A DNA stretch of 64,000 bases from Candidatus Hydrogenedentota bacterium. Its GTDB lineage: Bacteria > Hydrogenedentota > Hydrogenedentia > Hydrogenedentales > SLHB01. Location of the stretch: positions 320,001 through 384,000 of the forward strand of contig CAXXYE010000007.1 in assembly GCA_963674865.2 (NCBI GenBank), given 5' to 3'. The position numbers and the translations under genes are program-made. Positions within the stretch are counted from its first letter, which is position 1. The number at the start of each line of letters is the position of its first letter. A model generated the notes under the pieces. It saw nothing but the letters and a program-made list of their open reading frames with translations, searched no databases and was not told the origin of the DNA. Positions 1 to 64,000 of the stretch are shown here, one piece after another.

Positions 1-910
1 CTTTCTTATCCTTGCTGGTCGCCCTAGCGAGGCAAGCGTTGGCACTGGCTGGCAGACTGGGAATGGGTTCCAGGTCCTCATGCAGTTGGCAGTAGGTGAT
101 GTCCGCGGCGTCGGCAAAGGGGGCTTTACCGGTAAGAAGTTCGTAGGTGAGCATGCCCAGGCTGTAGATATCCGAGCGGGCGTCCGTCGGCTTGCCGAGG
201 CACTGCTCCGGGCTCATGTACAGGAGCGTGCCGCTGGTTGCCTCGCGGGAGTATTTGCTCATGCTCGTGCGGACGACCCGGGCGAGGCCAAAATCGGTGA
301 GCTTGACGACGCGGTCGCGGTGTACTAGGACGTTACCGGGCTTGAGGTCGCGGTGGACGATACCCTTGCCGTGGGCGTAATCCAACGCCGAGCAGATGGG
401 CTTGAGACACTTGAGAACCCACTCAAGGGGGAAACCGTCTTTCCCCTCTTGCTGCCGCTTGAAGAGGAGCTTGTCCAGCGACGCGCCTTCGATGAGTTCC
501 ATGGTGATGAACTGCGCCTCGGAACACTCCTGGAAATCGTACACGCGGCAGATGTTCTCGTGGGTGAGTTCGAGGGCGGTATTGACCTCATGTTTCAGGT
601 TGAGGAGGGCGCGCTCATCACGGCGGAGTTGCGGCGGGAGGGTCTTGAGGGCGATGTCTGCGCCCCGGGTGTGGTCGATGGCCTGATACACGACGCCCAT
701 GCCGCCCCGGCCCAATTCGCAGACGATCTCATAACGGCTGTGCATGAGACAAACGCCCCGCTGAAAGGTGGTTCCGGTGGCCGACGATGCCTGAGGGCCT
801 TCGAAGGTCTTCGAGTCGCCATCATCCGAAACCACGGGGAGTCTCGTGCCGCATTCGGGGCAGAACCGGGCATTTTCTGGGGCGTTCACACCGCACTCTT
901 GACAGACCAT
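1..910 (-). CDS. Zinc-ribbon + Ser/Thr protein kinase (runs off the left edge; not in the ORF track)
   Basis: Manual translation from ATG at 910: MVCQECGVNAPENARFCPECG (Zn ribbon), LGRGGMGVVY, IALK, HRDLKPGNVL, KLTDFGLA. Confidence 0.9.
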   Translation of the reverse strand, partial: MVCQECGVNAPENARFCPECGTRLPVVSDDGDSKTFEGPQASSATGTTFQRGVCLMHSRYEIVCELGRGGMGVVYQAIDHTRGADIALKTLPPQLRRDERALLNLKHEVNTALELTHENICRVYDFQECSEAQFITMELIEGASLDKLLFKRQQEGKDGFPLEWVLKCLKPICSALDYAHGKGIVHRDLKPGNVLVHRDRVVKLTDFGLARVVRTSMSKYSREATSGTLLYMSPEQCLGKPTDARSDIYSLGMLTYELLTGKAPFADAADITYCQLHEDLEPIPSLPASANACLARATSKDKK

Positions 911-920
911 CGCAATCCCC

Positions 921-3305
921 CTATTCCAGGCAGGCCTGGTCTTTCAGGCCCTCCTGGTGGAACGCGTCGACATGTATTGCCGTATCGCCAAGACGAACCA
1001 GCGTATCTTCCGCTCTGATCGGATGCGGCCTGCCCGGCTGAACGTTCTCATCGCCGACGAAGACGGGGGGTGTATCGTCCTTCGGGAGAATGAAGAAATA
1101 GCCATCCACATGAAGCAGGTAGGCATGGATGGGGGCGACGCCCTCGCCGGGAACGACGACGCACGCGCTGTCCGCCGAGCCGAGGGTCGCCCAGCCGGGA
1201 ATCAGAATGTATACCTCGCGGGTCTTGCTGTCATACGCCTCGAGCCCTTCGATGGGCTTTCCCGTGAGCGAGAACAGGCGGTCGAGCCGGTAACCTCCAT
1301 GGTTCCCCGGCCACTCGGGGAGATGCGGCGGGGTCTTCTTCATCGTGTTGAGTACTTCACGGGCGGTTGCGCGGGCCTCGTCTAGCCCCTCGAACCGGGT
1401 CGCGTTCGCGGCGTAGTGCAGGCCGAGGACGGGTTCATCCGATGCGAAAAGCTCGATGGCTATTTGCTCGCCGCGTCCCAGGCGGCACGTGTGCCCGCGG
1501 GTGAGCTTCTTGTTCTCGGTGACGCGCCCACGATTGCTCGCGGACAGGTGCTCGAAATGCAACGCGCCGTAGGCTGCCGGTTCGGGCACGGGCGTTACCT
1601 CCCACTGCATCTGGCTTATGGAACTCCGGCTGACGGGCTTGCCAGACGACCCGGACTGTTGTTGTTCCGTGGACTGCCGGTGAAGATACCGCTCGATCTC
1701 GACAAGCCGGACGTGGACCTTCTTGGCGGAACGCCCAAACCGCACGGCGCCGTAGCGCCCTTCCTGCTGCGAGAAGGTGGTCAGAAGGCAGTAATTGTGT
1801 TTGAGTCCTTCGTGTTCAAACCATATCCGCGCGCGGTGTGCGGGCGGCCAGTCCGGCGCGGCCGGCAGCGGCGGGGCAGGGGGCTCGACGGCTAGGGGCG
1901 CCTTTTGATCCATCCTGAAGCGAACAGGCTCGTAGGATAGTTCGCTGAGCTCGGTGAGTTTGTTGATGAATTCGTTGATCTTGTCCTGACTGAAGCCCTG
2001 CAAATTGACGCTCCACGCGCCCAAACCCACCACCGATTCCGCGGCTTCGACCGTGTCCGGCCCGAACCGGTTGATGATGGTCTGCTTGTCGGCGTCGCCC
2101 CGGAGCACGCGTATGCGCGAACTGCCGGTCAATAAGCATGCATGGCCCCCGGCCTCGTACTCAACAAGGAAGTCGATGACCCGCGTTCCGACCTTGTGGC
2201 CCGGCGGGCAGTACACCAGGGAGTGAAACTCGACCGGTAGCGCGTCGGCTATGCGGACCCCCGCGCCCGGGAAAGGGTCGATGTCGCAAGGTACGGCGCC
2301 TTCACCGCGCCCCAACGTGACCTCAAACCGGCGCAATTCGACGGGCTCCTCGCAGACTTTGTGGAACCTCACGGGCATGGCCACCTGTACGCCTTCCATG
2401 AAGGAGGGAACCGCCTTGATCTCTAGATGCAGGTGGATGCGCTCCCCGCACAGCGGACAGAAACGGTGCCGATCCCGCAGGAGGCCGCGGGGCGGAACGC
2501 AGTGGGGACAGAAGGCGACCGTTTCGCTTCGCGGCGGTTTAGGGATGGGCGCACGGCGGGGGAGATCGCTGCCGCAGGCGTGGCAATAGACTCCGCCCTC
2601 GATAAGCGTCGCGCCGCAGGCCGCGCAACTGACTCGTCCCTGGCGTTTTGGGTCGCCATTGGGCGCCCCCTGCGCGGCTGTCTCGTAACGCATCACCAAG
2701 GGAACAAAACGCAAGCCACACCGGCGCTTGAGGTCGTGGATATGAACGACCTGATACATGCAGACCTGCTGCTCGCCGTAGCTGTCAAGTTCGCACGGCT
2801 CGCCGAAGGGGAATTCGCCGTCCTCGCGCGCGAGGAATTCCTGGCGGCCCGGGTCAAAGGCGTGGACCTGCCGGTTACCCGGCGCGGCTATGCGAATGGG
2901 ATGCCTGCCCGCCATCGTGAAGCGCTTGTCCTCGAAGATAAAGGCCGCTGATACGCGCAGCTCGTACTCTCCCTGGACGGCATCGCTGATGCCCAGTTCC
3001 ACCTTCCGGTCGAGCACCAAACACTGGTCCTCTCCGGGATGCAAGGTCTGACCGGAGGTCTCGGGGTAAACGCCGGGCTCCAGCGTGCGCCCCCCCAACG
3101 ACACGTCGAACTTCTCGAGCTCTAACGGCGTCTCTGACGCGTTGATCAACCGGAACTCGACGAAGGTCGTAACGCCGATGAAATACTGCGCCAGGACGTT
3201 GACCTCGACGTAGAGCGGCGTGGGGGAGCCGTCCACCGTGCAGAGAGGGAACCGGTGGTTCAGCCGCTCGCCGCAGTTGGGACACCACGCCTGATGCGTG
3301 TCCAA
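921..3305 (-). CDS. Multi-zinc-ribbon protein with two C-terminal FHA-like domains
   Basis: CPNC, CAAC..CHAC, CPHC..CPLC motifs; VRFGRS..SISQMQ and TLGS..APIHAYL..VRLGDT resemble FHA beta-sandwiches. Confidence 0.7.
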   Translation of the reverse strand: MDTHQAWCPNCGERLNHRFPLCTVDGSPTPLYVEVNVLAQYFIGVTTFVEFRLINASETPLELEKFDVSLGGRTLEPGVYPETSGQTLHPGEDQCLVLDRKVELGISDAVQGEYELRVSAAFIFEDKRFTMAGRHPIRIAAPGNRQVHAFDPGRQEFLAREDGEFPFGEPCELDSYGEQQVCMYQVVHIHDLKRRCGLRFVPLVMRYETAAQGAPNGDPKRQGRVSCAACGATLIEGGVYCHACGSDLPRRAPIPKPPRSETVAFCPHCVPPRGLLRDRHRFCPLCGERIHLHLEIKAVPSFMEGVQVAMPVRFHKVCEEPVELRRFEVTLGRGEGAVPCDIDPFPGAGVRIADALPVEFHSLVYCPPGHKVGTRVIDFLVEYEAGGHACLLTGSSRIRVLRGDADKQTIINRFGPDTVEAAESVVGLGAWSVNLQGFSQDKINEFINKLTELSELSYEPVRFRMDQKAPLAVEPPAPPLPAAPDWPPAHRARIWFEHEGLKHNYCLLTTFSQQEGRYGAVRFGRSAKKVHVRLVEIERYLHRQSTEQQQSGSSGKPVSRSSISQMQWEVTPVPEPAAYGALHFEHLSASNRGRVTENKKLTRGHTCRLGRGEQIAIELFASDEPVLGLHYAANATRFEGLDEARATAREVLNTMKKTPPHLPEWPGNHGGYRLDRLFSLTGKPIEGLEAYDSKTREVYILIPGWATLGSADSACVVVPGEGVAPIHAYLLHVDGYFFILPKDDTPPVFVGDENVQPGRPHPIRAEDTLVRLGDTAIHVDAFHQEGLKDQACLE

Positions 3306-3325
3306 GTCGAATCTCCTTCCCCTGC

Positions 3326-5218
3326 CTAGCCCTTCATATCATGCTTGCACCACGGGCAGAAGTTGGCGCTATGAGGCACCGGCCGGCCGCACTTAGGGCA
3401 AGGCGATTCGCCGGCATCCGCACCGCCCACCTGCTGCACGCCCCCCTGCCCGGCAACGACCACGGCGGACTGACCCCCACCTTTGGTGACGACCTCCGCT
3501 ATGTCCTTCAGGTCTCTTGCGCGGCGGTCGGCGTCGCCTCGAAGGGCCTCCTTCTCAGCCTTCTGGTCGGCCAGGCGTTCCTCGAGTTGACGTTTCTCGG
3601 CCTGGGAGACGGCCGCGGCCGTGGTGGCCTCGGAGGTGGCGATTTTGACGTTGCCTTCGATGGTCGCGAGCTGGACCTCGGCCTCTTTCTCCTTCTCAAA
3701 ACGCTTCAGGTCGAGTTCGAGCTTCTTCTCCTCGAGTTCAAGGCGTTTGATGGTCTGGAGATTCTCGACCTCCTGTCGTTCTACCCGCTCGAGCATGGCC
3801 ACCTGATGCTCACGGTCCGCGTGTTTGATGGCCTCCTCTTCGCGCGTGACCTTGAGTGCCTCCAGCCGGGCGGCGGTGTTACTCCTGGCCCGTTCGACAA
3901 TGAGTTCATATTCCTGGACGGCGTCGGCACGGCGTGTCTGCCGCTTCTGCTCGCTTTGCTGCCATTCGACCTTGAGGGTGTTTTCGGCGGACAGGCGTTC
4001 CTGCTCGCGGTCGAAGTCGGCCTGGGTGGCGTCCCGCTTGTTACGCGCCACAAGGATCGTCATGGCCACTTCGTTCTGATGGTCCACTTGGATCTTGTCG
4101 AGCGTTTGTTTGCGGGCGAGTTGCTCGTCCTGCTTCTGCTTGGTCCGCTCATCGCCGAGGTCCTCTAGCTCGTATTCGCGGAGTTCGTTCTTGATAACCA
4201 ACTCATGCCTCGCCTGGGCGACGGTTTCTACGCGTTCGGAGTCCCGTAGAACGGACTTGACGTCGTACTGCGTGTTCAGGTCATCGATCTTGTCCGCGAG
4301 GTCCTTGTCGGTAGCGACGGCATCGAGCTTACCCTGCGCGTTGAGTTCGGCAATGCGGCGGCGGATGGCGACCTTTTCGCCGAGATGGTCGGCGGCGTGG
4401 TTCCCCATGTAGGCCTCGCCCTTGTCTTGCTGCAACTGCTCGAAATGGTCGCCGCCGAAATCGACGAAGTTGAGCTGAAGCAGGTCGAGGCCGTAGCGGT
4501 CGAGCGTGACGGTCATGGCGCTCCGCAGGTCCGCTTCGAGTTCGTTGCGCCAGGTGAGGTTGCCGTACATCTCCTCCATGCTATGGGCGCAGACAAGCCC
4601 TCGGGTGACGTCGTGGAGTTCATTGCCGATGGTCGTCTCGAGAGTAGCGTAGGTAACGCGGCGCTTGTGGCCTTCAAAGAAGTGGCGCACGAAGGCGTCG
4701 TAGTCCTTGACGCGCAGCACCACCTGCACCGTCACGTCGAGTTCGGCCCCGTTGGCGTCGCGCAGGCCGCGGAACGTAGGCCGCAAAACCAGGTCGCCCG
4801 CGCTGACGAGGATGATCGAACTGGCCTTGCGCAGGCTGAGGATCTGGTCGAGCGTGTGGACGCCCCATTCCTTCTCCTCGGCGATTCGGCCCTGACGTTC
4901 GACGAGCCCGATGGTGCCCGGCTCGACAGTCACCCGGCGCGCGCGGAAACCTTCCACGTCGCCCGGGTTGACGCGTACCGCCAACTCCTCATCCTCGCGC
5001 ACCCATCGGTCGCCCATGATACGCGGCGGCTTCTCCCGCTCCATGTCGGCGCCGCAGTTCCAGCAAAACCGGCTGACGCGCCCCACGCGCTTGCCGCAGC
5101 CCGGGCAATTGCTCAAACTGTTGGGCCCGGCCCAGCCGCACCTCGAACAGAAATGGGCGGCCTTCTTGACGCGCGCGCCGCAATCAGGATTTGGACACGG
5201 ATCCGAGAAGAGTCCCAT
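3326..5218 (-). CDS. Double zinc ribbon + SPFH/band-7 domain + long coiled coil + C-terminal zinc ribbon
   Basis: ATG at 5218 preceded by AAAGGAG; CxxC pairs at both ends; VTVEPGTIGLV...LDRYGLDLLQLNF is SPFH-like; E/K/R/Q-rich coil. Confidence 0.8.
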   Translation of the reverse strand: MGLFSDPCPNPDCGARVKKAAHFCSRCGWAGPNSLSNCPGCGKRVGRVSRFCWNCGADMEREKPPRIMGDRWVREDEELAVRVNPGDVEGFRARRVTVEPGTIGLVERQGRIAEEKEWGVHTLDQILSLRKASSIILVSAGDLVLRPTFRGLRDANGAELDVTVQVVLRVKDYDAFVRHFFEGHKRRVTYATLETTIGNELHDVTRGLVCAHSMEEMYGNLTWRNELEADLRSAMTVTLDRYGLDLLQLNFVDFGGDHFEQLQQDKGEAYMGNHAADHLGEKVAIRRRIAELNAQGKLDAVATDKDLADKIDDLNTQYDVKSVLRDSERVETVAQARHELVIKNELREYELEDLGDERTKQKQDEQLARKQTLDKIQVDHQNEVAMTILVARNKRDATQADFDREQERLSAENTLKVEWQQSEQKRQTRRADAVQEYELIVERARSNTAARLEALKVTREEEAIKHADREHQVAMLERVERQEVENLQTIKRLELEEKKLELDLKRFEKEKEAEVQLATIEGNVKIATSEATTAAAVSQAEKRQLEERLADQKAEKEALRGDADRRARDLKDIAEVVTKGGGQSAVVVAGQGGVQQVGGADAGESPCPKCGRPVPHSANFCPWCKHDMKG

Positions 5219-5546
5219 GACGCGATCTCCTTTTTCCGCTGGCGGGCGAGCCGGCGCACTACCCCTGCCCGTGACGCCTGCCCCACGTGACACGACCGTC
5301 ACAAGCTCACCCGCAATTGCCTGTTCAATATATCCGCATGGCACTAAAGAAGCAATTCCCACGCCAAAAGCAGGTTCGACGAAAGTTGTCTATGCCGTGC
5401 GTTTGACAGAACAACCACCGCAGGCGGAGAATCACGCGGGGAAAAGAGCGAATCCGCCGCAGTTCGGCATGCAGTTTGCTCCCCCTTTCAAGAGAGCCCT
5501 GAACACGTGTCTCGGCCTCAGTGCGCCAATAAGAAGGGAACGGCCC

Positions 5547-6854
5547 ATGGACCTGAATGAGCGCCTCAAGAAAATGGAAGATGAACTCAAACGGAGGACG
5601 GAAGCCATCGACCGTGAGGCGCGCGCGAAGCTCGACGCCGTCGAGCAGAAGATCACCGCCACCGAGGAGGCCGTAGCCGGGCGCAAGGCCGATACGCCGC
5701 GGGGGCCACAGACGATAAGGCCCATCCACACGCCGGCGCCGCACGATTTGCGCATTGACATGAGCACGGCGCGCTCGCTGGATGTCCTCGACGACATTAT
5801 TGAAGAGGACTTCGAGTTGCTCCGATACCTGGGCGGGTCGCTCACGGCCTATCCCACCGTGTACTGCGAGACGGTTCGCGAATATCTCGAGCCCATCATT
5901 GCGGATATGCCGATGTCCGACGCGCAGCGCGAGGTCCTGCTGAATGAGGTGGCAGAGGCGGCGGAACACGGCGCGCCTATCCCCATCCTGACGAGCCTCG
6001 GCGTCCATATCCCCGGCGTGGGATGCTTCATCAACGGCTGGTTCATGGGCCAACTGGCGGGTGTGTCTCCAGGCGCCTACTTCCAAGCGCCGGAGGGGTT
6101 CGCCCGAATTGTGACCACGGCGTCCCATGAAAAGTGGGGCCACGGGTTCATCTCGGAGCTGACGGCCCTCGGCCGCGAGAAACAGTCCGTCCAGCTTGGC
6201 ATGCACCACCTCGCGGACCAGTTCGAGAGACGGACCGTCGATACGCCCGACCACGCCCGGCTCCGGGAGCAATGGGAAATCCTCTTCTACGCGTCCAACT
6301 ATGTCGAGGAGGGTTGCGCCACGTGGATCGAGCGCTACCTCGCCGAACGCGTGACCGAGCGCGATCCGCGCGGCCCCGCGCTGCTCGATCATGCGCCCAG
6401 TTTCACCGTCGAGAGTGTAGCGGACGCCCTCGACGGCGCCGGCCTGGGGCCGCTGGCCGAAGCGGTTGGCAGTGTCTTCAGTGATTTGAGCCAGCCTTTG
6501 GCCCCAGAGCGTTGGTTTGCTTTGGCGGCTGCTCTCAATGAGAGTGGCGAAGCCTTCACCCACGCCTGCGGTATGCCCTCGCCATACGTCGTCGGCTATC
6601 TCATCATGGACCGCGTGGCGCAGCGACAAGGCCCGAAGTGCGTGCCCTATGCCGTGGCCACGGCCTGCAACGTTGAATACGGCCTCAAAGACATCTCGAA
6701 CCATGACCTGCGCAATTACGTGGAAAATCACCCCGAACTGAATGTCAATGCACGCATGGCCGCGATCGTGTCCCTCGCCGAAGGGCCAAAGGACGACATC
6801 AAGGCCTTCCTCGCCCGTGTGCGGGACGAGATAGGCTTCGCACCGCCTGCGTGA
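5547..6854 (+). CDS. Putative zincin-like metallopeptidase with N-terminal coiled coil
   Basis: Start MDLNERLKKM after GAAGGGAA; ASHEKWGH followed by YVEEGCATWIE (third-ligand-type EEG). Confidence 0.6.
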   Translation: MDLNERLKKMEDELKRRTEAIDREARAKLDAVEQKITATEEAVAGRKADTPRGPQTIRPIHTPAPHDLRIDMSTARSLDVLDDIIEEDFELLRYLGGSLTAYPTVYCETVREYLEPIIADMPMSDAQREVLLNEVAEAAEHGAPIPILTSLGVHIPGVGCFINGWFMGQLAGVSPGAYFQAPEGFARIVTTASHEKWGHGFISELTALGREKQSVQLGMHHLADQFERRTVDTPDHARLREQWEILFYASNYVEEGCATWIERYLAERVTERDPRGPALLDHAPSFTVESVADALDGAGLGPLAEAVGSVFSDLSQPLAPERWFALAAALNESGEAFTHACGMPSPYVVGYLIMDRVAQRQGPKCVPYAVATACNVEYGLKDISNHDLRNYVENHPELNVNARMAAIVSLAEGPKDDIKAFLARVRDEIGFAPPA

Positions 6855-6936
6855 CGCGGCAACCGCCCGTCTTCACGACGGAGGTCACCGAAAGCACGGA
6901 GGAGAAGAGAGCGGATCTCTCCATGTCTTCCGTGCC

Positions 6937-7181
6937 CGTGGTTAGTTTGATCAGTTCCTATGCCGCGACCAGGGCTTCGCCCTGGACCCACTAAGATTGC
7001 TCGGCGCTACGCGCCTTACAATCTTAAACTACACCCCCTACCGAAGTACCTTAACCAAGGGAAAAATCCCCGCGCTACGGGCCTATGCGCGGCCTATGCT
7101 GCGCGGCCGCGCCTTTGGCCCTCCGCGCTCCGCGGCTTACGCCGCGCAAGCAACAAGGCACCAAAGCAGTAGGCAGCAAAA
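6937..7181 (-). repeat. Conserved 3' trailer of DGR-target gene, copy 1 (three GC hairpins)
   Basis: Closely similar to 33432-33677; hairpins at 6969-6985, 7087-7112, 7131-7146. Confidence 0.9.
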
Positions 7182-7304
7182 CTACGGCCTGGCGAGGCGG
7201 AACCCCAAGAGGTCGCTCCGGGTGCCCGGGTCGCGCCCGGAACGAATCGCGGATCGGCAGCTCCTCGGGCTGCCGCTCCAGCAGCCACCGCGGGCCACCC
7301 GGTA
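7182..7304 (-). other. Putative DGR variable repeat (VR1) with invariant 3' tail
   Basis: Differences from VR2/VR3 fall mostly in positions 1-2 of NNC/NGG codons; 7182-7208 identical in all three. Confidence 0.85.
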
Positions 7305-9317
7305 CGAGCCCGTACTGGGGCCCGGGGGGTCGGTTACTGAACCCGAAGGATAGGACCCGTACCAGTCCTGGCACCACTCCAAAACGTTGCCGTGCATGTC
7401 GTGCAGCCCCCAAGCATTCGGACGAACGCTCCCCACCGAAGTCGTCTTTCCCCGGTCAACCCCCTTCTTTCCTGAACCGTACGTGTAATCGCCATCGTAG
7501 TTCGCCTGCTCCGTCGAGATCGTCTCTCCAAAATAGAACGGGGTCTGGGTCCCTGCACGGCACGCATACTCCCACTCCGCCTCCGTCGGAAGACGAAACG
7601 TGCCTTGCCCTTTGGCATTAATTCTCTTGATGAACGCCTGGCAGTCGTCCCAAGAAACGTAGTAAATGGGATAATCCGCCCCTTCTCCGCGAAGCGGCCA
7701 CTCCTTGTTGGCCCTATCGCGTTGCTGACCCACTGTGTTACCCATCACCGCCTTCCACTGCGCCTGGGTAACTTCATACTTCCCCAGCCAGAACCCCTTC
7801 GTGAGCGTCACCTGGTGCTGGACCTCGTCGTCATCGCGGCCCTCCTCGCTCTCCGGGCTCCCCATCATGAAGGTTCCCGGCGGGACCCAGACCAACTCAA
7901 GTGTCACGCCGCCGCCAAGGTCGACCGTACTTGTGGTGCCTGCTTCCGGCTCGCCTTGGGACTCGTGTCGTGTGACCGTAAGAGGTCCAGCATCTGGACC
8001 TTCGTGGATTTCTGGGAGCGGTACTGCCAGTAATTCCGCAGCGCGCCCAAGAATATCATCAGTAGGGTCCGACTCTCCTCGAGGAGCATGATCATAGCTT
8101 CGACGCGTCGTCTCGCTCTTGAAGTAGTGCCATAGCCACGGTGAAACAGCAGCCAGGCAGACCAATGTTAGTGCGGCCACTACGATGAGTTTCTTGCCTC
8201 GCCGGCCAAGCGAGCCAACAAGTTTCGCCGGCGCTTCTCGCCCCTCGGCCTGTCGCCGGGCTTCTTTGGCCCGCTCCATCTCCCTGGCCCCATCTATCTC
8301 CTTGGCTCGCCGCCCCTCCTCCTCGGCTCGTTCTTCTTCGTCCTTGCGGCGTGCTTCTGCCTCCCCTTCACGCCGCTGGGCTTCGGCCTTCTGCCGGGCC
8401 GTTTCTCCGCAAAGGTCTTTGTAGAAGGCGGCGCAGTTGGCCTGGCGGTCGGTGGGCTGCTTGTCCAAGGCGGTCAAGAGGGCTTCGTTAACGTGGGCAG
8501 GGACGCCATCGATAGGCGACGGAGCCTTCAACTGGATCTGCGTGGGGATCGAGCCGGTGTGGAAAGGCGTGTCGCCGGCAAGGAGTTCGTAGACACTGGC
8601 CGCGAGGCTATATAGGTCGGCCCGGACGTCGAGCTTCTCACCCATGAGCTGCTCGGGGCTCATGTAAAGGAGCGTGCCGCTGCTAACCTCGCCCGTCACG
8701 CGGGTCTGGGTATCCTTGGCGGCCCGGGCGATGCCGAAGTCGGCCAGCTTCACATTGCCGTCGCGCCCGAGGAGCATGTTGCCGGGTTTCACGTCGCGGT
8801 GAAGGACGCCCTGGCTGTGCGCATAGTCCAGCGCCCGGGCGACGCGGCGTGCACAGGCCAGTACCTGTTCGAGCGGAAAAGGCCCGCCATACTCGGCGAG
8901 GGCGTCGGACAGGGACCGGCCGTCCACGTATTCCATGGTGATGAAATGGATGCCGACGTCCTCGTGGATATCGTACACGCCGACGATGTTGGGATGGCGC
9001 AGCTTGCGCGTGAGGGCGACCTCGCGTTTCATATCCGCGACGGCCCGCATATCCCCTATCAGTTCGGGTTTGAGGATCTTGCACGCGACCTGCTCGTCCA
9101 GGACGATGTCCCGCGCGAGCCAGACATCGCCCATACCCCCGCTCCCGACCCGGCGCACCAGTTGAAACCGTTCAAGGAGCACGGTTTCCGCCGCGAGGTC
9201 GAAAAGGGTGCGCGTGTCGCCGCTTCCCTCGACCAGCGCGACTTTCTCCCCGCACGCCGGGCAAAACGCCGCACCCTCCGGCACCTCCGCCCCACATGTT
9301 GGATTAAGGCACTTCAT
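7182..9317 (-). CDS. Zinc ribbon + Ser/Thr kinase + TM + FGE/SUMF1 (CLec-fold) domain; putative DGR target 1
   Basis: GSGGMG, HRDVKPGN, DFG; TM LIVVAALTLVCLAAVSPWLW; FMMGS, RLPTEAEWEYACRAG, NAWGLHDMHGNV, RGG..GFRLARP. Confidence 0.93.
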   Translation of the reverse strand: MKCLNPTCGAEVPEGAAFCPACGEKVALVEGSGDTRTLFDLAAETVLLERFQLVRRVGSGGMGDVWLARDIVLDEQVACKILKPELIGDMRAVADMKREVALTRKLRHPNIVGVYDIHEDVGIHFITMEYVDGRSLSDALAEYGGPFPLEQVLACARRVARALDYAHSQGVLHRDVKPGNMLLGRDGNVKLADFGIARAAKDTQTRVTGEVSSGTLLYMSPEQLMGEKLDVRADLYSLAASVYELLAGDTPFHTGSIPTQIQLKAPSPIDGVPAHVNEALLTALDKQPTDRQANCAAFYKDLCGETARQKAEAQRREGEAEARRKDEEERAEEEGRRAKEIDGAREMERAKEARRQAEGREAPAKLVGSLGRRGKKLIVVAALTLVCLAAVSPWLWHYFKSETTRRSYDHAPRGESDPTDDILGRAAELLAVPLPEIHEGPDAGPLTVTRHESQGEPEAGTTSTVDLGGGVTLELVWVPPGTFMMGSPESEEGRDDDEVQHQVTLTKGFWLGKYEVTQAQWKAVMGNTVGQQRDRANKEWPLRGEGADYPIYYVSWDDCQAFIKRINAKGQGTFRLPTEAEWEYACRAGTQTPFYFGETISTEQANYDGDYTYGSGKKGVDRGKTTSVGSVRPNAWGLHDMHGNVLEWCQDWYGSYPSGSVTDPPGPSTGSYRVARGGCWSGSPRSCRSAIRSGRDPGTRSDLLGFRLARP

Positions 9318-9439
9318 GCGTTACCCCGTTCCGCTGTGGCCCGTCCATATGACTGGGCACAGGGATAATCTATCAGGTCGAGACACCGCAGGTCACATCG
9401 GCGGCGGTTGTCTCGGCAGGCAAGGCAAACAGCACAGTC

Positions 9440-10330
9440 CTAGCCTTGCATATCTTCGCCGTTTGCTGAGGGCCGCGAGGCGACGTGGGGCAGAATATAT
9501 GGCGCGTCGAGACAAAGCCGGAGGCCGAGGAAGCCGAACCGGGCCTTTTGACCCAGAGCGTAGCTGTAGGCCGACCGGCAACTCAAGGGTTCGCTGACCC
9601 AGCCCCCTCCGCGCATGACTCGCGCCGGGCCCGCCGTGTCAATGTTCGGGTTATAGGTGACGCCGTAACGGTCCTGGCACCATTCCCAAACGTTGCCGTG
9701 CATGTCATAGAGGCCCCATGCATTGGGCGGAAAGCTCCCGACGGGCGTTGTGGCCGCTCGGTACGCGCCGCCGGGTCTCCCGGCGTACCGGTATTCGCCA
9801 TTGTAATTGGCGCGGTCCGTGCTGATGGCGTAACCGAAATTAAAGGGCGAGGTCGTGCCCGCGCGGCAGGCGTATTCCCATTCGGGCTCCGTGGGCAAGC
9901 GGAATTGTAAGCCCGTGCGGTCGTTGAGCCGCTGGATAAACACTTGGCAGTCCTCCCAGGAGACGCATTCGGCCGGATGGATGTAGCTGTGAAACTGGAA
10001 GCCCCTTCCGTCGGTACCATCATTGCCCATGACCGCGACCCACTGGGCCTGGGTGACCTCGTATGCGCCCATCCAAAAACCGCTAGCAATGGCAACCTCC
10101 CGCTGGATTTCATCCTCGGGATCACGTTCCGGCTCCGACGGCGGGCTGCCCATGACAAACGTGCCCGGCGGCACCCATACCATCTGAATTCCCGCGATCA
10201 ACCGTTCCTCGCCGGGCAGCCCCGGCCTCAACGGCTCCATCCGCGGCCGCGGTTGGCCCACCTTCGCCCCTTCCGGGCAGCCTACCCCCAGCAGCGCTAT
10301 CATAATGAGAAGACATGCCATGCGTTTCAT
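9440..10330 (-). CDS. Lipoprotein with FGE/SUMF1 domain
   Basis: MKRMACLLIMIALLGVGC lipobox; RLPTEPEWEYACRAG, NAWGLYDMHGNVWEWC. Confidence 0.88.
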   Translation of the reverse strand: MKRMACLLIMIALLGVGCPEGAKVGQPRPRMEPLRPGLPGEERLIAGIQMVWVPPGTFVMGSPPSEPERDPEDEIQREVAIASGFWMGAYEVTQAQWVAVMGNDGTDGRGFQFHSYIHPAECVSWEDCQVFIQRLNDRTGLQFRLPTEPEWEYACRAGTTSPFNFGYAISTDRANYNGEYRYAGRPGGAYRAATTPVGSFPPNAWGLYDMHGNVWEWCQDRYGVTYNPNIDTAGPARVMRGGGWVSEPLSCRSAYSYALGQKARFGFLGLRLCLDAPYILPHVASRPSANGEDMQG

Positions 10331-10478
10331 CGTCCCGCTCCTTTCCACCGTCGTCGTTGCATCTGTTAAGTGAGGAGCAAGGCGTGTGCCGGGGCCCTTG
10401 TGACAAGGAGGTCACGGGCACGAGCGGCCGAGCTAGATTTGACCCGGAATGAGTCAAGGTCTTGAGGTGGGGCCCCGG

Positions 10479-11390
10479 TTACTTGAGTCTCAGGGCAAGG
10501 GCGGCCATTAAGTCACTGGCCAACCAGGCGCCGACGGTTTCGGGATCCGGCAGCCCGGTAGGCTGATAGCCGTGGTTCGTGGCCACATACTGTCCCGGAA
10601 CCCGGCGGTTTAGGGGCCACGTCGCGCTGCTGCAAGAAGCGAGGATGGTCCGTGTCTTCACGTTCGTAGCTTGGAGACGGAAGACGTAGCCGAACCGGTC
10701 ATCGGGGCGGGAGCTGATCAGGACCTCAACCAGCAAGTCTGCGTTCTTCTTGAGCGCATTCGTTTCGATCAGTTTTGTCGGCTCGTCGCCCAGGGGCGTT
10801 TGCGCCGTCTCCGCGGCGGTCATCCGAAGTACCATGGCCCGGTCCACAACGTTGACGCCGTTTTGAATGAGCGGCTGCGTTATGGCGTCCTCAAGACGCC
10901 AGGTCCACTGGTCCGTCCTCGCCCTTCCCTCGCCCGTATCTCCCCGGAACTCCCGAGCCGCGACTGCAGTGCCCACGGTGTCGGTTGTGCTCTTTTTGCC
11001 CCCTTCGTTCGCGGTTGATGTCTCGACGTAACCCACCTTGAGCCGCTCGTTGCTGGCCCACTCGCGCACGTCCGCACTGAGCTCACGGTTGACGTAGACG
11101 AGCATCCGCGGGCTCCCTGCTTTGCGGTAACCAGCCAGGAAGTCCTTAACCGTCGCGGCGTCGGGCGCCACGGCTTGAGGCGACACCTCAATAGCCGCAG
11201 GCTGGGGCCGGTAAGGCTCGGGGGGCCGTTGGCTATCCGGATGGGAATCTTGCGGCGCTATCTCGCCCGGCGGGGTCGGTGTATCTATGATAACCGTCTT
11301 ACTGCCCGCGCTGGCACAGCCTGAGCTAACGACGACCAACAACGTCACGTAAAGAAGCGTGCGAATCACTGCGCTTGGAGTTGTGCTCAT
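10479..11390 (-). CDS. Lipoprotein, possibly CsgG/TolB-N-like fold
   Basis: MSTTPS..LLVVVSSGC lipobox; SPRMLVYVN, GVNVVDR, ADLLVEV alpha/beta pattern. Confidence 0.6.
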   Translation of the reverse strand: MSTTPSAVIRTLLYVTLLVVVSSGCASAGSKTVIIDTPTPPGEIAPQDSHPDSQRPPEPYRPQPAAIEVSPQAVAPDAATVKDFLAGYRKAGSPRMLVYVNRELSADVREWASNERLKVGYVETSTANEGGKKSTTDTVGTAVAAREFRGDTGEGRARTDQWTWRLEDAITQPLIQNGVNVVDRAMVLRMTAAETAQTPLGDEPTKLIETNALKKNADLLVEVLISSRPDDRFGYVFRLQATNVKTRTILASCSSATWPLNRRVPGQYVATNHGYQPTGLPDPETVGAWLASDLMAALALRLK

Positions 11391-11406
11391 GGGTGTGCTG
11401 TCCTCT

Positions 11407-11835
11407 CTATGGCATTTCCTTGACCTCGATATAGAAATACTCGGCGTCCGTGCCTGCCGAGTAGGTCCGGTATGTCTCGATACCGTTTGACGGCAGGAAT
11501 AGCGTCTGCCATTCGTTGGGTCCTTCGTTCGGTTTACGTGCCGGGCCAAAGTACTGCGTGCGCACCATAATCTGCTGGTCGTAATTCGTTCGGTTTCGGA
11601 ACAAGCACCAGACTTCCAAGGTATTGGTGGCGGTCCTGTCCGCCCCCGTGTTTTGGACGGCGATGCGTCTCTCAAGCCCTTTCGTCAGGAAGCCTACTCG
11701 GTTGAGCCTAGCCTCGGTGGCGGGCGTATCGACACGTGTTCCGACGGCTGTTCCTTCGGTTAGGTAGTAGCGCGTACAGCCCGGCACCGACAGCAAGAGA
11801 AGGATCAGTACTGAGATGACGAAAAGCTGTTTCAT
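11407..11835 (-). CDS. YcfL/DUF1425-like lipoprotein
   Basis: Lipobox VPGC; FRNRT..VRTQYF..EWQTLFLP pattern; 142 aa; next to an LpoB-like gene. Confidence 0.7.
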   Translation of the reverse strand: MKQLFVISVLILLLLSVPGCTRYYLTEGTAVGTRVDTPATEARLNRVGFLTKGLERRIAVQNTGADRTATNTLEVWCLFRNRTNYDQQIMVRTQYFGPARKPNEGPNEWQTLFLPSNGIETYRTYSAGTDAEYFYIEVKEMP

Positions 11836-11889
11836 TTTATGGCTCCTTGGCTCTAAAGGTCGATATCCCGCAAAGGGCCCGGAAGGCTC

Positions 11890-12549
11890 TCATCGGTACA
11901 AGGTCCCCAATGCCTGGCTCTTCTTGAAGCGGTGCGTATCGGAGAAGACAATTTGCCCTGTCTCCAGGTCAACCATCTCAAAGGCCATCTGTGTGTACCT
12001 TTCGGTGACGCCGCCACCCACGTTCGTCAGGTCGGTGATTCGCCCGCCCAAGCGATAACCGGCGCCTAGCGTAGTTGCGGCGCCGGGCGTCGTGGCGGGG
12101 CCGACGGCGCCGGTTCGCTTGAGGTCGCGCTCGTGCTCGACCATGCCCGCGTATTCACGCCCCACGAAAACAATCCGGCCAGCCGCCGCGTTGAGAAGTT
12201 CACTTCGCAACTGGTCGATTAAGAGATTCTTGTTCAGGCGACTCGCTGTCTGGACGCTGAAGTATTCCGCGTCCACAATCACGTGAACGGGCTGGCCTGA
12301 CCGGTTAAGTAAAGGATTGGCCAGCATCTTGCCAACCATTTTTCGGCAGGCGCTCTCAATGTCGTAGGACTCGATAGCCACGCTCCGAATGTTGCTGGGC
12401 TCGTCGGGCGGCCTATACTTGCCGCTCGATCGGCTCGCGCTCTGACTTACTCCCGTGGTTACTGAGGTTGCGCAGCCCGAGAGTAAAACCAGTAAAACCA
12501 ACAAGATTATCCACGCCCTCGCGCGCTTTCTGGCCACGATACGGTTCAT
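11890..12549 (-). CDS. LpoB/CsgG-like lipoprotein
   Basis: Lipobox LLSGC; DIESACRKMVGKML, GAGYRLGGRIT, FEMVDLETGQIVFS. Confidence 0.75.
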   Translation of the reverse strand: MNRIVARKRARAWIILLVLLVLLSGCATSVTTGVSQSASRSSGKYRPPDEPSNIRSVAIESYDIESACRKMVGKMLANPLLNRSGQPVHVIVDAEYFSVQTASRLNKNLLIDQLRSELLNAAAGRIVFVGREYAGMVEHERDLKRTGAVGPATTPGAATTLGAGYRLGGRITDLTNVGGGVTERYTQMAFEMVDLETGQIVFSDTHRFKKSQALGTLYR

Positions 12550-12589
12550 TGCTTCCCTCCTCTGCGAACACGTGCGGTGAGGGCAGGCC

Positions 12590-13081
12590 TCAGCCGCCCG
12601 ATGTTACCGTGTAGTAAACGGCCCTCAGTTTGGGATAAATCGTCATGGTGGCGGCCAGGGCCTCGGCGTACCGTGGGTGCTGTGCGTTGGCCGAGAACAA
12701 ATGCAGCGCCAAGTCCTCCGCCTTCGCGAACTTCACCGTGCTTGTCGAGTCGATGAGGTCCCAACCACCGATAAGTCGGGCGGCTTGGTCGGCTGTGCGC
12801 TGGTCCTTGAGGCTCACGGCGCGATGGCGATACGGCTTGTCCCGCGGAACGACACGGTTGCCCGGATACGGAGCAACGTATGGGCTGATCTGAAGCCCGA
12901 TGCCCTGCCGTATGGCCACTACCGCCCAGTCCGCCAACTCGCCGCTCTCCAGAAATGGCGAGCAGAATGGGGCCCCCACCGGTGCTGAAGGGGCCGACGC
13001 CGTAATGCAGCCCGCAAAGACGACACCTAGAAACAATACCAAGGGCAGCAGCACAGAATCATTACGTAAGGAGTCGTTCAT
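12590..13081 (-). CDS. Hypothetical lipoprotein
   Basis: VFAGC lipobox; co-directional with the operon; SD-like AAAGGGGGAG. Confidence 0.6.
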   Translation of the reverse strand: MNDSLRNDSVLLPLVLFLGVVFAGCITASAPSAPVGAPFCSPFLESGELADWAVVAIRQGIGLQISPYVAPYPGNRVVPRDKPYRHRAVSLKDQRTADQAARLIGGWDLIDSTSTVKFAKAEDLALHLFSANAQHPRYAEALAATMTIYPKLRAVYYTVTSGG

Positions 13082-13205
13082 TAAGGTGTCTCCCCCTTTC
13101 TGAGTAGGGTCCGTTCGAGGTTTCGCAATGTATTGCCGCCACCTTTGAGTAGGACAGACGCTCGCTCTATGTTACTCGTCATGACGCCAGGTCTCAAGGG
13201 GGCCT

Positions 13206-14126
13206 TTACTCAGCCGTATCGGGCAAATTGAGGAACCTAACCATTTCGCCCTCGGTGTAACTCTTCTTACTCTTCGTCCAGATGTGAACGTTGATGAGAG
13301 CATCCGCTCCTCGTTTCATGGCTATTCTACTGAGCCTAAAAAGCACGTCGAGCTTGGCGTAGGCCGGGGGAACCTTTTGCGTAATGGGGACACCCTGCTT
13401 CTTGATCGAGCCGAGCGACGCGTAATAGCGCGGCACGTCGCCGAAGTAGATCGGTATGCCGTAGGGAGCAAAGACGGGATCATCTTGAAGCAATTGTAGC
13501 GAATCCGTCCTAACGAATCCCGCGATGTCGCTGCACCGCACACAGCCCATATGGGAGCAGTGTGCCCCCGGCCCGAAAGGGTGGGCCGCGGAGCAGAATA
13601 CCTGGGCTGCGGGCTCACCGCCGCCGTACCAGATACTCTGTGCCGAAAGCAGCATAGCTCCCCAGGAATCACCGCGGTCGAGACAACGTTCCGCTTGAAC
13701 GGAATAGTCGGCAGCAATCGCCAATCGCAGACGCTCGGCCTCTCCGGCCGCTTCCTGGCATTCTGCACGTTCATCATCGACCAAGGACGTTTGATAGTAC
13801 CAGACCCATGCATCGATGAGTTGTCCAGCGCTCTCGGCGGCGCGGGCACGCTCAAAACCGTAGGCAATTTGGCTATTACGATACAGCTCTATCTCGTCAG
13901 CGTACCGTTTTCGATTTAGCACGTAAGGGGTGGTATCGATGACCGTCTCGAATCTCCTCAGAACGGTCGCATCATCGCCCATCTTGGACGCCTTTTTCGC
14001 CTGCCTGATGAGCGAGGCGGGTTTCGGCGGTCCCGTGGCGCACCCTGCAAGTAGCGTGATGAGTAAAAGAGTTGTCCCCCCCGTGAACGCCCTGCACACC
14101 ATAGCATTATCGTTCCTATGTTTCAT
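13206..14126 (-). CDS. Lipoprotein with TPR-like helices
   Basis: LLAGC lipobox; helical repeats; start chosen to abut the upstream stop at 14135. Confidence 0.6.
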   Translation of the reverse strand: MKHRNDNAMVCRAFTGGTTLLLITLLAGCATGPPKPASLIRQAKKASKMGDDATVLRRFETVIDTTPYVLNRKRYADEIELYRNSQIAYGFERARAAESAGQLIDAWVWYYQTSLVDDERAECQEAAGEAERLRLAIAADYSVQAERCLDRGDSWGAMLLSAQSIWYGGGEPAAQVFCSAAHPFGPGAHCSHMGCVRCSDIAGFVRTDSLQLLQDDPVFAPYGIPIYFGDVPRYYASLGSIKKQGVPITQKVPPAYAKLDVLFRLSRIAMKRGADALINVHIWTKSKKSYTEGEMVRFLNLPDTAE

Positions 14127-14134
14127 CTTCTTGC

Positions 14135-15856
14135 CTATTTCCAAGGGCTGCCGCACAGGACAAGCGCCGGCTCCGATGAGGGCACTTCGAAGTGTACGGA
14201 GCATGCGCGAGTGTCTAGGTGCCTGGCCAGCCTATCAAAGCCATGCATTTCCGCCACATATTTGCCTGGCTCTAGACTTCCGCATGTGAGCAGCAGAGTG
14301 TTTGGTAATTCGTGCCAACCACGAATGTCGCCTTCCGGATGCGCGTGGTCCGCCAAGACTTTGGCAAGTTTGTAGATGGCCAAAGCCCCAACTGCCACGG
14401 CTACCGCGGGGCCCGCAGCGGCCATGCCAGCCGGTGCTGTTGACGTTGTTGTTGTGGTCGTCGCCGTCACCGCCCCCGTCGAACTCATCGTGTAGGTGAC
14501 AGTAGTAACCGTGGTTGTAACCATGGTTGTGGCGGCGACGCACGCGGCGACAACAGCTGCTGAAGCCACCCCAGAGGCCAGCATCGATGTAACGTTCATA
14601 GCGTCTCTAAACTGCGCCCTGCCCTTGAGGATGTGGTCCATTTCCCGTCCGCCCCGGGTCCTCGCCTGGTAGTCGATGGACTCGCCGGGCATTGCCAACG
14701 TAGCCCACGTAGGGGCGTGCGCCCCCTCTGAACTAACGGTGCAAAGTACTCGTTGTGCCCTGCAAGGATAGGAGCGGAACTGGATCTCTTCGCCATACTT
14801 GCCTCTACGGATCTTGGCTGGCGCCTGGCCAATCTGATGGATTATGAATGTGTTCATCTCCGGCAGGCTGCATTGCTCGACAAGGCGCTTGAAATCATCC
14901 ACGGAGGCCGTCGCAGCTTCAAGCGCCGCGTTTGATACAGACTTTGATACCGCCTCCTCGAATCTCGCGAGCAGGGCCAAGGCCTCATCCTTCTTGCCAT
15001 CACACGCCTTGAGGAATCTACGCCCCTGCGTATCCTCCTCCGGATCGTCCAATTCCGCGGCAGCAGATGAAAACACGGACTCGAAGATGACCTCGGGTGA
15101 GTCGTAGGCCGCTACCGCCGCCGGCAGATGGCTAAATGCTAGAGGGAACATCTCGTCCAAGCGCTTCAGCTCATTCTTGCTCGCCTTCTCAGGACGCAGT
15201 CTTCCCACGCCGCCGTAGAGAGCCTGCGAAAAAACGGGCATTCTCTGACGGAAGGCATAGGCCGATTCGGCCAAACGAAAGGCCTCTTCAGCCTGCCCCA
15301 TCTCCCCAAGGGTCTTGCTCGTGATACCTTCAAGCAACAGCGCTAAGTAACAATCCGACCTGTAGCCTTCTTGCTTGCTTCCCTCGTCGGCAACGGTAGC
15401 ACTTCTGAAGGAAGAGCGGGCAAGTTCATATTCACCCGTCTGAAAATCAAGAATCCCCAGGTAGAGATAGGCCATCATTTGTTCGTACGGATCACCGAGA
15501 AAATACTTTTCCTGCTCTTTACCGCCCAACGTCGCGAGCGCCTTTTTCTCACTGCGCGCAAACTCCTTGTCAGCAACTAGGCCCGCCATATTCTCCGTGG
15601 CTTCTATCAGTGTTTGTCGCGCTAAGTCCGGCCGGTCTGCGTCAAGCGCCATAGAGGCCAGTCGGAGTTGACAATCGACAATATCTCCTCTCTGTTTCTC
15701 GTCTTCAGCAACGGCGTTAACCCTAGCAATCTCTTGTTCAAGCGCTTGTGCCTTTGACTGTGGCAGCGTCGGGCTTACGCGACCTGCACACCCGATCGGC
15801 GAGATAATGAGAGCGACGATCAACAACCAAGAAATGAAACGTGAAGACCAGGACAT
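14135..15856 (-). CDS. TPR lipoprotein, COG3014-like
   Basis: Lipobox PIGC; YFLGDPYEQMMAYLYLG and DIRGWHELP motifs; AGGAGG SD; upstream of LpoB/YcfL-like genes. Confidence 0.7.
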   Translation of the reverse strand: MSWSSRFISWLLIVALIISPIGCAGRVSPTLPQSKAQALEQEIARVNAVAEDEKQRGDIVDCQLRLASMALDADRPDLARQTLIEATENMAGLVADKEFARSEKKALATLGGKEQEKYFLGDPYEQMMAYLYLGILDFQTGEYELARSSFRSATVADEGSKQEGYRSDCYLALLLEGITSKTLGEMGQAEEAFRLAESAYAFRQRMPVFSQALYGGVGRLRPEKASKNELKRLDEMFPLAFSHLPAAVAAYDSPEVIFESVFSSAAAELDDPEEDTQGRRFLKACDGKKDEALALLARFEEAVSKSVSNAALEAATASVDDFKRLVEQCSLPEMNTFIIHQIGQAPAKIRRGKYGEEIQFRSYPCRAQRVLCTVSSEGAHAPTWATLAMPGESIDYQARTRGGREMDHILKGRAQFRDAMNVTSMLASGVASAAVVAACVAATTMVTTTVTTVTYTMSSTGAVTATTTTTTSTAPAGMAAAGPAVAVAVGALAIYKLAKVLADHAHPEGDIRGWHELPNTLLLTCGSLEPGKYVAEMHGFDRLARHLDTRACSVHFEVPSSEPALVLCGSPWK

Positions 15857-16172
15857 GCTGGAGCCTCCTAAAAGAGGGTATCTAATTACTACGCAGCTTC
15901 ACGGTCCCCCTGTTGCTTCAGACCAAACGCCATTCCCCCAAACCGAAACGGCCCAAGACCGTCGACCTTGCGGGGACAGAGAGGTGAACCGCACCCCTGA
16001 TTCCCTCAGGTACCCAACGATGCATCATGCCCCCTTCCCAAGGCCTTCCGACAAAGTCTCAGAAACTCCCTCTAGTTGCCGCTTGCAATGAAAAACACTA
16101 ATAACATAAAAAGCATTTCATGTCAAGGTGAAAATAGAGAATAACGCTATATGTCCAAGGACTTGGCTAAAT

Positions 16173-18938
16173 CTATGGCCCTTTTCTGACCACCCGAAAA
16201 CCATACTGGCAATTGGTCGAGTAGGCGTTGTCAAAGAAACGGCTCGTACTTCGGAGCCGACGGATAGGGGAGGAAGAACCGCCGCCTCGCAGCACATGTC
16301 GCGTGGTGCCGCCGGCAGTGCCCGTTGGATCATGTTGCGGACTTCGCCGGTAATAGTCCTTGTCGTAGAGGTCCATACACCACTCCCAGACGTTTCCTGC
16401 GAGATGGTACACGTCGGTGCCGGGGGTACCGCCCCTCGGGAAACTGTATACGGGTTTGAGCGAAGTAGACGGTACTACCCAAGGCTGGTCAAAGAGCGCC
16501 AGGCTCGGAGAAGGAACGCTATTGCCCCAAGGGTACACCCTCTGGGCTGCGCCCCGGGCCGCATACTCCCACTCTGCTTCCGTAGGTAGCCGGCAAGACC
16601 TGCCGGTCTTTCGTTCAAGCCACCGGCAAAACTCTAGAGCGCCGTACCAGGTGACCTCGTTAGCCGGATGGTATTCGCAACCCGAACGTGCGCGAAACCT
16701 GTCCCCCTCGCGGACGAGCGTACAGTCCTTACTCAGGCCGATGAGGCGGCTGCTCAAGGCGCCGCGCTCATTCAAGAAGGCGGCAAACTGAGTGGCCGTA
16801 ATTTCGTAGCGCGAGAGATAGAAATCAGACACTGTCACGGTGTGGACCGGCGCCTCGTCGGAATAGGCGTCGGGGGACTCGCTCCCCATGGCGAACGTGC
16901 CCCCTTTAATGAAGACCATCTCGGGATCGAGTGAGACGACTCCCGAAGGTGGGGACGCTGACAGAGACTCAAGCACGGCGGCATCCTCCTCAGGCGGGGG
17001 CGAGGACACCGTGGGGGGGCGCGCGTCAGTGGATACCGTTTCCGCAACCGAGTGCTCGCTATCTTCGGATGTCGTTTTCGCTGCCGGCATGGGTACCGCA
17101 ACAAGACTCTGTTCCTGTGCCTCTTCCTCCAAGAGCACGTAGGTCGTTGCAATGCATCTGGCCTCGCCAGTATTCCTCACGCGGCTGTTTACAGACGAGA
17201 CAGACATACTGCGTTCTAGGTTCGTGACATCAAAAAAGAACTTGAAAGCCTTCAGCGCGTTTATGAATGCATCGACTTGGTCTGACGTGCCCCGGGCCTC
17301 GACGTTGAACGGCACCTTCTCGACGCGCCCATTCCGTCTCCCAGCCAATGCCTCCAGTCTGAGTTGAACGCCCTTTTCCTCCGCCAGGCTCTCCAATAAC
17401 TTCGGCAGCAGAGGCAACTCCCGTTTTTTCGGCAAACGTCCGTCATTGGCGAGCCCCACCAACGTGTCGAGTGTTACAACCTGTTGGGCGGGTTCAGTGC
17501 CTTCTTTCACTGGCTCTGTCAGGTCCTCCTCTCCAACCGCTTCTTTAGAGGGCTGCTGGGCCGTGGCCGCCGTCCCTTCCGCTGCGCCGGTCAGCTCATC
17601 CTCGGTCATTGTTGCCCCGGACGTCTCGGCCTCCTCCAGCGCCAAGGGAGAGGTCATTCCCTTCGCTACGGGCCTCTTGTCCCCCGCGACGGCTGCAGCG
17701 TCCTCAAGCGGCTCTGTAGACGATGTCTCAGGTTCCGGCGGCTCCGCGACGGGGGCGCGTTCTTCCCCTTTCTCGATGGTCTCGCCCTGCAGCGACAGTG
17801 GGGGCTCCGGCCACGGTTCCGTCCCCGCAGGAGTACGTTTCTCCTGGCGTATGACCAGGAACAACGACAGGGCCAGTATGACCAAGGCGGTGGCCATCGG
17901 CACAGCCCATTTCACCTTGCTCCTTCGTTGCGTAGCACGGCCGAGAGCACTGCGCAGGGCGGACGCGGATTCGTAGCGTTCCTCTGCGTTTGGCTCCAGA
18001 CAGGTTAGGACAACGGTGTCGAGACCCTTCGGCGTCTCGGGACTTATCTGAGAAGGGCGTTTCACACGCCCCACCGGGATCTCCCCGGTCAGCATCTGGT
18101 AGAGGATAACCCCAAAAGAGTAGATGTCCGCGCGCTGGTCCAGCTCGCGGAGGTGGACGCCCTGTTCGGGGGCTTGGTAGTACGCCGTACCCAGGGCCAT
18201 GCTTGACTTGGCCAGGCGGCCCGGCGACATGAGTTTCGCCAGGCCGAAATCCAGCACCTTGATAGACCCGTCGGGCCGCACCATGATGTTCTGCGGCTTG
18301 AGGTCGCGATGGATGGTATTTCTGTGGGCGTACTCCAGGGCATCGCAGAGTTGGTGTGCGATGCCCAACGCCTCATCCACCGGCAGCCGCCCGCCGCGTT
18401 CCTGCAACAGGCGATGGAGCGTCCTTCCTTCGACGTACTCCATCGTGAAGAAGTAGAAGCCGCGGCGCTTGTCCGCCGCGAGGTCGTATACCCGCACGAT
18501 GTTGTCATGGCTCAACTGCTGGCTGATGGCCACCTCGGACCGGAACCGCTGCCGGGCGCCCTCGCTCCTGAGCAGCGACGGCAGCATCACCTTGAGGGCC
18601 TTCTCCAGGCCCAGGTGGCGGTCCTTCACATGGTAGACGGCGCCCATGCCGCCGAATCCGAGTTGCTTCACCACCTCGAATCGCTTGGCCACTACATCGC
18701 CCGTTTTCAGCAGGACGGCTTCTTGCTCCCGGATGAGGTCCGGGTCCAGTTCGCTCCCCTGGGGCAGGAACGGTTTGAGCTGATCCTCCGCCCACGTTGG
18801 CGACTCCCCTGCGGAGACCATCCCTGGGGCAAAAGCCTCCCCCGGTGCCCCTTCGGGCGCCTCGCCGGCCCCGCGGTCACCCTCCCAGCGCGTTGGGCTG
18901 TCGCCTTCGCTGTCTATCTCGGGCGGTTCATGTCTCAA
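16173..18938 (-). CDS. Ser/Thr kinase + TM + acidic linker + PilO-like domain + FGE/SUMF1 domain
   Basis: GFGGMG, HRDLKPQN, DFG; TM WAVPMATALVILALSLFLVI; LPKKRELP..VPFNVEARGT..FINAL (PilO-like); RLPTEAEWEYAARG. Confidence 0.88.
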   Translation of the reverse strand: MRHEPPEIDSEGDSPTRWEGDRGAGEAPEGAPGEAFAPGMVSAGESPTWAEDQLKPFLPQGSELDPDLIREQEAVLLKTGDVVAKRFEVVKQLGFGGMGAVYHVKDRHLGLEKALKVMLPSLLRSEGARQRFRSEVAISQQLSHDNIVRVYDLAADKRRGFYFFTMEYVEGRTLHRLLQERGGRLPVDEALGIAHQLCDALEYAHRNTIHRDLKPQNIMVRPDGSIKVLDFGLAKLMSPGRLAKSSMALGTAYYQAPEQGVHLRELDQRADIYSFGVILYQMLTGEIPVGRVKRPSQISPETPKGLDTVVLTCLEPNAEERYESASALRSALGRATQRRSKVKWAVPMATALVILALSLFLVIRQEKRTPAGTEPWPEPPLSLQGETIEKGEERAPVAEPPEPETSSTEPLEDAAAVAGDKRPVAKGMTSPLALEEAETSGATMTEDELTGAAEGTAATAQQPSKEAVGEEDLTEPVKEGTEPAQQVVTLDTLVGLANDGRLPKKRELPLLPKLLESLAEEKGVQLRLEALAGRRNGRVEKVPFNVEARGTSDQVDAFINALKAFKFFFDVTNLERSMSVSSVNSRVRNTGEARCIATTYVLLEEEAQEQSLVAVPMPAAKTTSEDSEHSVAETVSTDARPPTVSSPPPEEDAAVLESLSASPPSGVVSLDPEMVFIKGGTFAMGSESPDAYSDEAPVHTVTVSDFYLSRYEITATQFAAFLNERGALSSRLIGLSKDCTLVREGDRFRARSGCEYHPANEVTWYGALEFCRWLERKTGRSCRLPTEAEWEYAARGAAQRVYPWGNSVPSPSLALFDQPWVVPSTSLKPVYSFPRGGTPGTDVYHLAGNVWEWCMDLYDKDYYRRSPQHDPTGTAGGTTRHVLRGGGSSSPIRRLRSTSRFFDNAYSTNCQYGFRVVRKGP

Positions 18939-19084
18939 TGGCCCCCATGCTCCCCTTCTCGCCTCCCGTCACGGGCCAGTATAAGTAGACAGGGACGGGT
19001 CTGGCAACTCCACCGGCTGACACGGAGCATTCGCGAACGAAGCCATACTCAACCGTGGCGGTCCCTACATTTAGCTAACTCCAC

Positions 19085-19116
19085 AAAGAAAAGGCAGGAG
19101 TGTTCCCACTCCTGCC
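19085..19116 (-). terminator. Rho-independent terminator
   Basis: 10-bp stem GGCAGGAGTG/CACTCCTGCC with 4-nt loop, followed on the minus strand by TTTTCTTT, just after the 19150 stop. Confidence 0.8.
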
Positions 19117-19149
19117 GAAATCGTCATCTTCTGTCGCCGGATTCACCTT

Positions 19150-21990
19150 TTACCAAGTGACCTGCCAGAAATCCGCGATGCCGCTACTGTCCTCGTCGCT
19201 GGCCAGTGCGTGAACTTCACCTGCCGAGAGCGCGCGATCGAAGATCACCGCTTCATCGAATCGGCCGACGATACGGCTGCTCCAGCCCTGCGTGAAGTTG
19301 TGGCGCCCGAAATACAGCGGCTCGGCGTCGGGAACATCCACCGTCCAACTGACTCCTGAATCGTGCTGCTTGCATGCAAGCAAGTTGCCGCTGCTGTCAT
19401 GGAGATAGAAGACCGAGTAGCCGTCCTGGAACACGCCAGTGAGGTGATACCAACGGTTCTGCGGCGCGCCATCATATTGTGCGCCCGTCCAAAGGCCCCC
19501 GCCGTTAACGCCGTCCGGATTGCGGCTGAACGTGGCGTACAATTCGTTGCCCCCGCCTTCGACGAGGCCGTACCAATCCTGGGTGCCCCAGAAATCATCT
19601 TTTCCGCGTCCCATGATCAACTCGCTGCCGATGGGGTGGGTGTTCTCCGGATAGAACCAGCACGAGATGGTCATCTCGTTGAGGTTATCCAGTAGCGGCG
19701 ACGGGGCGACCTCCATGTAGGTGTTGTCAACGCGATAGGCTCCGCCCATGCGTCCTGGTGCTGATGCGCCCCCTACGGCGTCTAGTCCGTTGCCGCTGTA
19801 GTCCCTTGTGTCGGTGTCAAACGGCCAGTATGCAATACACCCAACAGACGCGAAATCGTATCCCGCGTACCAAGGCTCGCCATAGTCGTACTCCCAGAAG
19901 TCCGCGATGCCGCTACTGTCCTCGTCGCTGGCCAGTGCGTGAACTTCACCTGCCGAGAGCGCGCGATCGAAGATCACCGCTTCATCGAATCGGCCGACGA
20001 TACGGCTGCTCCAGCCCTGCGTGAAGTTGTGGCGCCCGAAATACAGCGGCTCGGCGTCGGGAACATCCACCGTCCAACTGGCTCCTGAATCGTGCTGCTT
20101 GCATGCAAGCAAGTTGCCGCTGCTGTCATGGAGATAGAAGACCGAGTAGCCGTCCTGGAACACGCCAGTGAGGTGATACCAACGGTTCTGCGGCGCGCCA
20201 TCATATTGTGCGCCCGTCCAAAGGCCCCCGCCGTTAACGCCGTCCGGATTGCGGCTGAACGTGGCGTACAATTCGTTGCCCCCGCCTTCGACGAGGCCGT
20301 ACCAATCCTGGGTGCCCCAGAAATCATCTTTTCCGCGTCCCATGATCAACTCGCTGCCGATTGGGTGGGTGTTCTCCGGATAGAACCAGCACGAGATGGT
20401 CATCTCGTTGAGGTTATCCAGTAGCGGCGACGGGGCGACCTCCATGTAGGTGTTGTCAACGCGATAGGCTCCGCCCATGCGTCCTGGTGCTGATGCGCCC
20501 CCTACGGCGTCTAGTCCGTTGCCGCTGTAGTCCCTTGTGTCGGTGTCAAACGGCCAGTATGCAATACACCCAACTGACGCGAAATCGTATCCCGCGTACC
20601 AATCATTCTCTGCGGACCCCAACGAAATGACCAGGTCGACGGTGTCCCCACAGTGCGTAGTCACGCCTCCTGCCGGGCTCTGACGGATGACACGCCCTTC
20701 CGTCACGCTTTCGCTATGCTCCATCGAAACCGTTCCAACCATAAGATGATTTGACTCAACGGTTTCTTCGGCATCCGCTTGAGGCATACTCACCACATTC
20801 GGGACTACCACGCTATCCAGCGCGAAATGGGCTGACACGACCATATCCTCGTTGAGGAGAATGCTCCTGGGGTTGGCCGTTCCCGTCAAAGCGCCCGACC
20901 AGTTCGAGAACACTGTGTCGGCGTCTCCCGGAATAGCGGCCAACGTCACCACCGTGCCCACTTCGTAGCCGTTTGGACCAGGCCATGGATACGGCACAAC
21001 GTTGCCGTTCCCGCTGACGTTCACCGTCAGTTGACAAAAGGCAGGTTCATCTTGCCCTAAGGAAATAGCCAAATCGACGCTGCTCCCCCTTCCGACGTAC
21101 AAGCCCGCATTCGGATCCTGAGTGACTACCTGGCCCTGGGGAATCGTATTGCTATACACCTGCGAGACCCTGCCGACGCACAGGTAGGCCGATTCGATAG
21201 CAGAACGTGCCGCTCCTTCAGTCATGCCAACCACGTTTGGGATTGTCACGCCGTCCAGCGCGAAATGGGCTGACACGATCATATCCTCGTTGAGGAGAAT
21301 GCTCCTGGGATTGGCCGTTCCCGTTAGGGCGCCCGACCAGTGTGAGAAGACTGTGTTGGCATCGCCCGGAATAGCCGTCAAGGTCACTAGCGTCCCCACC
21401 TCATAGCCGTCTTGACCAGGCCCCGGGTATTGCACAACATCGCCATTCCCGCTGGTACTGATCGTCAGTTGACAGTATGCAGGCTCATTTTGGCCTTGGG
21501 CGACAACCAAGTTGACGCTGCTGCCTTCCTGAACAGAAAGGCCTGCAGTGGGATTCTGAGCGACCACATGCCCCTCAGGGACCGCACCGCTGTAAGCGTA
21601 AGAGACCGTGCCGACATGTAGGCCGGCCAATTCAATCGCTGACCGCGCTGCTTCTTGAGCCATGCTCGCGACCGACGGGACCTCCACCAAATGTGATTGT
21701 CCTGTCCCAGTTGACACGATGAGATTCACGGAAGTACCCATCTGAACGAGGACTCCCGCAGCCGGGCTTTGCAGGACGACATGTCCCTTTGGCACGGAGT
21801 CGTTCGGGCTCTGAGTGACGGCCCCCACGGAAAGACCGGCTGATTGAATCGTCGCTTCCGCAGACGAGTGGTCCATGCTTGTTACGTTCGGAACGCTTAC
21901 GACGGACCCGGTCGGACACCCTAAGAGCGCAGTCAGCGCGGCCAGAACAAGAGATGAGGCAGCAATTCGAGCAAGGCGTGTGCAGAACAT
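19150..21990 (-). CDS. Surface lipoprotein: 4 PASTA, 2 InlB-B-like repeats, 2 LamG/ConA-like domains
   Basis: LTALLGC lipobox; VPNV..GxVxxQxPxAG..VxLxxS repeats; GTxVTLxAxP..FSxWSG; AYWPFD..WYHL..GRFDEAVIFDRALSAGEV. Confidence 0.88.
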   Translation of the reverse strand: MFCTRLARIAASSLVLAALTALLGCPTGSVVSVPNVTSMDHSSAEATIQSAGLSVGAVTQSPNDSVPKGHVVLQSPAAGVLVQMGTSVNLIVSTGTGQSHLVEVPSVASMAQEAARSAIELAGLHVGTVSYAYSGAVPEGHVVAQNPTAGLSVQEGSSVNLVVAQGQNEPAYCQLTISTSGNGDVVQYPGPGQDGYEVGTLVTLTAIPGDANTVFSHWSGALTGTANPRSILLNEDMIVSAHFALDGVTIPNVVGMTEGAARSAIESAYLCVGRVSQVYSNTIPQGQVVTQDPNAGLYVGRGSSVDLAISLGQDEPAFCQLTVNVSGNGNVVPYPWPGPNGYEVGTVVTLAAIPGDADTVFSNWSGALTGTANPRSILLNEDMVVSAHFALDSVVVPNVVSMPQADAEETVESNHLMVGTVSMEHSESVTEGRVIRQSPAGGVTTHCGDTVDLVISLGSAENDWYAGYDFASVGCIAYWPFDTDTRDYSGNGLDAVGGASAPGRMGGAYRVDNTYMEVAPSPLLDNLNEMTISCWFYPENTHPIGSELIMGRGKDDFWGTQDWYGLVEGGGNELYATFSRNPDGVNGGGLWTGAQYDGAPQNRWYHLTGVFQDGYSVFYLHDSSGNLLACKQHDSGASWTVDVPDAEPLYFGRHNFTQGWSSRIVGRFDEAVIFDRALSAGEVHALASDEDSSGIADFWEYDYGEPWYAGYDFASVGCIAYWPFDTDTRDYSGNGLDAVGGASAPGRMGGAYRVDNTYMEVAPSPLLDNLNEMTISCWFYPENTHPIGSELIMGRGKDDFWGTQDWYGLVEGGGNELYATFSRNPDGVNGGGLWTGAQYDGAPQNRWYHLTGVFQDGYSVFYLHDSSGNLLACKQHDSGVSWTVDVPDAEPLYFGRHNFTQGWSSRIVGRFDEAVIFDRALSAGEVHALASDEDSSGIADFWQVTW
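19165..20602. repeat. Intragenic tandem duplication (period 729 bp; ~709-bp near-identical copies)
   Basis: 19165-19873 vs 19894-20602 differ at only about 4 positions by eye. Confidence 0.92.
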
Positions 21991-22058
21991 AGCGTTTCCC
22001 TCCTTACGCAATGGCTTCGGTTCGCGGATAGAGAAGCGCAAACCGCGTGCCAAGCTTC

Positions 22059-22078
22059 ATGTGACTAACGCGTCACAT
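22059..22078. promoter_or_regulatory. Possible operator (7-bp inverted repeat, 6-bp spacer)
   Basis: ATGTGAC-taacgc-GTCACAT about 70 bp upstream of the PASTA/LamG gene. Confidence 0.3.
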
Positions 22079-22160
22079 CGGAAGGTTTGTACACGTAGTA
22101 ATAGGAAGAAGGAGCTGATCGTTGAACCGAAAGGAGAGACTCCTACGATGCGAAATGAAG

Positions 22161-23345
22161 CTACTGAAGCTTACTGAGTGATGCGCGGGCCTTTAGGCTC
22201 CCAACAATGGAAGGGCCTTTGTGAACCTTCTCGGCCCATAGCGCATCAGATAGAGGACGTCTAATCCACTGACCGTGGCGTATGCTTCTCACCTTCAAGG
22301 ACACATCGTCTAGATAGATGAGGTCGCCCGACTGCACCTTTTCGGCCGTCCCGATCTCGAGGGCGTGTTCGTTCAGCCGTGTCGTAGGGGGATCGCACGG
22401 GTCTTGAACGGACCATTGCCCTTGCTTGTCTAGGCAAAGCGTGCATTGTCCCCTTGAGGAGGCCGAACTTAGGATAATGATTGATAGGAATCGGCTCTTG
22501 ATTTCCTCCTCAGGGGACTGACGACACGCCCCGGAACCTACTATCCAGAACTCCCCGCGGTTGAACGCTTCGGAGTAAGACGCGAAGAACAACAAAAGGG
22601 CCTCGTGCGTGCCGTCTATCGAAAGGTCCGCCAGCAGCCAGGATACGTTCTCGACCTCAGTGTAGGTGCGCCCCAAGTCCATGGGGGACATGACCAGAAC
22701 CGCGTCATCTGGCACCTCGTTAGGAAGAAAGATATGCTCCTTCCTAAACCACTGTTCCGCCACAAGGTACTTGGAGGCCATGGCCTTCACTCCGCATTGC
22801 TCTTTGAGTTCATGAATCGACTCTAAGACGTGCTGCAATAGACTTTCGGCGGCGGCCAAGGCCGGTGAGCGTCCGCTGTCAGCATGCCGGACCCGCACGC
22901 GCACCAGTTCCCAGTTCTCGAAGATGCATTCTACTTCAACCTTGGCGCTGATACGGCAGCGGTACGTCGTGGTTTGGAATTCGCTGCAATACGTTTTGTC
23001 CCCGTAGCCGAGTTCATGGCTGTCCGGGCGGGACTGTAAGTCCTCCTCTAGTGGGTCCAGTATGCTTCGGATGAAACTGAGGCGAGGAATGATCCGGTCA
23101 AACAACGCACCGATTGGGCCGCTCCATGAGGATTCCGTCTTGTAGCCGGGTTCCCGTTTGTATACCGTGGCCTTGCGGTAGGTCACAGGAAACGCTTGCC
23201 CAGTCGGTGCGCAAACAAGCTGATAGCCGCCCGCGCCATCGTGCCGCAAGACGAAGGCCTTCCCCTCGGCGCGCGTGGGGTGGTCGCCTGCGCTCGGCAT
23301 GTCCTGCGGTTCGCGATACATCTTTCCCAGTTTCCCTTCCACCAC
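22161..23345 (-). CDS. Protein with C-terminal degenerate FHA domain (start uncertain)
   Basis: WIVGSG..SASSRGQCTL..WSVQD..TRLNE..VQSGDLIYL. Confidence 0.65.
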   Translation of the reverse strand: MVEGKLGKMYREPQDMPSAGDHPTRAEGKAFVLRHDGAGGYQLVCAPTGQAFPVTYRKATVYKREPGYKTESSWSGPIGALFDRIIPRLSFIRSILDPLEEDLQSRPDSHELGYGDKTYCSEFQTTTYRCRISAKVEVECIFENWELVRVRVRHADSGRSPALAAAESLLQHVLESIHELKEQCGVKAMASKYLVAEQWFRKEHIFLPNEVPDDAVLVMSPMDLGRTYTEVENVSWLLADLSIDGTHEALLLFFASYSEAFNRGEFWIVGSGACRQSPEEEIKSRFLSIIILSSASSRGQCTLCLDKQGQWSVQDPCDPPTTRLNEHALEIGTAEKVQSGDLIYLDDVSLKVRSIRHGQWIRRPLSDALWAEKVHKGPSIVGSLKARASLSKLQ

Positions 23346-23436
23346 TGGCCGGTTAGATTAGCAGAGGCTCAGCAAGCGGGCCAAATGTCGGCGCGTTCTT
23401 GCCGCGATGACCCCAATCTGAGGCCTTCCATCCGGC

Positions 23437-24411
23437 TCACGCCGCTTCAAGGATATCCTGCACATGTTCTCTGCGGATGCGGCCGGTGTGGCCTTTGTAC
23501 GTTACGAGGTAGTAGTCATCGGCGTCCACGACAACTTCCGCGGGCTGGGTCAAACCGTTAGCGAAGCGGATGGTGTAGTACCGTCCCTTCGTCGTCGGCA
23601 ACGCGGGCGCTTCGGGCCGTTTGCCGGCGGCCAACTGGATGACCGTGGCTCCTTGCGTCGTGTACTGTCCGGCAAACCGCTGCACGCGGCGCACGTACTC
23701 CTGTGTCTCCTTGAACGGCGGGACGCCGCCGTACCGCTTCACGTTGCCGGGCCCGGCGTTATAAGCCGCGAGGGCGAGGGTCAGGTCGCCATCAAAGAGT
23801 TCGAGCATTCTCGCGAGGTACTGCGTTCCTCCGGCGACGTTCTGCTCGGGGTCGAAGATGTCGGACACGCCCATATCCGCCGCCGTGCCCGGCATAAGTT
23901 GCATCAGCCCGCGCGCGCCCGCAGGGGAGACGGCGTTCGGGTTGAAATTGCTCTCGGCCTTGATCACGGCGAGCACGATGTTCGGCTCGACGCCGTACAT
24001 CCTCGAATAGCGTCGGGCCAGGTCGTCGATGCCCGGCACGTCTTCCGGCTCGAGGGAGGTGATGTAGGGCGGTTTCGACGGCACGCGGATGGTCTCGTAG
24101 GCAATATTGATTCCCTCGTAGTCCTCTTTGCGGGGATACTCCTCCGTGCGGTTGTGCAGGGCGATGATGCCCCGTTCACGCAGCCGGTCGAGAATGTTGC
24201 CACTCCCTTCCCGACGTCGCCTGAACCGCCGGAAGATGCCTCCTCTCTCTGCAGTCGCTTCGGCCCGGTCCTCTGCTGCATACACCTGCGAGTAAGGCTG
24301 TAAGAGATCTTCACTCATGGAAAAGACGAGTGCGGCGAGCATGAGCGCCGCGACAAGACGAACTCTCGGGCGCACGCCCGTGCGTGAACTCACTTTCGGC
24401 TGGTTTACCAT
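23437..24411 (-). CDS. Lytic transglycosylase (SLT domain) with N-terminal anchor
   Basis: AVIKAESNFNPNAVSPAGARGLMQLMP, LALAAYNAGPG, ETQEYV. Confidence 0.92.
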   Translation of the reverse strand: MVNQPKVSSRTGVRPRVRLVAALMLAALVFSMSEDLLQPYSQVYAAEDRAEATAERGGIFRRFRRRREGSGNILDRLRERGIIALHNRTEEYPRKEDYEGINIAYETIRVPSKPPYITSLEPEDVPGIDDLARRYSRMYGVEPNIVLAVIKAESNFNPNAVSPAGARGLMQLMPGTAADMGVSDIFDPEQNVAGGTQYLARMLELFDGDLTLALAAYNAGPGNVKRYGGVPPFKETQEYVRRVQRFAGQYTTQGATVIQLAAGKRPEAPALPTTKGRYYTIRFANGLTQPAEVVVDADDYYLVTYKGHTGRIRREHVQDILEAA

Positions 24412-24653
24412 TGCCCCTCCCCATGCTGGTCGGCATTCCAAGGGCCTGCGGGACGCAGAGCCGCGCCCATAATCTACTGTGGCAGGGCACGCTGTTCAAC
24501 AACGGCCCCATGGTTGTCCTCACCGTCTCGTCATCAGGAAGAGCAATCACAATGCCAAATCCATGTGACATGCCGGTCCCTATCGCCCTGTTCGGGCGTT
24601 GGCGAGCGACTTGCTCCTGAGTAAGTGGAAGAGACTTTGAAAGGACGGCAGAA

Positions 24654-24962
24654 ATGATGCCTGTGCAGATGACGGAAGCCCGGTGCGAATGGTGCGCACG
24701 CACCTGCCGCGAAACGCATCTCTGGCGTTTGCCCCATCTCACACCGAACGGGAGCAGGTTCGAGACCGTGCTTGTCTGTCCCTCCTGCGCCTTCGACGCG
24801 TGCGAGACCTGGCAGGACGAGATGACCGCCCTCAATAGCCAGGCCGTCCTCGAAGCCTGGAACCTCTGGACGCAGGAAAAGAGCGTACCCTTTCTCAAAG
24901 CCGACGACGGCCGCGATCTCCGCACCGCCCTCCGCCTCGTCGTCATGGCGGGCGGAGTGTAA
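24654..24962 (+). CDS. Small hypothetical protein with CxxC pairs
   Basis: CEWC..C and CPSC..C; fills an intergenic gap. Confidence 0.45.
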   Translation: MMPVQMTEARCEWCARTCRETHLWRLPHLTPNGSRFETVLVCPSCAFDACETWQDEMTALNSQAVLEAWNLWTQEKSVPFLKADDGRDLRTALRLVVMAGGV

Positions 24963-25017
24963 GGCCCTGTTTGACCGGCGGAGACACGCGCCTGCCGGAG
25001 AGCTAACGCCTCTCAGC

Positions 25018-28000
25018 TCAATTGTTCACAAACCTCCGCAGTCTCTCTAACTTGTATAAACGAATGCGTTCGTCAACAGGCATCTCCCTATTTCCCGGCA
25101 GCTGTTCCTCATTCCAGGGAAACGAGGGCAAAATGGCCACCTTCTTCGAGTCGCTCAAGACAAGATGTCTACCGTCTGGACTGAAGCACGAGTTTCCGAG
25201 GGGAAAGTCAGGTTGGGCAAACTGCATAACTTCCCGGCCGGTCGCCACATCCCACAGCTTTGCCGTCATGGCGTATGCACCTGCCGTAACCAGGCGACTG
25301 CCGTCTGAGCTGAAGTTCAGGGACGCCACGGAGCGTGTCGAATGCGCCTTCGCACTCCACATTTGCCGTCCTGAAGAGACTTCCCAAGCCGCCACGCCCC
25401 CGTCGGTGCCTCCCACTGCGATTACGTCGCTTGTCGGGCTCAAGGCTGCACCTCCAATGTCCTCCCCCTCGATAGAATAGGAACCTTGTTGATGACCGGT
25501 ATCGCGGTCCCAGAGTAGCACACCTTCTTCCCGACGCCCCACGGCCATGTACTTTCCGTTGGGACTGAAAGCGACGCAGGTGACATCCCCTTCTCCTCCT
25601 AACGAGCGAAGGAATTCCCCTGTCTTGGCATTCAGGAGAACGCTCTTCCCCGCGTCGCCGACCACGCCCACCTGCCCACCGTCGGGGCTGAACACCGTCG
25701 TGCATTTGTCTGGCCTGCTCAGTTCGAGTGTGGGGCCTTGGAACATCCACTGCTCTATACCTGTGGACAGATCCCTGAGCCTGACCGCGCCATCCCCATC
25801 GACTGTGGCCAGGCTCCTGCCATCCGGACTTATCGACAAGCCATCTATGGTTGCTCCTTCGGCGGTGAGTGTTCTCACGCGGCGTCCGGAGCCCACATCC
25901 AAGATGCTTATCTGTCCCGTCTGCAAAGCAATCAGATGGTCGCCATCGGGCGTGAAGACGACCGAAGAGGAGATCACGGGGCATTCAGTGGCACCGACTC
26001 TTTGCTGCTGCCCAGCCAGGTCCCAGATCTTGGCTGTGCCCTCATTGCTGGCCGTGGCCAATCGAGTACCATCTGGGCTGACGGCGACGGCGTGAACCGT
26101 CCCCGAATGAACAAGTGTTCGTAAAACACTGCCAGTGTCGATATCCCACAGGTCCACGTGGCCGCCCTTGCCACCGGTCAGCAAGTGTTGGCCATCCGGC
26201 GTGAAACACACTATCTTCAGCCCACCTTGCATCTGAAGTCTTCGCACCTCTGTCTCTTGGGCCACGTCCCAGAACACCACGTGAGTATTATCGTTATCAA
26301 TAAAGGCCAGCAATTCGCCGTTTGGGCTGAAACCCATGCGGGCTTGCCCCGGGAATCGCGAGATAAGACTGCCCGTCGAAACGTCCCAGACACGCACAAC
26401 CAAGTCTTCGGCACTCGCCGTTGCCAACGTCCGGCCGTCTGGGCTCAACGCAAGGGAACTGACGTGTTCAGCCTCGGGGGTGAACGACATAGTCTCCTTG
26501 GCAGTGTCAATGTCCCAGAGCCTGGTCGTTCCATCCCAGCTCGATGTAACCAAGCGTTTGCCATCTGGCAGAAAAGCTAGGTCATTGGCGCCCCCAGTAC
26601 CATCCCCAAGTCTCTGGACCACGGTGTCCGTCTCCACATCCCACACCACCGCACAGACTTGGGAGCTGTCGCCGCCAATGGCCACGAACCGCCCCAATGG
26701 ACTGAAAGCCACGCATTTGAGCTTGCCAAAATCTTCTGAGCCCCATGTTCCAACCGAATTTCCCATTGCTACGTCCCAGACGATCGCTGTCCCGTCTACA
26801 CTTGCCGTTGCCAGCAGTTTGCCGCCCGGACTAAAGGCGACGTCATAGATGTTTTCTGAGTGACCACACAAGGTGACCAGGTCAAGGTTACTGAGATGTT
26901 GGAGATAGCCCCACTCCCAATTGCGGTGCTCTTCTGGGGCCGAAGCAAGAATCGTCCGAGCCTGCATAGCACGGCAACTATCCAGGGAGCCTTTCGCGGC
27001 GGCAATCGAGGCGTAGTAGAACTCCCGCTTGGCCTGCTCACTTGCGGCGACGACGCGTCGATTCTCTTGTAGCAGCCGCACGTAAGAGAAGGCGCTTACA
27101 GCGAGAAGCACGACCACCGCTGCCGCGGCTGTGAGCATGACCGCCCTGTGCCTACCGACAAACCGCCGGAGGTGTTCCGAGAACTTGTATTCATACGTCT
27201 GCACGAGTCGGCCGGATTGGAACCGCTCGATCTCCTCGGCCAGTTCCTTTACCGTCGGATAGCGTCCGTCGGGCTGTTTGGCCATCGCTCGTTCGGTTAC
27301 CGCCACCAACTCGCGAGGAGCCTGCGGCTCAAGGCTACCGACCGGCTCGGGCTCTTTCTCCAGCACGTGATAGCGAATCTGAAGGGGATTCTCTCCCTCA
27401 AAGGGCGCCCTGCCCGCGAGAAGTTGATATAGAATCGCGCCCAGTGAATACACGTCTGAACGCTCATCGATGGCGTCCGCCTCGCCGCGTGCCTGCTCAG
27501 GCGGCATGTATGCCGGCGTGCCAATGACCTGTCCCACCGCGGTAACACCGGCGTCGGTCCCTTGGACGAGCCCCATCTCCTGGAGCCGCTTCATCATCTC
27601 CTTCTCGTGCACGTCCTCCTGCGCACGGACCTTCGCCAGCCCCCAGTCCAGCACGACAGTCTCGCCGAACTCGCCCACCATCACGTTCACCGGTTTCAGG
27701 TCACGATGAATCACCCCCCGGTTGTGGGCATACGCCACGGCTTGGCAGAGGTCCATGAAATGCGGGAGGAGTTTCAGCCGCTCCCGCAAAGTCCCCGCGT
27801 CCTTAATGGCTTTCTCGAGCGTCCGGCCACGGACAAGCTTCATCGTGTAGTAGGGGCGCCCGTCCTGCCGCCGCCCCAGCTCATAGACCGGCACAATCGA
27901 GGGATGCTCCAACTGTCCGGTGACCCGGGCCTCCCGGAGAAATCGCGATATTAACGCCACGGTCTTCGGCGTCGTGCCCTCCGGTGTTTCTCCGGAACCT

Positions 28001-28491
28001 GCGGCAGGGAGCAGCTCCTTGAGCGCCACGTCCCGGCCTAGATACTCGTCGTGGACAAGGAGCACCCGGCCCATACCGCCTTGGCCCTGTTTTCCCAGGT
28101 ACGCGTACCGATCCTGGCTCTCTTCAACCGTCTTCCCGACGTCAGACAGAGCGTCAGGGGGGCTGCCGGCCCCACTTGAGGATGGACGCACCTCTCCCGA
28201 AGCTGCGGCGGCAACGGAACCATGGAAGGACCTGAGCGCTTCCTGCTGTCCGCCGAAGGCCCCCAGAGCCGAGGCGTTGTCCCCTTTGAAGAACGACTCA
28301 GCCTGCTTTACCAACGCCCAGATGAGGCGACCGTCACGTTCAGAGAGCACCCCGGATTCCACAAGGCATTTCGGCAGACTGCCTGAGGAATCCTTTGCCC
28401 ATTCCCGGGCAACTTCCGTGAACCTGGCGAGGTCAACGTTGCCAAGTCTAGTTGCTAAGAGCGCAAAAAGCAGATTTCGCTCAAGATCCAC
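25018..28491 (-). CDS. Ser/Thr kinase + TM + WD40 beta-propeller protein
   Basis: GQGGMG, HRDLKPVN, DWG; TM VMLTAAAAVVVLLAVSAFSYV; many VAFSPxG..WD repeats. Confidence 0.93.
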   Translation of the reverse strand: MDLERNLLFALLATRLGNVDLARFTEVAREWAKDSSGSLPKCLVESGVLSERDGRLIWALVKQAESFFKGDNASALGAFGGQQEALRSFHGSVAAAASGEVRPSSSGAGSPPDALSDVGKTVEESQDRYAYLGKQGQGGMGRVLLVHDEYLGRDVALKELLPAAGSGETPEGTTPKTVALISRFLREARVTGQLEHPSIVPVYELGRRQDGRPYYTMKLVRGRTLEKAIKDAGTLRERLKLLPHFMDLCQAVAYAHNRGVIHRDLKPVNVMVGEFGETVVLDWGLAKVRAQEDVHEKEMMKRLQEMGLVQGTDAGVTAVGQVIGTPAYMPPEQARGEADAIDERSDVYSLGAILYQLLAGRAPFEGENPLQIRYHVLEKEPEPVGSLEPQAPRELVAVTERAMAKQPDGRYPTVKELAEEIERFQSGRLVQTYEYKFSEHLRRFVGRHRAVMLTAAAAVVVLLAVSAFSYVRLLQENRRVVAASEQAKREFYYASIAAAKGSLDSCRAMQARTILASAPEEHRNWEWGYLQHLSNLDLVTLCGHSENIYDVAFSPGGKLLATASVDGTAIVWDVAMGNSVGTWGSEDFGKLKCVAFSPLGRFVAIGGDSSQVCAVVWDVETDTVVQRLGDGTGGANDLAFLPDGKRLVTSSWDGTTRLWDIDTAKETMSFTPEAEHVSSLALSPDGRTLATASAEDLVVRVWDVSTGSLISRFPGQARMGFSPNGELLAFIDNDNTHVVFWDVAQETEVRRLQMQGGLKIVCFTPDGQHLLTGGKGGHVDLWDIDTGSVLRTLVHSGTVHAVAVSPDGTRLATASNEGTAKIWDLAGQQQRVGATECPVISSSVVFTPDGDHLIALQTGQISILDVGSGRRVRTLTAEGATIDGLSISPDGRSLATVDGDGAVRLRDLSTGIEQWMFQGPTLELSRPDKCTTVFSPDGGQVGVVGDAGKSVLLNAKTGEFLRSLGGEGDVTCVAFSPNGKYMAVGRREEGVLLWDRDTGHQQGSYSIEGEDIGGAALSPTSDVIAVGGTDGGVAAWEVSSGRQMWSAKAHSTRSVASLNFSSDGSRLVTAGAYAMTAKLWDVATGREVMQFAQPDFPLGNSCFSPDGRHLVLSDSKKVAILPSFPWNEEQLPGNREMPVDERIRLYKLERLRRFVNN

Positions 28492-28531
28492 GTCTCTTCT
28501 CCAGCTTCCCCCTCATCTCCGGCAACCCAGG

Positions 28532-29848
28532 CTACGTATACGCCGCCGAGAGTTCCGTAAGAAACTCAGCGGCCGTCGGATACCGCTCGTCGGGTCTTGA
28601 TGCCAGGGCTCGGTCAATAACACGCGTTAGTGATGGTTCCAGTTCGGGCAGACGCGAACGGGCAGGAACAAGTCGATTCTCCAGGATGGCCTGTAAGGGA
28701 TCCTGGTTGGACTTCGCTTCCCGTGGCGGGCGGCCCGTCAGCATGAAATAGAGTGTCGCTCCGAAGCTCCAAACGTCACTGGCCGGATTGACGTACTTGA
28801 AGTCCGTGAGTTGCTCACGTGGCATGAATGGGTACGTTCCAAGATACGTGCCCGTAGCGGTCAGACCACTGAAGCCGGCACCTTGGAAAGACTTCGCGAG
28901 GCCGAAGTCGCCGATCAGAGCCACGGAGCCTGCCTTCGTCTTCTTGAGGAGGATGTTCTCGGGTTTGACGTCTCGATGGACCAGCTGCCTTTCATGGGCG
29001 TACCGGAGCCCTTCCAGGGCCTGCAGCGCGACCGGCAACGCCACTTGCGTTGGCAGGCGGCCGCCACCGTCTCGGACCAGGTCGGCAACACTGCCTCCGT
29101 CGCAGTAGTCCATCTCGAACCAAAAGGCATCATCGACAGTGCCGCACGCATGACAGGCCACAATGTTCGCATGACGCAGCTTGCGCAGAATGGTCGTTTC
29201 ACGAAGAAAGCGTTCCCTGGATACGTCATCTACAGAGACTCTTGGCAGCATTAGCTTGAGGGCTACCGGCTCTTGTTGTTGGCGACGGTGGGCCAGGAAG
29301 ACGGTGCCGCAGCCCCCTTCGCCGAGTTTCCTGTCGACTTCGTAGCCTGGGATGGCTGCGGCGTAGTCTTCGGGTGTCTCGCGAGACGGCTCCTGCCCGA
29401 CACGGGGGGGAGCTTCACGCCCGCTGGGAGGACACCCCGGGGCAGCATGGCCGCGTATGGAGACGGCGAAAGCCGTTTCGCCAACTTGTATCCGGTCGCC
29501 GTCCTGAAGACTGACTTGAGGATAACGTCGCTTTGAGGCCTGTTGCGGCGTTTCTTCCTTGCCCCGGCCGCCGTATTTCTTGCCGTTGACATGGGTCCCG
29601 TTAAGACTTCCTAGGTCCCGTACGCACGCGCTCGGAGGACAGACTTCGAGGATGAAGTGATGGCGCGACACGAAGGAATCGTCTTTCAAGAAGGCGTGAC
29701 AATCGGGACTTCTCCCAAAGAGGAAGGTGTCATACTGGTGGAATACGAACCGCTCACCTGTCAACGGTCCACTGACGGCCTGCAGCTCGACGTGCCCAGA
29801 TGAAGCCGTTGCGCGATCCCCCAGACTGTCGACGCACGTCCTTTTCAT
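28532..29848 (-). CDS. FHA domain + Ser/Thr kinase (start uncertain; ORF open to 29980)
   Basis: FGRSPDC..VSRHH..DLGSLNGTHVNG (canonical FHA); GEGGCG, HRDVKPEN, DFG. Confidence 0.92.
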   Translation of the reverse strand: MKRTCVDSLGDRATASSGHVELQAVSGPLTGERFVFHQYDTFLFGRSPDCHAFLKDDSFVSRHHFILEVCPPSACVRDLGSLNGTHVNGKKYGGRGKEETPQQASKRRYPQVSLQDGDRIQVGETAFAVSIRGHAAPGCPPSGREAPPRVGQEPSRETPEDYAAAIPGYEVDRKLGEGGCGTVFLAHRRQQQEPVALKLMLPRVSVDDVSRERFLRETTILRKLRHANIVACHACGTVDDAFWFEMDYCDGGSVADLVRDGGGRLPTQVALPVALQALEGLRYAHERQLVHRDVKPENILLKKTKAGSVALIGDFGLAKSFQGAGFSGLTATGTYLGTYPFMPREQLTDFKYVNPASDVWSFGATLYFMLTGRPPREAKSNQDPLQAILENRLVPARSRLPELEPSLTRVIDRALASRPDERYPTAAEFLTELSAAYT

Positions 29849-30094
29849 TCCGCGCACGTGGCCGTTGGACGCACGTGTCGCCCGTTCTCCTGATGTATCC
29901 ACTGGGCCAGCGGGCCGACCACCGTCATCTCTAGGCGGAAGTAAGAGGTGGTGACCTCTAGAGAAGCCGTCAGCAGCCACGTCCGATTATTCCTCACTCC
30001 TTCCCGGGTACATCGCGCAGCCGCCCGACCTGAATTGGCTGTCGTAACGCTGGGCGGCTATCAAATACGGCTCGCGTTGTCTTCTTAGCAGTTT

Positions 30095-31984
30095 TTACCT
30101 CACCTGCGCCAGGGCCGTATAGAGGTCCGCTTCGAGGACGTCGAGGTCGACATTCCTTAGCCGCTGGACGGCGCCCGCAATGGCCGGCCGCGCCGACGGC
30201 GTGATGGTCAGTGCGATCTCGCAGATGTCCCCCTCAGACGCCATCAGGCGCGCGTCTCGCACGGCGGCTATCGTGCCGAGCTCGTTCACAAGCGTCTCAA
30301 TCTGGCGCTGGCCTTGGACGCCCTTGACATACACCACGTACGACGCTGCACGGTCGTAGCGGGCCGCGAGTTTCTGGATGACCTCTGCTGCCACTTTCTC
30401 GCCCACGTCACGCAAAGAGTGGATGGCCGCGTCCTTGACGGTCAGTTGCCGCTTCTCGTTGACCCCCTCGACCCGCCCATCGGCGACGATGTCGCCCGTC
30501 ACCGGCATCACGAGCTGGTAGTCGATGTCGGTCTTGTAGGAATAGAACTGCCCGAGCTTGTCCCTCAGCTCGCCTATGACCGCCAGATAGAGCGCGAGGT
30601 CCGTCTGGTTCTCCTGGGCACGGCGCGCAAGTTCCTTAGGGCTGCCGACGGGCGGCTCGATAACCACGGTCCGCATGCTGGATTCCATCAACGCATCCGC
30701 CACGGCCCGGCGCGCGGAGATGCCCGGGAACGGCCGGTCGCCCACGTAGACCCTCTCGTGTCCGCCGACGGTGAAACTCACGTTCTCGCCTTCGATGGCC
30801 TTGAGAAGGTCATCCTGGAAGCGCACGCGCAGGATGACGTGGTAGATCCCGTCTTCCTGAGACTCCTGGAGTACGTCGTAGTCAACGAACCGGCCTTCGG
30901 CAAGCGACTCGATACGATGCTGCATGAGCAGGTAGTTGTTGGCGATGCTGCGCGCGGTGACCTGTGCGCCGTACTTCTCCTGAATCGCCACCCCGAGGGC
31001 ATCCAGAATCGCCGCGTTTCTGGCCTGGCCCGGCGCACCGCGAACAAGGGCATACCCGTTCGCGATGATACCGCCCGGCTCCCGAGCCGACTCCTTCGCC
31101 GGCCCGAGTTGCTGCTGCCGCCCCGGCGAAACCGCCTCCGGCCGCAGCACGGCGTGGATGACGGTCGGCTGGTCCGCCTCCATGGTGACCATCTGCGGAC
31201 GCGTCGTTTCGTACTGGTCCTTCCGCATCTTCAGCCAGAACTGCTGGCCGACGCCCACCATGACCTCCATCGGCGTCACCTGCAACTGCTTCTCCGGGGG
31301 CCACGGCTCATACCGGCCGAATTCCGCGCTTGCCACCAGCACCGTCGCACCCGGCGGGTCCGAGGTGACCACGAGCTTCTGCTTGGGCGTCTCCGCCGAG
31401 AAGTCTAGCGTGCAGTACAGAGGGTCCGCGGATTCCACATAGACGTATTGCGCCTCCGTCTCGATGAGCTTCTTCCCCTCTTTTCTGCGGCCTTTCACCC
31501 AGAACGCGTCGCCCACGGGCACCTGGCCATGAGCGGGCGTAATGGCCTCGCCCTCGGCCCCGGGCCAGGGCCGGTAGTCCCCGTCCATGGACTCGGCCAC
31601 AAGCACCTCCGCGCCGTCGCCCGGCTCCGAGTTGATGTGCACCGTCGCCGTGTCCCCGGTTCCGAGTTTGAGCCGCAACGCAATGTCCTTCCCCGGGGTG
31701 GCCCGGACGAAATACGGCTCGGAATCGCGGTAGCCGTCCTTCTGGAGCTTGATCCAGAAGAAGTCGCCTTTCCGCAGCGGCACGCTTGACGGTGTTACGT
31801 GCAGGCCCCTCTCCTTGTAGAAGTCCTGCCATGGCCCTGCCTCGTCCTCGCTGAAGAGGATATGGGCCTGGGACGGCTCCGACTCGATGGTGAGCGTGCA
31901 CACGCCCGACCGGGGCGGTGCTTGGGTGGTGGCGCAACCGACCAGCGCCAATGCGAGTAAACCGACCGGAATAATGCGTTTCAT
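30095..31984 (-). CDS. Lipoprotein with three PEGA-like domains and a FlgT-N-like region
   Basis: LALVGC lipobox; IESEP/INSEP/VTSDPPGA..TP repeats; ARNAAILDAL.. Confidence 0.7.
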   Translation of the reverse strand: MKRIIPVGLLALALVGCATTQAPPRSGVCTLTIESEPSQAHILFSEDEAGPWQDFYKERGLHVTPSSVPLRKGDFFWIKLQKDGYRDSEPYFVRATPGKDIALRLKLGTGDTATVHINSEPGDGAEVLVAESMDGDYRPWPGAEGEAITPAHGQVPVGDAFWVKGRRKEGKKLIETEAQYVYVESADPLYCTLDFSAETPKQKLVVTSDPPGATVLVASAEFGRYEPWPPEKQLQVTPMEVMVGVGQQFWLKMRKDQYETTRPQMVTMEADQPTVIHAVLRPEAVSPGRQQQLGPAKESAREPGGIIANGYALVRGAPGQARNAAILDALGVAIQEKYGAQVTARSIANNYLLMQHRIESLAEGRFVDYDVLQESQEDGIYHVILRVRFQDDLLKAIEGENVSFTVGGHERVYVGDRPFPGISARRAVADALMESSMRTVVIEPPVGSPKELARRAQENQTDLALYLAVIGELRDKLGQFYSYKTDIDYQLVMPVTGDIVADGRVEGVNEKRQLTVKDAAIHSLRDVGEKVAAEVIQKLAARYDRAASYVVYVKGVQGQRQIETLVNELGTIAAVRDARLMASEGDICEIALTITPSARPAIAGAVQRLRNVDLDVLEADLYTALAQVR

Positions 31985-32038
31985 GGCAACTCCCCCTTCT
32001 TCCTTCTGCTGATTCTAATGTATCAGGAACGGTTCCGG

Positions 32039-33223
32039 CTAGTCTATTAGAATCACCACGAAGCCCTCGCCCTGCGCCAACCGGCTCTCCAGCAGCGGCG
32101 TGAGCTTGAGCAGTGCCACACGGCCCAGCACAATGTCTTCGTTCGACTCGCCGCCCAGTCCCGCCGCCTGGATAACGAGCGGCCTCGCCCCGAAACCGGG
32201 GATGGACCGGGCCTCGTCCATAGTCCGCGCATAGCGTACCGTGGGCTCCTTGCCTGTGGCCAGGTGGTCCAGGATGCCGCCCGCAAGGGGAAACACCTGC
32301 TCGCCCTTCTTCGTCACGGCCCGGGGCTCGAGAACGGGCATGGCGCCGAGTCCGCGCGCGTCCACCACGAGGTCCGTGTAGGCCCCGTCATCCGCCAAGG
32401 CCCGCTGGGGCAGCGCAACGGTGATGTCGTCGACGCGCACGTCCGCGGGAGGTCCGACCAGCGCCACGATCGGCGGTTCCGGCTCGGCCGCCTCAGGATT
32501 GGCAACCACCGGCGCCGTGGGGGCGGCGGTAGCCTCCGCGGGCGGACCCGCTTCCGGTGCGGGTTCGTAGGGCGCGATCACTTCCTCGACAGCGGGCGAG
32601 TCAGGAGAAGAAGTTTCGGGCGCGGCCGGGCCGGCCTCGGGAACGTCCTCGTCCCCTCGGGCCGGCGCCCCCTCGCGTATGGTCACGTCCGGCTCACGCC
32701 CGAAAACCGTTGCATCCCGATAGACGGCCAGCCGCCCGGGCTGGATCCGGTAACCCTCCGGCGACGAGAAATCCTGGCCATGGTTGGATCGCGCCAGCAC
32801 CACCTCGACGTCCACTTCCGCCGTGCCGTCCTCACAATATCGCGTCTGAAGCACACGCACCCCTTTCAGGAACCCCCGGGTCTGCTCGCGGACCGCGTAC
32901 CGGGTCTGGACGAAGTCCCCGGATTCGCTCTGCGATGACAGATCCACCCCTTCCAGCAGCGCCGCCAGCTTCTTGAGCGCGTCCAGCTTGGCCGCCCCCA
33001 CGGCCATCAGACGCGCCTGGGCAGGCGAGACCGCGTCCGCAGGCGCCGCGCCGTACCCCGTCACACGGAAGACCCCCGAACCCATGTTAACATCGTTCAA
33101 GAGCGCCGGTTTCGGCGCCCTGTCCTGCCGCCCAAGCAGCGTATCCCACGCCGCGCGCAACTCCAAGGCCGACGCTGTCGTCGCCATCGCTGCGACTGCC
33201 AAGATAACGATGAGCTTCTTCAT
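32039..33223 (-). CDS. Secreted LPP20/FlgP-like protein with Pro-rich linker
   Basis: Signal peptide MKKLIVILAV; VTGYGA..ARLMAVGAAKLDALKKLA; YTDLVVDARGL. Confidence 0.7.
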   Translation of the reverse strand: MKKLIVILAVAAMATTASALELRAAWDTLLGRQDRAPKPALLNDVNMGSGVFRVTGYGAAPADAVSPAQARLMAVGAAKLDALKKLAALLEGVDLSSQSESGDFVQTRYAVREQTRGFLKGVRVLQTRYCEDGTAEVDVEVVLARSNHGQDFSSPEGYRIQPGRLAVYRDATVFGREPDVTIREGAPARGDEDVPEAGPAAPETSSPDSPAVEEVIAPYEPAPEAGPPAEATAAPTAPVVANPEAAEPEPPIVALVGPPADVRVDDITVALPQRALADDGAYTDLVVDARGLGAMPVLEPRAVTKKGEQVFPLAGGILDHLATGKEPTVRYARTMDEARSIPGFGARPLVIQAAGLGGESNEDIVLGRVALLKLTPLLESRLAQGEGFVVILID

Positions 33224-33431
33224 GACCCCGCTCCTTTCCTCTAGGGATGCCGTGAAATCGTCTTGCCATGGAAGGAGCAAGGCCCGTGCCGGGAAAGGTG
33301 TGACAGGCGGGTCACAGGAGAATCAGACTGCCGGCAGCCCTCTCCGCGTTGCTCGGCGTCCTCTGCAGCTCTGCGTTTGGATTTTTTTTAGCGCCGAGAT
33401 GCGGAGTTCGCAAAGGAGCGCAGAGGAATCA

Positions 33432-33677
33432 CGTGGTTAACTTGATCAGTTCCTATGCCGCGGCCAGGGCTTCGCCCTGGACCCACTAAGATTGCTCGGT
33501 GCGACGCACCTCACAATCTCAAACAACATCCCCCTCCGAAGCACCTTAACCAGGGAAAAACACCCCCGCGCTACGGGCCTGTGCGCGGCCTATGCTACGC
33601 GGCCGCGCTCTTGGCCCTTCGCGCTTCGCGGCTTACGCCGCGCAAGCAACAAAGCCGCAAAGCAGTAAGCAGCAAAA
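33432..33677 (-). repeat. Conserved 3' trailer of DGR-target gene, copy 2
   Basis: Matches 6937-7181; hairpins include 33583-33608 and 33627-33642. Confidence 0.9.
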
Positions 33678-33800
33678 CTACGGCCTGGCGAGGCGGAACC
33701 CCAAGCGGCTGCGCCGGTAGCCCGGGACGACCCTGAAACGATTCGCGGAACGGCAGTACCACGGATTGAGGGACCAGCTGCCACCACGGAGCACCCGGTA
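33678..33800 (-). other. Putative DGR variable repeat (VR2)
   Basis: Same NNC/NGG variation pattern; invariant 3' tail. Confidence 0.85.
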
Positions 33801-35732
33801 CGAGCCTGTGCTGGGGCCCGTGGGGTCGGTTACTGAACCCGAAGGATAGTCCCCGTACCAGTCCTGGCACCACTCCAAAACGTTACCAATCATGTCGTAT
33901 AAGCCAAAGGCGTTGGGGCGAAAACTCCCAACTGGCGCCGTCACCTTATGGCCGTCCGTCGTGTCAGCAGCGTCCCAGGGGTGGTTGAACTCCGCCTTCC
34001 CTGTTCGGTCATAGACGTTTGCGTAGTTGCCCATCGTTCCGTCGTCGTCCCCCCAGTAACGCACCGTATCCGTCCCGGCACGACACGCATATTCCCACTG
34101 CGCCTCCGTCGGCAACGTGAAACCCTCGCCCGTCCGCTCCGAAAGCCACTTGCAGAATGCCTGAGCATCTTCCCAAGAAACATACACCGCAGGTTGTCGG
34201 TCGCCGTCCAGGCTGTGGCCTGCGTATTCCTTGCTCGAATGATCAGCCTTGAAACGCCGGTACTGGGCATTCGTCACCTCATACTTGCCCATCCAGAAGC
34301 CCTTTGAAATTGTCACCCGGTGCCGCGGATGTTCGTCCGTGTAGTATTCCGCTTTGCCGTCGTACTTCGATGCCACCTGCTCGGCGCTTAGCTTGGACCC
34401 CATCATGAAGTCCCCAGGCGGAATCCACACCAGCTCGAGCGTCACACCCCCGCCAAGGTCGACCGTCTTGATGTCACCGGGCGTGGGCTGTCGCTCAGTC
34501 TGTTGCGACGGTTGCCTCGAGGCAGCGGGCGCGGCCGTTGTCGATGCCGGGCCTTGCCCTGGGTCATCACGCGCCGCCCGGCCCTGCTGGCCAGAGGTCT
34601 CAGAAGAGGCCGCCCCTGCAAGGCCGTTATCTTCCGGCCCCGCGGGAGCGGGGCCCTCCCGGCGGAGGATAAAGGGCACAGCCAGCGCGAGCATCACAAC
34701 AGCGGCGATAATCAAGAACATGCGCCTCTTCGGCGCAGCCTTTGCGGTTAGCGCCGGTGGCTCCGGCTGTCGTTGGCGCGGCTCTTGTATCTCCCTCGGC
34801 TGCGCGACACCGTTACCTGTGCGGCTGCGGCCTGAACCTCCGGACAACGCCTCCTGTGTGGTGCTTTCGCCCTCACGAACACCTTGACGAATGAGCCTCT
34901 GCACAACCTTTGCCGACTCGGGTCGTTCCTCAGGCGATGGAGCGAGCAGCTCGAGCAGGAGGTCGTCGAGCCATCGAGGAAGGCTACTATTGAACTCACT
35001 GGGCAACCTGAACCGGCCCAGGGGTAACCGCCCGGTCAGGCATTGGTAAATCACCACGCCCAACGAGTACAAGTCGGCCCGCCGCGTCGCCTCCTCCCCC
35101 TGGAGCTGTTCGGGGGCCATATATACGGCCGTGCCGACGGCTGCACTCGACTGCGTGAACCGGTTTGAACCCACGATCCGCGCCAGGCCGAAGTCCAGCA
35201 ACTTCACGGCGCCGTCCCGGCAAACAAAGATGTTCTGTGGTTTGATGTCTCGATGTATCGTCGTGCGGTGCGCGTAAGCCAGTGCCTCCAAAACACCGGC
35301 CATGACCCGCAACGTCTTGTCTAGGGACAGCGTGCCCCGCTCACTGAGGATTTCATCGAGGCTGTGGCCGTCGAGATACTCCATGGTCAGGAAACGAATG
35401 CCTGCGTGCTCACCCAGGTCATAGGTTGTCACGATATTCGGGTGAGAGAGCTTCTGGGCAATGTGGGCTTCCTGCACGAACCGCTGCTGAGCGCGTTCGC
35501 TCTTCATGAGGGACGGCAGGATGACCTTGAGCGCCTTGAGTTCGCCCTCCATGAGCTGGTCTCGGACCTTGTACACCAGGCCCATGCCCCCGCCGCCAAC
35601 GGCCTCGACCACCTCGAAACGATCGGCGACAACCTCGCCCGCCGCGAAAACGACGCCCTCGTCCTTCGCCGTGAACAGCGTCGGGTGGTCGCCAAGACTA
35701 TCGATGTTGAATGAACGTTCCATGTCCCCCAA
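33678..35732 (-). CDS. Ser/Thr kinase + TM + FGE/SUMF1 domain; putative DGR target 2
   Basis: GGGGMG, HRDIKPQN, DFG; TM MFLIIAAVVMLALAVPFIL; LPTEAQWEYACRAG; ends RGGSW..GFRLARP. Confidence 0.93.
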   Translation of the reverse strand: MGDMERSFNIDSLGDHPTLFTAKDEGVVFAAGEVVADRFEVVEAVGGGGMGLVYKVRDQLMEGELKALKVILPSLMKSERAQQRFVQEAHIAQKLSHPNIVTTYDLGEHAGIRFLTMEYLDGHSLDEILSERGTLSLDKTLRVMAGVLEALAYAHRTTIHRDIKPQNIFVCRDGAVKLLDFGLARIVGSNRFTQSSAAVGTAVYMAPEQLQGEEATRRADLYSLGVVIYQCLTGRLPLGRFRLPSEFNSSLPRWLDDLLLELLAPSPEERPESAKVVQRLIRQGVREGESTTQEALSGGSGRSRTGNGVAQPREIQEPRQRQPEPPALTAKAAPKRRMFLIIAAVVMLALAVPFILRREGPAPAGPEDNGLAGAASSETSGQQGRAARDDPGQGPASTTAAPAASRQPSQQTERQPTPGDIKTVDLGGGVTLELVWIPPGDFMMGSKLSAEQVASKYDGKAEYYTDEHPRHRVTISKGFWMGKYEVTNAQYRRFKADHSSKEYAGHSLDGDRQPAVYVSWEDAQAFCKWLSERTGEGFTLPTEAQWEYACRAGTDTVRYWGDDDGTMGNYANVYDRTGKAEFNHPWDAADTTDGHKVTAPVGSFRPNAFGLYDMIGNVLEWCQDWYGDYPSGSVTDPTGPSTGSYRVLRGGSWSLNPWYCRSANRFRVVPGYRRSRLGFRLARP

Positions 35733-36099
35733 ACACCTCGCTAGGACAAAACACAGTGTAGCCTAAGCCTCGGCCTCGGACAAGCCCATGAAGACAGGCA
35801 TCGTAGCTTGGGACGGGCGAGACCTTCGCCTAGGCTACCGGTCTCGCTACGCAATGCTCTCCCTCTTGCACTTGGAATCATCCTTCCGTGAAAGTAGCAG
35901 GGCCCGTGCCGGGTAAGATGCGACAATGGGGCCACAAGACAAGGAATTGAATAGCGGGATGTGGTCTTCTCTTGGCGCACTTAGCGCCTTGGCGTCTTTG
36001 CGTGAGAATATCTTTAACATGGAGGCGCCGAGGTCGCGCAAACACGCGGCGGAATCGCGTGTTTCATCAGCGAATTGACTGTCTCATATGTCCCTTTTT

Positions 36100-36130
36100 G
36101 ACCACGGAGGGCACGGAGAACACGGAGAAG
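36100..36130. repeat. 9-nt periodic repeat flanking the GxxExxY gene
   Basis: GACCACGGAG-GGCACGGAG-AACACGGAG; near copy at 36619-36652. Confidence 0.7.
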
Positions 36131-36205
36131 GTACCATGCCGATGTCGCTCATGCTTTCGGTAGTCTTCTCGCGCCTTCCTCAGTCGCCCCGAACGCTTCG
36201 CTCTA

Positions 36206-36601
36206 TCATCCGATGGACACCCGTCGCAGCCCGTCAATCATCCGCGGGACGTTGAAGTTCATCAGGTAGCCACGTCTGAAACCCAGCAATCGCAAGTAGC
36301 TCAGGATTTGGGCCATGTGGAGTTCGTTCAACTCTGATACGCATTTCAACTCGAGCAGCAGACAGTTCTCGACGATCACGTCCGCCCGAAAACCAAGCCC
36401 CAGATCGTGTCCGCGGTACGTGACGGGGATCTCGACTTGTGTGGAAGCAGCGATCCCAAGGCCCTTCAATTCAAATGCCAGCGCTTTCTCGTATACGGAC
36501 TCCAGTAATCCAGGTCCGAGCTTCCGGTGCACCGTAATCGCCGCGCCAATAACACGTTCGCACAGGGCATCCGGGCAATCGAGTAGTCCCGCGTTGCTCA
36601 T
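36206..36601 (-). CDS. GxxExxY protein (PD-(D/E)xK nuclease superfamily)
   Basis: VHRKLGPGLLESVYEKAL, FRADVIVE, LELK, HMAQILSYL, GYLMNFN; 131 aa from ATG at 36601. Confidence 0.93.
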   Translation of the reverse strand: MSNAGLLDCPDALCERVIGAAITVHRKLGPGLLESVYEKALAFELKGLGIAASTQVEIPVTYRGHDLGLGFRADVIVENCLLLELKCVSELNELHMAQILSYLRLLGFRRGYLMNFNVPRMIDGLRRVSIG

Positions 36602-36672
36602 AGTTTCAAGATCCTTATGACCACGGAGATAAGGGCACGGAGAACACGGAGAGAGGCCCCTCTTTCTTCCTC

Positions 36673-36773
36673 CGTGGTTAACTTGATCAGTTCCTATGCC
36701 GCGCTTCTGGCCCTTCGCGCTTCGCGGCTTACGCCGCGTATGCCGCAAGGCCGCAAAGCAGTAAGCAGCAAAA
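36673..36773 (-). repeat. Conserved 3' trailer of DGR-target gene, copy 3 (internally deleted)
   Basis: Both ends match copies 1 and 2; lacks 145 bp; keeps hairpin 36723-36738. Confidence 0.88.
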
Positions 36774-36896
36774 CTACGGCCTGGCGAGGCGGAACCCCAA
36801 GCTGCAGTGCCAGCCGCCCGGGACGCTCCTGCTACGATTCGCGGAACGGCAGAGCCTCGGGGCGTCGAACCAGCTGCCACCGCGGAACACCCGGCG
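36774..36896 (-). other. Putative DGR variable repeat (VR3)
   Basis: Same NNC/NGG variation pattern; invariant 3' tail. Confidence 0.85.
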
Positions 36897-39641
36897 CGAG
36901 CCACTACTGGGGCCCGTGGGGTCGGTTACGGAACCCGAAGGATAGTCCCCGTACCAATCCTGGCACCACTCCCAAACGTTACCGTGCATATCGTAAAGCC
37001 CCCAAGCATTCGCGCTCTTCCCGCCCACGCTATGAGTCTTCCAATCGCTGTTGCCGCTATACCATCCGTACCTACTCAGTGTGGAAGACGAATCTCCAAA
37101 GCAATACGCCGTCGTACTACCCGCACGGCACGCGTACTCCCACTCCGCCTCCGTCGGTAACCGGAAGGTGCCCTGTCCTTTAGTATTCAACTTCTTGACG
37201 AAGGCCTGGCAGTCGTCCCAAGAAACTTGCTCCACAGGTAGGTCGTCGCCCTTGAAGTGCGACGGATTATTACCCATTACCGCCTTCCACTGCGCCTGGG
37301 TTACCTCGTACTTGCCCAGCCAGAAACCCTTCGTGAGCGCTACCCGGTGCTGGGTCTCATCATCATCCCGGTTTTCCTCGCCCGCCGGGCTCCCCATCGT
37401 GAAGTCCCCAGGCGGAATCCACACCAGTTCGAGCGTCACACCCCCACCAAGGTCGACGGATCGCGTTTGACCCGCCTTAGGCGCCTGAGCCAATAGCTTG
37501 CGCTCGGGCGTCACCTCGACGGCCTTGGCATATTGCCCCTCGGCCTTGCCATACTGCTCGGAGGCCGCGCTGTAGTCGGCGGCGGCGAAGGCCTCCTCAG
37601 CCGATGACCATGCCCGATCGCCTGCGCCCACTTCGTCCTCGGCATACTTCCGCTCGTCCGTGCCGATCTGTTTCTGCGACGCGAGCGCGTCTTTCCGGGC
37701 CGTGTCGGCGCTCTTCTTCGCTGCAGCGAGGCGCTCACCAGCGATCTTCGCAGCCTCTGCGTATTTCGCCTCTGACTGCTGGTACAGGTCCTTAGCCTTA
37801 TCGAAATCCGTCTCCTTGCCCGCTTCGGACATCACGCCGTCTGCGCTGGCCAGTTCGCGGGACGCATACTTCCTCACCGTATCCGTCTGGGCCTTGGCCC
37901 GCGCCCCCTCGGCCGCTTTGCGTGCCGCGGCTACAATCGCCTCGCCCTGCTGCGCCGTTTCCGAGGCCGCGAGCTTGAACAGGCCCGCCGCTTGCTTGAG
38001 CAACTCGGCGCCCTTCACGCGGTCCTCAGTCAGCAGCGCTTGTTCCTCGACCTCGATGGCCTGTTCGTAGCGCGTCTTGGCCCATGTCGCCCCGTCGAGG
38101 GCGTCGGCTGCTTCCTTTTCCTTCTCGAGGTCGGCCTTGGCCTTATCAAATGCCGCAATCTCAGCAGATAACCTCTCGCCTTGCGCCTGCGCCTGGGCGA
38201 ACAGCGCCTCCGCCTCCTGGTACTTCTCCACGGCGGCGTCAAATGCCCTCAGCCTGTCATGGGCTTCCCCGTCCTTCAGGGCCTCTGAGCCCGCTTTGAA
38301 CAGTTCCTCCGCATGTTGCCCCCCCCCGGCGTCCTTAGCGGCTTGCTGGGCCGTCACGGCAGCTACCTTCGCCGAGCTGGCGTCTGCGGCCGTGGCGGAA
38401 TCAGGGACTGTCCCAAGCGAGTCCGCCGAAGGCGGACGAGACGGGACTGTCCCTAATTCCCGCGAAGCAGCGGGGCCATCCCCTGCCATGTCCGTCTCGA
38501 TAGGCTGGGAGGGTCGCGGCCCTGCACGTCCGTCCGGCCCTGCGGGAGCGGGGCTCTCCCGACGCCCAATCAGGAGCACGGCCAAGGCGAAGACGACAAC
38601 AGCGGCAACCCCCAGAACCGCCCATTTTGTCTTGCCTGTTCGTTGCGCCGCCCTGTCGAGCGCGTCGCGTAGAGCGGCGGCGGATTCATAGCGATCCTCC
38701 GCGCGGGGTTGAAGGCAGCACATAACCACCGAGTCAAGGGACTTGGGAACACCGGCAGCCACACGCGAGGGCAGGCCCACCGCGCCCACCGGGATCTCTC
38801 CCGTGAGCATCTGGTACAGGACCACCCCCAGGCTGTAGATATCCGCGCGGGCGTCGAGTTCTCGGAGGTGGATGCTCTGCTCGGGGGCCTGGTAATAGGC
38901 CGTGCCCAGCGCCATGCTCGACTTCGTCAGCCGGCCCGGCGACATGAGTTTCGCCAGGCCGAAGTCCAGCACCTTGATGGCGCCGTCGGGCCGGATCATG
39001 ATGTTCTGCGGCTTGAGGTCGCGGTGGATGGTGTTCTGGTGAGCGTATTCAAGGGCGTCGCAGAGCTGGCGGGTGATATCGAGCGCCTCATCGACGGGCA
39101 GCCGCCCGCCGCGTTCCTGTAATACGCGATGCAGCGTCTTCCCTTCGACATACTCCATCGTGAAGAAGTAGAAACCCCGGCGCTTGTCCGCCGCCAGGTC
39201 GTGCACCCGCACGATGTTGTCATGGCTCAACTGCTGGCTGATGGCCACCTCGGAGCGGAAGCGTTGCCGGGCCGTTTCGCTCGCCAGTAGCGAGGGCAGC
39301 ATCACCTTGAGGGCTTTCTCCAGGCCCAGGTGGCGGTCCTTGACGTGGTAGACGGCACCCATGCCCCCGAACCCGAGCTGCTTCACCACCTCGAACCGTT
39401 TCGCCACCACATCGCCCGGCTTCAGCAGGACGGATTGCTGCTCACGAATCAGGTCCGGGTCGAGTTCACTCCCCTGTGGCAGGAACGGCTTGAGCTGATC
39501 CTCCGCCCACGTCGGCGAATCTCCCGCCGACACCATCCCCGGGACAAACTCCTCCCCCGGCGCGCCGGCTCCCTCGCCGTCGCCTTCCCACCGCGTGGGA
39601 TTGTCGCCTTGACTGCTTATTTCTGGCGGTTCATGTGCCAT
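36774..39641 (-). CDS. Ser/Thr kinase + TM + Ala-rich helical stalk + FGE/SUMF1 domain; putative DGR target 3
   Basis: Kinase nearly identical to 16173-18938; TM WAVLGVAAVVVFALAVLLIG; RLPTEAEWEYACRAG; ends GFRLARP. Confidence 0.93.
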   Translation of the reverse strand: MAHEPPEISSQGDNPTRWEGDGEGAGAPGEEFVPGMVSAGDSPTWAEDQLKPFLPQGSELDPDLIREQQSVLLKPGDVVAKRFEVVKQLGFGGMGAVYHVKDRHLGLEKALKVMLPSLLASETARQRFRSEVAISQQLSHDNIVRVHDLAADKRRGFYFFTMEYVEGKTLHRVLQERGGRLPVDEALDITRQLCDALEYAHQNTIHRDLKPQNIMIRPDGAIKVLDFGLAKLMSPGRLTKSSMALGTAYYQAPEQSIHLRELDARADIYSLGVVLYQMLTGEIPVGAVGLPSRVAAGVPKSLDSVVMCCLQPRAEDRYESAAALRDALDRAAQRTGKTKWAVLGVAAVVVFALAVLLIGRRESPAPAGPDGRAGPRPSQPIETDMAGDGPAASRELGTVPSRPPSADSLGTVPDSATAADASSAKVAAVTAQQAAKDAGGGQHAEELFKAGSEALKDGEAHDRLRAFDAAVEKYQEAEALFAQAQAQGERLSAEIAAFDKAKADLEKEKEAADALDGATWAKTRYEQAIEVEEQALLTEDRVKGAELLKQAAGLFKLAASETAQQGEAIVAAARKAAEGARAKAQTDTVRKYASRELASADGVMSEAGKETDFDKAKDLYQQSEAKYAEAAKIAGERLAAAKKSADTARKDALASQKQIGTDERKYAEDEVGAGDRAWSSAEEAFAAADYSAASEQYGKAEGQYAKAVEVTPERKLLAQAPKAGQTRSVDLGGGVTLELVWIPPGDFTMGSPAGEENRDDDETQHRVALTKGFWLGKYEVTQAQWKAVMGNNPSHFKGDDLPVEQVSWDDCQAFVKKLNTKGQGTFRLPTEAEWEYACRAGSTTAYCFGDSSSTLSRYGWYSGNSDWKTHSVGGKSANAWGLYDMHGNVWEWCQDWYGDYPSGSVTDPTGPSSGSRRVFRGGSWFDAPRLCRSANRSRSVPGGWHCSLGFRLARP

Positions 39642-39747
39642 TTCGGAAATTGCCCACGTATCTCTCCTTGACGACCGAACCGCACTCTGTCTGGGCCACA
39701 AACTCTAAGTAAGCGTCGCCGCTCTTGAGCAAGGACCTCGTTCTTAC

Positions 39748-40677
39748 TTAGGCAGCGTACGCCTCGCGTTCCCGGTTACGCTCAAGAGTACTGAGGACCA
39801 AGAGATTGTAGCTCCAAGCCAGCACAACGGCCAGCGTGAAGACGACCCCGAGCCAAACAGTCCCAAGCCGGAAGCCCATAAGACTCCAAGTTACCAGAGC
39901 GTCAACAGAAGTCAGTGCACCCAGGCAGGTGAAGTTAACGAAATTTGATTCGCGTTCAAGTTGCTCGCGCCAGAAAGGCGCCGTGCAGATGGGCAGCAAT
40001 ACCACAAAGAGAAGCCAACCGCTCAGCCGCAGACTTGCTCCTCCTCGCTTGCCAGGCTGCCGACCGATGTCCACGTGGGCGAAGACCATTCCGCTCTGGT
40101 TCTTGAAGGTACGGCGGAAAACGGGCACGGCCGAGCCTTTGCCGGCGACTTCGATAGCCGCCCGTAGGGAGGCGATGCCGTTCAGGGTCCTGAAGTCTTC
40201 AACAACGCCATAGACAACATAGTCCAGTCCGGCCTCTCGAGCGACTCCGAGTGCGGCGCCCGTCGTTGCCACGGGACGGCCCTTCCACGCGTCCGCCGCC
40301 GCCGCTTTGACGATCCCTAGCCGGGCGGCCTTCGCCGCAACCTGGTCTCGCAGCCCCGCCAGCATGGAATCCGTGACAAGTCTGCAATTGGTGCCCGATT
40401 GAAGTGCCGATTCGATGCGTGTGCGAAGGTGGTCGCCCTGGTCTCCCTGCAGCCGCTCGACCTTCACATACTTGCCCGACCAGGCGCTGTTCGCATAAGC
40501 CCCCAAAGCCTCGCCGACGTCTGCCGCGACGCGGTCGGCGGCCTCGGCGCGGGCGGGGTCGAGGGGCGATGTTGACGGCCGGATAATCAGGTATCCCTGC
40601 AACACCAGGAACAGTGCCAGCAGGATGGCCCCGTACTTGCCCGTTCCGAACTGAAGGAGTCTTGTGAGCCCTAGCAT
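39748..40677 (-). CDS. Membrane protein (N-terminal TM, soluble alpha/beta domain, three C-terminal TMs)
   Basis: Hydrophobic segments; GLDYVVYGVV resembles CsgG/TolB-N-like strands. Confidence 0.7.
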   Translation of the reverse strand: MLGLTRLLQFGTGKYGAILLALFLVLQGYLIIRPSTSPLDPARAEAADRVAADVGEALGAYANSAWSGKYVKVERLQGDQGDHLRTRIESALQSGTNCRLVTDSMLAGLRDQVAAKAARLGIVKAAAADAWKGRPVATTGAALGVAREAGLDYVVYGVVEDFRTLNGIASLRAAIEVAGKGSAVPVFRRTFKNQSGMVFAHVDIGRQPGKRGGASLRLSGWLLFVVLLPICTAPFWREQLERESNFVNFTCLGALTSVDALVTWSLMGFRLGTVWLGVVFTLAVVLAWSYNLLVLSTLERNREREAYAA

Positions 40678-40701
40678 GGCTATGCTCCCATTCGCCGGCT
40701 G

Positions 40702-41361
40702 TTACCTTGGTGTGGCGGCCCTGCGATAGGCCGCCACGACCAGCAAGAAAACCAAGAACGCCCCGAGCACGATCAGGGCGAATCGATGACTGACGATGAA
40801 GACCGCAACGCGGTCTGCGGGCGCAAGCGGAGTCAGTTCCTCGACGGCTCCCTCGACCTGCTCGCTCCAAAGCAGGCTGCCGGGGTTTTCCTCGGCCAGG
40901 CTTGCGAGGTTCAGCATAAGACGAACCGTCGCCCGCTGGCCTTCCTGTCCACTTTCTTGAATGGCCTCGACATCGGCCTTCTCGACCGTGCCAAACAAAA
41001 GTGCGTCAACACCTTGGACGCGCAATTCGTGCGCCGTCTCCTGCAGGATGATGTCCTCTCGCTTGACCTGGCGCACGAACTCGTCCGCTAGAGGCCCCCA
41101 GTCCACATCACTGGTCAGGACGACGTCGAACGCCGTCTTAGTCAGCATGCTTTGCACCAGGGCCGTGACGTTCCCCGGGTCGTTTTCCAGCGTCGCTACG
41201 CCGACCCGCGTCACGCCTTCCACCTTCGACGCCTGTGCCAGCGACGCTTTGGCCGCATCAAGCGCGTCGAGCGTTGCGGCGTTCAGCAGGTCCGCCTCAT
41301 CCGCAGCGGCCGCACCCCATACAACGAACCCCGTAACCAGAACCGCTGTTATTCCGCGCAT
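40702..41361 (-). CDS. Exported CsgG/TolB-N-like protein with C-terminal TM anchor
   Basis: Signal peptide MRGITAVLVTGFVVWGAAAA; GVDALLFGTV..LLWSEQVEG; TM then RRAATPR. Confidence 0.65.
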   Translation of the reverse strand: MRGITAVLVTGFVVWGAAAADEADLLNAATLDALDAAKASLAQASKVEGVTRVGVATLENDPGNVTALVQSMLTKTAFDVVLTSDVDWGPLADEFVRQVKREDIILQETAHELRVQGVDALLFGTVEKADVEAIQESGQEGQRATVRLMLNLASLAEENPGSLLWSEQVEGAVEELTPLAPADRVAVFIVSHRFALIVLGAFLVFLLVVAAYRRAATPR

Positions 41362-41494
41362 GTTAGGTCTCCTTCTCAAAGCCGATTCCGGGAGCTTTGT
41401 GACTTTCCCGTCCCACCTTCCTCGGTCCTATGTCTTCACGATACTATACCAGGCAAAGTGCGTGCCAGCGTGTAACACCATCTGCCTGAGGCGG

Positions 41495-42646
41495 CTATGC
41501 CGCCATATGCTCGTCGCGAAACTTCGCCAGCTTGGCCAGTTCCGCAGGGCGGATTGACGGCCGCACCCGCTGCAGCGCGGCGTCGAAGTCGGCCATGGTA
41601 ACAGGCTCCGGGTCGTTGACGGACCCGAAAGCTCCGTCGTGACGCTGGAGCGTGCGCTTCAGAGCCGCCATCTTTGCTTCGACGCAAAGGCTGTCGCGCT
41701 CCCCGGCGATGTCGGCGCCGGAGTAGCCTTCACAGCGGCCCGCTAGAGTCGCGTAGTCCAGACCTTCTACAGGCGTATTATCCATCGCCCGCTCGATCAT
41801 GTAAGCTCGAGCGTTTTGATCCGGCAGCCCCACGTAGACCAGCCGGCCAAAACGTCCCGGCCGTGTCGCCGCCTCGTCCATTAGCCACGGCCTGTTGGTC
41901 GCCCCTAGGAGAATGACGCAGTTCCGTGTGGGGTCCAGTCCGTTGATGAGTTGAAGTAATTGCGGTACAACCCGGGCCATAACGGATGAATTAGTCGCCG
42001 CCCGTTTGGGGAACAAGGCCTCCGCTTCGTCAAAGAAGATCACGGTGCGTGGGTGGCTCCTCGCCGCATCAAAGAGCTGGCCAAGCAATTGCTCCGTTTC
42101 CCCGAACCATTTGCTCAGCACGCGCTTCATTTCGACCGGGATGAACGCCGCGTCGACCTCGCCCGCGATGGCCCGCGCCATGAAGGTTTTGCCCGTTCCC
42201 GGGGGACCATACATCAGCACCCCCGAGCCAGGCCGAAGCCGGTACTCCGCGTACACGTCGGCGTGCTTAATGGGCAGGATGATGTGGCTGTGAATAACCT
42301 CCTTGACCTCATCCATGCCCGCCACGTCGTCTAAACGCGTGTCCGGCCGCTCCGTGGCAACCCACGCTCCGGGTTCCCGTGTGACCTCGCCCGTCCCGTC
42401 GCTCGTGACCCGGGTAGCCGGCTTACCCCCTCGGTTCCGGGTCAGTGCTTTGTCGCCTTGCGCCTCGTAACGCTTGGCAAGGCGGATGAGACTGCCCCGT
42501 GTGCGTCCCGCACTGTTCTGAGCCATGCACAGACTCATGCGGGAGGCGTTGAAGAGGTTGTAGGCCACCATGCGCCAGTCGTTGCGGTCCAACGCCGTTT
42601 TGACTTGGCCTTCAGCCAGCCGTCGTTCTCGTTCGTAGTCCATCAC
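41495..42646 (-). CDS. Single-ring AAA+ ATPase with MIT-like N-terminus (Vps4/CdvC-like candidate)
   Basis: GPPGTGKT, SKWFGETE, IFFDEAE, GATNRPW..RPGRF; ~70-aa helical N-terminus; C-terminal VTMADFDAALQRVRPS..KFRDEH. Confidence 0.85.
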   Translation of the reverse strand: MMDYERERRLAEGQVKTALDRNDWRMVAYNLFNASRMSLCMAQNSAGRTRGSLIRLAKRYEAQGDKALTRNRGGKPATRVTSDGTGEVTREPGAWVATERPDTRLDDVAGMDEVKEVIHSHIILPIKHADVYAEYRLRPGSGVLMYGPPGTGKTFMARAIAGEVDAAFIPVEMKRVLSKWFGETEQLLGQLFDAARSHPRTVIFFDEAEALFPKRAATNSSVMARVVPQLLQLINGLDPTRNCVILLGATNRPWLMDEAATRPGRFGRLVYVGLPDQNARAYMIERAMDNTPVEGLDYATLAGRCEGYSGADIAGERDSLCVEAKMAALKRTLQRHDGAFGSVNDPEPVTMADFDAALQRVRPSIRPAELAKLAKFRDEHMAA

Positions 42647-42655
42647 GCGTCTCCC

Positions 42656-43291
42656 TTAAGCCAGCGCTTCATCCATCTTGCGCTCCAGGTCGGCGTCCAT
42701 ACGGGCCAAGCCGGCTTCCTGACCATCCGCGGCGTCGCCCTCGATAGCGCCTGCCGCCTCGTTCACCACTTGGGCGTAGGCGTCCTGTTCCTCCTCGTCA
42801 AGCGCCGCGCTCGACGCGGGCGCCGCCACATCGACCAAACTGGTCTCCGTCCATGGCTCGACCAGATCCTGGTTGCGCTGGGCAAGCTCCGTAAGCCGTT
42901 CGCGGACCTCATCCGGATCGACGCTTTCCCGGGCGAGCTCCTCGATTCGTGCCACGACCTCCATCCCGCGGACAAATTCGTCATAGTTGTCCTTTACCTG
43001 AACCTGTTCCAGCGTGTACTCCATATTGTTGACCGCCAGCGTGCGCGCAACGGCTTCCTTATCAATCTGCACGAGTTGCCGCACCATCTGTTTGGCCAGC
43101 CCGGGCTTGCCCTGACGCTCATAAACCACGGCTTTGCGCCTCATCTCCTCGGCCTTGGCCTGGCGCTTCGCCACACTGCGGCGTTCGCGACGGACCGCGG
43201 TCCTGGCCTTGGTAAGCGCCTGTCGGCGCCTTCGGGCGCGCTCGGCCTCCCGGCGGCGCCGCGACTTCAGTAGGTGGCTCCAAGTACTCAT
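42656..43291 (-). CDS. Snf7/ESCRT-III-like helical protein
   Basis: 211 aa; very basic N-half, acidic C-half; KAVVYERQGKPGLAKQMVRQLVQ; tail DADLERKMDEALA (MIM1-like). Confidence 0.7.
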   Translation of the reverse strand: MSTWSHLLKSRRRREAERARRRRQALTKARTAVRRERRSVAKRQAKAEEMRRKAVVYERQGKPGLAKQMVRQLVQIDKEAVARTLAVNNMEYTLEQVQVKDNYDEFVRGMEVVARIEELARESVDPDEVRERLTELAQRNQDLVEPWTETSLVDVAAPASSAALDEEEQDAYAQVVNEAAGAIEGDAADGQEAGLARMDADLERKMDEALA

Positions 43292-43315
43292 GTCCCTTAT
43301 CCTCCACATTGGCCG

Positions 43316-43981
43316 CTACGCAGTCTCCGCGTAGAGCCGGTTTTCAAGATCACTGACCACTTCGCTCCCTTTCACCGGCGACCGCTCTTGCTCATTGGGC
43401 CCGTCGTCCGTGTAGACCGCCGAGAGACGATTCTCCACTTCGGCCACACTCACTTCCTCCCCCGTGTCGAAGGCCCCGGCCGATTCAAGCTCGGCTGCCG
43501 CGTCAGAAGCACCTTCCTGTGCGACGACGGCTTCTTCCAGGTGGGCCGCGATGGCCTCGATCACCTCAGCGTCAACGCCGCGCTCGCCCATCGCCCTCGC
43601 CCTGCGTACTTGCTTGACGAGTTCCGTCAGCATCCGGCCGTTCGCGCTGTGGATCTTCGCCGCCTCGTCCTCCGACTCTAGTTCGCGCATGAACCCCTCG
43701 GCCTGGCGCAGCAGGTTCTGCCTAACTACCTTGATCTTCGCGTTTCTGGCCGCTTCGAGTAGCGCCTCGACCCGCTTCGCCAGGGGCTCAAGCCGCTCCA
43801 AGACCTCCTGCTGCCGCTTCCGGCTGCGTGCCCTCAGCACCACCAACTGCGCGTCGAGTGACTCCCAGTCGGCGGCGTAGTCAATCATCTGGGCCAGGTC
43901 AGCCAACCCGCTCTCAGGACGGACCCGAGCGGCGCGAGCCGCTTCCTTCAGGGCCTGCTTAAAGCGATAGAAAATGTCCAT
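43316..43981 (-). CDS. Second ESCRT-III/PspA-superfamily-like helical protein
   Basis: 221 aa coiled coil; amphipathic MDIFYRFKQAL start; acidic C-half; EVENRL and terminal SDLENRLYAETA. Confidence 0.6.
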   Translation of the reverse strand: MDIFYRFKQALKEAARAARVRPESGLADLAQMIDYAADWESLDAQLVVLRARSRKRQQEVLERLEPLAKRVEALLEAARNAKIKVVRQNLLRQAEGFMRELESEDEAAKIHSANGRMLTELVKQVRRARAMGERGVDAEVIEAIAAHLEEAVVAQEGASDAAAELESAGAFDTGEEVSVAEVENRLSAVYTDDGPNEQERSPVKGSEVVSDLENRLYAETA

Positions 43982-44004
43982 GAGACCTCTCCCCGAACCG
44001 TTGC

Positions 44005-45234
44005 TCAGTTGAAATCCAAAAGCCAGTCGTTGTTTTCCGGGTCCTCACACAGTACATAGGCCCGGTCATTGCGCTGAATCGCCCTGAACGCGTCGAGGAC
44101 GAGCCGCGGGGCAACGTCAAATTCCTTCGACACGGAGGCGGCACTCAAGGGGAACTGCTCCACGGGAAGCGCCTTTACATTCTCAACGCACGACTCGATT
44201 TTCTCGGCGTCACCTTGTGTGTCAAACAAACCCTCGACAAATCCGGCTAGATCCGACTGTTCGAGTCGATGGCGAATGTCCCAGCCGCCCTGGTTGGAGG
44301 GACTGACGAGGACTACGTTTGGAGGCAGTGGTATCGAGTCCGACCAGCCCGCCGGACTGAAAAGGATGTTGACCGCCTCCGAAGGGCATTTTGCAGAGAC
44401 ACCTTCTAGGGCCGCGTTGAGGCCCCCCAACCCGACTGGTTGAGCGATGAAGCCATGCTCCAGCATCTCTTGCAGTGGCGCATAACTGGAAGCTGCAATA
44501 TAGAGCCGTTTGGGCCGCCGGAAGGGGCTCCTGCGGCCTTCTCTTGGGCGCACCTCAAAAAGTCGGCCTCGGTTGGCGGGAAGCTCCTTTGACCGTTCCT
44601 TTAATGCGTCCCCCAGCGGATGCTTCAGAAGGAAGTCTCGCGGCACGTCGGCCGTGTGCCACGTATCGAGCTCAATCACCTTGGCACGCTTGAAAGAGCG
44701 GCCCGTATGCGATTGGGGGCCGCCTCGCAGTGAACCGTCAAGAAACCCGTGAAACAGGGATTCCAAATGGCGGGCCTGGTTAAGTGTTACCGCACCGTCG
44801 GGCTGGCGTTCAGGAAGTCGGCACAGCCGCTCTTGACACTCGAGGCAGTACTTGCGAGCCGATACAGTGTTCGCACTGCGCGGCAAGGGCTTGCCGCACC
44901 CCGCGCACGATGCTACCGTTTTTTTCTCGGGCCCTAGGCAGGCTATCGCCGACCGCCTCCCCAGATGTAAATCTTGTCGGGGGACCGTGGCATTTGAGTG
45001 GCAAGAGCACTGCCTTTGGCCCGAATGCCAGCACTTGTAGCAGATGAACTCGCCGCATACGCTGCACGAACCACGCCGCGAAAGGCCGCTAACAATGACT
45101 TCGTGACACGCCGCGCAGACCTTAGCCTCTTGCAAGCCGGCGTGGAGTCCGTCTCCGCATTCTCGACGGTCTTTGAGCGGGTATGGGATGCCTGGTGCTA
45201 AGCCCAACCGTGTCTGTCTCGTTATGGTGTCCAT
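44005..45234 (-). CDS. Cys-rich zinc-finger protein with alpha/beta core and C-terminal winged-helix-like domain
   Basis: CAAC..CSVC..CYKC..CSCH and CAGC..CLEC; LSAASVSKEFDVAPRLVLDAFRAI plus beta hairpin. Confidence 0.6.
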   Translation of the reverse strand: MDTITRQTRLGLAPGIPYPLKDRRECGDGLHAGLQEAKVCAACHEVIVSGLSRRGSCSVCGEFICYKCWHSGQRQCSCHSNATVPRQDLHLGRRSAIACLGPEKKTVASCAGCGKPLPRSANTVSARKYCLECQERLCRLPERQPDGAVTLNQARHLESLFHGFLDGSLRGGPQSHTGRSFKRAKVIELDTWHTADVPRDFLLKHPLGDALKERSKELPANRGRLFEVRPREGRRSPFRRPKRLYIAASSYAPLQEMLEHGFIAQPVGLGGLNAALEGVSAKCPSEAVNILFSPAGWSDSIPLPPNVVLVSPSNQGGWDIRHRLEQSDLAGFVEGLFDTQGDAEKIESCVENVKALPVEQFPLSAASVSKEFDVAPRLVLDAFRAIQRNDRAYVLCEDPENNDWLLDFN

Positions 45235-45361
45235 TTGTGTCCTGCTCCAATTGGGTGCCAAAAGCTACTCCGCATGGAGCAAGACCGGTGCCATCTTTCC
45301 GTGACGAGAAGGTCACAACCTCCGAAGGATGCTAGGAGACGTGGCCTGGGCAAGCCCGGGT

Positions 45362-45547
45362 CTACTCGGGCCAGATACAGAAGATGAACCTGACCGTATC
45401 CGGCTCTTCGGGAATGTCGGCCAGCCTCATGTATCCCTCAGGCACCTCCCCTTCCCACTCGTCGGGGACAGCTTTGTAGAATCGTATTCCCTTGATCTTC
45501 GGACGGGCGGCGCGCTCGAGTTTCCTAATTCGATCCTTGTTTCTCAT
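45362..45547 (-). CDS. Small hypothetical protein (element-borne)
   Basis: 61 aa MRNKDRIRKLER; overlaps the upstream stop; GGAG SD. Confidence 0.55.
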   Translation of the reverse strand: MRNKDRIRKLERAARPKIKGIRFYKAVPDEWEGEVPEGYMRLADIPEEPDTVRFIFCIWPE

Positions 45548-45950
45548 GTGTCTTGACTCCCATTCTCTGTTCTAGTTGCTGTATGCGTTCCTCGAAGGTC
45601 ACGTGCTCCCGCCACCGCAGGCAGGTATCCAAGATCGTGGCGGCCGCCCTTATCCTGGGGTGATCCGGGGCGTCGGAGTTGTCCATTACCCCCTCAAGAA
45701 CCCCCAAGGCCTTGTCCGCCAACCGCCCCAAGCGCCGGGCTGCGGTACGCACCACTTCACTCTCGGCCTCGCACAACTGAGCCCGGAATGCGGACTTGTC
45801 CAGCCACCGGCGCAGGGTCCGTTCGGACACACCGCCCGCCTCCGCCGCCGCCGCGCGGTCTCCCGTAGCCACCAACGCCGTCAGGGCACGGTAATGACAA
45901 GGCTTCAACTCATTTTCTACTAGGTCATTCTTGGCCATACTCATCTTCAC
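45525..45950 (-). CDS. HTH protein resembling phage small terminase subunits
   Basis: AAAEAGGVSERTLRRWL HTH; ALGVLEGVM..RIRAAATILD; ERIQQLE. Confidence 0.6.
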   Translation of the reverse strand: MKMSMAKNDLVENELKPCHYRALTALVATGDRAAAAEAGGVSERTLRRWLDKSAFRAQLCEAESEVVRTAARRLGRLADKALGVLEGVMDNSDAPDHPRIRAAATILDTCLRWREHVTFEERIQQLEQRMGVKTHEKQGSN

Positions 45951-45999
45951 TCCTTGGTTTGGCTTGTCGCTAAAATGGACATGGTCGCCGTATGCAGCA

Positions 46000-46425
46000 T
46001 CAGCCCACGTCCAATATTTTCCGAAGGTTTCTGCAATCCTTCTGCAGAGCCCCCGTCAACGCCCTGGGGCCCTTGGGGCCGCCCCTGATATCTTCCTGCA
46101 GCCGCTTGAGGAAACGGTCACCTTCCGAGACACGAATGCCAGGATAGAGTTCGAAGGGCGTTGGAGGCAGGTCGCACGGTTCCACGTGGAGCACCCAACC
46201 GAACTCCTCAGCCCACAGCGGGTCCGTCTCCTCCGCCTGGATCGTGTGGTACCTCTCGGGACTCTGACAAAGGGCGATCAACTCGCGCTTGTGCTGTCTC
46301 AATGCAGCCCGCATCGCCTCGTCCACGGCCCCCCGGGGCGCATCCACCCTAAGCAGGTTATCCTCGGTGACGGACAGATGGATACCCATCCTGACCGCCT
46401 CTCGGAACAGGTCATCCGCGGTCAT
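46000..46425 (-). CDS. Hypothetical protein with TubC-N-like domain, coupled to the primase gene
   Basis: GIHLSVTEDNLLRVDAPRGAV..ALRQHKRELIALC; ATGA overlap with the primase stop. Confidence 0.6.
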   Translation of the reverse strand: MTADDLFREAVRMGIHLSVTEDNLLRVDAPRGAVDEAMRAALRQHKRELIALCQSPERYHTIQAEETDPLWAEEFGWVLHVEPCDLPPTPFELYPGIRVSEGDRFLKRLQEDIRGGPKGPRALTGALQKDCRNLRKILDVG

Positions 46426-49241
46426 ACAAGACTTACCTCCCGGCCATTCGGCATCAGCCGCGGCTGTGCGGCTATAGCGCCCTTTCCTTTCTCCAAGTCC
46501 GTTTCCTGACTCATTCCTGATACAGTCTCTTCATCGTTTCCTGGAAAATGTTCACAACCCATAGCCGCATTAGCCGCGGCGGGGGTTTTGATAGCCGCAT
46601 CTATAGCCGCGCGCTTAGCCGCACCATAGCCGCAATCGCTTTCTCGGGGAGTTGGGGACTGTTCGGCAAACGACAGTTGCGCCCGGTTCCTTGGGGGCGG
46701 TGCGGCTATAGACCCTGGCTGGGGCTCCCGCTTGGTGAAGCGATACACTTTCGACTGAAACCTGTTCTCCTCATCCCACTCGAGTTTGCGCTCGACCGTG
46801 AGGTCATCGATGTCTAGGGCGGCGACTTCTGCCCCTTCCTGGTCGCAGACAGAAGCCCTTTTGAAGCACTGCCCCAGCCGGCGTCCCGTCGCCTGCTGGG
46901 CTTTCTTGGTACTATCACCGTCGTCGAGGTCGCCGCCCGAGGGCAGGCCGGGCACCTCCACCCCCTCCTCGTCCAACACCCTGATGATCTCGTGAGCGCG
47001 CAACCAGGCGTCCCCGCGTCCTGCATGAACGACCGCATGCGCGGCATCGCGCAGCCAATTCATCGCCGGAGTGGTCATCCGAGCCTTGACCTCGCCTAAC
47101 CCATCGCAGAGCGGCGCGGCGTGAAACACATTTTGGACGATCCAGTCGAGGATCTGTGCCCAAGCCCGGAAGTCGTGCCGGGTCTCGTTCGTCCGAGGAC
47201 AACCTTTTTCCCACCATGTGCGGACCACGGAGAACACCGCCCCGAGGTACGTCCCTTGGTTTGCGCGGACGTGGCCGAGGATGTCCCGGCCCTTCGGGTA
47301 GACCGGGAACTCGTGTCCCGGTGGGTGTTTACGGATCAACACCGGGGAGGCCCGGTTGGCCATATCCACGGTAAGCTCCGCTTTGTTGCTGGTCAGCAGC
47401 ACCACGATGCGTTGCATGTTAATCTCCACAGGCGCTGCGTAAGGGGTGCGGGCCATGAAGGTGTCTTCCGTCAAAGCAGACTCGAGCGCCGGGCTTGCCA
47501 GCTTGCCGCGCAGATTCTCTAACGAGATGAAACAGGCACCTCCAATGAGCGCCGCGGAAAAGAACTCCTCCAGGTTTCCGGCGCCCCGGTCGCGTTGTGT
47601 GATGGCCCGGGGCACGTCCCGGTATATCGCGCAGACAAGCTTGGCCCGGTAGCCTTTGCCGGCCTGAGATTGATCCGCCTCGCTCAGGTCCAATGGCGGG
47701 CGGCCTCCCAGCAAGCCGCCATGAACGAGCGCCGGGGTGATCAGAGAGGCCAAGGCCCTGGAGCGATCCGATGGTGTGGCGAACCGGAACCCATCAACCA
47801 GCTCTGTTAGAAGCACAATGGCCTTGGGCAGGGCGACCGTAACCACGTCGCCTCCCGTGGCGTAGATCCCGGTAGGACGATGGTAGCCGCGGACCGTGAT
47901 GAGTCGCCCTTCGTGCTTTGTCAAGACGGGGCATTGCGTCAGCAGACGAAGCGGCGGCAGCTGGTCCACGAAATCCCGGCAGGAGCAGATCAACTCGGCG
48001 TTGGCTTTCGTGCAGTTCTTGGGCACTTCAACGATCTCGCCGGCACTTACACCCTTCGTAGTGTAAAGGTCAGCTACACTTTCGAAGATGCTCGCCCAAC
48101 TCGCTGGCGTTACTTCCTTTAGGTGGATGTGGCCCTCATTGTCCTTTCGCACCTCCACGGGCACGCCGCCTCGGGAAAACCAACGCTCCTTGTCCGAGAC
48201 CAGCTTGCCGAGCTCCCGTGCTGCCTCCGAGATGCGTACGTTCTTGGCCCCGCCCGGAAGGAAGACAGGTGGAAGACCGTTGCCTTGTTCGTCCTCCCCG
48301 GCAGAGAGATCAAACAGCGGGGCAGCGAGGGCTAGTTTCTCTACCTCGGACCGGATTTCGTCGTCCGTCTGACCGGCGATCTTGCGCCTCTCGATGAATT
48401 CCACCGCGTCCCCTTTGGGCGGCAAGTCCGGGAGCTCGAGCCGATACGGCTTGGCGGGAGGCGAAAGCGAGGACAGCGCACGGGCCACTGCGTCAACATA
48501 CTCGGTTCCTGCGCTTCTACCGTCCGCCCTCGGAGGGTCGTTGTCTGGCAAGAGATACACATCGCGCCCGGCCAGGGCCGACCAGTCCGCCTTCCCTGCG
48601 GCTCGGGCTCCGTGGGCCGACGTAGTGGCGTTCAGCCCGATGTAAGCCAGGGCACTGGCAGCCTTCTCTCCCTCAGTCACATAGACCGGTCTGCCTGAGG
48701 CGAGAACGTGGGGGAGACGATATAGGGGAAATCCCCCCGGCGGGTCCCCGATCCGCCATCCTTCACCGTCCCGAAAGACCGGCCGGTATTGTTTGGAGTC
48801 CGGGCCTGCGTCAGGATTCTCGAAGCGGTAGACACGCCCGACCTCCCGACCGGCCCGGTCGGTGTAGCTCCAAGAGCCGACGGACGAAAAAGGTCTGCCA
48901 TGCTTGCGTTTAAGGCCGAAGGCTGCCGCTTCAGCGGCGGCCTCCGGCGTACGGTGGAGCTTTCCTCGTCCTGATCTTGCTTTCCTCGGCGTTGGCAGGG
49001 CCTCGGTACGGAACCCCCGGTCTCCGAGACCCGGAAACAAGTCCGATGAGGCCAGTCCTAGGCTCTGGATGATCGCCTCCGTGGAGCAACCCGCAAAACA
49101 GTAAAGCAGAATGCGGCCATCTTCTCCTACAGAGACCCTAAGACTTGGGTTATGGTCATCGTGTGCAGGGCAGCAAGCCTGCCAGCCTCGGGCCACTTTG
49201 CGGACCTTGGCAAGCCGCGCAAGGAACTGTTCAATTTGCAT
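46422..49241 (-). CDS. Primase/replication protein: CHC2-type Zn finger + TOPRIM + degenerate P-loop domain
   Basis: CCPAHDDHNPSL..LYCFAGC; VYVTEGEKAA..LPDND; QSQAGKGY..LLTSN. Confidence 0.85.
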   Translation of the reverse strand: MQIEQFLARLAKVRKVARGWQACCPAHDDHNPSLRVSVGEDGRILLYCFAGCSTEAIIQSLGLASSDLFPGLGDRGFRTEALPTPRKARSGRGKLHRTPEAAAEAAAFGLKRKHGRPFSSVGSWSYTDRAGREVGRVYRFENPDAGPDSKQYRPVFRDGEGWRIGDPPGGFPLYRLPHVLASGRPVYVTEGEKAASALAYIGLNATTSAHGARAAGKADWSALAGRDVYLLPDNDPPRADGRSAGTEYVDAVARALSSLSPPAKPYRLELPDLPPKGDAVEFIERRKIAGQTDDEIRSEVEKLALAAPLFDLSAGEDEQGNGLPPVFLPGGAKNVRISEAARELGKLVSDKERWFSRGGVPVEVRKDNEGHIHLKEVTPASWASIFESVADLYTTKGVSAGEIVEVPKNCTKANAELICSCRDFVDQLPPLRLLTQCPVLTKHEGRLITVRGYHRPTGIYATGGDVVTVALPKAIVLLTELVDGFRFATPSDRSRALASLITPALVHGGLLGGRPPLDLSEADQSQAGKGYRAKLVCAIYRDVPRAITQRDRGAGNLEEFFSAALIGGACFISLENLRGKLASPALESALTEDTFMARTPYAAPVEINMQRIVVLLTSNKAELTVDMANRASPVLIRKHPPGHEFPVYPKGRDILGHVRANQGTYLGAVFSVVRTWWEKGCPRTNETRHDFRAWAQILDWIVQNVFHAAPLCDGLGEVKARMTTPAMNWLRDAAHAVVHAGRGDAWLRAHEIIRVLDEEGVEVPGLPSGGDLDDGDSTKKAQQATGRRLGQCFKRASVCDQEGAEVAALDIDDLTVERKLEWDEENRFQSKVYRFTKREPQPGSIAAPPPRNRAQLSFAEQSPTPRESDCGYGAAKRAAIDAAIKTPAAANAAMGCEHFPGNDEETVSGMSQETDLEKGKGAIAAQPRLMPNGREVSLV

Positions 49242-49476
49242 CGCGCCAACCCCCTCGCATCAGGTGCCGATGCTCGGCGACCCAGCGGTCCAAGTCCGCG
49301 ATGCTGTACCGTACCGCCCGGCCAAGCTTGATGAACGGTGGGCCCGGTGTTTGGCCCCTGAGCGGGCCGTTCATCCGCGACTTGGCGAGAAACGAACGGC
49401 TCACGCCCAGGTAAGAGCACGCCTCGCGCTCGGTAAGGAGAAGTGGCGACGGTTTTGTTACGTGTGTATTCTGCAT
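49231..49476 (-). CDS. AlpA/excisionase-like HTH protein
   Basis: LLTEREACSYLGVSRSFLAKSR..GPPFIKLGRAVRYSIADLDRWV. Confidence 0.88.
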   Translation of the reverse strand: MQNTHVTKPSPLLLTEREACSYLGVSRSFLAKSRMNGPLRGQTPGPPFIKLGRAVRYSIADLDRWVAEHRHLMRGGWRDAN

Positions 49477-49685
49477 GTTTGCAGCCCCCGATACTTGTCC
49501 CCCGAAATCGCCACATTTTATAACAAAACCTACGAACCGTGCGCTAAGTGTCGCGGTGGGATTAACACCAAGCGATATAAGTTATTAATGGAGAAGGGTT
49601 TGTGGCGGAATCTTGGCGAAAGTGTGAAATGCGGTGCCGACGGTATCCGTACATGTACGCAAGTCAATTGTACAATGGTACGGTC

Positions 49686-50690
49686 TTAGGCGTAGCCCTT
49701 GTCGCGCAGGATACGAGCTATATCTCGCTCCCAGCGACCGCCATCGATAGGTTTGGAGTACCCCCCCGGCCAAAGGTCAGGTTCTCTGGAGTAGCGGATG
49801 TATTCGTAGACGGCGCGGGCCGTAATTTTCCTGGCGCGTGATTTGCAGGCTTCCGGGTCTCTAGAAAGCGCTCTCTCAACGCATTCCTCTAACTTCTTCA
49901 GTCTCTTCATGCGGTCGCGCGAGCGTCCGTGCGTTCCCCCCGCCGCCCGCTTTGCCTTGTCATTGGCAGAGCCCGTCAACACTTGGGCACCTCTAGCATC
50001 TACTCCCACGGACTCCGGTCCTGGTTCGGCGTTCAGTAGAGCTATCACCCAGGCGCATTCCATTCGAACACGTTCCTCGGCCTTGCTTCTAGCCACGGTG
50101 TGGCAGAAATCTAGACGGTCGAAGAACTTGTGCGTTGCCTTGAGCTGCTCCTTTTCTATCTTCGTCTTGCGAAACATACCGAGCCCTAAGTCATAGTGCT
50201 GCTGATGCCAGTTCCAGAGCGTTTCAAATAGGGCGTGGAAGTATGGCGTGGTGGTACTCTCCTCTTCATCTTCCGTCTCCTGAGCATCTGCCGAACCATG
50301 CTGCTGGGCCATTTGCACTTTATCTACGGGAGGTGAAATGTTAGCGGAGCTAGCCACACCTATTTCGAGAAGTGTTCGAAGAGGGTCCATGCTGGCAAAC
50401 CGAAGCGCCTCCCTGCGCTTGCCATCGAGTTCTTTCAGGACTTCGCCCACAGCTGCTCGAAACTCAGCATAGCTCAAGAAATGCTTGCGTTTGGCCGAAT
50501 CCGGGCAACGATGCTGGAAATGACCCCACACGACTTTCAGGGTGGCCCTATCCGACCGGAGCTTGTTCGAAGCGCAGATCGCCCACAGCGCCTCGAGCTC
50601 TGAGACGCTGGCCTCCAGTGAACCCAGGTAGTCCAGCAAGGCATCGCGCGCCATAGTGACATCTGCTTGCGTCAACTCCCCGATGTTCAT
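49686..50690 (-). CDS. Hypothetical protein (element-borne)
   Basis: Long ORF between integrase and AlpA; GGGAGG SD before MNIGEL. Confidence 0.6.
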   Translation of the reverse strand: MNIGELTQADVTMARDALLDYLGSLEASVSELEALWAICASNKLRSDRATLKVVWGHFQHRCPDSAKRKHFLSYAEFRAAVGEVLKELDGKRREALRFASMDPLRTLLEIGVASSANISPPVDKVQMAQQHGSADAQETEDEEESTTTPYFHALFETLWNWHQQHYDLGLGMFRKTKIEKEQLKATHKFFDRLDFCHTVARSKAEERVRMECAWVIALLNAEPGPESVGVDARGAQVLTGSANDKAKRAAGGTHGRSRDRMKRLKKLEECVERALSRDPEACKSRARKITARAVYEYIRYSREPDLWPGGYSKPIDGGRWERDIARILRDKGYA

Positions 50691-50737
50691 ACACCCTCCC
50701 TGTAATGGCACCTGCTGTCTTCCTGCGTCCCCCATGG

Positions 50738-51967
50738 TCATGTCTGGACCAGCCGCTCCACCGCCGCTGCCTTGTGCTCCGGAGCGAGGTGGGCGTAACG
50801 CAGCGTCATCTTGATATCCCCGTGTCCCAGCAACTCCCGCACCGTATTCAGGTCCACGCCCGCCATAACCAACTTGCTCGCAAAATGATGCCGCATGTCG
50901 TGCCAGCGAAAGTCTTTGATATCCGCTAAGGTCATTAGACTACGCCAAGCAGCGCTGACACTGTCAAGACGGCCCCCGGTGCGCGGCGACTTGAAAACAA
51001 GTCCGGCACCTGGGGTTTGGTCACGCCAGTCTCGCAGCACGGACCGCGCGACGCTATTGAGCGGAACATGGCGTGTCTTGCCGTTCTTGGTGACCGACCC
51101 TCGTAACGTTAGCATGGACCGTTCGAAACTCACATCGCCCCACTCTATGCTGACGAGTTCTCCCCGGCGAAGGCCGGTATGAAGCGACAATAAGACCATC
51201 GGTTTGAGATGGTCCGCAAAGCTACCCTGAATCAGCTCGGGCGCGGCCCCACCGTCTCCATGATCTTGATGTGCCCTTGCCCTAACCTGCCTTATTCGTT
51301 CTTCACGCTTGTCGAGTGCCGACAGAAACCGTCGCTCCTCCTCCTCGTCGAGATATCTGATGACGGCTTGCGTATCGGTCTTCAACTGGCGGACCGAGGA
51401 CAACGGATGTACATCGAGGCAGCCCGTCCTGACGGCGTGCGAGAAGACAGCCTTGAGACACTTAAGATCTCGGTTGACCGTCGCAGGCTTAACGCCCGCT
51501 GCGAGGCGCTTTGTCTGCCATGCTGTGATGGCGCTGGCATAGGAACGGTCCTCGAGCGGCCAATCCCAGTACTCGGCAAAGTGATATCTCAGTCGTCTCA
51601 GTGTTTCACGGCCGCGCTTCTGAAAAGCGAGGCAAGCGGCCGCATACTCGTTGTCTATGAATGACCCAAGAGTCTGGCCCCCTCGCAACGCTCTCTTCAC
51701 ATCCTGAGGGTCATTGCCCTTCGTGACATCGGCCAGCGCTTCCTGCGCCAGCTCACGTGCCTGTGCAGGACTCAGCACATGTGCCGAACCGATCTTAAGC
51801 CGTTGGCGCCGTCCAGTGGCTGTACGGTAGCGCACGGAATACGAGGTCGGTTTACCCTCGGACGAAACACGGACGGCGAAACCGGGCAACTCTGTGTCAT
51901 TAACATCGTACCCCTTCCCCGTCTCTTTGAGCGTCCTAAGAAGGTTCTGCGTAATCTTAGCTTTCAC
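50738..51967 (-). CDS. Tyrosine recombinase/integrase with N-terminal arm-DNA-binding domain
   Basis: DTELPGFAVRV..QARELA; TGLRRGEL, TKNGK, HDMRH, LLGH, TLRYAH (R-K-H-R-H-Y). Confidence 0.95.
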   Translation of the reverse strand: MKAKITQNLLRTLKETGKGYDVNDTELPGFAVRVSSEGKPTSYSVRYRTATGRRQRLKIGSAHVLSPAQARELAQEALADVTKGNDPQDVKRALRGGQTLGSFIDNEYAAACLAFQKRGRETLRRLRYHFAEYWDWPLEDRSYASAITAWQTKRLAAGVKPATVNRDLKCLKAVFSHAVRTGCLDVHPLSSVRQLKTDTQAVIRYLDEEEERRFLSALDKREERIRQVRARAHQDHGDGGAAPELIQGSFADHLKPMVLLSLHTGLRRGELVSIEWGDVSFERSMLTLRGSVTKNGKTRHVPLNSVARSVLRDWRDQTPGAGLVFKSPRTGGRLDSVSAAWRSLMTLADIKDFRWHDMRHHFASKLVMAGVDLNTVRELLGHGDIKMTLRYAHLAPEHKAAAVERLVQT

Positions 51968-52132
51968 GGCGGTCGCCCTCTGTTCTTGGTCCCCTAGTGG
52001 GTCCACCGTAAGTATACATGGAAGAACACCCGGAAACAAGCAGAAACGTGCATAACCTTATAAAGGTTTTCTTTATATGGTTTTAGTGTTCCTGGTTGTA
52101 TCTGGTTGTTCTCCGGTATTTCCTATGATAAC

Positions 52133-52810
52133 GCCCCGAAGGGGCGTCCGCATGTAGCCATCTGTAAGCGAAGTGAGCCCACGGAACCCGCCCGTGCCCC
52201 ATGGATAGCCCCGAAGGGGCGTCCGCATGTAGCCGTGGGTGAGCGAAGCGAACCCACGGACATAGGCCCCCTCCCATCCGTAGCCCCGAAGGGGTGACAG
52301 CACACCTGGGCTCGCCATCTACCCTACGCCATCCAACACCGGCCTTTCCGCGCCTCAAGGGGCGTCCGCATGCAGCCGCGGGATAAGCGAAGTAAGCCCA
52401 CGGAACCCGCCCGTGCCCCATGGATAGCCCCGCAGGGGCGTCCGCATGTAGCCGTAGGTGAGCGAAGCGAACCCACGGACATAGGCCCCCTCCCATCCGT
52501 AGCCCCGAAGGGGTGACAGCACACCCGGGCGCGCCATCTACCCTACGCCATCCAACACCGGCCTTTCCGCGCCCTAAGGGGCGTGCGCATGTAGCCGCGG
52601 TCAAGCGAAGCTGAATGACCCGCGGCGGCGGGCGGAAGAATCGTGCCCTGGGTGTCAACCCGAGGGCAGAACATCACCCTGACGCCCGGCCCCCTTAGGG
52701 GCGGCACAAACCTGCTCGCTCGCTTGCCCTGAAAGGGCAACACATACCAGCCCGGCGCTACGCGCCGGGAATCCATCGCCACAACACGCCGAGCCCTGTA
52801 AGGGCGCGAC
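52133..52810. repeat. REP-like palindromic cluster with a 219-bp tandem unit
   Basis: Repeated GCCCCGAAGGGGCG..ATGTAGCC and CCGTGGGT..ACCCACGG stems; 52181 vs 52400 and 52321 vs 52540 offset by 219. Confidence 0.85.
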
Positions 52811-53427
52811 AACACCCCAACCTGCCCTTCATCACTGCGGAATATCCATCTCACATCCAGACAGCGGAGATCCGCCAGCAGCGAAGACGGGTGCAGGACC
52901 AGACTTTCGCCGTTGCGGACTACGGGCAGAGCGTGTAATATCCAACGAGTTCCACCCGGCGGGGGAGTCTGGAGTAGAACGTCCTAACCACAGATGAACG
53001 CAGACTGATGGGCTGTAGCCGATTCAGTCCCCTTCTTTGCGGGAGGCCCGCAGGGGAGACAACGAATGAACAGGCCGGGGAGCGTGTAGTATGCGCCAAA
53101 GCCGCACCTACCGAGGACTTCTGAGTGCGCCTAACCGTTGGCCGAGTCGGGAGAGGCCAGGATGGGGCGCCGACTGAAAACACTCTCACTCTGAGTGGTA
53201 CATAAACTGGGGCAGGTCAGCCTCCCTCCCGGGGCGTGCGCGTCAGTCGCTGGACTTTCGATTCCTCTCCTCTCACACGCAAAAGGGAGGTCGAGATCCG
53301 GCCGGTCTGCTCGGCGTGACTCCGCGGGCTCTGCGGCTCCGCGTTGGAGAATTGCAGACGCAGATATGGGGAGATCGCGGAGACACGCAGAGGGCAAGCG
53401 CTCACGGGGCGGTGTTGGCGCCCGTCC

Positions 53428-54516
53428 CTACGCAGGTGGGTCGCCGAAATCGGGCACGGGCAGCAGGATGCCGCCTTGGCGGGCGGACTCGACGCCCACC
53501 AGGCCGGGGGCGTTGAATCGCGCCGCCGTCCACACGTTCGACAGGGGCATACGATCCTCGACCAGGCTCGTGACGAACTCATGAACCAGATGCGGATGCG
53601 ACCCGCCATGGCCCTGGTCGTTGAGTTCGGCCAGTTCACGGGGCAACCGCTCGGAATAGTCCGGGAAGGCGACGGGCTGCCGGCCTTTCAGATCCGCCCA
53701 CTGATACGGCGGCTGTTCGAGACTCCCCTTCGTGCCGTAGAAGCGGAACGCCTCGCATCCAGGATGGCCAATCCGACGAAACTCGCAGACGCGCAGAACG
53801 GATCCATCGCTCATCTGCAATAGCGCCACCTGATTGGCGATGTCGTTCCCATGCGGACGCGTCTTGTTAAAATAGGGGTCGCCGTCAACGGCCATGCCCA
53901 TCGACGTCACCGCCACCGCGTGGGCGCGCGTCACGCTCATGACGCCGCCGGTCGAGTGGGTGATGTACATGAAAGGCAGCGTGTCGCCCAGAGCGTCCTC
54001 CCAACCCGGGCCGTGCCGCCATGCCCAGACTTCCTCGAGTCCATCGCTCCAGTCGTGCATGTACTCCGCCTCGGCGTAGACGATCTGGCCGAAGGCGCCC
54101 GCCGCGTGCTGCTCGCGCGCCCAGATGACTTCCTGCCGGAAGCAACTCGTCTCCAGCACCATGTACGTCCGCCCCGTCTCCTTGACCGCCCGCACAAGTT
54201 CCCTCAGCTCCTCCATGCTGTACGCCGGCGGCACGGCACTGCACACGTGCTTCCCCGCCCGTAGCCCCTGGACGGCCTGGGGCGCGTGCATCCAGTGCTG
54301 TGTCAGGATCGCGAGCGCGTCCACATCCTCCCGCGCGCAGATTGCGTCCAGCGACGCCTCCGTATCCGTGATGCCGTGTTTTTCGACATTCTCAGCGAGT
54401 TTTTCGAGATTTTGATCACAGAGCACGACGTGGTCGACGTGCGGATGATGTTCGAACAACCGGATGAAAGACTGCGCAAAAGCCCCCGTCCCCACAATGC
54501 CTATGCAAATGCCCAT
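53428..54516 (-). CDS. Gfo/Idh/MocA-family oxidoreductase
   Basis: IGIVGTGAF, HAPQAVQGLRAGKHVCSAVP, YITHS, GHGGSH. Confidence 0.9.
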   Translation of the reverse strand: MGICIGIVGTGAFAQSFIRLFEHHPHVDHVVLCDQNLEKLAENVEKHGITDTEASLDAICAREDVDALAILTQHWMHAPQAVQGLRAGKHVCSAVPPAYSMEELRELVRAVKETGRTYMVLETSCFRQEVIWAREQHAAGAFGQIVYAEAEYMHDWSDGLEEVWAWRHGPGWEDALGDTLPFMYITHSTGGVMSVTRAHAVAVTSMGMAVDGDPYFNKTRPHGNDIANQVALLQMSDGSVLRVCEFRRIGHPGCEAFRFYGTKGSLEQPPYQWADLKGRQPVAFPDYSERLPRELAELNDQGHGGSHPHLVHEFVTSLVEDRMPLSNVWTAARFNAPGLVGVESARQGGILLPVPDFGDPPA

Positions 54517-54790
54517 GCTTCTCGCTCCCCTCAGTTGACTTCCGCAAGAGTGTAGAGTTTCTCAAAACTGGGATCAACGGCCAATTCACACGTTGCCCTC
54601 ATTGAAGGTATAATGCCGAAGGTCCGCAGGCCGCCCTCGGGGCCCTGTCGCCAATCTTGATAAATGGGAATAGGGCTGTTAGAATACAGGAGAGCGGTTG
54701 TATGGGCCGTGGTTGTTGGGGAAGATGTCAACGGACAGGGGGCGCTGTCCGTGTTCTTGCCGTATAAGTAGCCCGTTGGGGGACAATGAC

Positions 54791-55390
54791 TTGCAGGCGT
54801 CCGAAAGATTAGAGGGTGGGGAACGCTCACAGGAGTTCGAGCAGCTGGTCCTCGATTATATGGACATGCTGTACGCCGTAGCTCTGCGTCTGACCCGCAA
54901 TCCCGCGGATGCTCAGGACCTCACCCAGAACACCGTCGTCAAGGCGTTGCGCTTCCATGATAAATTCGAGAAAGGCACTTATATCAAGGCCTGGTTGCTG
55001 ACGATCCTGCGCAACACCTTCATCAACGAATACCGCCGCAAGGCCCGGCGGCCTACCATGGTTGAGCTGACGGGCGCCGAGCCGGCCGCCGACACCGCCC
55101 CCGACCCGGAGATTTCCTACGGACCTCTGGAGCGCAGTCCCGGTGAACTTCTTGAGCTGGTTGACGACAAGGTCAAGGCGGCGGTAGAAGCGCTGCCGGA
55201 CGAATTCCGATTGGCCGTGATCATGGCCGACCTCGAAGATAAGTCTTACAAAGAAATCGCCGAGGTCATGGACTGTCCCCTGGGCACGGTCATGTCCCGT
55301 CTATACAGGGGGCGGAAGATCCTGCGCGAGCAGCTTTTCGAGTACGCCAAAGAGCGGCGTCTCGTCGGGGAGGAGGACAGGCCGGAGTGA
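54791..55390 (+). CDS. ECF sigma-70 factor (start uncertain)
   Basis: DAQDLTQNT, KAWLLTILRNTFIN, SYKEIAEVMDCPLGTVMSRLYRGR. Confidence 0.93.
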   Translation: MQASERLEGGERSQEFEQLVLDYMDMLYAVALRLTRNPADAQDLTQNTVVKALRFHDKFEKGTYIKAWLLTILRNTFINEYRRKARRPTMVELTGAEPAADTAPDPEISYGPLERSPGELLELVDDKVKAAVEALPDEFRLAVIMADLEDKSYKEIAEVMDCPLGTVMSRLYRGRKILREQLFEYAKERRLVGEEDRPE

Positions 55391-55528
55391 ATTTGCGGCG
55401 CTCCGGCGTGACCGCGCCCCATCCTTTCCTCGCAGCCTCTTCGATGGCGCTCCCGGCAGCCCGGGCCGCCACTGTTGTACACTTCCACAACCAGCGCTCC
55501 GGCGCCGGACACCAAGAAGGATGATTAC

Positions 55529-56236
55529 ATGATCAAGACCGTCTTCTTCGATTTTGGCGGCACGTTGGGATTTGAGCCGCTGCCGCACGCGGAAAGCCTC
55601 CACAATTTCCTGACGGAGCACGGCATTGAAGCCACCAAGGAAGAGGTCAAGGCCGGCGAGCAGGCCATGCGCGCCTTCGATGAGGAGCGATTGGCCCAAA
55701 ACGGTGGAAATCGGTCGAAATCCCTTGCCGAGCGCTATTGGTTCAACGTCTGCCTCCGCTTTGCCCGCGAGATATCCAGCGTACCCGACTCGCAGGACCT
55801 CGCCGAGTTCCTCCACGCCAACTACCAGATCATTCCCTACGAACTTTACGACGACACGATTCCCGCGTTGGAGACGCTTCGGGCTCGGGGCCTCTCCCTC
55901 GGAATCATCAGCAACTACGACGCCCCGACCCTCGAATTCTCCACGCGCGGACTAGGCCTCCGGCCCTATTTCGAGATGGTGCTTTCGTCCCGCTGCGCCG
56001 AGAGTGAAAAGCCGGAAACCAAGATATTCGAGGAAGCCTGCCGCCGCATAGGCGCCGACCCGGCCACGTCGATGCACGTGGGCGACAGTTTCGAGGCGGA
56101 TGTGGAAGGGGCCAAAAAAGTCGGGATCACCCCCGTGTGGGTCTACCGTGACGGCCAAACGCCCGCCCGCGATTGCCACGTTGTGAAGGAACTGACGGAA
56201 CTGCCCGCGCTTGTCGACCAGCTCAACGCAAGCTGA
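55529..56236 (+). CDS. HAD-superfamily hydrolase
   Basis: FFDFGGTL, ISN, EKP, HVGDSFEADVEGA. Confidence 0.9.
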   Translation: MIKTVFFDFGGTLGFEPLPHAESLHNFLTEHGIEATKEEVKAGEQAMRAFDEERLAQNGGNRSKSLAERYWFNVCLRFAREISSVPDSQDLAEFLHANYQIIPYELYDDTIPALETLRARGLSLGIISNYDAPTLEFSTRGLGLRPYFEMVLSSRCAESEKPETKIFEEACRRIGADPATSMHVGDSFEADVEGAKKVGITPVWVYRDGQTPARDCHVVKELTELPALVDQLNAS

Positions 56237-56359
56237 CGAGGATCGTAAGTCCTTTTTCAGGAGAAAACCTCGGATGGTTCTTATCGCCTCGAAACCGTGC
56301 CGCGCCGGCACATTGGCCGTAAATGACTCAGGCGTGAGAGCGCTTGGCGAGGGCGCGTC

Positions 56360-58675
56360 ATGAAGCAACTCGCCGGAAACATCGGATTGCGCGAAGCGCT
56401 GGTGATAACGGCCATACTCGTCGGACTGTTGGCCTGTGCCTTCCCCGGCGTATTCCTGCGCGGCGAGATGGCGGCCCCGGGTGACTTCGCGGCGGGCCTG
56501 TCCCCCTGGGATAACTGCGACGACGACGTTATCGAGCAGCCGTATACCTCGCCTCTGCACGACATCTACTGTCAGTTCTACCCTTACTATATTCTGACGC
56601 GGGAGGCCCTGGCCGACGGGGAATGGCCGCTATGGAACGCTTTCGGCTATGGCGGCATGCCCCTCCTCGCCAACGCGCAGAGCGCCGTATTCTATCCTCC
56701 ACGCCTTGTTCACGCCGTGACCAGCGATGTGCCCCTCGGCACCACGATTCACATACTCCTCAAGCTCCTCCTCTGCGGCCTGACCGCCTACGTGTGCGTG
56801 CGCGGCCTGGGCCTACGCCGCCTCTCGGCCCTCTTCATGGCCGTCGCCTGGATGTTCAGCAGCTACAACTTCGTGTACCCCTTCTGGTTGATGGCCGACG
56901 TGTGCGCGTGGGTGCCGCTGCTGTTTCTGGCCGTTGAACGCGCCCTTCAAGGCCGCTATCGCACGGCCTTCTGCCTCACCGCATTCAGCGCAACGCTCAT
57001 GCTTCTCGCGGGCCATCCTGAAACCGTCTTCATCATGAGTCTTGGCGTTGGCCTCTACTTCGTGTTCCGCGTCGTCATTGAGCGTCGCAATGACGCGCGA
57101 TTGTGGAAGCCCGGCGTGGTCCTGCTCGCGGCCTGGATCGTGGCCTTGCTCGCCTCGGCCGCCCAGTTGCTCCCCTTCCTCGAATATCTCCAGAACAGCC
57201 TCACGTTCCAGATGCGGACGTCCAATGCACATTACGACGCGTCCGTTGGCCTCAGCATCGTAACGGCGGCTTGGATTCCACGGTTTTTCGGAACGGGCGC
57301 GGAGAACAACGTCTGGGGTGAATGGGATAAGATGACCATCGCCCTGATCTACCCGGGCGTAGCGGTATGGCTTGGGGCGGCCTTGGCGCTACGCCGGAAA
57401 TCGCAGGACTCCCTATGGAACAGGCGCACGCTCTCGCTGGCCTTGGTGACTTTGTGCTGCGTGCTCGCGGCTTACGACCTGCCCCCCTTCCAATTTGTGC
57501 GCTACCTGCCGATCTTCGGCTCGGCCAATATGCACTTCTACCTGGCATTCCTCATGTTTGCCCTGCCGCTCATCGCCACCCTCGCCCTCGACCGCTGGCT
57601 CGGAGAGCGACCCAAGCTCGCCTCGCTGGCGGGGCCGCTGCTCGTGGCGCTGCTTCTCGCCGGCGCCACGGCGGCCGTCTATAGCCTGCACAAAGAAGCC
57701 ATCTCCGAGGCGGGCATGACGGAATACGTTACCCATCAGATGATTGTCGCTGCGCTGCTGGCCCTTTCCGTACTGTTGTTGAGCGCGGGGCACTGTATCA
57801 TTCCGAACAGACGCATTTTCGCGCTTCTATTCGCCGCAGTACTGGCTTTTGACCTCCTTTTTGCCGTCCGGGGCCCAAGCCGCACCGCGCCGCGCGAAGC
57901 CGTCATTCCGGATACGCCGGTGACGGACTTTCTGCAAGCCGGCGATCCGGCCGCGATTACCTCGACCGTCGACTCTTTCATACCGGAGGGGCTGTTGAAT
58001 AACTACGGCCTGCATCAGTACCGCGGACGCGACGGGATGCTGCCCGAGCGCTGGCCGAAATTTATGCAGTTTGTCAACGGCGAGGATGTGGTCAAGTACT
58101 TTGTCGTTGACAAGCGTCTGAACGACCCGATTCCGGCTGGGAAACAGACTGTTTGGAAGCCCGTAGCGGACCTCGACTGCCTGACGGTATACGAGAACAC
58201 GCAGCGCCTGCCGCAGGTTCTGCTCTTCCCCAAGGTGGAGGTGATCCCGAGCGCCGATATGATGTTCGACGAGTTCGACGGCCAGGTCTTTGCACCGGAG
58301 GATATCGCCTTTCTGGAAAGCCCACTCGAAGAGCCGCTTCCCGAGACCACCGCGACGGAGATCGGCCATGGCGAGGTGGTCGAGCGTCATTCAACCCACG
58401 TCCGCGTCAAGGCCTCAGCGACGCAGGACTGTATACTGACGCTGCTCGAGGGCTACTACCCGGGATGGACGGCGGCCATCGACGGTGAACCGGCGGCCCT
58501 CTTCCCCGTGGACTATGCTTTCCGCGGCGTGCGCTTCCCGGAGGGCGAGCACGATGTGGACTTTGTGTACAGGCCGGCCAGTTTCCGCATCGGCCTTGTC
58601 CTCTCGACGATTACGCTCCTGTTCAGCGTGCTGGCCGGTTTCTATGCGCTGGCGCGGCGCGGGAAGGCAGCGTGA
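56360..58675 (+). CDS. YfhO-family polytopic membrane protein (GT-C-like)
   Basis: WPLWN..GGMPLLANAQSAVFYPP; many TMs; YYPGWTAAIDG..FRGV..GEHDVDFVYRP. Confidence 0.85.
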   Translation: MKQLAGNIGLREALVITAILVGLLACAFPGVFLRGEMAAPGDFAAGLSPWDNCDDDVIEQPYTSPLHDIYCQFYPYYILTREALADGEWPLWNAFGYGGMPLLANAQSAVFYPPRLVHAVTSDVPLGTTIHILLKLLLCGLTAYVCVRGLGLRRLSALFMAVAWMFSSYNFVYPFWLMADVCAWVPLLFLAVERALQGRYRTAFCLTAFSATLMLLAGHPETVFIMSLGVGLYFVFRVVIERRNDARLWKPGVVLLAAWIVALLASAAQLLPFLEYLQNSLTFQMRTSNAHYDASVGLSIVTAAWIPRFFGTGAENNVWGEWDKMTIALIYPGVAVWLGAALALRRKSQDSLWNRRTLSLALVTLCCVLAAYDLPPFQFVRYLPIFGSANMHFYLAFLMFALPLIATLALDRWLGERPKLASLAGPLLVALLLAGATAAVYSLHKEAISEAGMTEYVTHQMIVAALLALSVLLLSAGHCIIPNRRIFALLFAAVLAFDLLFAVRGPSRTAPREAVIPDTPVTDFLQAGDPAAITSTVDSFIPEGLLNNYGLHQYRGRDGMLPERWPKFMQFVNGEDVVKYFVVDKRLNDPIPAGKQTVWKPVADLDCLTVYENTQRLPQVLLFPKVEVIPSADMMFDEFDGQVFAPEDIAFLESPLEEPLPETTATEIGHGEVVERHSTHVRVKASATQDCILTLLEGYYPGWTAAIDGEPAALFPVDYAFRGVRFPEGEHDVDFVYRPASFRIGLVLSTITLLFSVLAGFYALARRGKAA

Positions 58676-58684
58676 TCGCGGGCG

Positions 58685-59920
58685 TCACTTCTTCCGCGCG
58701 TAGAAACGGGCCACTTTCGTCAATGCGTGGGCGATATCGTCGACATCGCTGACGCTCATGCACTGGTTGATGGGACATCGCCACGAGGTGGCTTCGATCG
58801 CCTCCGCCACCGGACACATGCCCGGCCCATACTTCACCTTCCGCCCGTACTTGCCATCCCACGGGAAGGAGCAACCAGCGAACGCACGATGCTCGGCGAG
58901 AACCGGATATTCATACACCATCTTGCCGATGTACCCGCCGCTTACCGGTACGCCCTCCGCCGCAACGGCCGCGACAAACTCATCGCGCGATACCTTGAGC
59001 CGCTTCGGATCCATCCGCCCCATGTAGAACCAATACGAGCTGCGGCATCCCGGCAGTACTTTGTGCGGACGTATACCGGGCGTGCCCTTGAGCCGCTCCG
59101 TTAGGCGATCGCCCAACGTGTTGCGCTGCGCGATGATGCCCGGCAGTTTTCGCAATTGAGCCAGGGCCACCGCCCCATGAAGCTCGCTCGGGCGATAGTT
59201 GGGAGCGAGAAACGGAGGTCTTCGCCCGGTGCCGTCACGCGAATAGCCTTTGTCCAGGTAGAGCTGGCAAAGCTCGGCGTAGGCGTCGTCATTCGTGACC
59301 ACCATGCCCGCGTCGCCGGCGCTGATGTGCTTGAAGTCATTCAACGAGAAACAGCCGATATCGCCGAGTGTCCCGGCCAGCCGGCCCTTGTACCAGCAGA
59401 GATAACTCTGGGCGCAGTCCTCGATCACCTTGAGCTTATGCTTTCCCGCGATGCGCAAGATCGGCGTCATATCGGCGGCGTTGCCCGCGAGATGAACCAC
59501 GATGATGGCCTTCGTCTTCTTGGTGATGTGCTTCTCGATGCCCTTCGGGTCGATGTTGTAGGTGTGAGGATCCAAGTCCGCAAACACCGGCACGCCGCCC
59601 TGTGCGAGAATGGCGATCACCGTGCCCTGATCCGTCATCGGCGCGGTGATCACCTCATCGCCAGGCCCGACGCCGACGGCCGCCGTAGCCACGTGGAGCG
59701 CCGCCGTGCCGCTCGTGACCATGTGGCAGTGCTTGACGCCGTAAGTCATGGCGAACTGCCGCCGGAAGGTCTTCACCTTCTCGCCGTACCAGTAGAAGAG
59801 CGTCTGCTGATCCAGCGCCTCCTTGAGTTCCTTCAGTTCATCGTCATCGAACCGCGGGCCCGAGGTCGTCATCGGTTCCGCCCGCACTTTCTCGCCGCCG
59901 TTGATAGCCAGTTCGTCCAT
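58685..59920 (-). CDS. DegT/DnrJ/EryC1/StrS PLP-dependent aminotransferase
   Basis: SGTAALH, IEDCAQS, FSLNDFKHISAGDAG. Confidence 0.93.
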   Translation of the reverse strand: MDELAINGGEKVRAEPMTTSGPRFDDDELKELKEALDQQTLFYWYGEKVKTFRRQFAMTYGVKHCHMVTSGTAALHVATAAVGVGPGDEVITAPMTDQGTVIAILAQGGVPVFADLDPHTYNIDPKGIEKHITKKTKAIIVVHLAGNAADMTPILRIAGKHKLKVIEDCAQSYLCWYKGRLAGTLGDIGCFSLNDFKHISAGDAGMVVTNDDAYAELCQLYLDKGYSRDGTGRRPPFLAPNYRPSELHGAVALAQLRKLPGIIAQRNTLGDRLTERLKGTPGIRPHKVLPGCRSSYWFYMGRMDPKRLKVSRDEFVAAVAAEGVPVSGGYIGKMVYEYPVLAEHRAFAGCSFPWDGKYGRKVKYGPGMCPVAEAIEATSWRCPINQCMSVSDVDDIAHALTKVARFYARKK

Positions 59921-60227
59921 GCCGCCCTCCGGTAGTTTCGGGTGCTCAACGCTCAGTGCCTGTCAAGGAATGGCAGAGAAAAAGGGGACATGTTCAAAGC
60001 GCCGTCCCCGGCGCGACTGAGGGTGCGGCCAGAAAGCGACCGCACAACGGGCACCAAGGTTCTTGGCGTCAAGATGGAAGAATTTACCGGCGCTTTCTGG
60101 CTGCGCCCCGCCAGGAATGCCGCTTTCAAGCCAGACTCCTACGTGTCCCCTTTCCGGCACTCCTGCTTCCCGTACATTACCAAGTCTGATCGCCTCGCAA
60201 GAATAGCACATCCGCCCGTCTTCTCTC

Positions 60228-61676
60228 TCAGTTGGATTGTCCATCGCCGTCGAGGCGGCGCAGGATATCCCAGTACGCGCCGCGCGCCCCGGCCTGGATG
60301 GCCTGGGAGAGCACCGAGTTGTCATTGTAGTTGTAGTTGCCGTCCAGTTCATTCGGATTGGCGTGCAAGAAACGCCGATCACCTTTCACCAACGCGCTCA
60401 CGCAATCGAAGATGTCCTCCCCGATGCCCGCGTCCACGTAGAATATCGGACGCAAGAGTTGCTCGTTGTCTTCGATGTTGCCGTGGAGGTGCGGATTCCC
60501 CTTCAGCGGCCCCTGCGATCTTACCAGGCGCGCCAGCGGCGTGTGGGGGAAGATGCGCACGCCGCAAGACAAACCGACGCGGTCGGCATCGAGCGCGCGC
60601 ATCGCATCGATGGCCCGGCTGATGGACTCCTTCGTTTCACCCGGCCCGCCGAAGAGCATATCGAACATGAAGACGAGACCCGTCGCGCGGCATGCGCAGG
60701 CCGTTCGCTCGACGTCCTCCGAGGAGTACATGCGGCCGAGGCGGCGGAGCATGGCCTCTTCGGTGTGGTCGACGCCGAAATCGATTCCGACGCAGCCGGC
60801 CGCCGCCATGGCTTGAGCCAGTTCCTCGTCAAACGGCGCAGGACTCGCGTAGGCATACCATTTCACGTGTTCCGCCACGCCTGAGCGCACAAGCTCCGCA
60901 CATACTGCGTGGGCGTGTTCCGCCGGCAGGTTGAACTCGCTATCGCAGAGGTGGACGACGTCCACGCCCTGTTCCAGCAGCGCCTCGAACTCCCGCACCA
61001 CGTCTTGCGGCGCGCGCAGGCGGATGCGCCGGCCGAGGGCCGTCGGCTCCGGGCAGTAGATGCAGGCGCGATCGCAGCCGCGCTTCGTCTCGATGCCGGC
61101 CTGGCCGCCCTCGCGGTAGTAGCGCACATTGTCAATATGGCGCCGCGTGCGCGGCAGGGGAGCGGAGGTATCCTGTTGAGCGGGCGCCCCGACAACCATC
61201 TGGCCGTCCGCACGAAATACCGCTCCAGGCACGTCCAGCAGATCCCGCTTCCCCGCCATCGCCTCGAGCAATAAGGGAAAGGTCGAAGCGCCGTCGCCGA
61301 TGATCCCGTAATCCGCTCCGGTGTAGGCCAGTGTCTGCCCCGGAGCTACCGAGAAGCCGATGCCTCCCAGGACAACAGGTGCTTCCGTCTGCCCCTGGAT
61401 GTGACGGATAATATCCATTGTGGAATCGAGGATGAAGTCCTGGCTCGCGAAATAGCAGTCATCGAGATTGCGCACCGAGACGCCCACGGCCAATGGCGAA
61501 GTGTCCGCCAGGGCGTCGTTGAGCGTTTGCCGCCAGTCCTCGGCGAAGGTGAGGTCGCACATCACCGGCTCGTAGCCGGCCTGCATAAGGCCGTCGGCCA
61601 CATAATCCAGGCCGATCGGCCCGATAGGGGGGCGCATCAGATTGGGATTGACTAATACAACCGTCTTTTCCGGCAT
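60228..61676 (-). CDS. Cobalamin-binding radical SAM protein
   Basis: Start MPEKTVVLVNPN; PIGLDYV, VVLGG; TKRGCDRACIYC (CxxxCxxC); GGPGET. Confidence 0.9.
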   Translation of the reverse strand: MPEKTVVLVNPNLMRPPIGPIGLDYVADGLMQAGYEPVMCDLTFAEDWRQTLNDALADTSPLAVGVSVRNLDDCYFASQDFILDSTMDIIRHIQGQTEAPVVLGGIGFSVAPGQTLAYTGADYGIIGDGASTFPLLLEAMAGKRDLLDVPGAVFRADGQMVVGAPAQQDTSAPLPRTRRHIDNVRYYREGGQAGIETKRGCDRACIYCPEPTALGRRIRLRAPQDVVREFEALLEQGVDVVHLCDSEFNLPAEHAHAVCAELVRSGVAEHVKWYAYASPAPFDEELAQAMAAAGCVGIDFGVDHTEEAMLRRLGRMYSSEDVERTACACRATGLVFMFDMLFGGPGETKESISRAIDAMRALDADRVGLSCGVRIFPHTPLARLVRSQGPLKGNPHLHGNIEDNEQLLRPIFYVDAGIGEDIFDCVSALVKGDRRFLHANPNELDGNYNYNDNSVLSQAIQAGARGAYWDILRRLDGDGQSN

Positions 61677-61806
61677 GGCCACTGCTCCTCCTCGGTGAGG
61701 TGCAACTTTACTACGAATCGCTGGAAAACGCGACTTGGCCGCTGTGGGACGTCGAATCCATTGCCCCGAGTGACGAGTCGATCTGGCGGCGCAGGGCCGG
61801 ACTTCG

Positions 61807-61951
61807 TCTGCTTTGAGATCTGAAATCTGAGATCCCGCTTCTCCGGCCGTTCCCCGTCGGTGCCGTTTTCGTGACGAGGACAGCCGTTCCCGCCCGAGTA
61901 CGATACCGTGTCCTCGCCGAGCAGGTTCTCCACCTCGCGGCGCAGGGCGTC
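61807..61951 (-). repeat. Diverged duplicate of the dnaE 3' end and downstream flank (63421-63566)
   Basis: Shared GGTTCTCCACCTCGCGGCGCAGGGCGTC and TCTGCTTTGAGATCT; encodes DALRREVENLLGEDTV.YSGGNG.PRHEN. Confidence 0.9.
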
Positions 61952-62085
61952 GAGCGACCTTGAAACCGGCGACCGGTACCTCTAGTATAGGAAGCTTTCC
62001 TGCTTGCGACAGGCGCAGGCGGTTCCGTGCGGGGAATCTCAGATGAGGAAACCACGCAACCGGTGTTAGCAGGAGAGGGCCCATT

Positions 62086-62337
62086 ATGAAAACGATCAAG
62101 TTTTATGGCCACTTCGCGGCTGCCTATGGGAGTCTGTGGATCTTCTTCTTCCTTCTCGCGTTCATTACACAGTCCCGCATCCATCTCGGTGCCTGCGGTT
62201 TCTTCGGATTTCCTTTGGTGAGTGCCGTCTACGCGCACCTGAGAATGAAGGATGATCCCCGATTGAGTCGGATAATTGAGCAGGCCGGACGTAAGATTGA
62301 TCTCCTGATCGGGAGAAGTCCAGGAGATGAAGCATGA
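62086..62337 (+). CDS. Small two-TM membrane protein
   Basis: AGGAGAGG SD; two hydrophobic segments. Confidence 0.6.
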   Translation: MKTIKFYGHFAAAYGSLWIFFFLLAFITQSRIHLGACGFFGFPLVSAVYAHLRMKDDPRLSRIIEQAGRKIDLLIGRSPGDEA

Positions 62338-62566
62338 ACGGCTACCATCGTATAGGCTGGACTGGCGCCGCCCATGCGAATGGCGCCAAGCGGCAAGGCG
62401 CTGCATGGCCCGCGAAGCGCGCAACTGGCGATACAGAGCAGTCCACTTTCGTGCAGCAGTTCGGCCCTCTAAGGATAGTGAATAGGCTACCGGACTTGTA
62501 GTCTCGCCTGTCCCGATCGCCGTTTCCGACCTCGCAGGCTCTACGCCACCCTGTGGATGATCTTCG

Positions 62567-63430
62567 ATGAGCAGTATCGAACACGCCGAGGAATCCAGCC
62601 GCCTTCCGAAATCCGCCCGCACCGAGCAGCTTCGAGCGGGATTGGAGCGTCTGTACGAAGCATACAACCGCCCCTGTTTTGTCGAGCCGGACCCGCTTCA
62701 ATTCTTGCGTCAATACGCCGACCCGCTCGATCGCGAGGTGGCGGGCATCATCGCTTCCTCGCTCGCTTTCGGGCAGGTGGCGCAGATCATCGCCGGCGTC
62801 CAAAGCGTGCTGGATCGCATGGCGGCCCCAAGGGCCTTTCTCCTTCGCGCGACGCGCCCGTCCCTCGCCCGCGCATTCACGGATTTCCGCCACCGATACG
62901 TCACGGGACGTGAACTCGCGGATATGCTATGGGGCGTCCGAAGCGTGCTCGCGCGTCATGGCTCGCTGGGGCGCTGCTTCACGGCGTGTCTCGCCTCAAG
63001 CGACGACACCGTGCTTCCGGCGTTGACGCAGTTTGTCGATTGTCTGAGGGAGGATTCAACGATGCCGCGCAACTACCTGCTCCCCTCTCCACGGCGCGGC
63101 AGCGCCTGCAAGCGACTCAACCTCTTTCTGCGGTGGATGGTGCGCCGCGACGAGGTCGACCTCGGCGGCTGGGACGGCGTGTGCCCCGCGCTGCTCATCG
63201 TGCCCATCGATACGCACATGCACCGGTTCGCGAAGGCACTTGGATTGACGACGAGGAAACAGGCCGATATGCGTACTGCCCTCGAAGTCACGGCCGGCTT
63301 CCGCCGCTTCGCGCCGCACGACCCCGTGCGCTTCGATTTCGCGCTCACGCGTCTTGGCATACGAAAAGACGCAAACTCCGAGGCTCTCTTAAATGCCCTC
63401 GGCCTGTCGGCCGGCCCCCATCTGCTTTGA
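62567..63430 (+). CDS. TIGR02757/DUF2400-family protein
   Basis: DPLQF, DREV, LAFG, SACKRLNLFLRWMVR, PIDTH, DPVRFDFAL. Confidence 0.9.
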   Translation: MSSIEHAEESSRLPKSARTEQLRAGLERLYEAYNRPCFVEPDPLQFLRQYADPLDREVAGIIASSLAFGQVAQIIAGVQSVLDRMAAPRAFLLRATRPSLARAFTDFRHRYVTGRELADMLWGVRSVLARHGSLGRCFTACLASSDDTVLPALTQFVDCLREDSTMPRNYLLPSPRRGSACKRLNLFLRWMVRRDEVDLGGWDGVCPALLIVPIDTHMHRFAKALGLTTRKQADMRTALEVTAGFRRFAPHDPVRFDFALTRLGIRKDANSEALLNALGLSAGPHLL

Positions 63431-63476
63431 GATCTCAAATCTGAGATCCCGTTCTTTCCGTCGCGCGCCCGTCAGT

Positions 63477-64000
63477 TCAGTTTTCGTGACGAGGCAGGCC
63501 GTTGCCGCCCGAGTACCATACGGTGTCCTCGCCGAGCAGGTTCTCCACCTCGCGGCGCAGGGCGTCTGACGGCGCGCAGCGGCATGAGCCCGCCGCGTGG
63601 ATCGTGTACTCGTTGTTCTCCGGCGTCACGCAGTGCAGGTAAACATCGCAAGGCCCCGGCTTGGCGTCGAGTACCTCCGCAAGCTGCTGCACCAGGATCT
63701 CGTCCAAGCCTACCGTGCTCACCCGGACGTGTACGGCGCGCGTGAGCAGGCGCTCGGCGTCTTCGATGGGCACCACGCTCGAAGCAATGAGCCCGGCCTC
63801 GTCATTGCGGTAGTTCACACGCGCGGGAATCATCACAATCATGTCCGTGACGAACATGCCCGCGTGTTCCTCGTAGAGATCCGAGAACACAGTGATCTCG
63901 CACGGGCCGTCGAGCGTCTCCAGTGTCACGAAGGCCATCTTCCGGCCCCGCGATGTCACTACGATCCTTGAGCCCGTGATGATGCCTCCAACTGTCACCT
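63477..64000 (-). CDS. dnaE: DNA polymerase III alpha subunit, C-terminal part (partial)
   Basis: OB fold VGGIITG..GRKMAFVTLETLDG..VFSDLY; CTD PGPCDVYLH..LRREVENLLG. Confidence 0.88.
   Translation of the reverse strand, partial: VTVGGIITGSRIVVTSRGRKMAFVTLETLDGPCEITVFSDLYEEHAGMFVTDMIVMIPARVNYRNDEAGLIASSVVPIEDAERLLTRAVHVRVSTVGLDEILVQQLAEVLDAKPGPCDVYLHCVTPENNEYTIHAAGSCRCAPSDALRREVENLLGEDTVWYSGGNGLPRHEN

Follow-up and report, generated by a model that had tools for sequence, protein, structure and literature searches.

A kinase-linked, ESCRT-III/Vps4-like gene system predicted in a bacterium of the phylum Hydrogenedentota

The window, that is, the whole stretch of DNA analysed here, covers 64,000 nt of the contig CAXXYE010000007.1 (C7, 320,001-384,000) in the assembly GCA_963674865.2 of a Candidatus Hydrogenedentota bacterium (phylum Hydrogenedentota). 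It contains most of an island of about 52 kb (Table 1), which overruns the window by 6.9 kb, to C7:313073, where it adjoins dnaA; the part outside the window adds a kinase-CLec gene, a histidine kinase and a sigma-54 regulator. As an earlier, sequence-only reading had noted, nearly all genes are on the minus strand (27, against one real plus-strand gene, 5547-6854, whose motif suggests a zinc metallopeptidase). The GC content of the island equals that of the genome (0.614), so composition gives no sign of recent foreign origin. An integrase-primase element abuts the island; attachment sites were sought for both, and no convincing flanking repeat was found, an 18-nt match belonging to a genome-wide repeat family.

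Table 1. Features of the island in the window (window coordinates; genes are named in the text by their first coordinate)
Feature	Coordinates	Strand	Remarks
Zinc-ribbon-Hanks kinase-FGE/CLec, 5' part	1..910	-	whole gene C7:319204-320910, 568 aa, no TM helix predicted
Double zinc-ribbon protein with C-terminal FHA-like domains	921..3305	-	last domain without canonical phosphothreonine residues; core, same 5/135 genomes
Zinc-ribbon-SPFH/Band 7-coiled coil-zinc-ribbon protein	3326..5215	-	core, same 5/135 genomes
Only plus-strand gene	5547..6854	+	HExxGH...EEG motif, no Pfam match; orthologues at 52-55%; adjoins the operon's upstream kinase in G101
Non-coding 3' stretch	6937..7181	-	common to the four kinase genes with DGR marks; hairpin signal weak, z -1.75
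Kinase-TM-CLec receptor	7182..9317	-	variable repeat and invariant 27-nt end at 7182-7301
Stand-alone exported FGE/CLec protein	9440..10348	-	outside the variable-repeat family
Five-gene lipoprotein block including LpoB-like gene	10479..15856	-	accessory, not co-distributed with the ESCRT core
Kinase-TM-CLec	16173..18938	-	kinase DNA 80-82% identical to two paralogues; CLec unrelated to variable-repeat family
PASTA x4, InlB-B x2, LamG x2 lipoprotein	19150..22053	-	recent internal duplications
Singleton	22161..23345	-	
SLT lytic transglycosylase	23437..24441	-	after the PEGA gene in G101 and G131; before SPFH in G101
Kinase-TM-WD40 receptor	25018..28491	-	Pfam, motif check
Cytoplasmic FHA-kinase	28532..29980	-	canonical FHA motifs, E 5e-14
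Exported pair: PEGA/FlgT_N lipoprotein and upstream exported protein	30095..33280	-	PEGA gene linked in two metagenome loci
Kinase-TM-CLec receptor	33678..35732	-	variable repeat at 33678-33797
GxxExxY (PDDEXK_3) gene	36206..36603	-	at the breakpoint of the 36774 gene's shared 3' non-coding stretch
Kinase-TM-helical stalk-CLec receptor	36774..39701	-	variable repeat at 36774-36893
Core membrane protein	39748..40677	-	N-terminal TM, PelC/CsgG-like soluble domain (weak, E 0.001), C-terminal TM helices
Exported protein, C-terminal TM anchor	40702..41379	-	paired with 39748 in relatives
Single-domain AAA+ ATPase, Vps4-like layout	41495..42646	-	predicted three-helix N-terminus, flexible linker, AAA core, C-terminal helix
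Predicted Snf7/CdvB-type ESCRT-III protein	42656..43309	-	likely start 43291; conserved amphipathic-looking N-terminus, MIM-like C-terminal helix
Helical partner, 221 aa	43316..43981	-	conserved; C-terminal LE(N/K/R)(R/K)LY motif
Operon head	44005..45261	-	FYVE-like zinc finger (weak, E 0.005), C-terminal domains without assignment

A Pfam search finds seven Pkinase genes in positions 1-45234, the first truncated by the window edge, and an eighth just outside the window. The HRDxKPxN and DFG/DWG motifs are intact in all seven, which bears out the seven Hanks kinases counted earlier, and the paralogues show domain shuffling. The island holds 8 of the 23 kinase loci and 7 of the 24 FGE/CLec loci of the 5.79-Mb genome, far above chance. 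The WD40, PASTA x4/LamG x2 and SLT domains named in the sequence-only reading are verified by Pfam matches. Its SPFH protein also stands: the window protein has no Band_7 match, yet three of five orthologues do (best E 2.7e-9), while the profile found nothing among PDB sequences. The three proposed FHA-type proteins are reduced to two, 28532 with canonical motifs and 921 with a weak, degenerate match (its orthologues reach E 2e-8); for the third, 22161, FHA identity is not supported, with no Pfam match and no homologue in 134 other genomes. As to the "many lipoproteins", a lipobox pattern occurs in 5 of the 26 genes scanned among those beginning in the island part of the window, and visual inspection alone suggests a lipoprotein for three more (9440, 10479 and 14135). 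The island genes that were scanned yielded no phosphatase, in agreement with the first reading; the two PP2C genes of the genome sit on a different contig.

Four kinase-CLec genes carry, at the sequence level, a clear signature of targets of diversity-generating retroelements (DGRs), which supports the earlier proposal of diversified receptors. Among the four, the variable repeat differs at 16, 13 and 4 sites in codon positions 1, 2 and 3, compared to 5, 4 and 7 upstream, and the last nine codons contain no variable site and form an IMH-like invariant 3' end. In comparisons with heterologous templates, over a region picked after the alignment had been viewed, A occupies 27/33 variable and 3/60 constant sites of the template of the relative G101, and 22/33 and 5/60 of that of G077. 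In the assembly, which is 97.5% complete, no template repeat was found by blastn or by a genome-wide scan tolerating A mismatches, and tblastn with the relatives' proteins found no orthologue of the DGR reverse transcriptase (RT), Avd or HRDC. The two RTs of the genome (699 and 516 aa) show either no match to DGR RTs or one at about 23%. A search of the phylum's DNA with the variable repeat returned only short matches (69-92%) outside G000. Among the matches listed for contigs of three runs of one study, the repeat retrieves the reference along with three variants of similar depth (8.8-11.1), which are read as the four paralogues, and one low-depth target-like contig; the matches listed for the G101 template in the same runs are DGR-like pieces of other organisms, none tied to this genome. 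The link between DGR and ESCRT is not universal: the complete DGR of G077 is on a contig other than that of its ESCRT operon, the FGE gene that follows this operon is not variable-repeat-like, and no FGE motif occurs in the ESCRT loci of G101, L023 and L025.

The sequence-only reading had also announced an ESCRT-like operon, which holds for the Snf7-like gene and the ATPase. The 42656-43309 protein matches Snf7 (PF03357) and not PspA_IM30, with an E-value of 1.2e-5 and 25.5 bits, just below the cut-off of 27.3; a second Snf7 search gives 28.4 bits, above the cut-off, and the homologue of a divergent subtype (subtype II, genome G030) clears it with 34 bits. The only PF04012 match of the genome is a separate pspA. 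The AlphaFold model (pLDDT 80) has helices at residues 2-59, 63-98, 103-122, 126-139 and 166-210, that is, a long helical hairpin followed by short helices, a linker and a C-terminal helix. Foldseek ranks CdvB2 first (probability 0.95, E 0.11) and its top 12 hits are all ESCRT-III chains. CdvB2 also comes first in the VIA comparison (rmsd 3.6, 150 aligned residues), tied with CNOT3 and BAR domains at a Z-score of 9.8 that is within the range common among helical bundles. The family profile matches no PDB sequence. By its motifs, the N-terminus looks amphipathic and the C-terminal helix MIM-like.

The adjacent 43316 protein is likely a second, putative ESCRT-III subunit, but homology to ESCRT-III is not detected. 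None of the ten members of its family has a Snf7 match among the best 25 of 26 families, hhalign gives a probability of 0.5% against the Snf7-like family and 61% against the gene at the same position in subtype II, and an Atlas search gave no usable match. For the operon head, 44005, a profile search of PDB sequences found nothing.

The ATPase consists of one intact AAA module with a C-terminal Vps4_C match, which is found at E<=1 in 59 of 60 relatives but is not specific to Vps4, since some Cdc48 proteins match too. In the model, three N-terminal helices form an MIT-like bundle. An Atlas search ranks MIT clusters second and third (0.77-0.78, lead level only), and PF04212 is not among the best 25 of the 95 families matched by the ATPase relatives. 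The core is no more similar to Vps4 than to Cdc48 (Z 29.9 for p97/Cdc48 versus 27.1 for Vps4; 210 bits for CDC48 versus 177.5 for CdvC, whose cut-off is 650). AAA ATPases of the meiotic clade have an arginine-finger motif that lacks the RPGR spacing; the window ATPase departs from this pattern with its RPGRF motif. A pattern search finds an RPGR-type motif in 44 of 60 alignment members, the other 16 being unclassified, partly through mis-anchoring. In a tree of 59 rows that includes no bona fide Vps4 or CdvC sequence, and thus shows only separation from Cdc48 and FtsH, the window-type ATPases stand apart from Cdc48 D1/D2 and FtsH (98/84), with TPR-linked bacterial ATPases as an uncertain sister group on long branches. 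In all type-I loci long enough to show it, the ATPase gene is the next one downstream of the Snf7-like gene. Makarova et al. 2024 recognise Vps4/CdvC by an MIT domain at the N-terminus and by ESCRT genes in the neighbourhood (PMC10936438), and the second of these is found here. Viral contigs and plasmids hold no close relative (best 40-41%); three plasmid regions with ATPase relatives have no annotated ESCRT-III gene, and two of the three are TPR-linked. A Cdc48-like core in a Vps4-like layout bears on the origin of Vps4.

The Snf7-like, SPFH-zinc-ribbon, zinc-ribbon-FHA and histidine kinase genes are found in exactly the same 5 of the 135 genomes of the phylum, which span five genera and two families. 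Strong orthologues of the membrane protein 39748 occur in the same five, and the PEGA gene occurs in three, all ESCRT-positive, and in none of the other 130. The existence of a functional core of co-inherited genes is therefore supported. A chance figure of 8e-8 for this co-occurrence ignores kinship and is not relied on; kin being non-independent, the pattern could reflect one mobile block inherited jointly. The co-occurrence that the earlier reading proposed to test holds for these genes; the kinase-CLec genes do not track the core.

The order of the core genes is shuffled among relatives. Pieces that are well separated in the present island become neighbours in relatives: in G101, the PEGA gene, the SLT gene and the start of the SPFH gene are adjacent, as are the SPFH, DZR, histidine kinase (HK) and response regulator (RR) genes; the plus-strand gene, a kinase and the operon are also adjacent there, and the ATPase, HK and RR genes are in G076. 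In G077, the operon, the SPFH-DZR pair and the HK-RR pair are on three separate contigs, and the 60 kb surrounding the operon contain no kinase. The divergent subtypes (G030, G078 and G199) keep the order Snf7-like gene, ATPase, membrane protein, the last being a distant homologue of 39748 that directly follows the ATPase. In the DNA analysed around the ESCRT genes, a Hanks kinase is nearby in five of seven loci of at least 10 kb, the divergent subtype included. At the cut-offs applied, neither SPFH nor DZR is matched in the subtype-II genomes G030 and G078, and subtype-II loci adjoin CHAT, papain-like, caspase-like and subtilase genes. In the Sumerlaeota genome G135, the first three operon genes are present, the contig ends inside the Snf7-like gene, and neither SPFH nor ATPase is matched. 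The Snf7/CdvB-type gene and the single-AAA ATPase with an MIT-like N-terminus make up an operon that is conserved in Hydrogenedentota and Sumerlaeota and has two or more subtypes.

Linkage in related genomes, on which the reading of the 45 kb as one integrated system depended, thus holds for the core and fails for the accessory part. The lipoprotein block is present in other genomes but absent from the four remaining ESCRT genomes, and 22161 is likewise independent of the core; with the PASTA gene, they are best explained as add-ons. We read the locus as a kinase-linked ESCRT-III/Vps4-like system in bacteria with accessory modules; to call it a single 45-kb machine overreaches.

A 2024 survey states that ESCRT homologues are "not in bacteria" (Makarova et al. 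2024, PMC10936438), and according to a 2025 review, a Vps4-like ATPase in control of ESCRT-III "appears absent in bacteria" (PMC7619361); a Snf7-type gene with a Vps4-built ATPase in a bacterium is the pairing that this review calls absent. The closest likeness in gene content is to euryarchaeal ESCRT loci (the "Main", Halo_FHA and Meth_adaptin clades), where ESCRT-III and a Vps4-type ATPase occur with Ser/Thr kinases, FHA proteins and SPFH-coiled coil-zinc ribbon proteins in FtsZ-containing cells (PMC10936438); the SPFH-coiled coil-zinc ribbon architecture of the Meth_adaptin type is found in 3326-5215. The island differs in its bacterial host, in kinases that end in periplasmic CLec or WD40 domains with DGR marks on CLec, and in a core with a sigma-54 two-component pair and a PelC/CsgG-like membrane protein; no ProX, adaptin or phosphatase match was recognised among its genes. 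With CdvB/CdvC of TACK archaea and CHMP/Snf7-VPS4, it has in common 42656, whose first-ranked structural match is CdvB2, and an ATPase layout of a predicted three-helix bundle, one AAA module and a C-terminal helix, but it lacks CdvA and its ATPase, with an RPGR motif, remains far from the CdvC cut-off. A role in cell division was rejected as unlikely, given the presence of FtsZ (FtsZ_C) in the genome and the occurrence in only 5/135 genomes. The bacterial PspA/Vipp1 systems, some of which pair PspA with Band-7 proteins, and the Vps4-like ATPases linked to TPR genes (Ravi et al. 2024, PMC11237479) also combine the ESCRT-III superfamily, SPFH and an AAA+ ATPase, but the island protein matches Snf7 and not PspA_IM30; in the described bacterial Vps4-like operons, snf7 is displaced by a TPR-6TM gene (PMC11237479). 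The receptors resemble known DGR kinase-CLec targets (Vallota-Eastman et al. 2020, PMC7517822; Dore et al. 2024, PMC10907252) in architecture, C-terminal variable repeat, first/second-position variation and several targets per template. They differ in having no template or RT in the assembly and in being linked to an ESCRT operon, instead of STAND, MoxR/vWA or TIR systems; the term "ESCRT" has no occurrence in PMC10907252. No paper was found that describes a kinase-linked ESCRT-III/Vps4-like bacterial system, and the earlier reading, too, knew of no description of the combination of DGR targets and ESCRT.

The best explanation, to which we give a probability of about one half, is that the core (Snf7-type ESCRT-III, Vps4-like ATPase, SPFH, zinc-ribbon-FHA, membrane protein and two-component regulator) carries out phosphorylation-triggered membrane remodelling and is fed by retroelement-diversified receptor kinases. 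Gene content, co-occurrence and the DGR signature are observed, folds and topology are predicted, and every interaction, ligand and outcome below is inferred. A periplasmic CLec or WD40 domain would bind a foreign ligand and the cytoplasmic kinase would then phosphorylate partners; FHA proteins would read the phospho-mark, and the SPFH protein would mark the membrane patch. Polymerisation on the inner membrane would fall to the Snf7-like protein, probably together with its partner 43316, and the MIT-like bundle of the ATPase would grip the C-terminal helices and recycle the filament, so that a damaged or invaded patch may be sealed or shed. If the kinase link is true, the system would offer a minimal model for ESCRT action that is triggered by a signal and does without ubiquitin, and DGR-diversified sensors would gain a new output. 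Since it includes four small soluble proteins, it is directly testable in vitro. The hypermutation marks on the sensor tips of receptor kinases make it likely that outside threats are sensed. An extension that we regard as unlikely is an adaptive-immunity-like circuit, in which DGR-hypermutated receptor kinases recognise new invaders at the envelope and trigger an ESCRT-III/Vps4 machine of archaeal/eukaryotic type through FHA and SPFH proteins, excising or sealing the invaded patch.

A somewhat doubtful alternative is that the ESCRT-III, ATPase and SPFH proteins form a self-contained envelope-repair system with the sigma-54 pair as a switch, the kinases, CLec genes and lipoproteins being bystanders of an insertion hotspot. 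Indeed, the histidine kinase tracks the core in 5/5 genomes and the kinase-CLec genes do not, and the independence of the lipoprotein block and of 22161, the abutting integrase-primase element and the shuffled kinase paralogues are consistent with a hotspot. However, the invariant core includes an FHA-domain gene, which needs Ser/Thr kinase input, and the kinases flanking the operon in most long loci, divergent subtype included, argue for the kinase-fed remodelling system.

The patchy distribution of the core and the protease-like neighbours of the subtype-II loci would suit an immune suicide system, in which variable sensors detect phages or predators and ESCRT-like filaments rupture or depolarise the cell's own membrane; PMC10907252 proposes DGR-diversified CLec proteins as antigen sensors of cell-death conflict systems. 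We consider this quite improbable: PADLOC gives no dedicated match (generic kinase/AAA and a borderline BrxB, with 8 of 12 proteins unmatched), none of the core proteins was recognised as a nuclease, TIR or pore-forming effector, and a recycling ATPase would better fit a reversible process.

Very improbable, in our view, is a system that builds vesicles or contact structures serving cell-cell recognition or export, where CLec receptors would sense kin or partners and SLT would open the wall. Archaeal ESCRT is proposed to form vesicles in FtsZ-dividing cells (PMC10936438), and relatives show linkage of the core with SLT, PEGA and PelC/CsgG-like exported proteins, but not all ESCRT genomes carry the SLT and PEGA genes and no cargo or channel was identified. 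Finally, mere resemblance, with generic coiled coils and a Cdc48-like unfoldase, is suggested by the weak Snf7 score of the window protein, the absence of PDB sequence matches and the ATPase core, but is hardly credible given CdvB2 at the top of two fold searches, the subtype-II homologue above the Snf7 cut-off and the separate position of the ATPases in the tree.

The core of the island is a real, co-inherited and kinase-linked ESCRT-III/Vps4-like bacterial system, and the island also holds independent add-ons. The window is C7:320001-384000 of its genome, which close homologues with names assign to Hydrogenedentota. The Snf7-like gene, the SPFH gene, the zinc-ribbon-FHA gene (DZR) and the histidine kinase (HK, counted at E ≤ 1e-40) are directly observed in an identical set of 5/135 phylum genomes (the source genome G000, G101, G131, G076 and G077), which span five genera and two families; the relatives are mostly known from fragmented assemblies and, being kin, do not count as independent. 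The membrane protein gene at 39748 has strong orthologues in the same five; weak homologues add G030, G078 and another site in G077 (7/135 genomes in total). The PEGA gene occurs in 3/135, each ESCRT-positive. The single integrated system of the sequence-only reading is thus supported for the core genes but not for the lipoprotein block or the singleton at 22161: the lipoprotein gene at 14135 is found in eight other genomes and in none of the four ESCRT-positive relatives, that at 10479 in one other genome, and 22161 has no homologue in the other phylum genomes.

Pfam agrees with the seven kinases previously counted in the window's island stretch, and with the WD40, PASTA/LamG and SLT assignments. 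SPFH is confirmed via orthologues, 3/5 of which match Band_7, and an LpoB-like gene is also present (Pfam). Two of the three proposed FHA-type proteins are supported, the third is not; the minus-strand bias is correct overall, but a plus-strand gene had been missed. As first noticed, none of the scanned island genes was recognised as a phosphatase; the two PP2C genes of G000 sit on contig C9. Catalytic motifs are intact in all eight island kinases. Six of these have a single transmembrane helix after the kinase domain, as predicted by simple hydropathy, so that their C-type-lectin-like (CLec/FGE) or WD40 part is predicted to lie outside the cell. Genome-wide, 8/23 kinase loci and 7/24 FGE loci are in the island. 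Two internal duplications lie in the PASTA/LamG gene, one 99% identical with a spacing of 729 nt, the other 80% with a spacing of 438 nt.

Linkage of the core across genomes is partial and shuffled. In G101, a single contig carries the plus-strand gene, a kinase, the operon, 39748, the exported protein gene 40702 and another kinase; a second terminates in PEGA-SLT-SPFH start, and a third starts inside SPFH and continues with DZR, HK and the sigma-54 regulator (RR). The split of SPFH over contig ends suggests that these two contigs join. In G076, HK-RR follows the operon, which two kinase-CLec genes flank. G077 has the operon, SPFH-DZR and HK-RR each on a contig of its own, and the surroundings of the operon and of SPFH-DZR are unrelated. 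There are at least nine metagenome loci; the Snf7-like gene is followed by the ATPase in 9/9 among the matches listed, and some of these loci also carry kinases, 39748/40702 or the PEGA pair. A kinase is near the ESCRT genes in 5/7 loci of at least 10 kb (G101, G076, G078 and loci L023 and L025), and is absent from G077 and locus L029.

The scheme that we propose, from sensing to membrane remodelling, has a probability of about one half when taken whole. We infer that receptor domains would bind a ligand outside the cell and that the kinases would phosphorylate inside it. The phospho-mark would be read out by FHA, SPFH would form a membrane patch, and an ESCRT-III filament would assemble and be recycled by the ATPase, the membrane being finally sealed or shed. 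It is possible, if doubtful, that the core is instead a stand-alone repair system with which kinases hitch-hike. An abortive defence is unlikely; the only PADLOC matches were generic kinase and AAA ones. A vesicle or contact structure is less likely still. A role in cell division is unlikely, FtsZ being present in the genome.

The operon consists of four genes with gaps of 12–24 nt, encoding the zinc-finger protein, a 221-aa helical protein, the 211-aa Snf7-like protein and the 382-aa ATPase. Its ESCRT-like label is supported by the Snf7 match and by the AAA ATPase with Vps4_C (Pfam). For the 221-aa protein, family and profile comparisons found no link to Snf7; it resembles, with 61% probability, the gene at the equivalent place in a divergent subtype. 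Both helical proteins have a MIM1-like motif at the C-terminus. The Snf7-like protein scores 25.5 and 28.4 bits against the Snf7 profile in two runs (cut-off 27.3), and its predicted structure has the ESCRT-III helix layout. The top match of this model is CdvB2 with Foldseek (probability 0.95, E 0.11) and with VIA (Z 9.8, a value common among helical bundles, rmsd 3.6, 150 aligned), CNOT3 and BAR domains being tied in the latter. It is very improbable that the system is not ESCRT at all. The pspA of G000 is a separate gene.

In the predicted structure of the ATPase, three helices at the N-terminus are joined by a disordered linker to a single AAA module, which a C-terminal helix follows. MIT clusters rank among its top Atlas leads, but 0.77–0.78 is too low to count as a match. 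Compared by structure, the core resembles p97/Cdc48 (Z 29.9) more than Vps4 (Z 27.1), and the profile comparison agrees; together with an RPGR motif, this speaks against simply labelling the protein Vps4. For its last 111 residues, katanin is the best match. In a 59-row tree, which includes no true Vps4, Snf7-linked and TPR-linked bacterial ATPases group together, apart from Cdc48 and FtsH (98/84). The gene has the neighbourhood that PMC10936438 uses as a criterion for Vps4. On that basis the ATPase is termed Vps4-like for its layout and its probable role, and it is a candidate member of the Vps4 group.

The close family is small, since a full-library profile search gave only nine clusters at E ≤ 0.001. 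A second subtype, in G030 and G078, comprises a helical gene, a Snf7-like gene, an ATPase (~40%) and a 39748-like gene, and adjoins kinases, FHA, CHAT or papain-like genes; SPFH and DZR had no match there at the cut-offs used. The Sumerlaeota genome G199 has two further Snf7-like/ATPase pairs, one followed by the membrane protein gene and a zinc-finger-FHA gene. Neighbours of the divergent loci L131 (G030:C140), L133 (G078:C100), L132 and L135 (G199) include papain-like, CHAT, subtilase, FHA and TPR-kinase genes. Full-length ATPases ~40% identical include one from a named Planctomycetota. PMC11237479 describes bacterial Vps4-like ATPases with displaced snf7, and some bacterial PspA/Snf7 members adjoining AAA+ ATPases; PMC7517822 describes kinase-CLec DGR targets. 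The literature searched, which covers few subscription journals, yielded no description of a bacterial Snf7 and Vps4-like operon with SPFH, FHA and kinases, nor of ESCRT tied to DGR targets.

The DGR signature is observed directly. The kinase-CLec genes at 7182, 33678 and 36774, and a fourth just beyond the window edge, share their last ~210 bases of coding sequence together with a non-coding stretch on the 3' side. Over the 31 codons that precede the invariant end, variable sites at codon positions 1/2/3 number 16/13/4; the next 30 codons upstream have 5/4/7, and the final nine have 0/0/0. With templates from beside the DGR reverse transcriptases of relatives, not the host's own, A is found at 27/33 variable versus 3/60 constant sites (G101, p 2e-14) and at 22/33 versus 5/60 (G077). 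The G077 template serves as a positive control: mismatches between it and two targets of its own are confined to A (19/19 and 24/24). No template, DGR reverse transcriptase or Avd was found in the G000 assembly (5.79 Mb, 11 contigs, 97.5% complete); unless an assembly gap hides the element, the four target genes are therefore orphans or fossils. The DGR-ESCRT link is not general: the G077 DGR is on a contig other than the operon's, where the FGE gene after the operon is not variable-repeat-like; no FGE motif was found near the operon in G101, L023 and L025; and mismatches of the G076 flanking kinase-CLec ends to foreign templates fall at A in 18/28 and 19/37 cases, which is only suggestive. 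The cassettes are ordered target-Avd-RT-template in G077 (L075, G077:C41) and HRDC-like gene-RT-template in G101 (L079, G101:C400). Two large non-DGR reverse transcriptases are probably defence-type. A GxxExxY gene lies at the breakpoint of the 3' non-coding stretch shared by 36774; its 31-nt junction has an identical copy behind 33678, and in G131 such a gene is also upstream of HK.

Positions of the features discussed (window-relative unless prefixed)
Feature	Position	Strand	Remarks
dnaA region	L003:11167-13073 (C7:311167-313073)		dnaA directly precedes island; no dnaN-sized plus-strand gene after it
Island	C7:313073 to window 45261		starts just after dnaA
DZR	921-3305
SPFH	3326-5215
Missed gene	5547-6854	plus
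PASTA/LamG duplications	19162-20190, 20778-21515
SLT	23437-24441
GxxExxY gene with junction	36206-36700
ATPase	41495-42646	minus
Snf7-like	42656-43309	minus
Helical protein	43316-43981	minus
Zinc finger	44005-45261	minus
Integrase-primase element	45525-52039		right of island, directly upstream of ESCRT operon; integrase, primase-like 939-aa gene, TubC_N, HTH genes
217-nt tandem repeat	52165-52600		96% identical; palindromic family, many copies on C2 and C9
tRNA-Gly (ARAGORN)	53650-53736	opposite to oxidoreductase gene	within that gene; probably false
99-nt direct repeat	61853-61951, 63468-63566		91%; flanks DUF2400 gene; resembles duplicated gene end
699-aa reverse transcriptase	L001:223-2322		non-DGR
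516-aa reverse transcriptase	L002:760-2310		non-DGR
tRNA array	G000:C11:57958-61864		15 genes over 4 kb

Left of the window edge, the island holds the rest of one kinase-CLec gene, a second kinase-CLec gene, the histidine kinase and the sigma-54 regulator. A search for attachment sites of the integrase-primase element, which is satellite- or ICE-like, found none. The GC content of the island equals that of the genome (0.614). Elsewhere in the genome, the tRNA genes on C11 form an array of a kind typical of mobile elements.

Follow-up and report, generated by a model that had tools for sequence, protein, structure and literature searches.

A hairpin-bearing trailer behind kinase-linked CLec genes of a Hydrogenedentota bacterium is a candidate target spacer of an HRDC-type DGR

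Introduction

In DGRs of the BPP-1 type, the transcript of a template repeat (TR) is reverse transcribed with adenine errors and the cDNA replaces the variable repeat (VR) of a target gene, starting at the IMH (PMC3240598). The available part of that account describes hairpins downstream of the VR as needed for BPP-1 homing; the downstream hairpin raises efficiency and can be transplanted, together with the IMH, to a foreign gene (PMC3240598). Phage DGR hairpins have stems of 7-10 bp and GRNA loops and lie 4-34 bp from the VR (PMC3240598). In BPP-1-type homing hairpins it is the structure that counts for retrohoming, and the sequence of the stem does not. According to the accessible portion of another study, homing works best if the lagging-strand template is the strand to which the cDNA pairs, and a proposed role of the stem-loop is to lengthen the open state (PMC12875486). 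A confident inverted repeat was reported in only 34% of DGRs, as far as the available text goes (PMC5758913).

HRDC-containing DGRs have left targets behind in strains without a core (PMC5758913, PMC4891356), cis-acting cruciform/IMH features have been suggested to activate remote targets (PMC7517822), and MITE-like repeats occur at the loci of multi-target DGRs in multicellular bacteria (10.1101/2023.09.22.558884). Multiple, remote and orphan targets (PMC5758913, PMC4891356) and kinase-CLec targets (PMC7517822) are already known. RT-centred surveys miss some DGR targets, a limit stated in the accessible part of PMC8144416. How remote DGR targets arise and are marked has been proposed in the literature and rarely mapped. 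Here we describe a chromosomal locus of a Candidatus Hydrogenedentota bacterium and compare it with these systems.

Results

A conserved trailer follows the variable repeats of four kinase-CLec genes

The window analysed here is a stretch of 64,000 nucleotides (G000:C7:320001-384000, where G000 is the whole genome of 5.79 Mb in 11 contigs, with 97.5% completeness); unprefixed positions are those of the window. Three genes in it are alike over the final ~210 coding bases and in the sequence beyond the stop. A preliminary description had reported this post-stop trailer as conserved and non-coding in all three, which is confirmed, and a fourth copy was found ~4 kb before the window (G000:C7:315954-316169), behind a fourth kinase-CLec gene (C7:316170-319094). 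The copies had been placed 26-30 kb apart; this holds for copy 1 against copies 2 and 3, whereas the latter two are separated by 3.1 kb. All four matches of a genome-wide search lie directly 3' of the CLec VR of a Ser/Thr kinase gene. The trailer stands behind 4 of the 26 FGE/CLec genes of G000, the same four that carry the VR pattern, and behind none of the other 22.

Over 246 nt, copies 1 and 2 share 89% identity; among the full copies the range is 89-92%. Copy 3 retains only trailer nucleotides 1-76 and the final 31, owing to a 144-nt deletion between two 6-nt repeats; the deletion joint (6961 to 7106) is also present in contigs of two of four public sequencing runs (X1 and X2, both of one sample). 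The first hairpin (H1) had been located 35 nt after each of the three stops in the window, and its positions are exact, as are those of an 8-bp stem and of a 7-bp stem with a GAA loop (Table 1). The 16-nt H1 occurs four times in 5.79 Mb with one mismatch allowed, always in a trailer copy; as a chance baseline, 384 of 5,787,798 genome positions are the start of some 6-bp all-GC stem with a 4-nt loop. The constant stop-to-stem distance is one inherited event, not four independent ones. Rfam gave no match at the trailer and only tRNA at eight related loci. Two trailer patterns had no hit in viral contigs, a blastn search of plasmids and phages with the trailer gave no match, and among the sequencing-run matches listed there is no RNA run containing the trailer.

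Table 1. Coordinates of the target genes, repeats and trailer elements in the window.
Feature	Position	Strand	Remarks
Copy 1 target, 711 aa	7182..9317	-	zinc ribbon, Ser/Thr kinase (PF00069), membrane-like segment, C-terminal FGE-type CLec (PF03781)
Variable repeat, copy 1	7189..7310	-	35 of 122 columns vary across the four copies
Invariant 3' gene end: IMH-like region and stop	7182..7208	-	27 nt identical in 4/4 copies
Pyrimidine-rich tail, imperfect ~7-nt repeats	7147..7181	-	directly after the stop; aligns with the tails of 11 related spacers
H1, 6-bp GC stem, GTAA loop	7131..7146	-	35 nt from the stop; invariant in 4/4 copies
H2, long interrupted helix, GNA opposite GNA at base	7072..7128	-	contains the 8-bp stem 7087-7112; stems invariant in 3/3 full copies
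H3	6994..7024	-	one compensatory C-G to T-A change between copies; outer arms in common with L057 and L051
H4, 7-bp stem, GAA loop	6969..6985	-	196 nt from the stop; in relatives precedes a T-run and the HRDC gene
End segment common to copies 1-3, absent from the fourth	6937..6968	-	runs into a REP-like palindrome
Copy 2 target	33678..35732	-	kinase, membrane-like segment, chimeric CLec; last 69 codons (from ~33887) are the cassette
Variable repeat, copy 2	33685..33806	-	codon and adenine pattern as in the other copies
Full trailer, copy 2	33432..33677	-	H1 33627-33642, H2 33568-33624, H4 33464-33480
Copy 3 target	36774..39701	-	kinase, membrane-like segment, long helical linker, CLec
Variable repeat, copy 3	36781..36902	-	codon and adenine pattern as in the other copies
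Shortened trailer, copy 3	36673..36773	-	retains the tail and H1 (36723-36738); lacks most of H2, H3 and H4

A different REP-like palindrome follows each trailer (6862-6945, 33330-33440 and 36617-36680 in the window, and G000:C7:315870-315930), and a GxxExxY gene (TIGR04256) stands after copy 3 at ~36206-36600. Similar repeats, or else a GxxExxY or transposase-like gene, are found in relatives as interruptions of DGR cores and at the ends of remote copies.

The repeats ahead of the trailer vary like DGR targets

PF03781 ends one residue short of the stop in all four target proteins. The 35 variable columns fall nearly all at codon positions 1-2, and the variable codons mostly end in C. Within the last 41 codons, each pair of copies shows 18-27 differences at positions 1-2, as against 1-3 at position 3. 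Compared with seven relatives' TRs in ungapped register, which serve as proxy templates and not as the cognate TR, 27-31 of the 35 variable columns are opposite A, as against 5-8 of the 87 invariant ones. Non-adenine differences accumulated among the VRs are few, and all four VR reading frames are open. By this codon and adenine pattern the repeats appear to be DGR-type variable repeats. The copy 1 protein has a hydrophobic window near residue 375. From their domain order, the targets are probably membrane receptors with a diversified outer CLec tip.

The IMH had been sought in the trailer. In relatives, VR/TR homology ends before the trailer, at a place equivalent to the invariant gene end, and by this position we place the IMH within the coding sequence, in the VR's constant 3' end.

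Two further CLec genes of G000 have ends like DGR repeats: G000:C2:231093-231746 (+) and C3:168028-168663 (-), with nhmmer E values of 1.6e-6 and 3.6e-3. The end of the C2 gene resembles relatives' DGR targets with short spacers, without tail or hairpin. Both genes are possibly older orphan targets.

The trailer corresponds to the spacer between target and HRDC gene in related DGRs

In the class, 12 of 133 genomes have an Avd match above the cut-off. The DGRs of relatives run in the order target-VR, spacer, (HRDC), avd, RT, TR, with the HRDC assignment confirmed by PF00570, and fall into two groups. One has a short spacer with a single hairpin. The other has a spacer of ~200 nt before HRDC, built of a pyrimidine-rich tail of ~7-nt repeats, a long H2, a G-rich H4 and a T-run. 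The window trailer aligns with the long-spacer group through tail and H2, and its 3' end is 88% identical over 42-43 nt to the pre-HRDC spacers of two loci, L051 and L057. The L051 spacer (in G025) runs into a truncated HRDC start. In complete long-spacer DGRs, TR/VR mismatches at A and at other bases number 24:2, 20:5 and 22:1, and neither tail nor trailer follows any of five relatives' template repeats. The tail and H2 alignment, the pre-HRDC identity, the adenine mismatches of the long-spacer DGRs and the tail-free TRs together argue that the trailer is the target-to-HRDC spacer of an HRDC-Avd-RT-TR DGR. The T-run and HRDC gene of relatives' spacers stand where, in the window, the 6937..6968 segment meets the REP-like palindrome. 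The expectation that the TR lacks the trailer is thus borne out in relatives (5/5), while the cognate TR was not found in G000.

L057, the closest spacer at the trailer 3' end, sits in a MAG labelled Clostridiaceae, which suggests cross-phylum transfer or misbinning. At L040 (G002:C1) and L080 a GxxExxY gene and repeats have inserted into the DGR RT and split it, and several remote targets have trailers of varied length; this DGR is caught in decay. In none of the relatives could a remote target be paired with a TR from its own contig.

The pyrimidine tail and the second hairpin are the conserved parts

The perfect 6-bp stem of H1 is peculiar to G000 and absent as such from the related long spacers. 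Since relatives have the same spacer without it, H1 is not the conserved element. Its earlier equation with the known type of DGR hairpin likewise fails on dimensions: 6 bp and GTAA here, as against 7-10 bp and GRNA in the available text of PMC3240598.

The helix homologous to H2 in ten relatives, chosen for similar H2 length, is 96% paired, and 6 of its 20 pairs have changed on both sides in a compensatory manner. This covariation score was reached by none of 500 shuffles, and slid controls were only 27-50% paired. Such compensatory changes are consistent with a hairpin whose structure matters. Across the elements, H2 is mostly complete and sometimes cut in its 3' arm, whereas H4 was found by pattern in 11 of 35. 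The tail is present in every examined copy that has upstream sequence and a CLec end, and is retained even in the shortest remote copies. As judged by these comparisons, the pyrimidine repeat tail and the long second hairpin are what the phylum conserves.

Within the three full copies of G000, 2 of 81 stem columns vary (one compensatory pair), as against 27 of 131 others (Fisher p 1e-4), a contrast inflated because the stems were picked by eye from the same sequences. RNAalifold gave no credible consensus for a 13-sequence alignment, in which helix registers differ. The GNA opposite GNA at the base of H2 may form sheared G-A pairs. A count of GNA-flanked H2 helices (15/35) was discarded as evidence because the score favoured the motif. 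Among 30 DGR spacers, which are kin, all 19 GNA triloop hairpins lie on the sense strand and none on the antisense, with ~2 expected on each. Mini-hairpins of the GNA and GNNA kind show unusual stability as DNA and a lower one as RNA, according to the accessible part of PMC13037366. This stability favours, without proving, action of the hairpins as single-stranded DNA.

Remote copies in relatives frequently extend no further than H2 or end within it, and one of them, L083, keeps the tail only. Together with copy 3, which has lost H2-H4, these truncated copies indicate that most of the 245 nt is not essential. Copy 3 retains just the tail and H1 and shows no less diversification than the other copies; its deletion may have come before or after the last homing event.

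VR and trailer moved together between CLec genes

The front part of the copy 2 CLec is 43-45% identical to that of the other three targets, and a non-target paralog is about as close, at 42%. Over the last 69 residues of copy 2, identity to the same three targets is 75-77%, and the identity of the DNA jumps at about position -210, at a GNVxEW motif. In copy 2, the end of a different CLec gene was thus replaced by VR and trailer. Copy 3 and the fourth copy are whole-gene paralogs, with 80% identity over the entire length of the two genes. Copy 1 has another kinase (36-38% identity) and a patchwork CLec. The moved unit comprises ~210 coding bases, from GNVxEW to the stop, and 216-245 non-coding bases. 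The earlier proposal of a travelling cassette of VR and trailer therefore stands in so far as the unit reached a different kinase-CLec gene; its extension to any upstream gene is too broad, since every recipient seen was already a CLec gene. Recombination at the conserved GNVxEW motif would be the simplest route of spread, and the REP-like palindromes flanking the trailer 3' ends may have taken part in the movement.

Strong trailer matches across the phylum mostly stand behind CLec genes

A trailer-only model was built from the tail and H2 of 13 training sequences, without coding bases. It gave 49 matches in 23 of 135 genomes of the phylum, 12 of them training sequences; the relatives are kin, so these counts overstate independence. 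Twenty-one non-training matches reached E<1e-5, of which 17 follow a CLec end (one of these ends has an internal stop), two follow decayed CLec remnants and two lie at contig ends. The 16 weaker matches comprise two after CLec ends, one at a contig end, one isolated H2, two unrelated and ten in a single genome, G010, where the three inspected belong to a multicopy repeat unrelated to CLec genes. A DGR RT search of 10 of the 22 other trailer-bearing genomes found a close match in two and none in eight, these being fragmented MAGs. Orphan cassettes seem common in the phylum.

The assembly yields no DGR core

No fifth site with at least 62% of 91 invariant columns exists in G000. An nhmmer search with a TR-plus-downstream model returned six sites, all CLec gene ends and none a TR, and an AAC-rich scan of G000 likewise found no TR. 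PF00078 yields two RTs in G000, neither of the DGR class: they are at most 27% identical to nine relatives' DGR RTs, which match nothing else there, and have weak DRT/group II matches and no DGR neighbours. These RTs (L001:223-2322, 699 aa; L002:760-2310, 516 aa) have a defence-type or unclassified look and stay below all family cut-offs. Avd (NF033474) and the HRDC accessory protein (tblastn and profile search) had no match in G000. A degenerate VR pattern, which would also catch a TR, had no hit in viral and genome contigs; its sole metagenome match, an unrelated CLec gene with a different downstream region, was rejected. The matches listed for contigs of the four public runs include the genome's own copies and no TR-like record; the copy 3 VR itself is also unlisted over that stretch, so that the listing has little bearing on a hidden TR. 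With the core (TR, RT, Avd, HRDC) not found in the assembly, the four copies look like orphan targets; at 11 contigs and 97.5% completeness, its absence is likely rather than proven.

Other features of the window and genome

Within the kinase cluster, 41495-43309 (-) encodes an ESCRT-III/Vps4-like gene pair, consisting of a Snf7-like protein (PF03357, E 1e-5, just under the cut-off) and a Vps4/CdvC-like AAA ATPase with Vps4_C; a limited literature search found no paper on such a pair. The segment 46422-52610 (-) holds a primase-like gene, an unknown gene, a tyrosine integrase and two copies of a 219-nt repeat built from a genome-wide REP family, and is a possible integrated element, 7 kb from copy 3. 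A genomic-island boundary at a tRNA-Gly call (53650-53736) was rejected, as the call falls within an oxidoreductase gene, occurs only once and is probably spurious. Elsewhere in the genome, G000:C11:57958-61864 carries a cluster of 15 same-strand tRNA genes in 4 kb, resembling the tRNA arrays of mobile elements.

Discussion

We read the trailer as the spacer of a chromosomal HRDC-type DGR of Hydrogenedentota that carried cis-acting target elements, spread among kinase-CLec genes and stayed behind as part of four orphan targets once the core was lost, and we hold this to be somewhat more probable than otherwise. The spacer would carry the cis side of the target, namely the repeat tail beside the IMH and several GNA-capped hairpins, which most likely fold in the single-stranded sense strand and would favour cDNA insertion. 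The cassette would have passed between neighbouring kinase-CLec genes in two ways: duplication of a whole gene would account for copy 3 and the fourth copy, and recombination at GNVxEW for copy 2. One template repeat would then have rewritten each VR at its adenines, and the core would have been lost later. We infer, as parts of this reading, a homing function of tail and hairpins, action of the trailer as DNA rather than RNA and a true loss of the core; intact stems in a genome without a core also fit a function other than homing.

By GC skew the minus strand is leading-like across C7 120-400 kb, which would make all four targets co-directional. A dnaA gene at C7:311167 without a skew switch leaves the orientation of replication ambiguous. 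This gene (G000:C7:311167-312528) lies ~4 kb from the fourth target, and the skew switches near C7 110 kb and 400 kb.

A DGR that is still live, with its core in an assembly gap or on an unbinned element and acting in trans on the four remote targets, would be compatible with the 11 contigs and 97.5% completeness of the assembly and with the four open frames and intact stems; trans-acting remote targets are known, according to the available part of PMC5758913. The VRs also differ at only 1-3 of 41 third positions per pair, compared with 5-11 differences across trailer bases 1-76, which is what continued homogenisation of the VRs by a single TR would produce. Such a system is nevertheless unlikely in our judgement. 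No remnant of TR, RT, Avd or HRDC appears in 5.79 Mb, the degenerate VR pattern is nil in viral and genome contigs with one unrelated metagenome match, eight of the ten other trailer-bearing genomes searched, fragmented MAGs, have no close DGR RT, and the VRs have picked up a few non-adenine differences.

We are similarly doubtful that the trailer is a passenger, that is, an old leader, promoter or terminator RNA of the HRDC-avd-RT operon which was copied together with the VR and kept for stabilising or terminating the kinase mRNA, with only the IMH and perhaps a few bases mattering for homing. In relatives, H4 and then a T-run directly precede HRDC or avd. None of 200 shuffles of the 216-nt trailer folds as well as the trailer itself, whose fold is as good in RNA (z -5.6) as in DNA (z -4.7). 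Remote copies truncate at many points. On the other side, H1, H2 and H4 of G000 have no T-run and no sigma-70-like promoter was found at the trailer; the dominant loops are GNA triloops, not GNRA tetraloops, and are far more stable as DNA (PMC13037366, in its available part). Tail and H2, moreover, stay at VR ends in 17 of 19 strong new matches, whereas H4, the element beside the downstream gene, is found in 11 of 35. The specific alternative of an intrinsic terminator, raised in the preliminary description, also fares poorly: copy 1 has a single weak terminator-like site (7081-7069), with 0.6 expected by chance.

A generic REP/MITE, or ordinary recent paralogy without DGR involvement, could draw on the REP-like palindromes that follow three of four trailers compared with 0.8% of random windows (a post-hoc pattern), on the paralogy of copy 3 and the fourth gene and on the ten weak G010 matches (three inspected), but is already largely refuted and very improbable, given only four trailer copies in the genome, all after VRs, the 17 of 19 strong phylum matches behind CLec ends, variation concentrated at codon positions 1-2 opposite TR adenines, homology to spacers inside complete DGRs and no Rfam, phage or plasmid match.

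The locus offers a natural series, with a sharp graft boundary, a natural deletion in copy 3 and many truncated copies in relatives. This series points to tail and H2, and not to the nearest short hairpin, as the conserved cis element, and makes H2 a candidate DNA ligand for the uncharacterised HRDC accessory protein. The trailer-only model finds DGR targets missed by RT-centred surveys. More speculatively, and with little confidence on our part, tail and H2 with its GNA/GNA base might represent an undescribed class of DGR target recognition: folded single-stranded DNA, possibly an HRDC ligand, that is portable by recombination at GNVxEW and outlasts its core, so that genomes would keep landing pads on receptor kinases for a transient, horizontally arriving core that diversifies them and departs.

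A literature search that covered few subscription papers returned no account of a long spacer with several hairpins and a repeat tail; the available parts of PMC5737381, PMC8144416 and 10.64898/2026.09.22.753630 contain nothing on such long-spacer anatomy, and no paper was found that combines 'Hydrogenedent' with a DGR term.

Among the described systems, BPP-1 resembles this locus, within the accessible text of PMC3240598, in having the VR at the 3' end of a CLec gene, a constant GC-rich end and, downstream, GC-rich inverted repeats with a G..A loop on the sense strand that are absent after the TR. BPP-1 needs 24 bp with one 8-bp stem, whereas the spacer here has 216-245 nt with a repeat tail and four hairpins. 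Neither H1 (6 bp, GTAA, ~41 nt from the end of VR/TR homology) nor H4 (7 bp, 3-nt loop, 196 nt from the stop) has the BPP-1-type pattern, and unlike BPP-1 the locus is chromosomal, with no core in the assembly. The HRDC DGRs of 'architecture C', the Treponema denticola type, are alike in the HRDC gene found in relatives' cores and in their dispersed CLec targets (PMC5758913, PMC4891356, as far as available). They differ in that the relatives have HRDC together with Avd and a TR that follows the RT, and in that the targets of G000 are membrane Ser/Thr kinases, not lipoproteins; a long structured spacer is not described for this type in the available parts of the same two papers. Cyanobacterial DGRs likewise place CLec domains on Ser/Thr kinases and disperse targets within the genome, according to the accessible portion of PMC7517822. 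In contrast to those and to the DGRs of multicellular bacteria, the present locus belongs to another phylum and to a genome without a DGR RT. For both of these groups cis features are proposed and unmapped in the available texts (PMC7517822, 10.1101/2023.09.22.558884), whereas the unit described here is delimited, from GNVxEW to H4. The finding remains an anatomical refinement of a known system.

Follow-up and report, generated by a model that had tools for sequence, protein, structure and literature searches.

DGR targets in which a Ser/Thr kinase is fused to an FGE-type CLec domain are grouped as class b12 in the available text of Wu et al. (2018 NAR, PMC5758913), and STK-CLec variable proteins, together with remote variable proteins, are reported from cyanobacteria in the available part of Vallota-Eastman et al. 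(2020 BMC Genomics). The former text also describes the DGR of Treponema denticola, with seven non-adjacent targets and one template, and the latter the gene all3226 of Anabaena PCC 7120, which keeps remnant TR-VR homology with no nearby RT. The accessible portion of Roux et al. (2021) states that their own survey approach misses remote targets. RT-first DGR surveys are blind to targets whose cassette is remote or lost.

The genome under study (G000) has four genes, A to D, which encode Ser/Thr kinase-TM-FGE/CLec proteins. As in the STK-CLec DGR targets, so far as the available texts describe them, the kinase precedes a C-terminal FGE/CLec domain whose last ~40 codons hold the variable repeat (VR), several paralogs are dispersed, and the CLec domain is grafted onto differing N-terminal parts.

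Organization of the kinase genes

The genes and their hypervariable codons are located as follows, in positions of the window, which is the whole 64,000-nt stretch of DNA analysed.

Gene A: 7182..9317, minus strand, 711 aa; zinc-ribbon, Ser/Thr kinase, hydrophobic span, FGE-sulfatase/CLec (ORF, translation, Pfam)
Gene B: 33678..35732, minus strand, 684 aa; Ser/Thr kinase, hydrophobic span 34665-34724, FGE/CLec (ORF, translation, Pfam)
Gene C: 36774..39701, minus strand, 975 aa; Ser/Thr kinase, hydrophobic span 38565-38624, FGE/CLec (ORF, translation, Pfam)
Gene D: stop at C7:316170, 3.8 kb before the window; fourth kinase-TM-FGE/CLec gene, VR-bearing
Gene E (comparator): 16173..18938, minus strand; fifth kinase-FGE paralog, without the VR module
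VR-A hypervariable codons: 7209..7304, minus strand; codons 34-65 of the last 74
VR-B hypervariable codons: 33705..33800, minus strand (codon table, variable columns)
VR-C hypervariable codons: 36801..36896, minus strand (codon table, variable columns)

The gene and VR coordinates of the preliminary description were correct, and its three genes in the window are all on the minus strand. It had counted three VR genes, and there are in fact four, with D outside the window, besides a fifth kinase-FGE paralog (E) that has no module. Gene E gave no match to the VR by blastn or nhmmer; with C and D it shares 72% identity in the kinase but just 31-32% in the FGE domain. Gene C has a long Ala/Glu/Lys-rich linker and 80% identity to D.

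The Pfam matches of gene A are Pkinase (5e-47) and FGE-sulfatase (1.8e-54). In the receptor-kinase genes Pkinase (PF00069) was found with E-values of 5e-47 to 1e-48, and in A, B, C and D the FGE-sulfatase domain extends to the final residue. The hallmarks of Pkinase are a Gly-rich loop, a catalytic HRD and a DFG motif, and G-x-G-x-x-G, HRDxKP and DFG are found in A, B and C. Gene A has a single hydrophobic span (8130-8189). A to D are predicted to be single-pass receptor kinases, with the kinase cytoplasmic and the FGE-type C-type-lectin domain facing outward, and the final ~32 codons of this domain are the predicted ligand-binding DGR variable repeat. The solved structure closest to the ectodomain of A is the DGR variable protein TvpA of Treponema denticola (PDB 2y3c, E 6e-30), which to our knowledge has no kinase domain. 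Protein A forms a 90% cluster on its own; its best homologs have ~60% local identity, and there is no second strain to compare. The four VR-bearing receptor kinases are located near dnaA.

Pattern of variation in the repeats

The four copies were aligned over a core of 120 nt (codons 32-71). This core has 35 variable columns, which fall at codon positions 1, 2 and 3 in the numbers 17, 14 and 4 (31/35 at positions 1-2), and 85 invariant columns, which contain 37 G, 36 C, 12 T and no A. In the 93 nt directly upstream, A occupies 14 of the 74 invariant columns and the variable columns are distributed 6/4/9. Whole-gene A content is 19-21%, and the chance of finding zero A in 85 invariant columns is 0.8^85, or ~6e-9. 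The core pattern is not chance.

Most codons that vary at positions 1-2 end in C, and this NNC/NGG-type variation matches the expected footprint of AAC/AGG template codons. The preliminary description had already noted the invariant third C, which the codon table of four copies bears out, and had counted among 32 codons 18 that differ at positions 1-2 and three that differ at position 3; a recount of A, B and C agrees, the latter three being codons 38, 45 and 50. Gene D shows the same pattern as these three. The VR cores also contain at least four synonymous non-A differences (codons 38, 45, 50 and 54), and core third positions are variable at 4/40, against 9/31 in the block just upstream.

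The shared module and its 3' flank

The 3' ends of A, B, C and D have in common a module of ~430 nt. It comprises 5' homology over 81 nt, the VR, an IMH-like end of 37 invariant nt and a 3' flank rich in hairpins. Its parts in the window are as follows.

81-nt upstream module part of A: 7311..7391, minus strand; 89-93% identity among copies
Invariant 37 nt, copy A: 7173..7209, minus strand; VR end, LGFRLARP, stop and 9 nt past the stop
3' flank of A: 6965..7181, minus strand; conserved non-coding, 217 nt
GC hairpins in the A flank: 7131-7146 (GTAA loop) and 7072-7128, plus two more distal
Invariant 37 nt of B (33669-33705) and 218-nt conserved 3' flank: 33460..33705, minus strand
Hairpins in the B flank: 33627-33642 and 33568-33624
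Invariant 37 nt of C (36765-36801) and only 76 nt of 3' flank: 36698..36801, minus strand

The 81-nt upstream part keeps invariant A's and was therefore not A-mutagenised. The identical tail mentioned in the preliminary description is real, although longer than the 27 nt given there: a GC-rich run of 37 nt that begins at the final base of codon 65 and extends 9 nt beyond the stop is identical in 4/4 copies, while the non-coding DNA near this stretch differs by 8-18% between copies. This stretch probably represents an IMH-like 3' boundary; in the relatives, the TR/VR homology terminates within the equivalent stretch. A GC-rich IMH at the VR 3' end, followed by a hairpin or cruciform, was reportedly described by Guo and coworkers in 2011. 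Copies D, A and B have GC hairpins at +36 to +51 and +54 to +110, with DNA fold z values of -4.4 to -5.2, and hairpins occupy the corresponding place in the targets of relatives. All three copies keep the second hairpin intact. Copy C has lost it: there the first hairpin (36723-36738) is retained and an internal deletion of ~140 nt has removed the 3' arm of the large one. Just one compensatory pair was seen, located in a more distal hairpin, and Rfam had no match within 20 kb covering D and its flank.

The module is 89-93% identical among copies, versus 50-55% for the remainder of the FGE domain of B, and is found on three unrelated kinase backbones. These comparisons suggest that it was dispersed among the paralogs via recombination. 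A shared module on unrelated kinase backbones also suggests a route by which new genes become DGR targets.

Comparison with DGRs of related genomes

Four relatives of the same family and order (G014, G020, G023 and G040) bear a template repeat (TR). The TRs compared at the core columns belong to canonical DGRs from two further genera of this family. The G023 TR has A at 29/35 variable and 3/85 invariant core columns (Fisher p 1e-18), and the G014 TR at 29/35 and 5/85 (p 6e-17). The template peptide predicted in the preliminary description was essentially right, matching the G023 TR at 34/37 defined positions. Since the core has no invariant A, its variable columns coincide with related-TR adenines and this peptide matches, the stretches are almost certainly DGR-written variable repeats. 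The A-free invariant columns and the related TRs likewise support the earlier proposal that these kinase-FGE/CLec proteins end in DGR-type VRs.

Full target-(Avd)-RT-TR cassettes are present in G040, G014 and G020, in which 17-20 TR/VR mismatches fall at A and 1-4 at non-A, the latter nearly all within the IMH end. The VR bodies of intact relatives have 0-1 non-A differences, and those of G000 one or two per VR. The RTs of the relatives carry IGNLTSQ or IGNLISQ; the motif of the DGR-clade RTs is I/L/V-G-x-x-x-S-Q. Full-length DGR-class RTs were found in 3/24 other family genomes searched. In addition, G002, of the same family, has a truncated DGR RT (profile positions 15-175 of 352, with one TGA) beside a VR-bearing target, and no TR was detected in this genome. 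DGR decay therefore occurs in the lineage.

The VR/TR sequences of these five relatives are homologous to the VRs of G000, with 70-77% DNA identity. Relatives and G000 also have alike a GFRLAR-type C-terminal motif, and a T/G-rich stretch with a strong GC hairpin downstream of every target. On the other hand, no kinase was seen on inspection in the targets of the relatives, unlike those of G000, and the G040 targets start with a region that by eye is caspase-like. The cassette adjoins a target in 4/4 relatives examined, whereas G000 targets have none beside them.

Search for template, RT and Avd

The assembly has 5.79 Mb in 11 contigs, is 97.5% complete and is not closed. As 19 of the 22 contig ends are unique sequence, not repeats, real assembly gaps exist. 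The preliminary description had placed the template and RT elsewhere, with diversification in trans, and this was unsupported: no TR, DGR-class RT or Avd was found in the assembly or in the collections scanned. The genome-wide BLASTN with the VRs that it advised gave the four VRs and no TR. Run on the assembly, blastn at word size 7 and nhmmer --max with a profile of the four VRs returned these VRs and weak matches to other FGE genes. A fuzzy regular expression with up to 12 substitutions over 106 fixed positions (the 109 invariant columns without those of the stop codon) found none beyond the four VRs. The two best weak matches, C2:231618-231729 and C9:1931401-1931546, were rejected as TR, being C-termini of other FGE-domain ORFs and not non-coding A-rich repeats. 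With the TRs of the four relatives as queries, G000 yielded the VRs, a single further FGE gene and no TR.

PF00078 found only two RTs in G000, which PADLOC assigned to UG19 (1.4e-151, on C9) and Drt8 (4.7e-143, on C10), both of which align with DRT models over the full length. A profile built from three DGR RTs scored at most 43.7 bits in G000, versus 438-640 bits for genuine ones, and tblastn found no DGR RT in this genome. Avd is a four-helix bundle, PF05635-like; PF05635 had 0 matches at E<=1 in G000 (10 candidates scored), and with the G040 Avd as query tblastn had no match under E 1.5. The 3' flanks of all four targets, where relatives carry their cassettes, are fully assembled and contain none.

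Outside the assembly, IUPAC patterns in which the variable columns were N had 0 matches in genome, metagenome and viral contig collections, and the exact 37-nt tail had 0 matches in metagenome contigs. A 24-nt piece of the tail matched one genome contig by chance, where a short-chain-dehydrogenase-like ORF of a Burkholderiales MAG ends. From these scans, records of the genome itself were possibly excluded. A DNA search of 41 relatives and 135 genomes of the phylum revealed, outside G000, no sequence more than 75% identical to the VR region.

For a check of the sample, Logan contigs of three runs, which lose rare variants, were aligned at 80% likeness. Runs X2 and X3 (~4-11x depth) are one sample, probably the source sample. 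The VR-A unitig in both is identical to the assembly, and its depth versus the flanks is 8.8 vs 7.7-11.4 in X2 and 4.2 vs 3.8-7.4 in X3. At most three other contigs aligned on VR-A in these runs, fitting D, B and C; no fifth VR copy was seen at this likeness, in contigs from which variants or a TR could escape. Run X1, a marine metagenome, had only FGE-domain look-alikes, with no piece 99% alike.

Origin and present state of the repeats

As neither TR nor DGR-class RT was found, relic targets or an unassembled cassette remain, as the preliminary description had itself allowed, and with the retroelement missing from a nearly complete genome the stretches most probably survive as frozen remnants. 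We propose that a DGR of the clade surviving in other genera of the family, in which an Avd accompanies an IGNLTSQ-type RT and a TR with many AAC codons, would have copied one template repeat into all four genes. This copying would have randomised each template adenine and so given each paralog a different binding surface; from the sequences, the copying step is indirectly but strongly shown. The module probably moved among the paralogs by recombination onto three unrelated kinase backbones. Later loss of the Avd-RT-TR cassette would have frozen the four repeats, each fixed at one specificity, to which we give a probability of roughly 0.6. That the cassette was lost rather than not assembled is made plausible by the rarity of full-length RTs in the family, the decay in G002, the synonymous non-A drift and the unchanged VR-A unitig. 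Against loss are the unclosed assembly with its real gaps, the contig-level sample data at ~4-11x, and the non-A differences, one or two in each VR, which barely exceed those of intact relatives; the invariant 37 nt and the hairpins intact in 3/4 copies fit recent or continuing selection for target function.

This IMH-like end, the hairpins kept in D, A and B and the little non-A drift at third positions would also fit a DGR still present and active in trans, with its cassette in one of the genuine assembly gaps or on an unbinned plasmid or phage, and the available text of Wu et al. (2018, PMC5758913) documents remote targets and trans action. We consider this unlikely, because RT, Avd and TR are all absent at such completeness, the four flanks are empty where cassettes of relatives adjoin their targets, the VR-A unitig is as deep as its flanks, no fifth copy appears in X2 or X3 (a TR less than 80% alike would escape) and no match to the patterns turned up in viral, metagenome or genome collections. 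It is distinctly improbable that the module is a portable target cassette, a ~430-nt block graftable onto any FGE receptor, by which an off-chromosome DGR (plasmid, phage or unbinned) still rewrites the four genes; if so, recombination of this block would enrol any FGE-domain receptor for hypermutation. Ordinary paralogs under diversifying selection on the binding surface, with flanks homogenised by gene conversion and no retroelement, would suit a genome without TR or DGR-class RT, and conversion or recombination among the paralogs is evident from the module identity. Selection, however, cannot account for the complete lack of A in the invariant columns, nor for variable columns that correspond to TR adenines of other genera, and leaves the fixed third-position C in NNC codons unexplained, so that this reading appears very improbable and already close to refuted by the sequence data. 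That a defence RT wrote the repeats from an unrecognised template is scarcely credible: UG19 and Drt8 are the sole RTs in the assembly, but both are distant from the targets and are full-length matches to DRT models, no TR-like sequence accompanies them in the assembly, and the VRs are homologous to classical DGR targets in relatives.

Relation to known systems

Knowledge of the DGR mechanism is unchanged by this finding. What it indicates is that DGR-written repeats are recognisable from the targets alone, as paralogs sharing a module with A-free invariant columns. It also offers a natural case of what probably follows DGR loss, with four receptor kinases that each have a different, fixed binding surface.

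STK-CLec and remote DGR targets are already known, and G000 adds targets without a detectable cassette. From the STK-CLec DGRs of the available texts it differs in this missing cassette and in its phylum, Hydrogenedentota. It resembles all3226, as the available part of Vallota-Eastman et al. (2020) presents it, in having VR-type paralogs stranded without the diversification machinery; the genome of all3226 apparently has a DGR elsewhere, whereas G000 has four targets and no cassette found. Treponema denticola, according to the available text on it, retains its RT and TR, and is like G000 in that one template serves several targets across the chromosome.

Receptor-kinase genes carrying variable repeats

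Four genes encode proteins with a kinase and an FGE domain and end in a variable repeat (VR) of the kind made by diversity-generating retroelements (DGRs):

Gene A, window 7182–9317, minus strand: 711 aa, Pkinase and FGE-sulfatase domains
Gene B, window 33678–35732, minus strand: 684 aa, Pkinase and FGE-sulfatase domains
Gene C, window 36774–39701, minus strand: 975 aa, Pkinase and FGE-sulfatase domains
Gene D, C7:316170–319094, 3.8 kb before the window start (the window being C7:320001–384000): 974 aa, architecture as in A–C

The preliminary description had counted three, all in the window; D was added by a whole-genome blastn search. The kinase-CLec architecture that it assigned to the window genes was confirmed in Pfam (Pkinase, E 5e-47 to 1e-48; FGE-sulfatase, E 2e-50 to 4e-57, extending to the final residue). 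The kinases of A, B and C contain the Gly-rich loop, HRDxKP and DFG motifs of kinases. A single strongly hydrophobic span of 20 residues separates the two domains in each protein; the kinase is likely cytoplasmic, with the lectin-like sensor domain facing outward. The dnaA gene is located 3.6 kb from gene D (L043 11167–12528; C7:311167–312528); the kinase-FGE cluster is therefore chromosomal rather than part of a mobile element, and lies near the region that probably holds the replication origin.

Footprint of adenine mutagenesis

The final 74 codons of A–D align without gaps. Over codons 34–65 of A, B and C, a recount reproduced exactly the earlier figures of 18 codons varying at positions 1–2 and three at position 3. 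The four copies were then compared over a VR core of 120 nt (codons 32–71), with the adjoining 93 nt upstream as comparison block. The core has 35 variable columns, distributed over codon positions 1, 2 and 3 as 17, 14 and 4, which use all four bases (A 42, T 43, C 28 and G 27 in 140 cells). Its 85 invariant columns comprise 37 G, 36 C, 12 T and no A, while A occupies 14 of the 74 invariant columns upstream and makes up 19–21% of the genes overall. If every template adenine is randomised, invariant columns are expected to be free of A, and the core shows that footprint.

Canonical DGRs are present in genomes of other genera, and the ends of their targets are homologous to the VRs described here. 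Four of these genomes have the following elements:

G040, same order: target, Avd, reverse transcriptase (RT; IGNLTSQ), template repeat (TR), second target
G014, same family: target, Avd, PIN-like ORF, RT, TR
G023, same family: RT, TR
G020, same family: 1375-aa target, RT, TR

Between TR and VR of the relatives, 17–20 mismatches fall at template A and 1–4 at non-A, the latter nearly all within the end that corresponds to the IMH, the 3′ VR boundary. Aligned with A–D, the G023 TR has A at 29 of the 35 variable and 3 of the 85 invariant columns (Fisher p 1e-18), the G014 TR at 29/35 and 5/85 (p 6e-17), and the G040 TR at 22/35 variable and 9/83 other columns. The template peptide predicted from the window sequence agrees with the translated G023 TR at 34 of 37 defined positions. 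The proposed DGR type of the repeats is thus borne out, since most of their variable columns are adenines in relatives' TRs and none of their invariant columns is A; that a DGR wrote all four repeats we take to be established (probability about 0.95).

Search for template, reverse transcriptase and Avd

The retroelement that wrote the repeats is missing from the genome as assembled. The preliminary description had placed template and RT elsewhere, with diversification in trans, and that part was not supported: the assembly contains no TR, DGR-class RT or Avd. Searches for a TR by blastn, nhmmer --max and fuzzy fixed-position matching returned the four VRs only, and the TRs of G014, G020, G023 and G040 matched these VRs and, beyond them, only a single further FGE gene, which lies on contig C2. 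PF00078 detected two RTs, the only ones in the genome, both full-length matches to models of defence RTs:

L001 (C9:934917–938366): RT_UG19, 699 aa, 1.4e-151
L002 (C10:112029–115460): Drt8, 516 aa, 4.7e-143

A profile built from three DGR RTs scored 438–640 bits in G014, G020, G023 and G040 and at most 43.7 bits here, on the Drt8 gene. PF05635 (Avd) gave no match in this genome, and RT and Avd of G040 as tblastn queries gave no additional one. The assembly has zero N bases. Downstream of each of the four targets, in the place where relatives have their cassette, the sequence is assembled and holds none; it contains a histidine-kinase-like gene, ORFs without Pfam match, or the next paralog.

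N-masked VR patterns had no match in public genome, metagenome and viral collections, nor did a 37-nt stretch at the VR end in the metagenome collection. A 24-mer from the VR end (GFRLARP-stop) had one match, in a Burkholderiales MAG (L044 3655–3678), where it ends an unrelated dehydrogenase-like ORF by chance. Across 135 genomes of the phylum, DNA identity to the VR region outside the present genome reached 75% at most.

The shared module and mosaic paralogs

The VRs are part of a module of about 430 nt. B is 50–55% identical to the other copies over the 5′ portion of its FGE domain; the value then climbs abruptly, to 89–93% in the 81 nt preceding the core and 97–100% across 29 nt spanning the stop. 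The 37-nt stretch is without difference among the four copies; it appears to behave like an IMH, since the TR/VR homology of relatives stops inside its counterpart. After the stop region, D, A and B share about 195 nt of non-coding flank (88–93% identical), of which C keeps only 76 nt, about 140 nt having been deleted internally. In this flank, one GC hairpin with a GTAA loop folds from +36 to +51 and a second from +54 to +110, and two more follow. The z-scores of the DNA fold range from −4.4 to −5.2 in D, A and B; C, in which the large hairpin has lost its 3′ arm, has −2.6. Only one compensatory pair occurs, among three sequences, and an Rfam search found no matching family. A strong hairpin about 50–60 nt past the stop is likewise present in targets of G014, G002, G020 and G040; in G014 and G002 the primary sequence at this place is recognisably similar to that of the present genome. 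No further occurrence of the module was found elsewhere in the genome.

C and D are 80% identical along their full length. For A, identity is 76% in the FGE domain (with D) and only 36–38% in the kinase, and B is about 50% identical to every other copy. Other genes of the region are:

Window 2–910, minus strand, on to C7:319204: FGE-domain gene without kinase, flanking A
Window 921–5362: two double-zinc-ribbon proteins
Window 9440–10348, minus strand: FGE-domain gene without kinase, 302 aa, probable signal peptide, flanking A
Window 16173–18938, minus strand: gene E, fifth kinase-FGE paralog, 921 aa
Window 19150–22053: PASTA/LamG-type protein
Window 25018–28491: kinase-WD40 protein, 1157 aa
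Window 28532–29980: FHA-kinase
Window 50738–52039, minus strand: tyrosine recombinase (phage integrase family, Arm DNA-binding domain)

Gene E has a C/D-type kinase (72% identical to C and D) and an FGE domain only 31–32% identical; it lacks the module and ends differently (…QYGFRVVRKGP). The module is thus found on three kinase lineages, one of which also bears a module-free ectodomain; this is most simply explained by recombination between the paralogs. The single-copy C-terminus of the gene at 9440–10348, RVMRGGGWVSEPLSCRSAYSYALGQKARFGFLGLRL, looks VR-like. The FGE gene on C2 (231400–231800, outside the window) ends in …RGGSWNSYLQYCRSASRNPYYTPAYLNSSHGFRVVRTP, 5.6 kb from the contig end; it matches the G040 and G020 TRs at 71–74% over about 110 nt, equal to the four VRs, and may be another orphan VR. 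Signalling genes are abundant between A and B (19150–29980), and the tyrosine recombinase may indicate that an element has integrated downstream of the cluster.

Fate of the cassette

In G002, a genome of the same family that is 100% complete, a DGR RT with one TGA is truncated to its N-terminal half (L045, G002 C1:42000–58000, at about 7170–7655; profile positions 15–175 of 352). It adjoins a 1384-aa FGE target with a VR-like end (L045 9353–13504), and blastn detected no TR in the 16 kb; the locus looks like a DGR caught decaying. G010, also of this family, has near-identical RT frames of 544 aa at 17 places, which look like group II intron copies.

Loss of the cassette is the reading that we favour, as somewhat probable. 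It is supported by the completeness of the assembly (97.5%), by the presence of a full-length DGR-class RT (400 bits or more, a cut-off set by us) in only 3 of 24 other family genomes searched, and by the G002 RT remnant beside a VR-ended target. The VR cores also show at least four synonymous non-adenine differences (codons 38, 45, 50 and 54), and the VR-A unitig in two sequencing runs of one sample (X2 and X3) is identical to the assembly, at the same depth as its flanks. However, these read data consist of contigs only, at about 4–11x depth, and the sample is only probably the source, which weighs against loss. An unassembled or extrachromosomal cassette, although unlikely, would fit the contig ends: 19 of 22 are unique sequence, so the assembly does have gaps. 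The conservation of the IMH-like stretch above its surroundings also counts against loss, as do the 1–2 non-A differences per VR, near the 0–1 of intact relatives.

Comparison with known systems

Metagenomes commonly encode kinase-FGE proteins whose ends are VR-like; most of 13 such sequences end in a GFR/GLR-type motif preceded by Asn/Tyr/Ser-rich stretches. Full-text searches of the literature yielded no description of a genome with several VRs but no cassette, which is weak evidence of absence. Roux et al. 2021 (PMC8144416) state that remote targets are missed by their RT-anchored approach. Vallota-Eastman et al. 2020 (PMC7517822) report a paralog that retains remnants of TR-VR homology but has no RT nearby, and suggest removal of the machinery after a variant is selected. 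Non-adjacent and remote targets were described by Wu et al. 2018 (PMC5758913), with 29 targets from ten DGRs more than 100 kb away and up to seven targets in Treponema. Their list includes a kinase-domain target class, and Vallota-Eastman et al. describe STK-CLec variable proteins, remote variable proteins and intragenomic dispersal; genes A–D are likewise kinase-FGE. The four well-marked DGR variable repeats in receptor kinases near dnaA are real, and they belong to a kind that is already known.

Follow-up and report, generated by a model that had tools for sequence, protein, structure and literature searches.

Receptor kinases of the PknB/Stk1 type combine a cytoplasmic Hanks kinase, one transmembrane (TM) helix and extracellular PASTA domains that bind the ligand. 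As for the targets of diversity-generating retroelements (DGRs), they vary at the 3′ end of the gene, at sites that are adenines in a template repeat of the same genome (typically positions 1-2 of AAY codons), by way of a DGR-type reverse transcriptase with the motif IGxxxSQ that usually comes with Avd. A further mark is the IMH, the GC-rich and conserved end of their variable region (VR), together with a hairpin just downstream.

Proteins joining a kinase to a DGR-diversified domain have been described before. Wu et al. (2018, PMC5758913) list kinase plus FGE-sulfatase targets as their category b12, document multiple and remote targets per DGR, and describe TvpA as a surface lipoprotein without a kinase. 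For cyanobacterial proteins in which a kinase is joined to a domain of the C-type lectin (CLec) kind, Vallota-Eastman et al. (2020, PMC7517822) proposed a role in tuning signal transduction, and Doré et al. (2024, PMC10907252) presented DGR-diversified CLec 'antigen sensors' of multicellular bacteria that are linked to domains for signalling or for effector functions, with both cytoplasmic and periplasmic placements predicted. The statement of an earlier note on this DNA that DGR-targeted multidomain signalling proteins exist in other bacteria agrees with what these three papers set out, since DGR targets that combine kinase and FGE, like the idea of a 'variable sensor', have appeared in print there. 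For the kinases treated here, an 'antibody-like' or variable sensor would be, by analogy, an instance of that published hypothesis for the class.

Four kinase genes and their predicted membrane topology

The window, that is, the whole stretch of 64,000 nucleotides that was analysed, comes from a genome of an uncultured Candidatus Hydrogenedentota bacterium and contains three of four genes coding for kinase-TM-linker-FGE receptors (33678-35723, 36774-39641 and 7182-9317, the last one outside the region 33678-39641 of the earlier note). The fourth gene (c316, C7:316170-319094) precedes the window, just outside it. All four follow a common plan: an intact Ser/Thr kinase of the Hanks type comes first, then a single helix of strong hydrophobicity, then 68-377 residues of linker, and at the C-terminus a CLec domain of the FGE type. 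Their parts up to the outer domain, and the paralogues used for comparison, are the following:

33678-35723, minus strand: receptor kinase k33678, 681 aa, ATG at 35723, with kinase, TM helix, 68-aa linker, FGE/CLec domain and variable tract
36774-39641, minus strand: receptor kinase k36774, 955 aa, ATG at 39641, with kinase, TM helix, 370-aa Ala/Glu/Lys-rich linker, FGE/CLec domain and variable tract
7182-9317, minus strand: third receptor kinase k7182, 711 aa, with zinc ribbon, kinase, Glu/Arg-rich segment, TM helix, 70-aa linker and FGE domain
34899-35618, minus strand: kinase domain of k33678 (GGGGMG, ALKV, HRDIKPQN, DFG, APE)
38784-39395, minus strand: kinase domain of k36774 (GFGGMG, ALKV, HRDLKPQN, DFG, APE)
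34665-34721, minus strand: TM helix of k33678, MFLIIAAVVMLALAVPFIL, with KRR just before it; mean hydropathy 2.96 over 19 residues, the sole such segment
38565-38621, minus strand: single TM helix of k36774, mean hydropathy 2.94
8133-8189, minus strand: TM helix of k7182
37455-38564, minus strand: long linker of k36774, predicted extracytoplasmic, the first ~55 residues Pro/Ser-rich and the remainder predicted helical
16173-18938, minus strand: non-variable paralogue k16173, kinase 88% identical to that of the fourth gene, one TM helix, a different FGE domain; negative control
9440-10348, minus strand: FGE-only paralogue f9440, N-terminal signal- or lipoprotein-like segment, without the variable-tract signature
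2-910, minus strand: kBound, a zinc-ribbon/kinase/FGE protein of 568 aa that continues to C7:319204 and of which the kinase half lies here, no TM helix, no variable-tract signature

In the open reading frames 33678-35732 and 36774-39701, Pfam Pkinase was matched with E values of 1.1e-48 and 1.8e-46 and FGE-sulfatase with 4.1e-57 and 1.9e-50, respectively, and k7182 has the same Pfam domains; the starts chosen for the first two genes (681 and 955 aa) are those of the proteins in public collections. Across the receptor kinases, Pkinase was matched with E values between 1e-46 and 1e-48. All six kinases examined have the glycine loop, HRDxKPxN, DFG and [AS]PE, and the NCBIfam model PknB_PASTA_kin finds the kinase part with E 4.2e-79, short of its cut-off. 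The kinases of c316 and k36774 share 89% of their amino acids, and the higher identity of their codon positions 1+2 (0.93) than of position 3 (0.65) indicates functional genes. In a cluster look-up at 90% identity each of the four proteins stands alone, so that there are no natural variants for comparison.

The arrangement originally proposed from the letters, a single TM segment preceded by basic residues that separates an intact HRDxKPxN/DFG kinase from a C-terminal FGE domain, holds in all four receptor genes. One 19-residue segment with a mean Kyte-Doolittle hydropathy of 2.4-3.0 lies right behind the kinase in the four variable genes and in the paralogue 16173-18938, with 2-5 Lys or Arg in the 15 residues on its N-side; the positive-inside bias is modest (K+R 2-5 on the N-side against 2-3 on the C-side). 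No signal peptide was found at the N-terminus of the ~340-residue kinase part. Hydropathy and reasoning from the order of the domains, which are the basis of this topology, support an N-in/C-out receptor kinase whose FGE domain is predicted to lie outside the cytoplasm, as the earlier note had expected. The FGE domain might instead be cytoplasmic, picking kinase substrates or auto-inhibiting the kinase, a role that has been put forward for kinase-CLec proteins of cyanobacteria, with a hydrophobic segment that is no span. Such an arrangement could draw on the window's zinc-ribbon/kinase/FGE protein and on the orthologue in G031, a relative of the same order, both lacking the segment, as well as on the cytosolic prediction for most cyanobacterial variable proteins in Vallota-Eastman et al. 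(2020, PMC7517822), but we hold it very unlikely in view of a segment of at least 19 residues, with hydropathy 2.4-3.0 and charged flanks, found once per protein in all four variable genes. What the G031 orthologue, which has no TM helix, does indicate is that membrane insertion is no fixed trait of the family.

The linkers between helix and FGE domain are as unlike in length and composition as had been noted. That of k33678 has 68 aa, 54% of them P/S/G/T/Q, and that of k7182 has 70 aa. The linker of k36774 (370 aa, 24% Ala, 43% A+E+K) and that of the fourth gene (377 aa) are 81% identical; AlphaFold2 predicts the former to be helical at residues 56-359 of 365, a call of low confidence (mean pLDDT 56.6).

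The outer domain and its variable tract

The C-terminal domains and the tracts at their ends were located as follows:

33681-34460, minus strand: FGE-type CLec domain of k33678, predicted extracytoplasmic (AlphaFold2 pLDDT 94.5, pTM 0.92)
36777-37454, minus strand: FGE/CLec domain of k36774
33705-33851, minus strand: DGR-type variable tract of k33678, with its variable codons at 15-63 of the last 72 and its core at 33705-33809
36801-36947, minus strand: DGR-type variable tract of k36774
7209-7355, minus strand: variable tract of k7182

A Foldseek search with the model of the k33678 domain retrieved human FGE (E 3.4e-22) and TvpA (2y3c, E 8.7e-20), the latter with the lowest rmsd (2.6 Å) among the matches listed. 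For the last 80 residues alone, the best PDB match was TvpA (E 1.6e-19), aligned without gaps across the variable tract, an alignment from which the variable residues may be expected to cluster on one surface. The earlier note had stated that these domains lack the catalytic Cys motif of true formylglycine-generating enzymes, and the HMMER alignment to human and Streptomyces FGE agrees: the first Cys of the catalytic C-x4-C (the copper-binding pair C336/C341 of human FGE, in the numbering of PDB entry titles) is replaced by L in k33678 and by F, G or D in its paralogues, while the second is aligned with a conserved Cys, as in TvpA. The site of the replaced Cys is itself a variable one. These results support a non-catalytic, TvpA-like FGE/CLec fold for the outer domain. 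That it could belong to the FGE/EgtB/PvdO enzymes and work on a substrate outside the cytoplasm, and be no binding module, appears scarcely credible; the fold is like that of FGE and the Pfam and NCBIfam matches to the superfamily, PvdO included, are strong, but an enzyme would hardly have a different residue in every paralogue in place of the first copper-binding Cys, nor a tail whose best alignment, free of gaps, is with the non-enzymatic TvpA.

In each of the four genes, the final ~65 codons bear the signature of a DGR. In all six pairs, third codon positions are 0.91-0.94 identical in this part and positions 1+2 only 0.76-0.83, whereas third-position identity in the remainder of the genes is 0.29-0.78, near saturation. 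Over the last 72 codons 52 columns vary, 40 of which fall on positions 1-2, and most of the variable codons have the form NNC. The inversion was absent from the four control pairs with k16173, whose tail has a third-position identity of 0.34-0.38 with the four genes, and from the six pairs among kBound, f9440, k16173 and k33678. Two patterns made from the shared 3′ ends each had 3 matches in the window, with 0 expected (100 shuffles). The template repeat (TR) was not seen, so that the apparent adenine specificity of the variation is read from the four copies in place of a TR/VR comparison. About 11 private substitutions of non-adenine type were counted in the four tracts, 9 of them at third positions, a level similar to the divergence of the flanking 3′ element.

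Gene conversion that homogenised the 3′ module, with positive selection on a binding site making the amino acid differences, would dispense with any retroelement. The whole module is indeed ~90% identical, and where the FGE domain begins there is another short tract that has been homogenised, which makes recombination among the paralogues plausible. Such a course would nevertheless need 40 changes at positions 1-2 of ~24 codons whose third positions keep an identity of 91-94% and are C in most cases, the pattern expected of randomised AAC codons, in the very tract where DGR targets of the TvpA type have their variable region, and we regard it as highly improbable. A one-time recombinational spread of the whole 3′ module also fits the like divergence of third positions and 3′ element; even so, the variation at positions 1-2 would still need a DGR.

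The 3′ element and the search for a DGR core

Behind the tracts, three copies of a conserved element were delimited in the window:

33440-33677, minus strand: conserved structured 3′ element behind the k33678 tract
6937-7181, minus strand: 3′ element of k7182
36673-36773, minus strand: shortened 3′ element of k36774, with the first ~80 nt including the hairpin and the last ~31 nt, without the ~155-nt middle

This element was found behind the four genes only; its copies are 86-91% identical (89-91% among three of them, ~90% when taken together with the coding tail). Around the stop codon, a stretch of 37 nt is the same in every one of the four genes, and ~35 nt past the stop lies a 6-bp hairpin (CGCGGC-GTAA-GCCGCG). 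Its RNA fold has a z-score of -5.44, with none of 200 shuffles equally stable, and includes one compensatory pair; folded as DNA, the first 111 nt are unremarkable (z 0.45). No Rfam family matched at gathering score, and the sub-threshold matches to gut-2 (E 0.16) and Clostridiales-1 (E 0.27) were taken as chance. No similarity to the element was seen in 148 of 151 other fetched loci (the remaining three, with copies from this genome, were left out), and a DNA search of 41 genomes returned tract and element from this genome only. Since the IMH is defined with the help of a TR, the GC-rich end is here judged from the four target copies alone. It is conceivable, though unlikely, that we are looking at a distributed DGR in which a core on an unbinned replicon serves in trans four receptor kinases near the replication origin, and in which the ~235-nt lineage-specific structured element is a new, extended homing beacon beyond IMH plus hairpin.

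The assembly is a metagenome bin of 11 contigs and 5.79 Mb (97.49% complete). Neither blastn with word size 7 nor fuzzy patterns found a TR in the genome, the four tracts alone being matched, and a genome-wide scan of 171 fixed positions gave full matches to those tracts only, the next best reaching 102/171; weaker template matches (C7:149427, C9:257471, C9:1931332 and C2:231519) were unrelated FGE domains. The two reverse transcriptases (RTs) of the genome (PF00078) both lack the DGR motif IGxxxSQ, and DGR RTs of relatives (LPIGNLTSQ) used as queries found nothing better than these same two (E 2e-5 and 0.016). The neighbouring frames 32039-33280 and 5325-6731/4911-6854 match no family and are not RT-like. 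For Avd, both the bAvd model PF22296 (0 matches in the assembly) and queries from relatives came out empty. Beyond the assembly, the tract pattern had no match in one genome per GTDB species, two such patterns had none in viral contigs, and five matching metagenome contigs turned out to be other variable-type FGE tails with no template. Two sequencing runs of one sample contain the stretch as Logan contigs, among which there was no template copy; the variants listed for the 33678 tract there (80% likeness) equal the paralogous tracts, and those of high depth are FGE genes of other organisms.

Among relatives, two of the four regions fetched hold canonical DGR cassettes with FGE targets. In G031 the orthologous kinase-FGE gene is followed by a truncated avd remnant, with no DGR RT found, which offers a precedent for DGR loss; the contig ends ~360 bases past the remnant. 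Ten fetched loci of relatives had no DGR RT, and one had an avd remnant. A metagenomic homologue of 70% identity served to fetch a further 80 loci, of which 6 have a DGR RT and 11 a kinase, with no overlap.

From these results, the words 'hypervariable' and 'targets' in the earlier note stand in part. DGR-type codon variation is concentrated in the C-terminal tract and the signature of a target is there; present-day hypervariability does not follow, as TR, DGR RT and Avd are absent from the assembly (TR and RT also from the window) and non-adenine changes have accumulated. The genes would accordingly be either remote targets of a core that escaped assembly or, slightly likelier, orphaned and frozen. 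As live targets, the four kinases would keep having their tips rewritten, guided by the 3′ marks, by an active core that the assembly misses, either because it falls in a gap or because its plasmid or phage was not binned; in a bin of this kind a gap or an unbinned replicon could indeed contain it. Four intact reading frames, the invariant stop region with its conserved hairpin and a 3′ element far better kept than synonymous sites elsewhere in the genes, as if still used, all agree with this, as do the canonical DGRs of relatives, the RT-remote targets at >100 kb documented by Wu et al. (2018, PMC5758913) and the frequency with which DGR repeats break or escape assemblies, for which the G031 contig end may serve as an example. 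It has to be set against the lack of all three core components in 5.79 Mb at this completeness, the empty searches of viral contigs and of the GTDB species set, the five template-free metagenome matches, and the ~11 private non-adenine substitutions that repeated homing from one template should erase; we consider live targets possible, at chances somewhat short of even. Loss of the core and freezing of the tips are slightly favoured, a weak lean that comes from those same substitutions. Active, accepted DGRs also tolerate a few non-adenine mismatches, which is what keeps the lean weak.

Proposed mechanism and comparison with described systems

The account that we propose, receptor kinases with DGR-written and now frozen tips whose core is absent, has in our judgement about an even chance of being correct as a whole. 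A cytoplasmic kinase with one membrane helix would present the TvpA-like, non-catalytic FGE/CLec domain outside the cytoplasm on a linker that is disordered where short and helical where long. The ligand-binding tip, ~19-24 codons within the last ~65, would have been written in the four paralogues by mutagenic retrohoming from one shared template, in which the adenines of AAC-type codons were randomised to yield four different binding surfaces on one scaffold. The conserved GC-rich end, the hairpin and the larger structured element behind each stop would be the probable cis marks for homing. With the DGR core since lost, each frozen tip would represent a fixed specificity under purifying selection. 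Binding of a ligand outside may then alter kinase activity inside, as in receptors of the PknB type, and the resulting phospho-threonine may be read by FHA proteins. Candidates for such a reader are found in the window:

921-3305, minus strand: zinc-ribbon protein whose C-terminus matches FHA weakly (E 0.0026, under the Pfam cut-off)
28532-29980, minus strand: FHA-plus-kinase protein, the one solid FHA of the window (FHA E 5.2e-14, Pkinase E 2.4e-48)

The first of these aligns over its full length with its orthologue L064:5125-7389 (36% identity, E 4e-140), which has an FHA match of E 1e-06 and is encoded directly upstream of a kinase-FGE gene in G031. That FHA proteins such as these two may read the phospho-threonine signal, as the earlier note suggested for the FHA proteins of this region, is an inference to which this conserved synteny in one relative lends some support. 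PADLOC matches to PD-T4-6, mad6 and PglW reflect generic kinase-domain similarity and are no evidence for a defence role, and there was no excess of sigma-54 motifs in the window (8 against 4.9 expected).

If the tips are, or were until recently, rewritten, the genes would form a small repertoire of membrane receptors with hypermutated outward sites wired to phospho-signalling and, if true, a clean non-cyanobacterial case of the 'variable sensor' idea. Four tips from one template, three unwritten paralogues and a relative's orthologue without a membrane span make a natural comparison. The missing mutator would add to the DGR targets that outlive their DGR and bears on former targets missed by RT-first surveys. 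The established picture of DGR biology is left unchanged by these genes, and no paper naming both 'diversity-generating retroelement' and 'Hydrogenedentes' was found in the collection searched.

As in the b12 proteins, at least as presented by Wu et al. (2018, PMC5758913), an N-terminal kinase is here fused to a C-terminal FGE-type CLec domain with a variable region; what differs is the presence of four paralogues on one inferred template, each with a TM helix, in a Hydrogenedentota assembly without RT or TR. The cyanobacterial Ser/Thr-kinase-CLec proteins, in the description of PMC7517822, likewise put a Hanks kinase on a DGR-diversified CLec domain and come as many dispersed paralogues per genome, but they are mostly predicted to be cytosolic and their genomes have a DGR core, whereas here a single-pass protein with its CLec domain outside is predicted. 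The systems that Doré et al. (2024, PMC10907252) describe are for the most part conflict systems of the STAND NTPase and MoxR/vWA kinds, accompanied by their own DGRs, in contrast to plain receptor kinases for which no core was found. TvpA of Treponema denticola (2y3c) has the same FGE-type CLec fold without FGE activity and a variable region that aligns without gaps; in place of a surface lipoprotein without a kinase, the domain is here the predicted sensor of a receptor kinase. Compared with PknB/Stk1, finally, an FGE/CLec sensor with a tip probably written by a retroelement would take the place of the PASTA repeats.

Receptor architecture and the outer domain

The assembly under study is a metagenome bin of 5.79 Mb in 11 contigs, in which the kinase and FGE genes of the island are arranged as listed below, together with one small neighbour (bare coordinates are window positions; the window corresponds to C7:320001-384000, C7 being its contig).

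Kinase and FGE genes of the island and a small neighbour
33678-35723, minus strand: receptor kinase gene, 681 aa, N-terminal Pkinase and C-terminal FGE-sulfatase domains
36774-39641, minus strand: receptor kinase gene, 955 aa, N-terminal Pkinase and C-terminal FGE-sulfatase domains
36206-36570: small GxxExxY / PD-(D/E)XK_3 gene between these two kinase genes (E 9.2e-39)
7182-9317: kinase and FGE gene, the third target of the earlier note
16173-18938: kinase and FGE paralogue
C7:316170-319094: kinase and FGE gene directly ahead of the window
Straddling the window start: 568-aa kinase and FGE protein
9440-10348: FGE-only gene

As had been described for three targets (33678-35723, 36774-39641 and 7182-9317), a single transmembrane segment preceded by basic residues follows an intact kinase, and the same holds for a fourth variable gene, the one ahead of the window. 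In these four genes and in the 16173-18938 paralogue there is one 19-residue segment only with a mean hydropathy of 2.4-3.0, directly C-terminal to the kinase and with 2-5 Lys/Arg ahead of it. The hydropathy scan found no such segment in the 568-aa protein, and the FGE-only protein starts with a signal-like segment. The glycine loop, HRDxKPxN, DFG and [AS]PE motifs are retained in all six kinases. As the proteins lack a signal peptide and have only one span, hydropathy and logic place the kinase, of about 340 residues, on the inner side of the membrane and the FGE domain on the outer side. The reported diversity of stalks, including a long Ala/Glu/Lys-rich one, was also recovered: linkers from helix to FGE domain measure 68, 70, 370 and 377 residues in the four variable genes, the two long ones containing 24-25% Ala (43-44% Ala+Glu+Lys) and being modelled as helical by AlphaFold2 at a low mean pLDDT of 56.6. 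Moreover, the kinases of the two closest genes are 89% identical in amino acids at a third-position identity of 0.65, which indicates that the variable receptor-kinase genes are under purifying selection.

An AlphaFold2 model of the outer domain of the 33678 gene (residues 425-684, counting from the TTG at 35732; 27-sequence alignment) reached a pLDDT of 94.5 and a pTM of 0.92. Foldseek matched this model to formylglycine-generating enzymes (E 3.4e-22) and to TvpA (2y3c), the DGR target of Treponema, which among the rows listed had the lowest rmsd (2.6 A). TvpA was also the best match of the last 80 residues among all PDB chains (E 1.6e-19); its alignment is gap-free over the variable tract, and true FGEs require a three-residue insertion. 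The absence of the catalytic Cys motif, already claimed in the earlier note, is borne out by alignment with the human and Streptomyces FGEs, where the C-x4-C pair keeps a Cys at its second position only, the first being occupied by a different residue in each paralogue. Because of the TvpA-like fit and the loss of this Cys pair, the outer domain is predicted to be a TvpA-like binding module rather than an enzyme.

A hypermutation pattern in the tips and the search for a retroelement core

Three genes of the window have in common the final ~200 bases of coding sequence as well as the DNA that follows, patterns built from this stretch giving 3 matches in the window against 0 expected, and a fourth copy lies at C7:316138-316388. 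Over the last 65 codons, identity in all six gene pairs is 0.91-0.94 at third positions and 0.76-0.83 at positions 1 and 2, while outside the tail the same genes show third-position identities of 0.29-0.78, most pairs being near saturation. The 52 variable columns of the last 72 codons fall 22, 18 and 12 at codon positions 1, 2 and 3, and most variable codons have the form NNC. As read from the alignments, this reversed pattern is the product expected of adenine randomisation in AAC-type codons of a shared template. It was absent in all ten control pairs, six among other FGE paralogues and four with 16173-18938, whose kinase shares 88% identity with the fourth gene's and which therefore serves as a strong control.

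A copy of the template was not found in the assembly by blastn with 7-base words, by fuzzy patterns or by a scan of the 171 positions fixed across the four tracts, in which the tracts reach 171 and the runner-up site 102. A search of the genome for bAvd gave no match. Two reverse transcriptases are present, both with C-terminal extensions and weak DRT/Abi-like matches:

Reverse transcriptases of the genome
G000:C9:936417-936866 (G000 is the genome under study): 699 aa
C10:113529-113960: 516 aa

Neither the motifs of the two (GLPQGPLAS, GIPVGPHWT) nor the families they match (group II-like and DRT/Abi-like, all below cut-offs) are those of DGR enzymes; both are probably defence-type proteins with no relation to the variable tracts. 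Canonical DGRs do occur in a same-order genome (caspase-FGE target, TR, RT, bAvd, PEGA-FGE target) and in a same-family genome (1328-aa FGE target, GIY-YIG, HRDC, RT); the RTs of these relatives carry LPIGNLTSQ, and as queries they retrieved only the two unrelated RTs of our genome, at E 2e-5 and worse. Altogether, the earlier observation of kinase, membrane span, stalk and FGE domain is confirmed together with a DGR-type codon pattern. Its interpretation as antibody-like sensors is partly supported: the DGR-type tips on receptor kinases stand, by codon pattern and fold, but no TR, DGR-type RT or Avd was found in the assembly.

Some 11 private substitutions in the four tracts, nine of them at third codon positions, are not of the adenine-mutagenesis type and bear on whether the tips are still active. 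Such changes should be reset by repeated homing from one template; per lineage, they approximate the divergence of the adjoining non-coding element (86-91% pairwise identity). In the same-order relative G031, an orthologous kinase-FGE gene (47% identical overall, 64% in the kinase) has no membrane span, and the avd reading frame after it resembles Avd over 33 residues before degenerating; this 98%-complete genome yielded no DGR RT. The fetched locus (L064, on G031:C187) holds at 5125-9788, in a row, an FHA/zinc-ribbon protein, the span-less orthologue and the truncated avd remnant. This row looks like a decayed DGR beside a cytosolic version of the receptor, so that G031 appears to show DGR loss in a same-order relative. 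Because of the non-adenine substitutions and this example, orphaned and frozen tips are slightly favoured over active ones. The lean is weak, since some non-adenine mismatches are tolerated in accepted DGRs and the assembly is a bin. A further reason for its weakness is remote action, passages of Wu 2018 (PMC5758913) documenting DGRs that act on targets >100 kb distant.

The structured element behind the variable tracts

One copy of a 3' element lies behind each of the four variable tracts:

Copies of the 3' element
33440-33677
6937-7181
36673-36773
C7:315943-316172

A stretch of 37 bases at the stop codon is invariant in all four genes, and about 35 bases after the stop comes a GC hairpin of 6 bp whose loop is GTAA. 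The invariant end and the hairpin agree with features of DGR target recognition. A middle part of ~155 bases is present in the elements of three genes and missing behind 36774, where the missing part is flanked by short GCGCGGC/TCGCGGC repeats; the GxxExxY / PD-(D/E)XK_3 gene comes immediately behind this shortened element. The 238-base element folds as RNA at -122 kcal/mol against -98.2 +/- 4.4 for shuffles (z -5.44; none of 200 as stable), and comparison of three copies gave one compensatory pair. It was found nowhere else in the genome, in none of 148 of the 151 fetched loci (the other three, left out, hold the genome's own copies) and without a match in Rfam. On these folds and searches, the element is lineage-specific and strongly structured.

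A second short tract marks the start of the FGE domain (VDLGGGVTLELVWIPPGDF; 34398-34463, 37392-37457 and 7860-7925), with DNA 82-95% identical among paralogues and third-position identity of 0.75-0.78; the FGE domain between the two tracts is far more diverged. It could stem from recombination or nucleotide-level constraint.

Signalling context and known systems

What the analysis establishes is the set of parts with their order, the fold, the lost Cys pair and the hypermutation pattern. By inference, each of the four receptors would use its own outward surface to bind ligands at the envelope or in the periplasm, and binding may switch the cytoplasmic Hanks kinase in the manner of PASTA kinases. 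The phospho-signal might then be read by FHA proteins, a link suggested by one solid FHA protein, the FHA-kinase 28532-29980, by a weak C-terminal FHA match (E 0.0026) in the zinc-ribbon protein 921-3305, and by gene order in G031, where a full-length orthologue of the latter (36% identity, E 4e-140; own FHA match E 1e-06) lies directly upstream of the kinase-FGE gene.

The island has further features. A 967-aa protein (19150-22053) carries four PASTA domains, Laminin_G_3, InlB B-repeats and 300-nt internal repeats 99% identical (19162-19461, 19891-20190); LpoB-like and SLT transglycosylase genes nearby lend the island a cell-wall character. A Vps4-like AAA ATPase (41495-43309; AAA E 8.5e-35, Vps4_C 29.4 bits, above cut-off, PADLOC IetA E 4.7e-32) and an adjacent protein whose Snf7/ESCRT-III match falls below threshold (25.5 bits, cut-off 27.3) belong to an operon of unknown genes. 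At 50738-52600, two tandem 217-nt repeats (52165-52600, 96% identical) come after a tyrosine integrase (Phage_integrase E 3.5e-29). The position of dnaA (C7:311167-312528) puts the island near the likely replication origin. Beside the fourth receptor gene, C7:313073-315776 encodes a histidine kinase and a sigma-54 activator, and a ~46-nt motif with a sigma-54-type -24/-12 box (GGCAC-N5-TTGC) lies on the coding strand just upstream of several island genes, its count in the window not being above chance (8 vs 4.9 expected):

Sites of the sigma-54-type motif
10373-10418
33273-33318
35893-35938
also 41453-41467
45279-45293
22038-22052

Kinase-plus-FGE targets are known as class b12, alongside remote targets, from parts of Wu et al. 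2018 (PMC5758913). Passages of Vallota-Eastman et al. 2020 (PMC7517822) describe, for cyanobacteria, variable proteins of the Ser/Thr-kinase-CLec type that have numerous remote paralogues and are mostly predicted cytosolic; ligand-activated signalling is proposed for them. Membrane anchoring in most cellular DGR targets is stated in a section of Roux et al. 2021, and DGR-diversified antigen sensors, some with periplasmic CLec domains, are proposed in one of Doré et al. 2024 (PMC10907252). The literature search found no paper joining DGRs and Hydrogenedentes. Distinctive here are the phylum, the missing core, the four membrane-spanning paralogues from one template and the structured 3' element.
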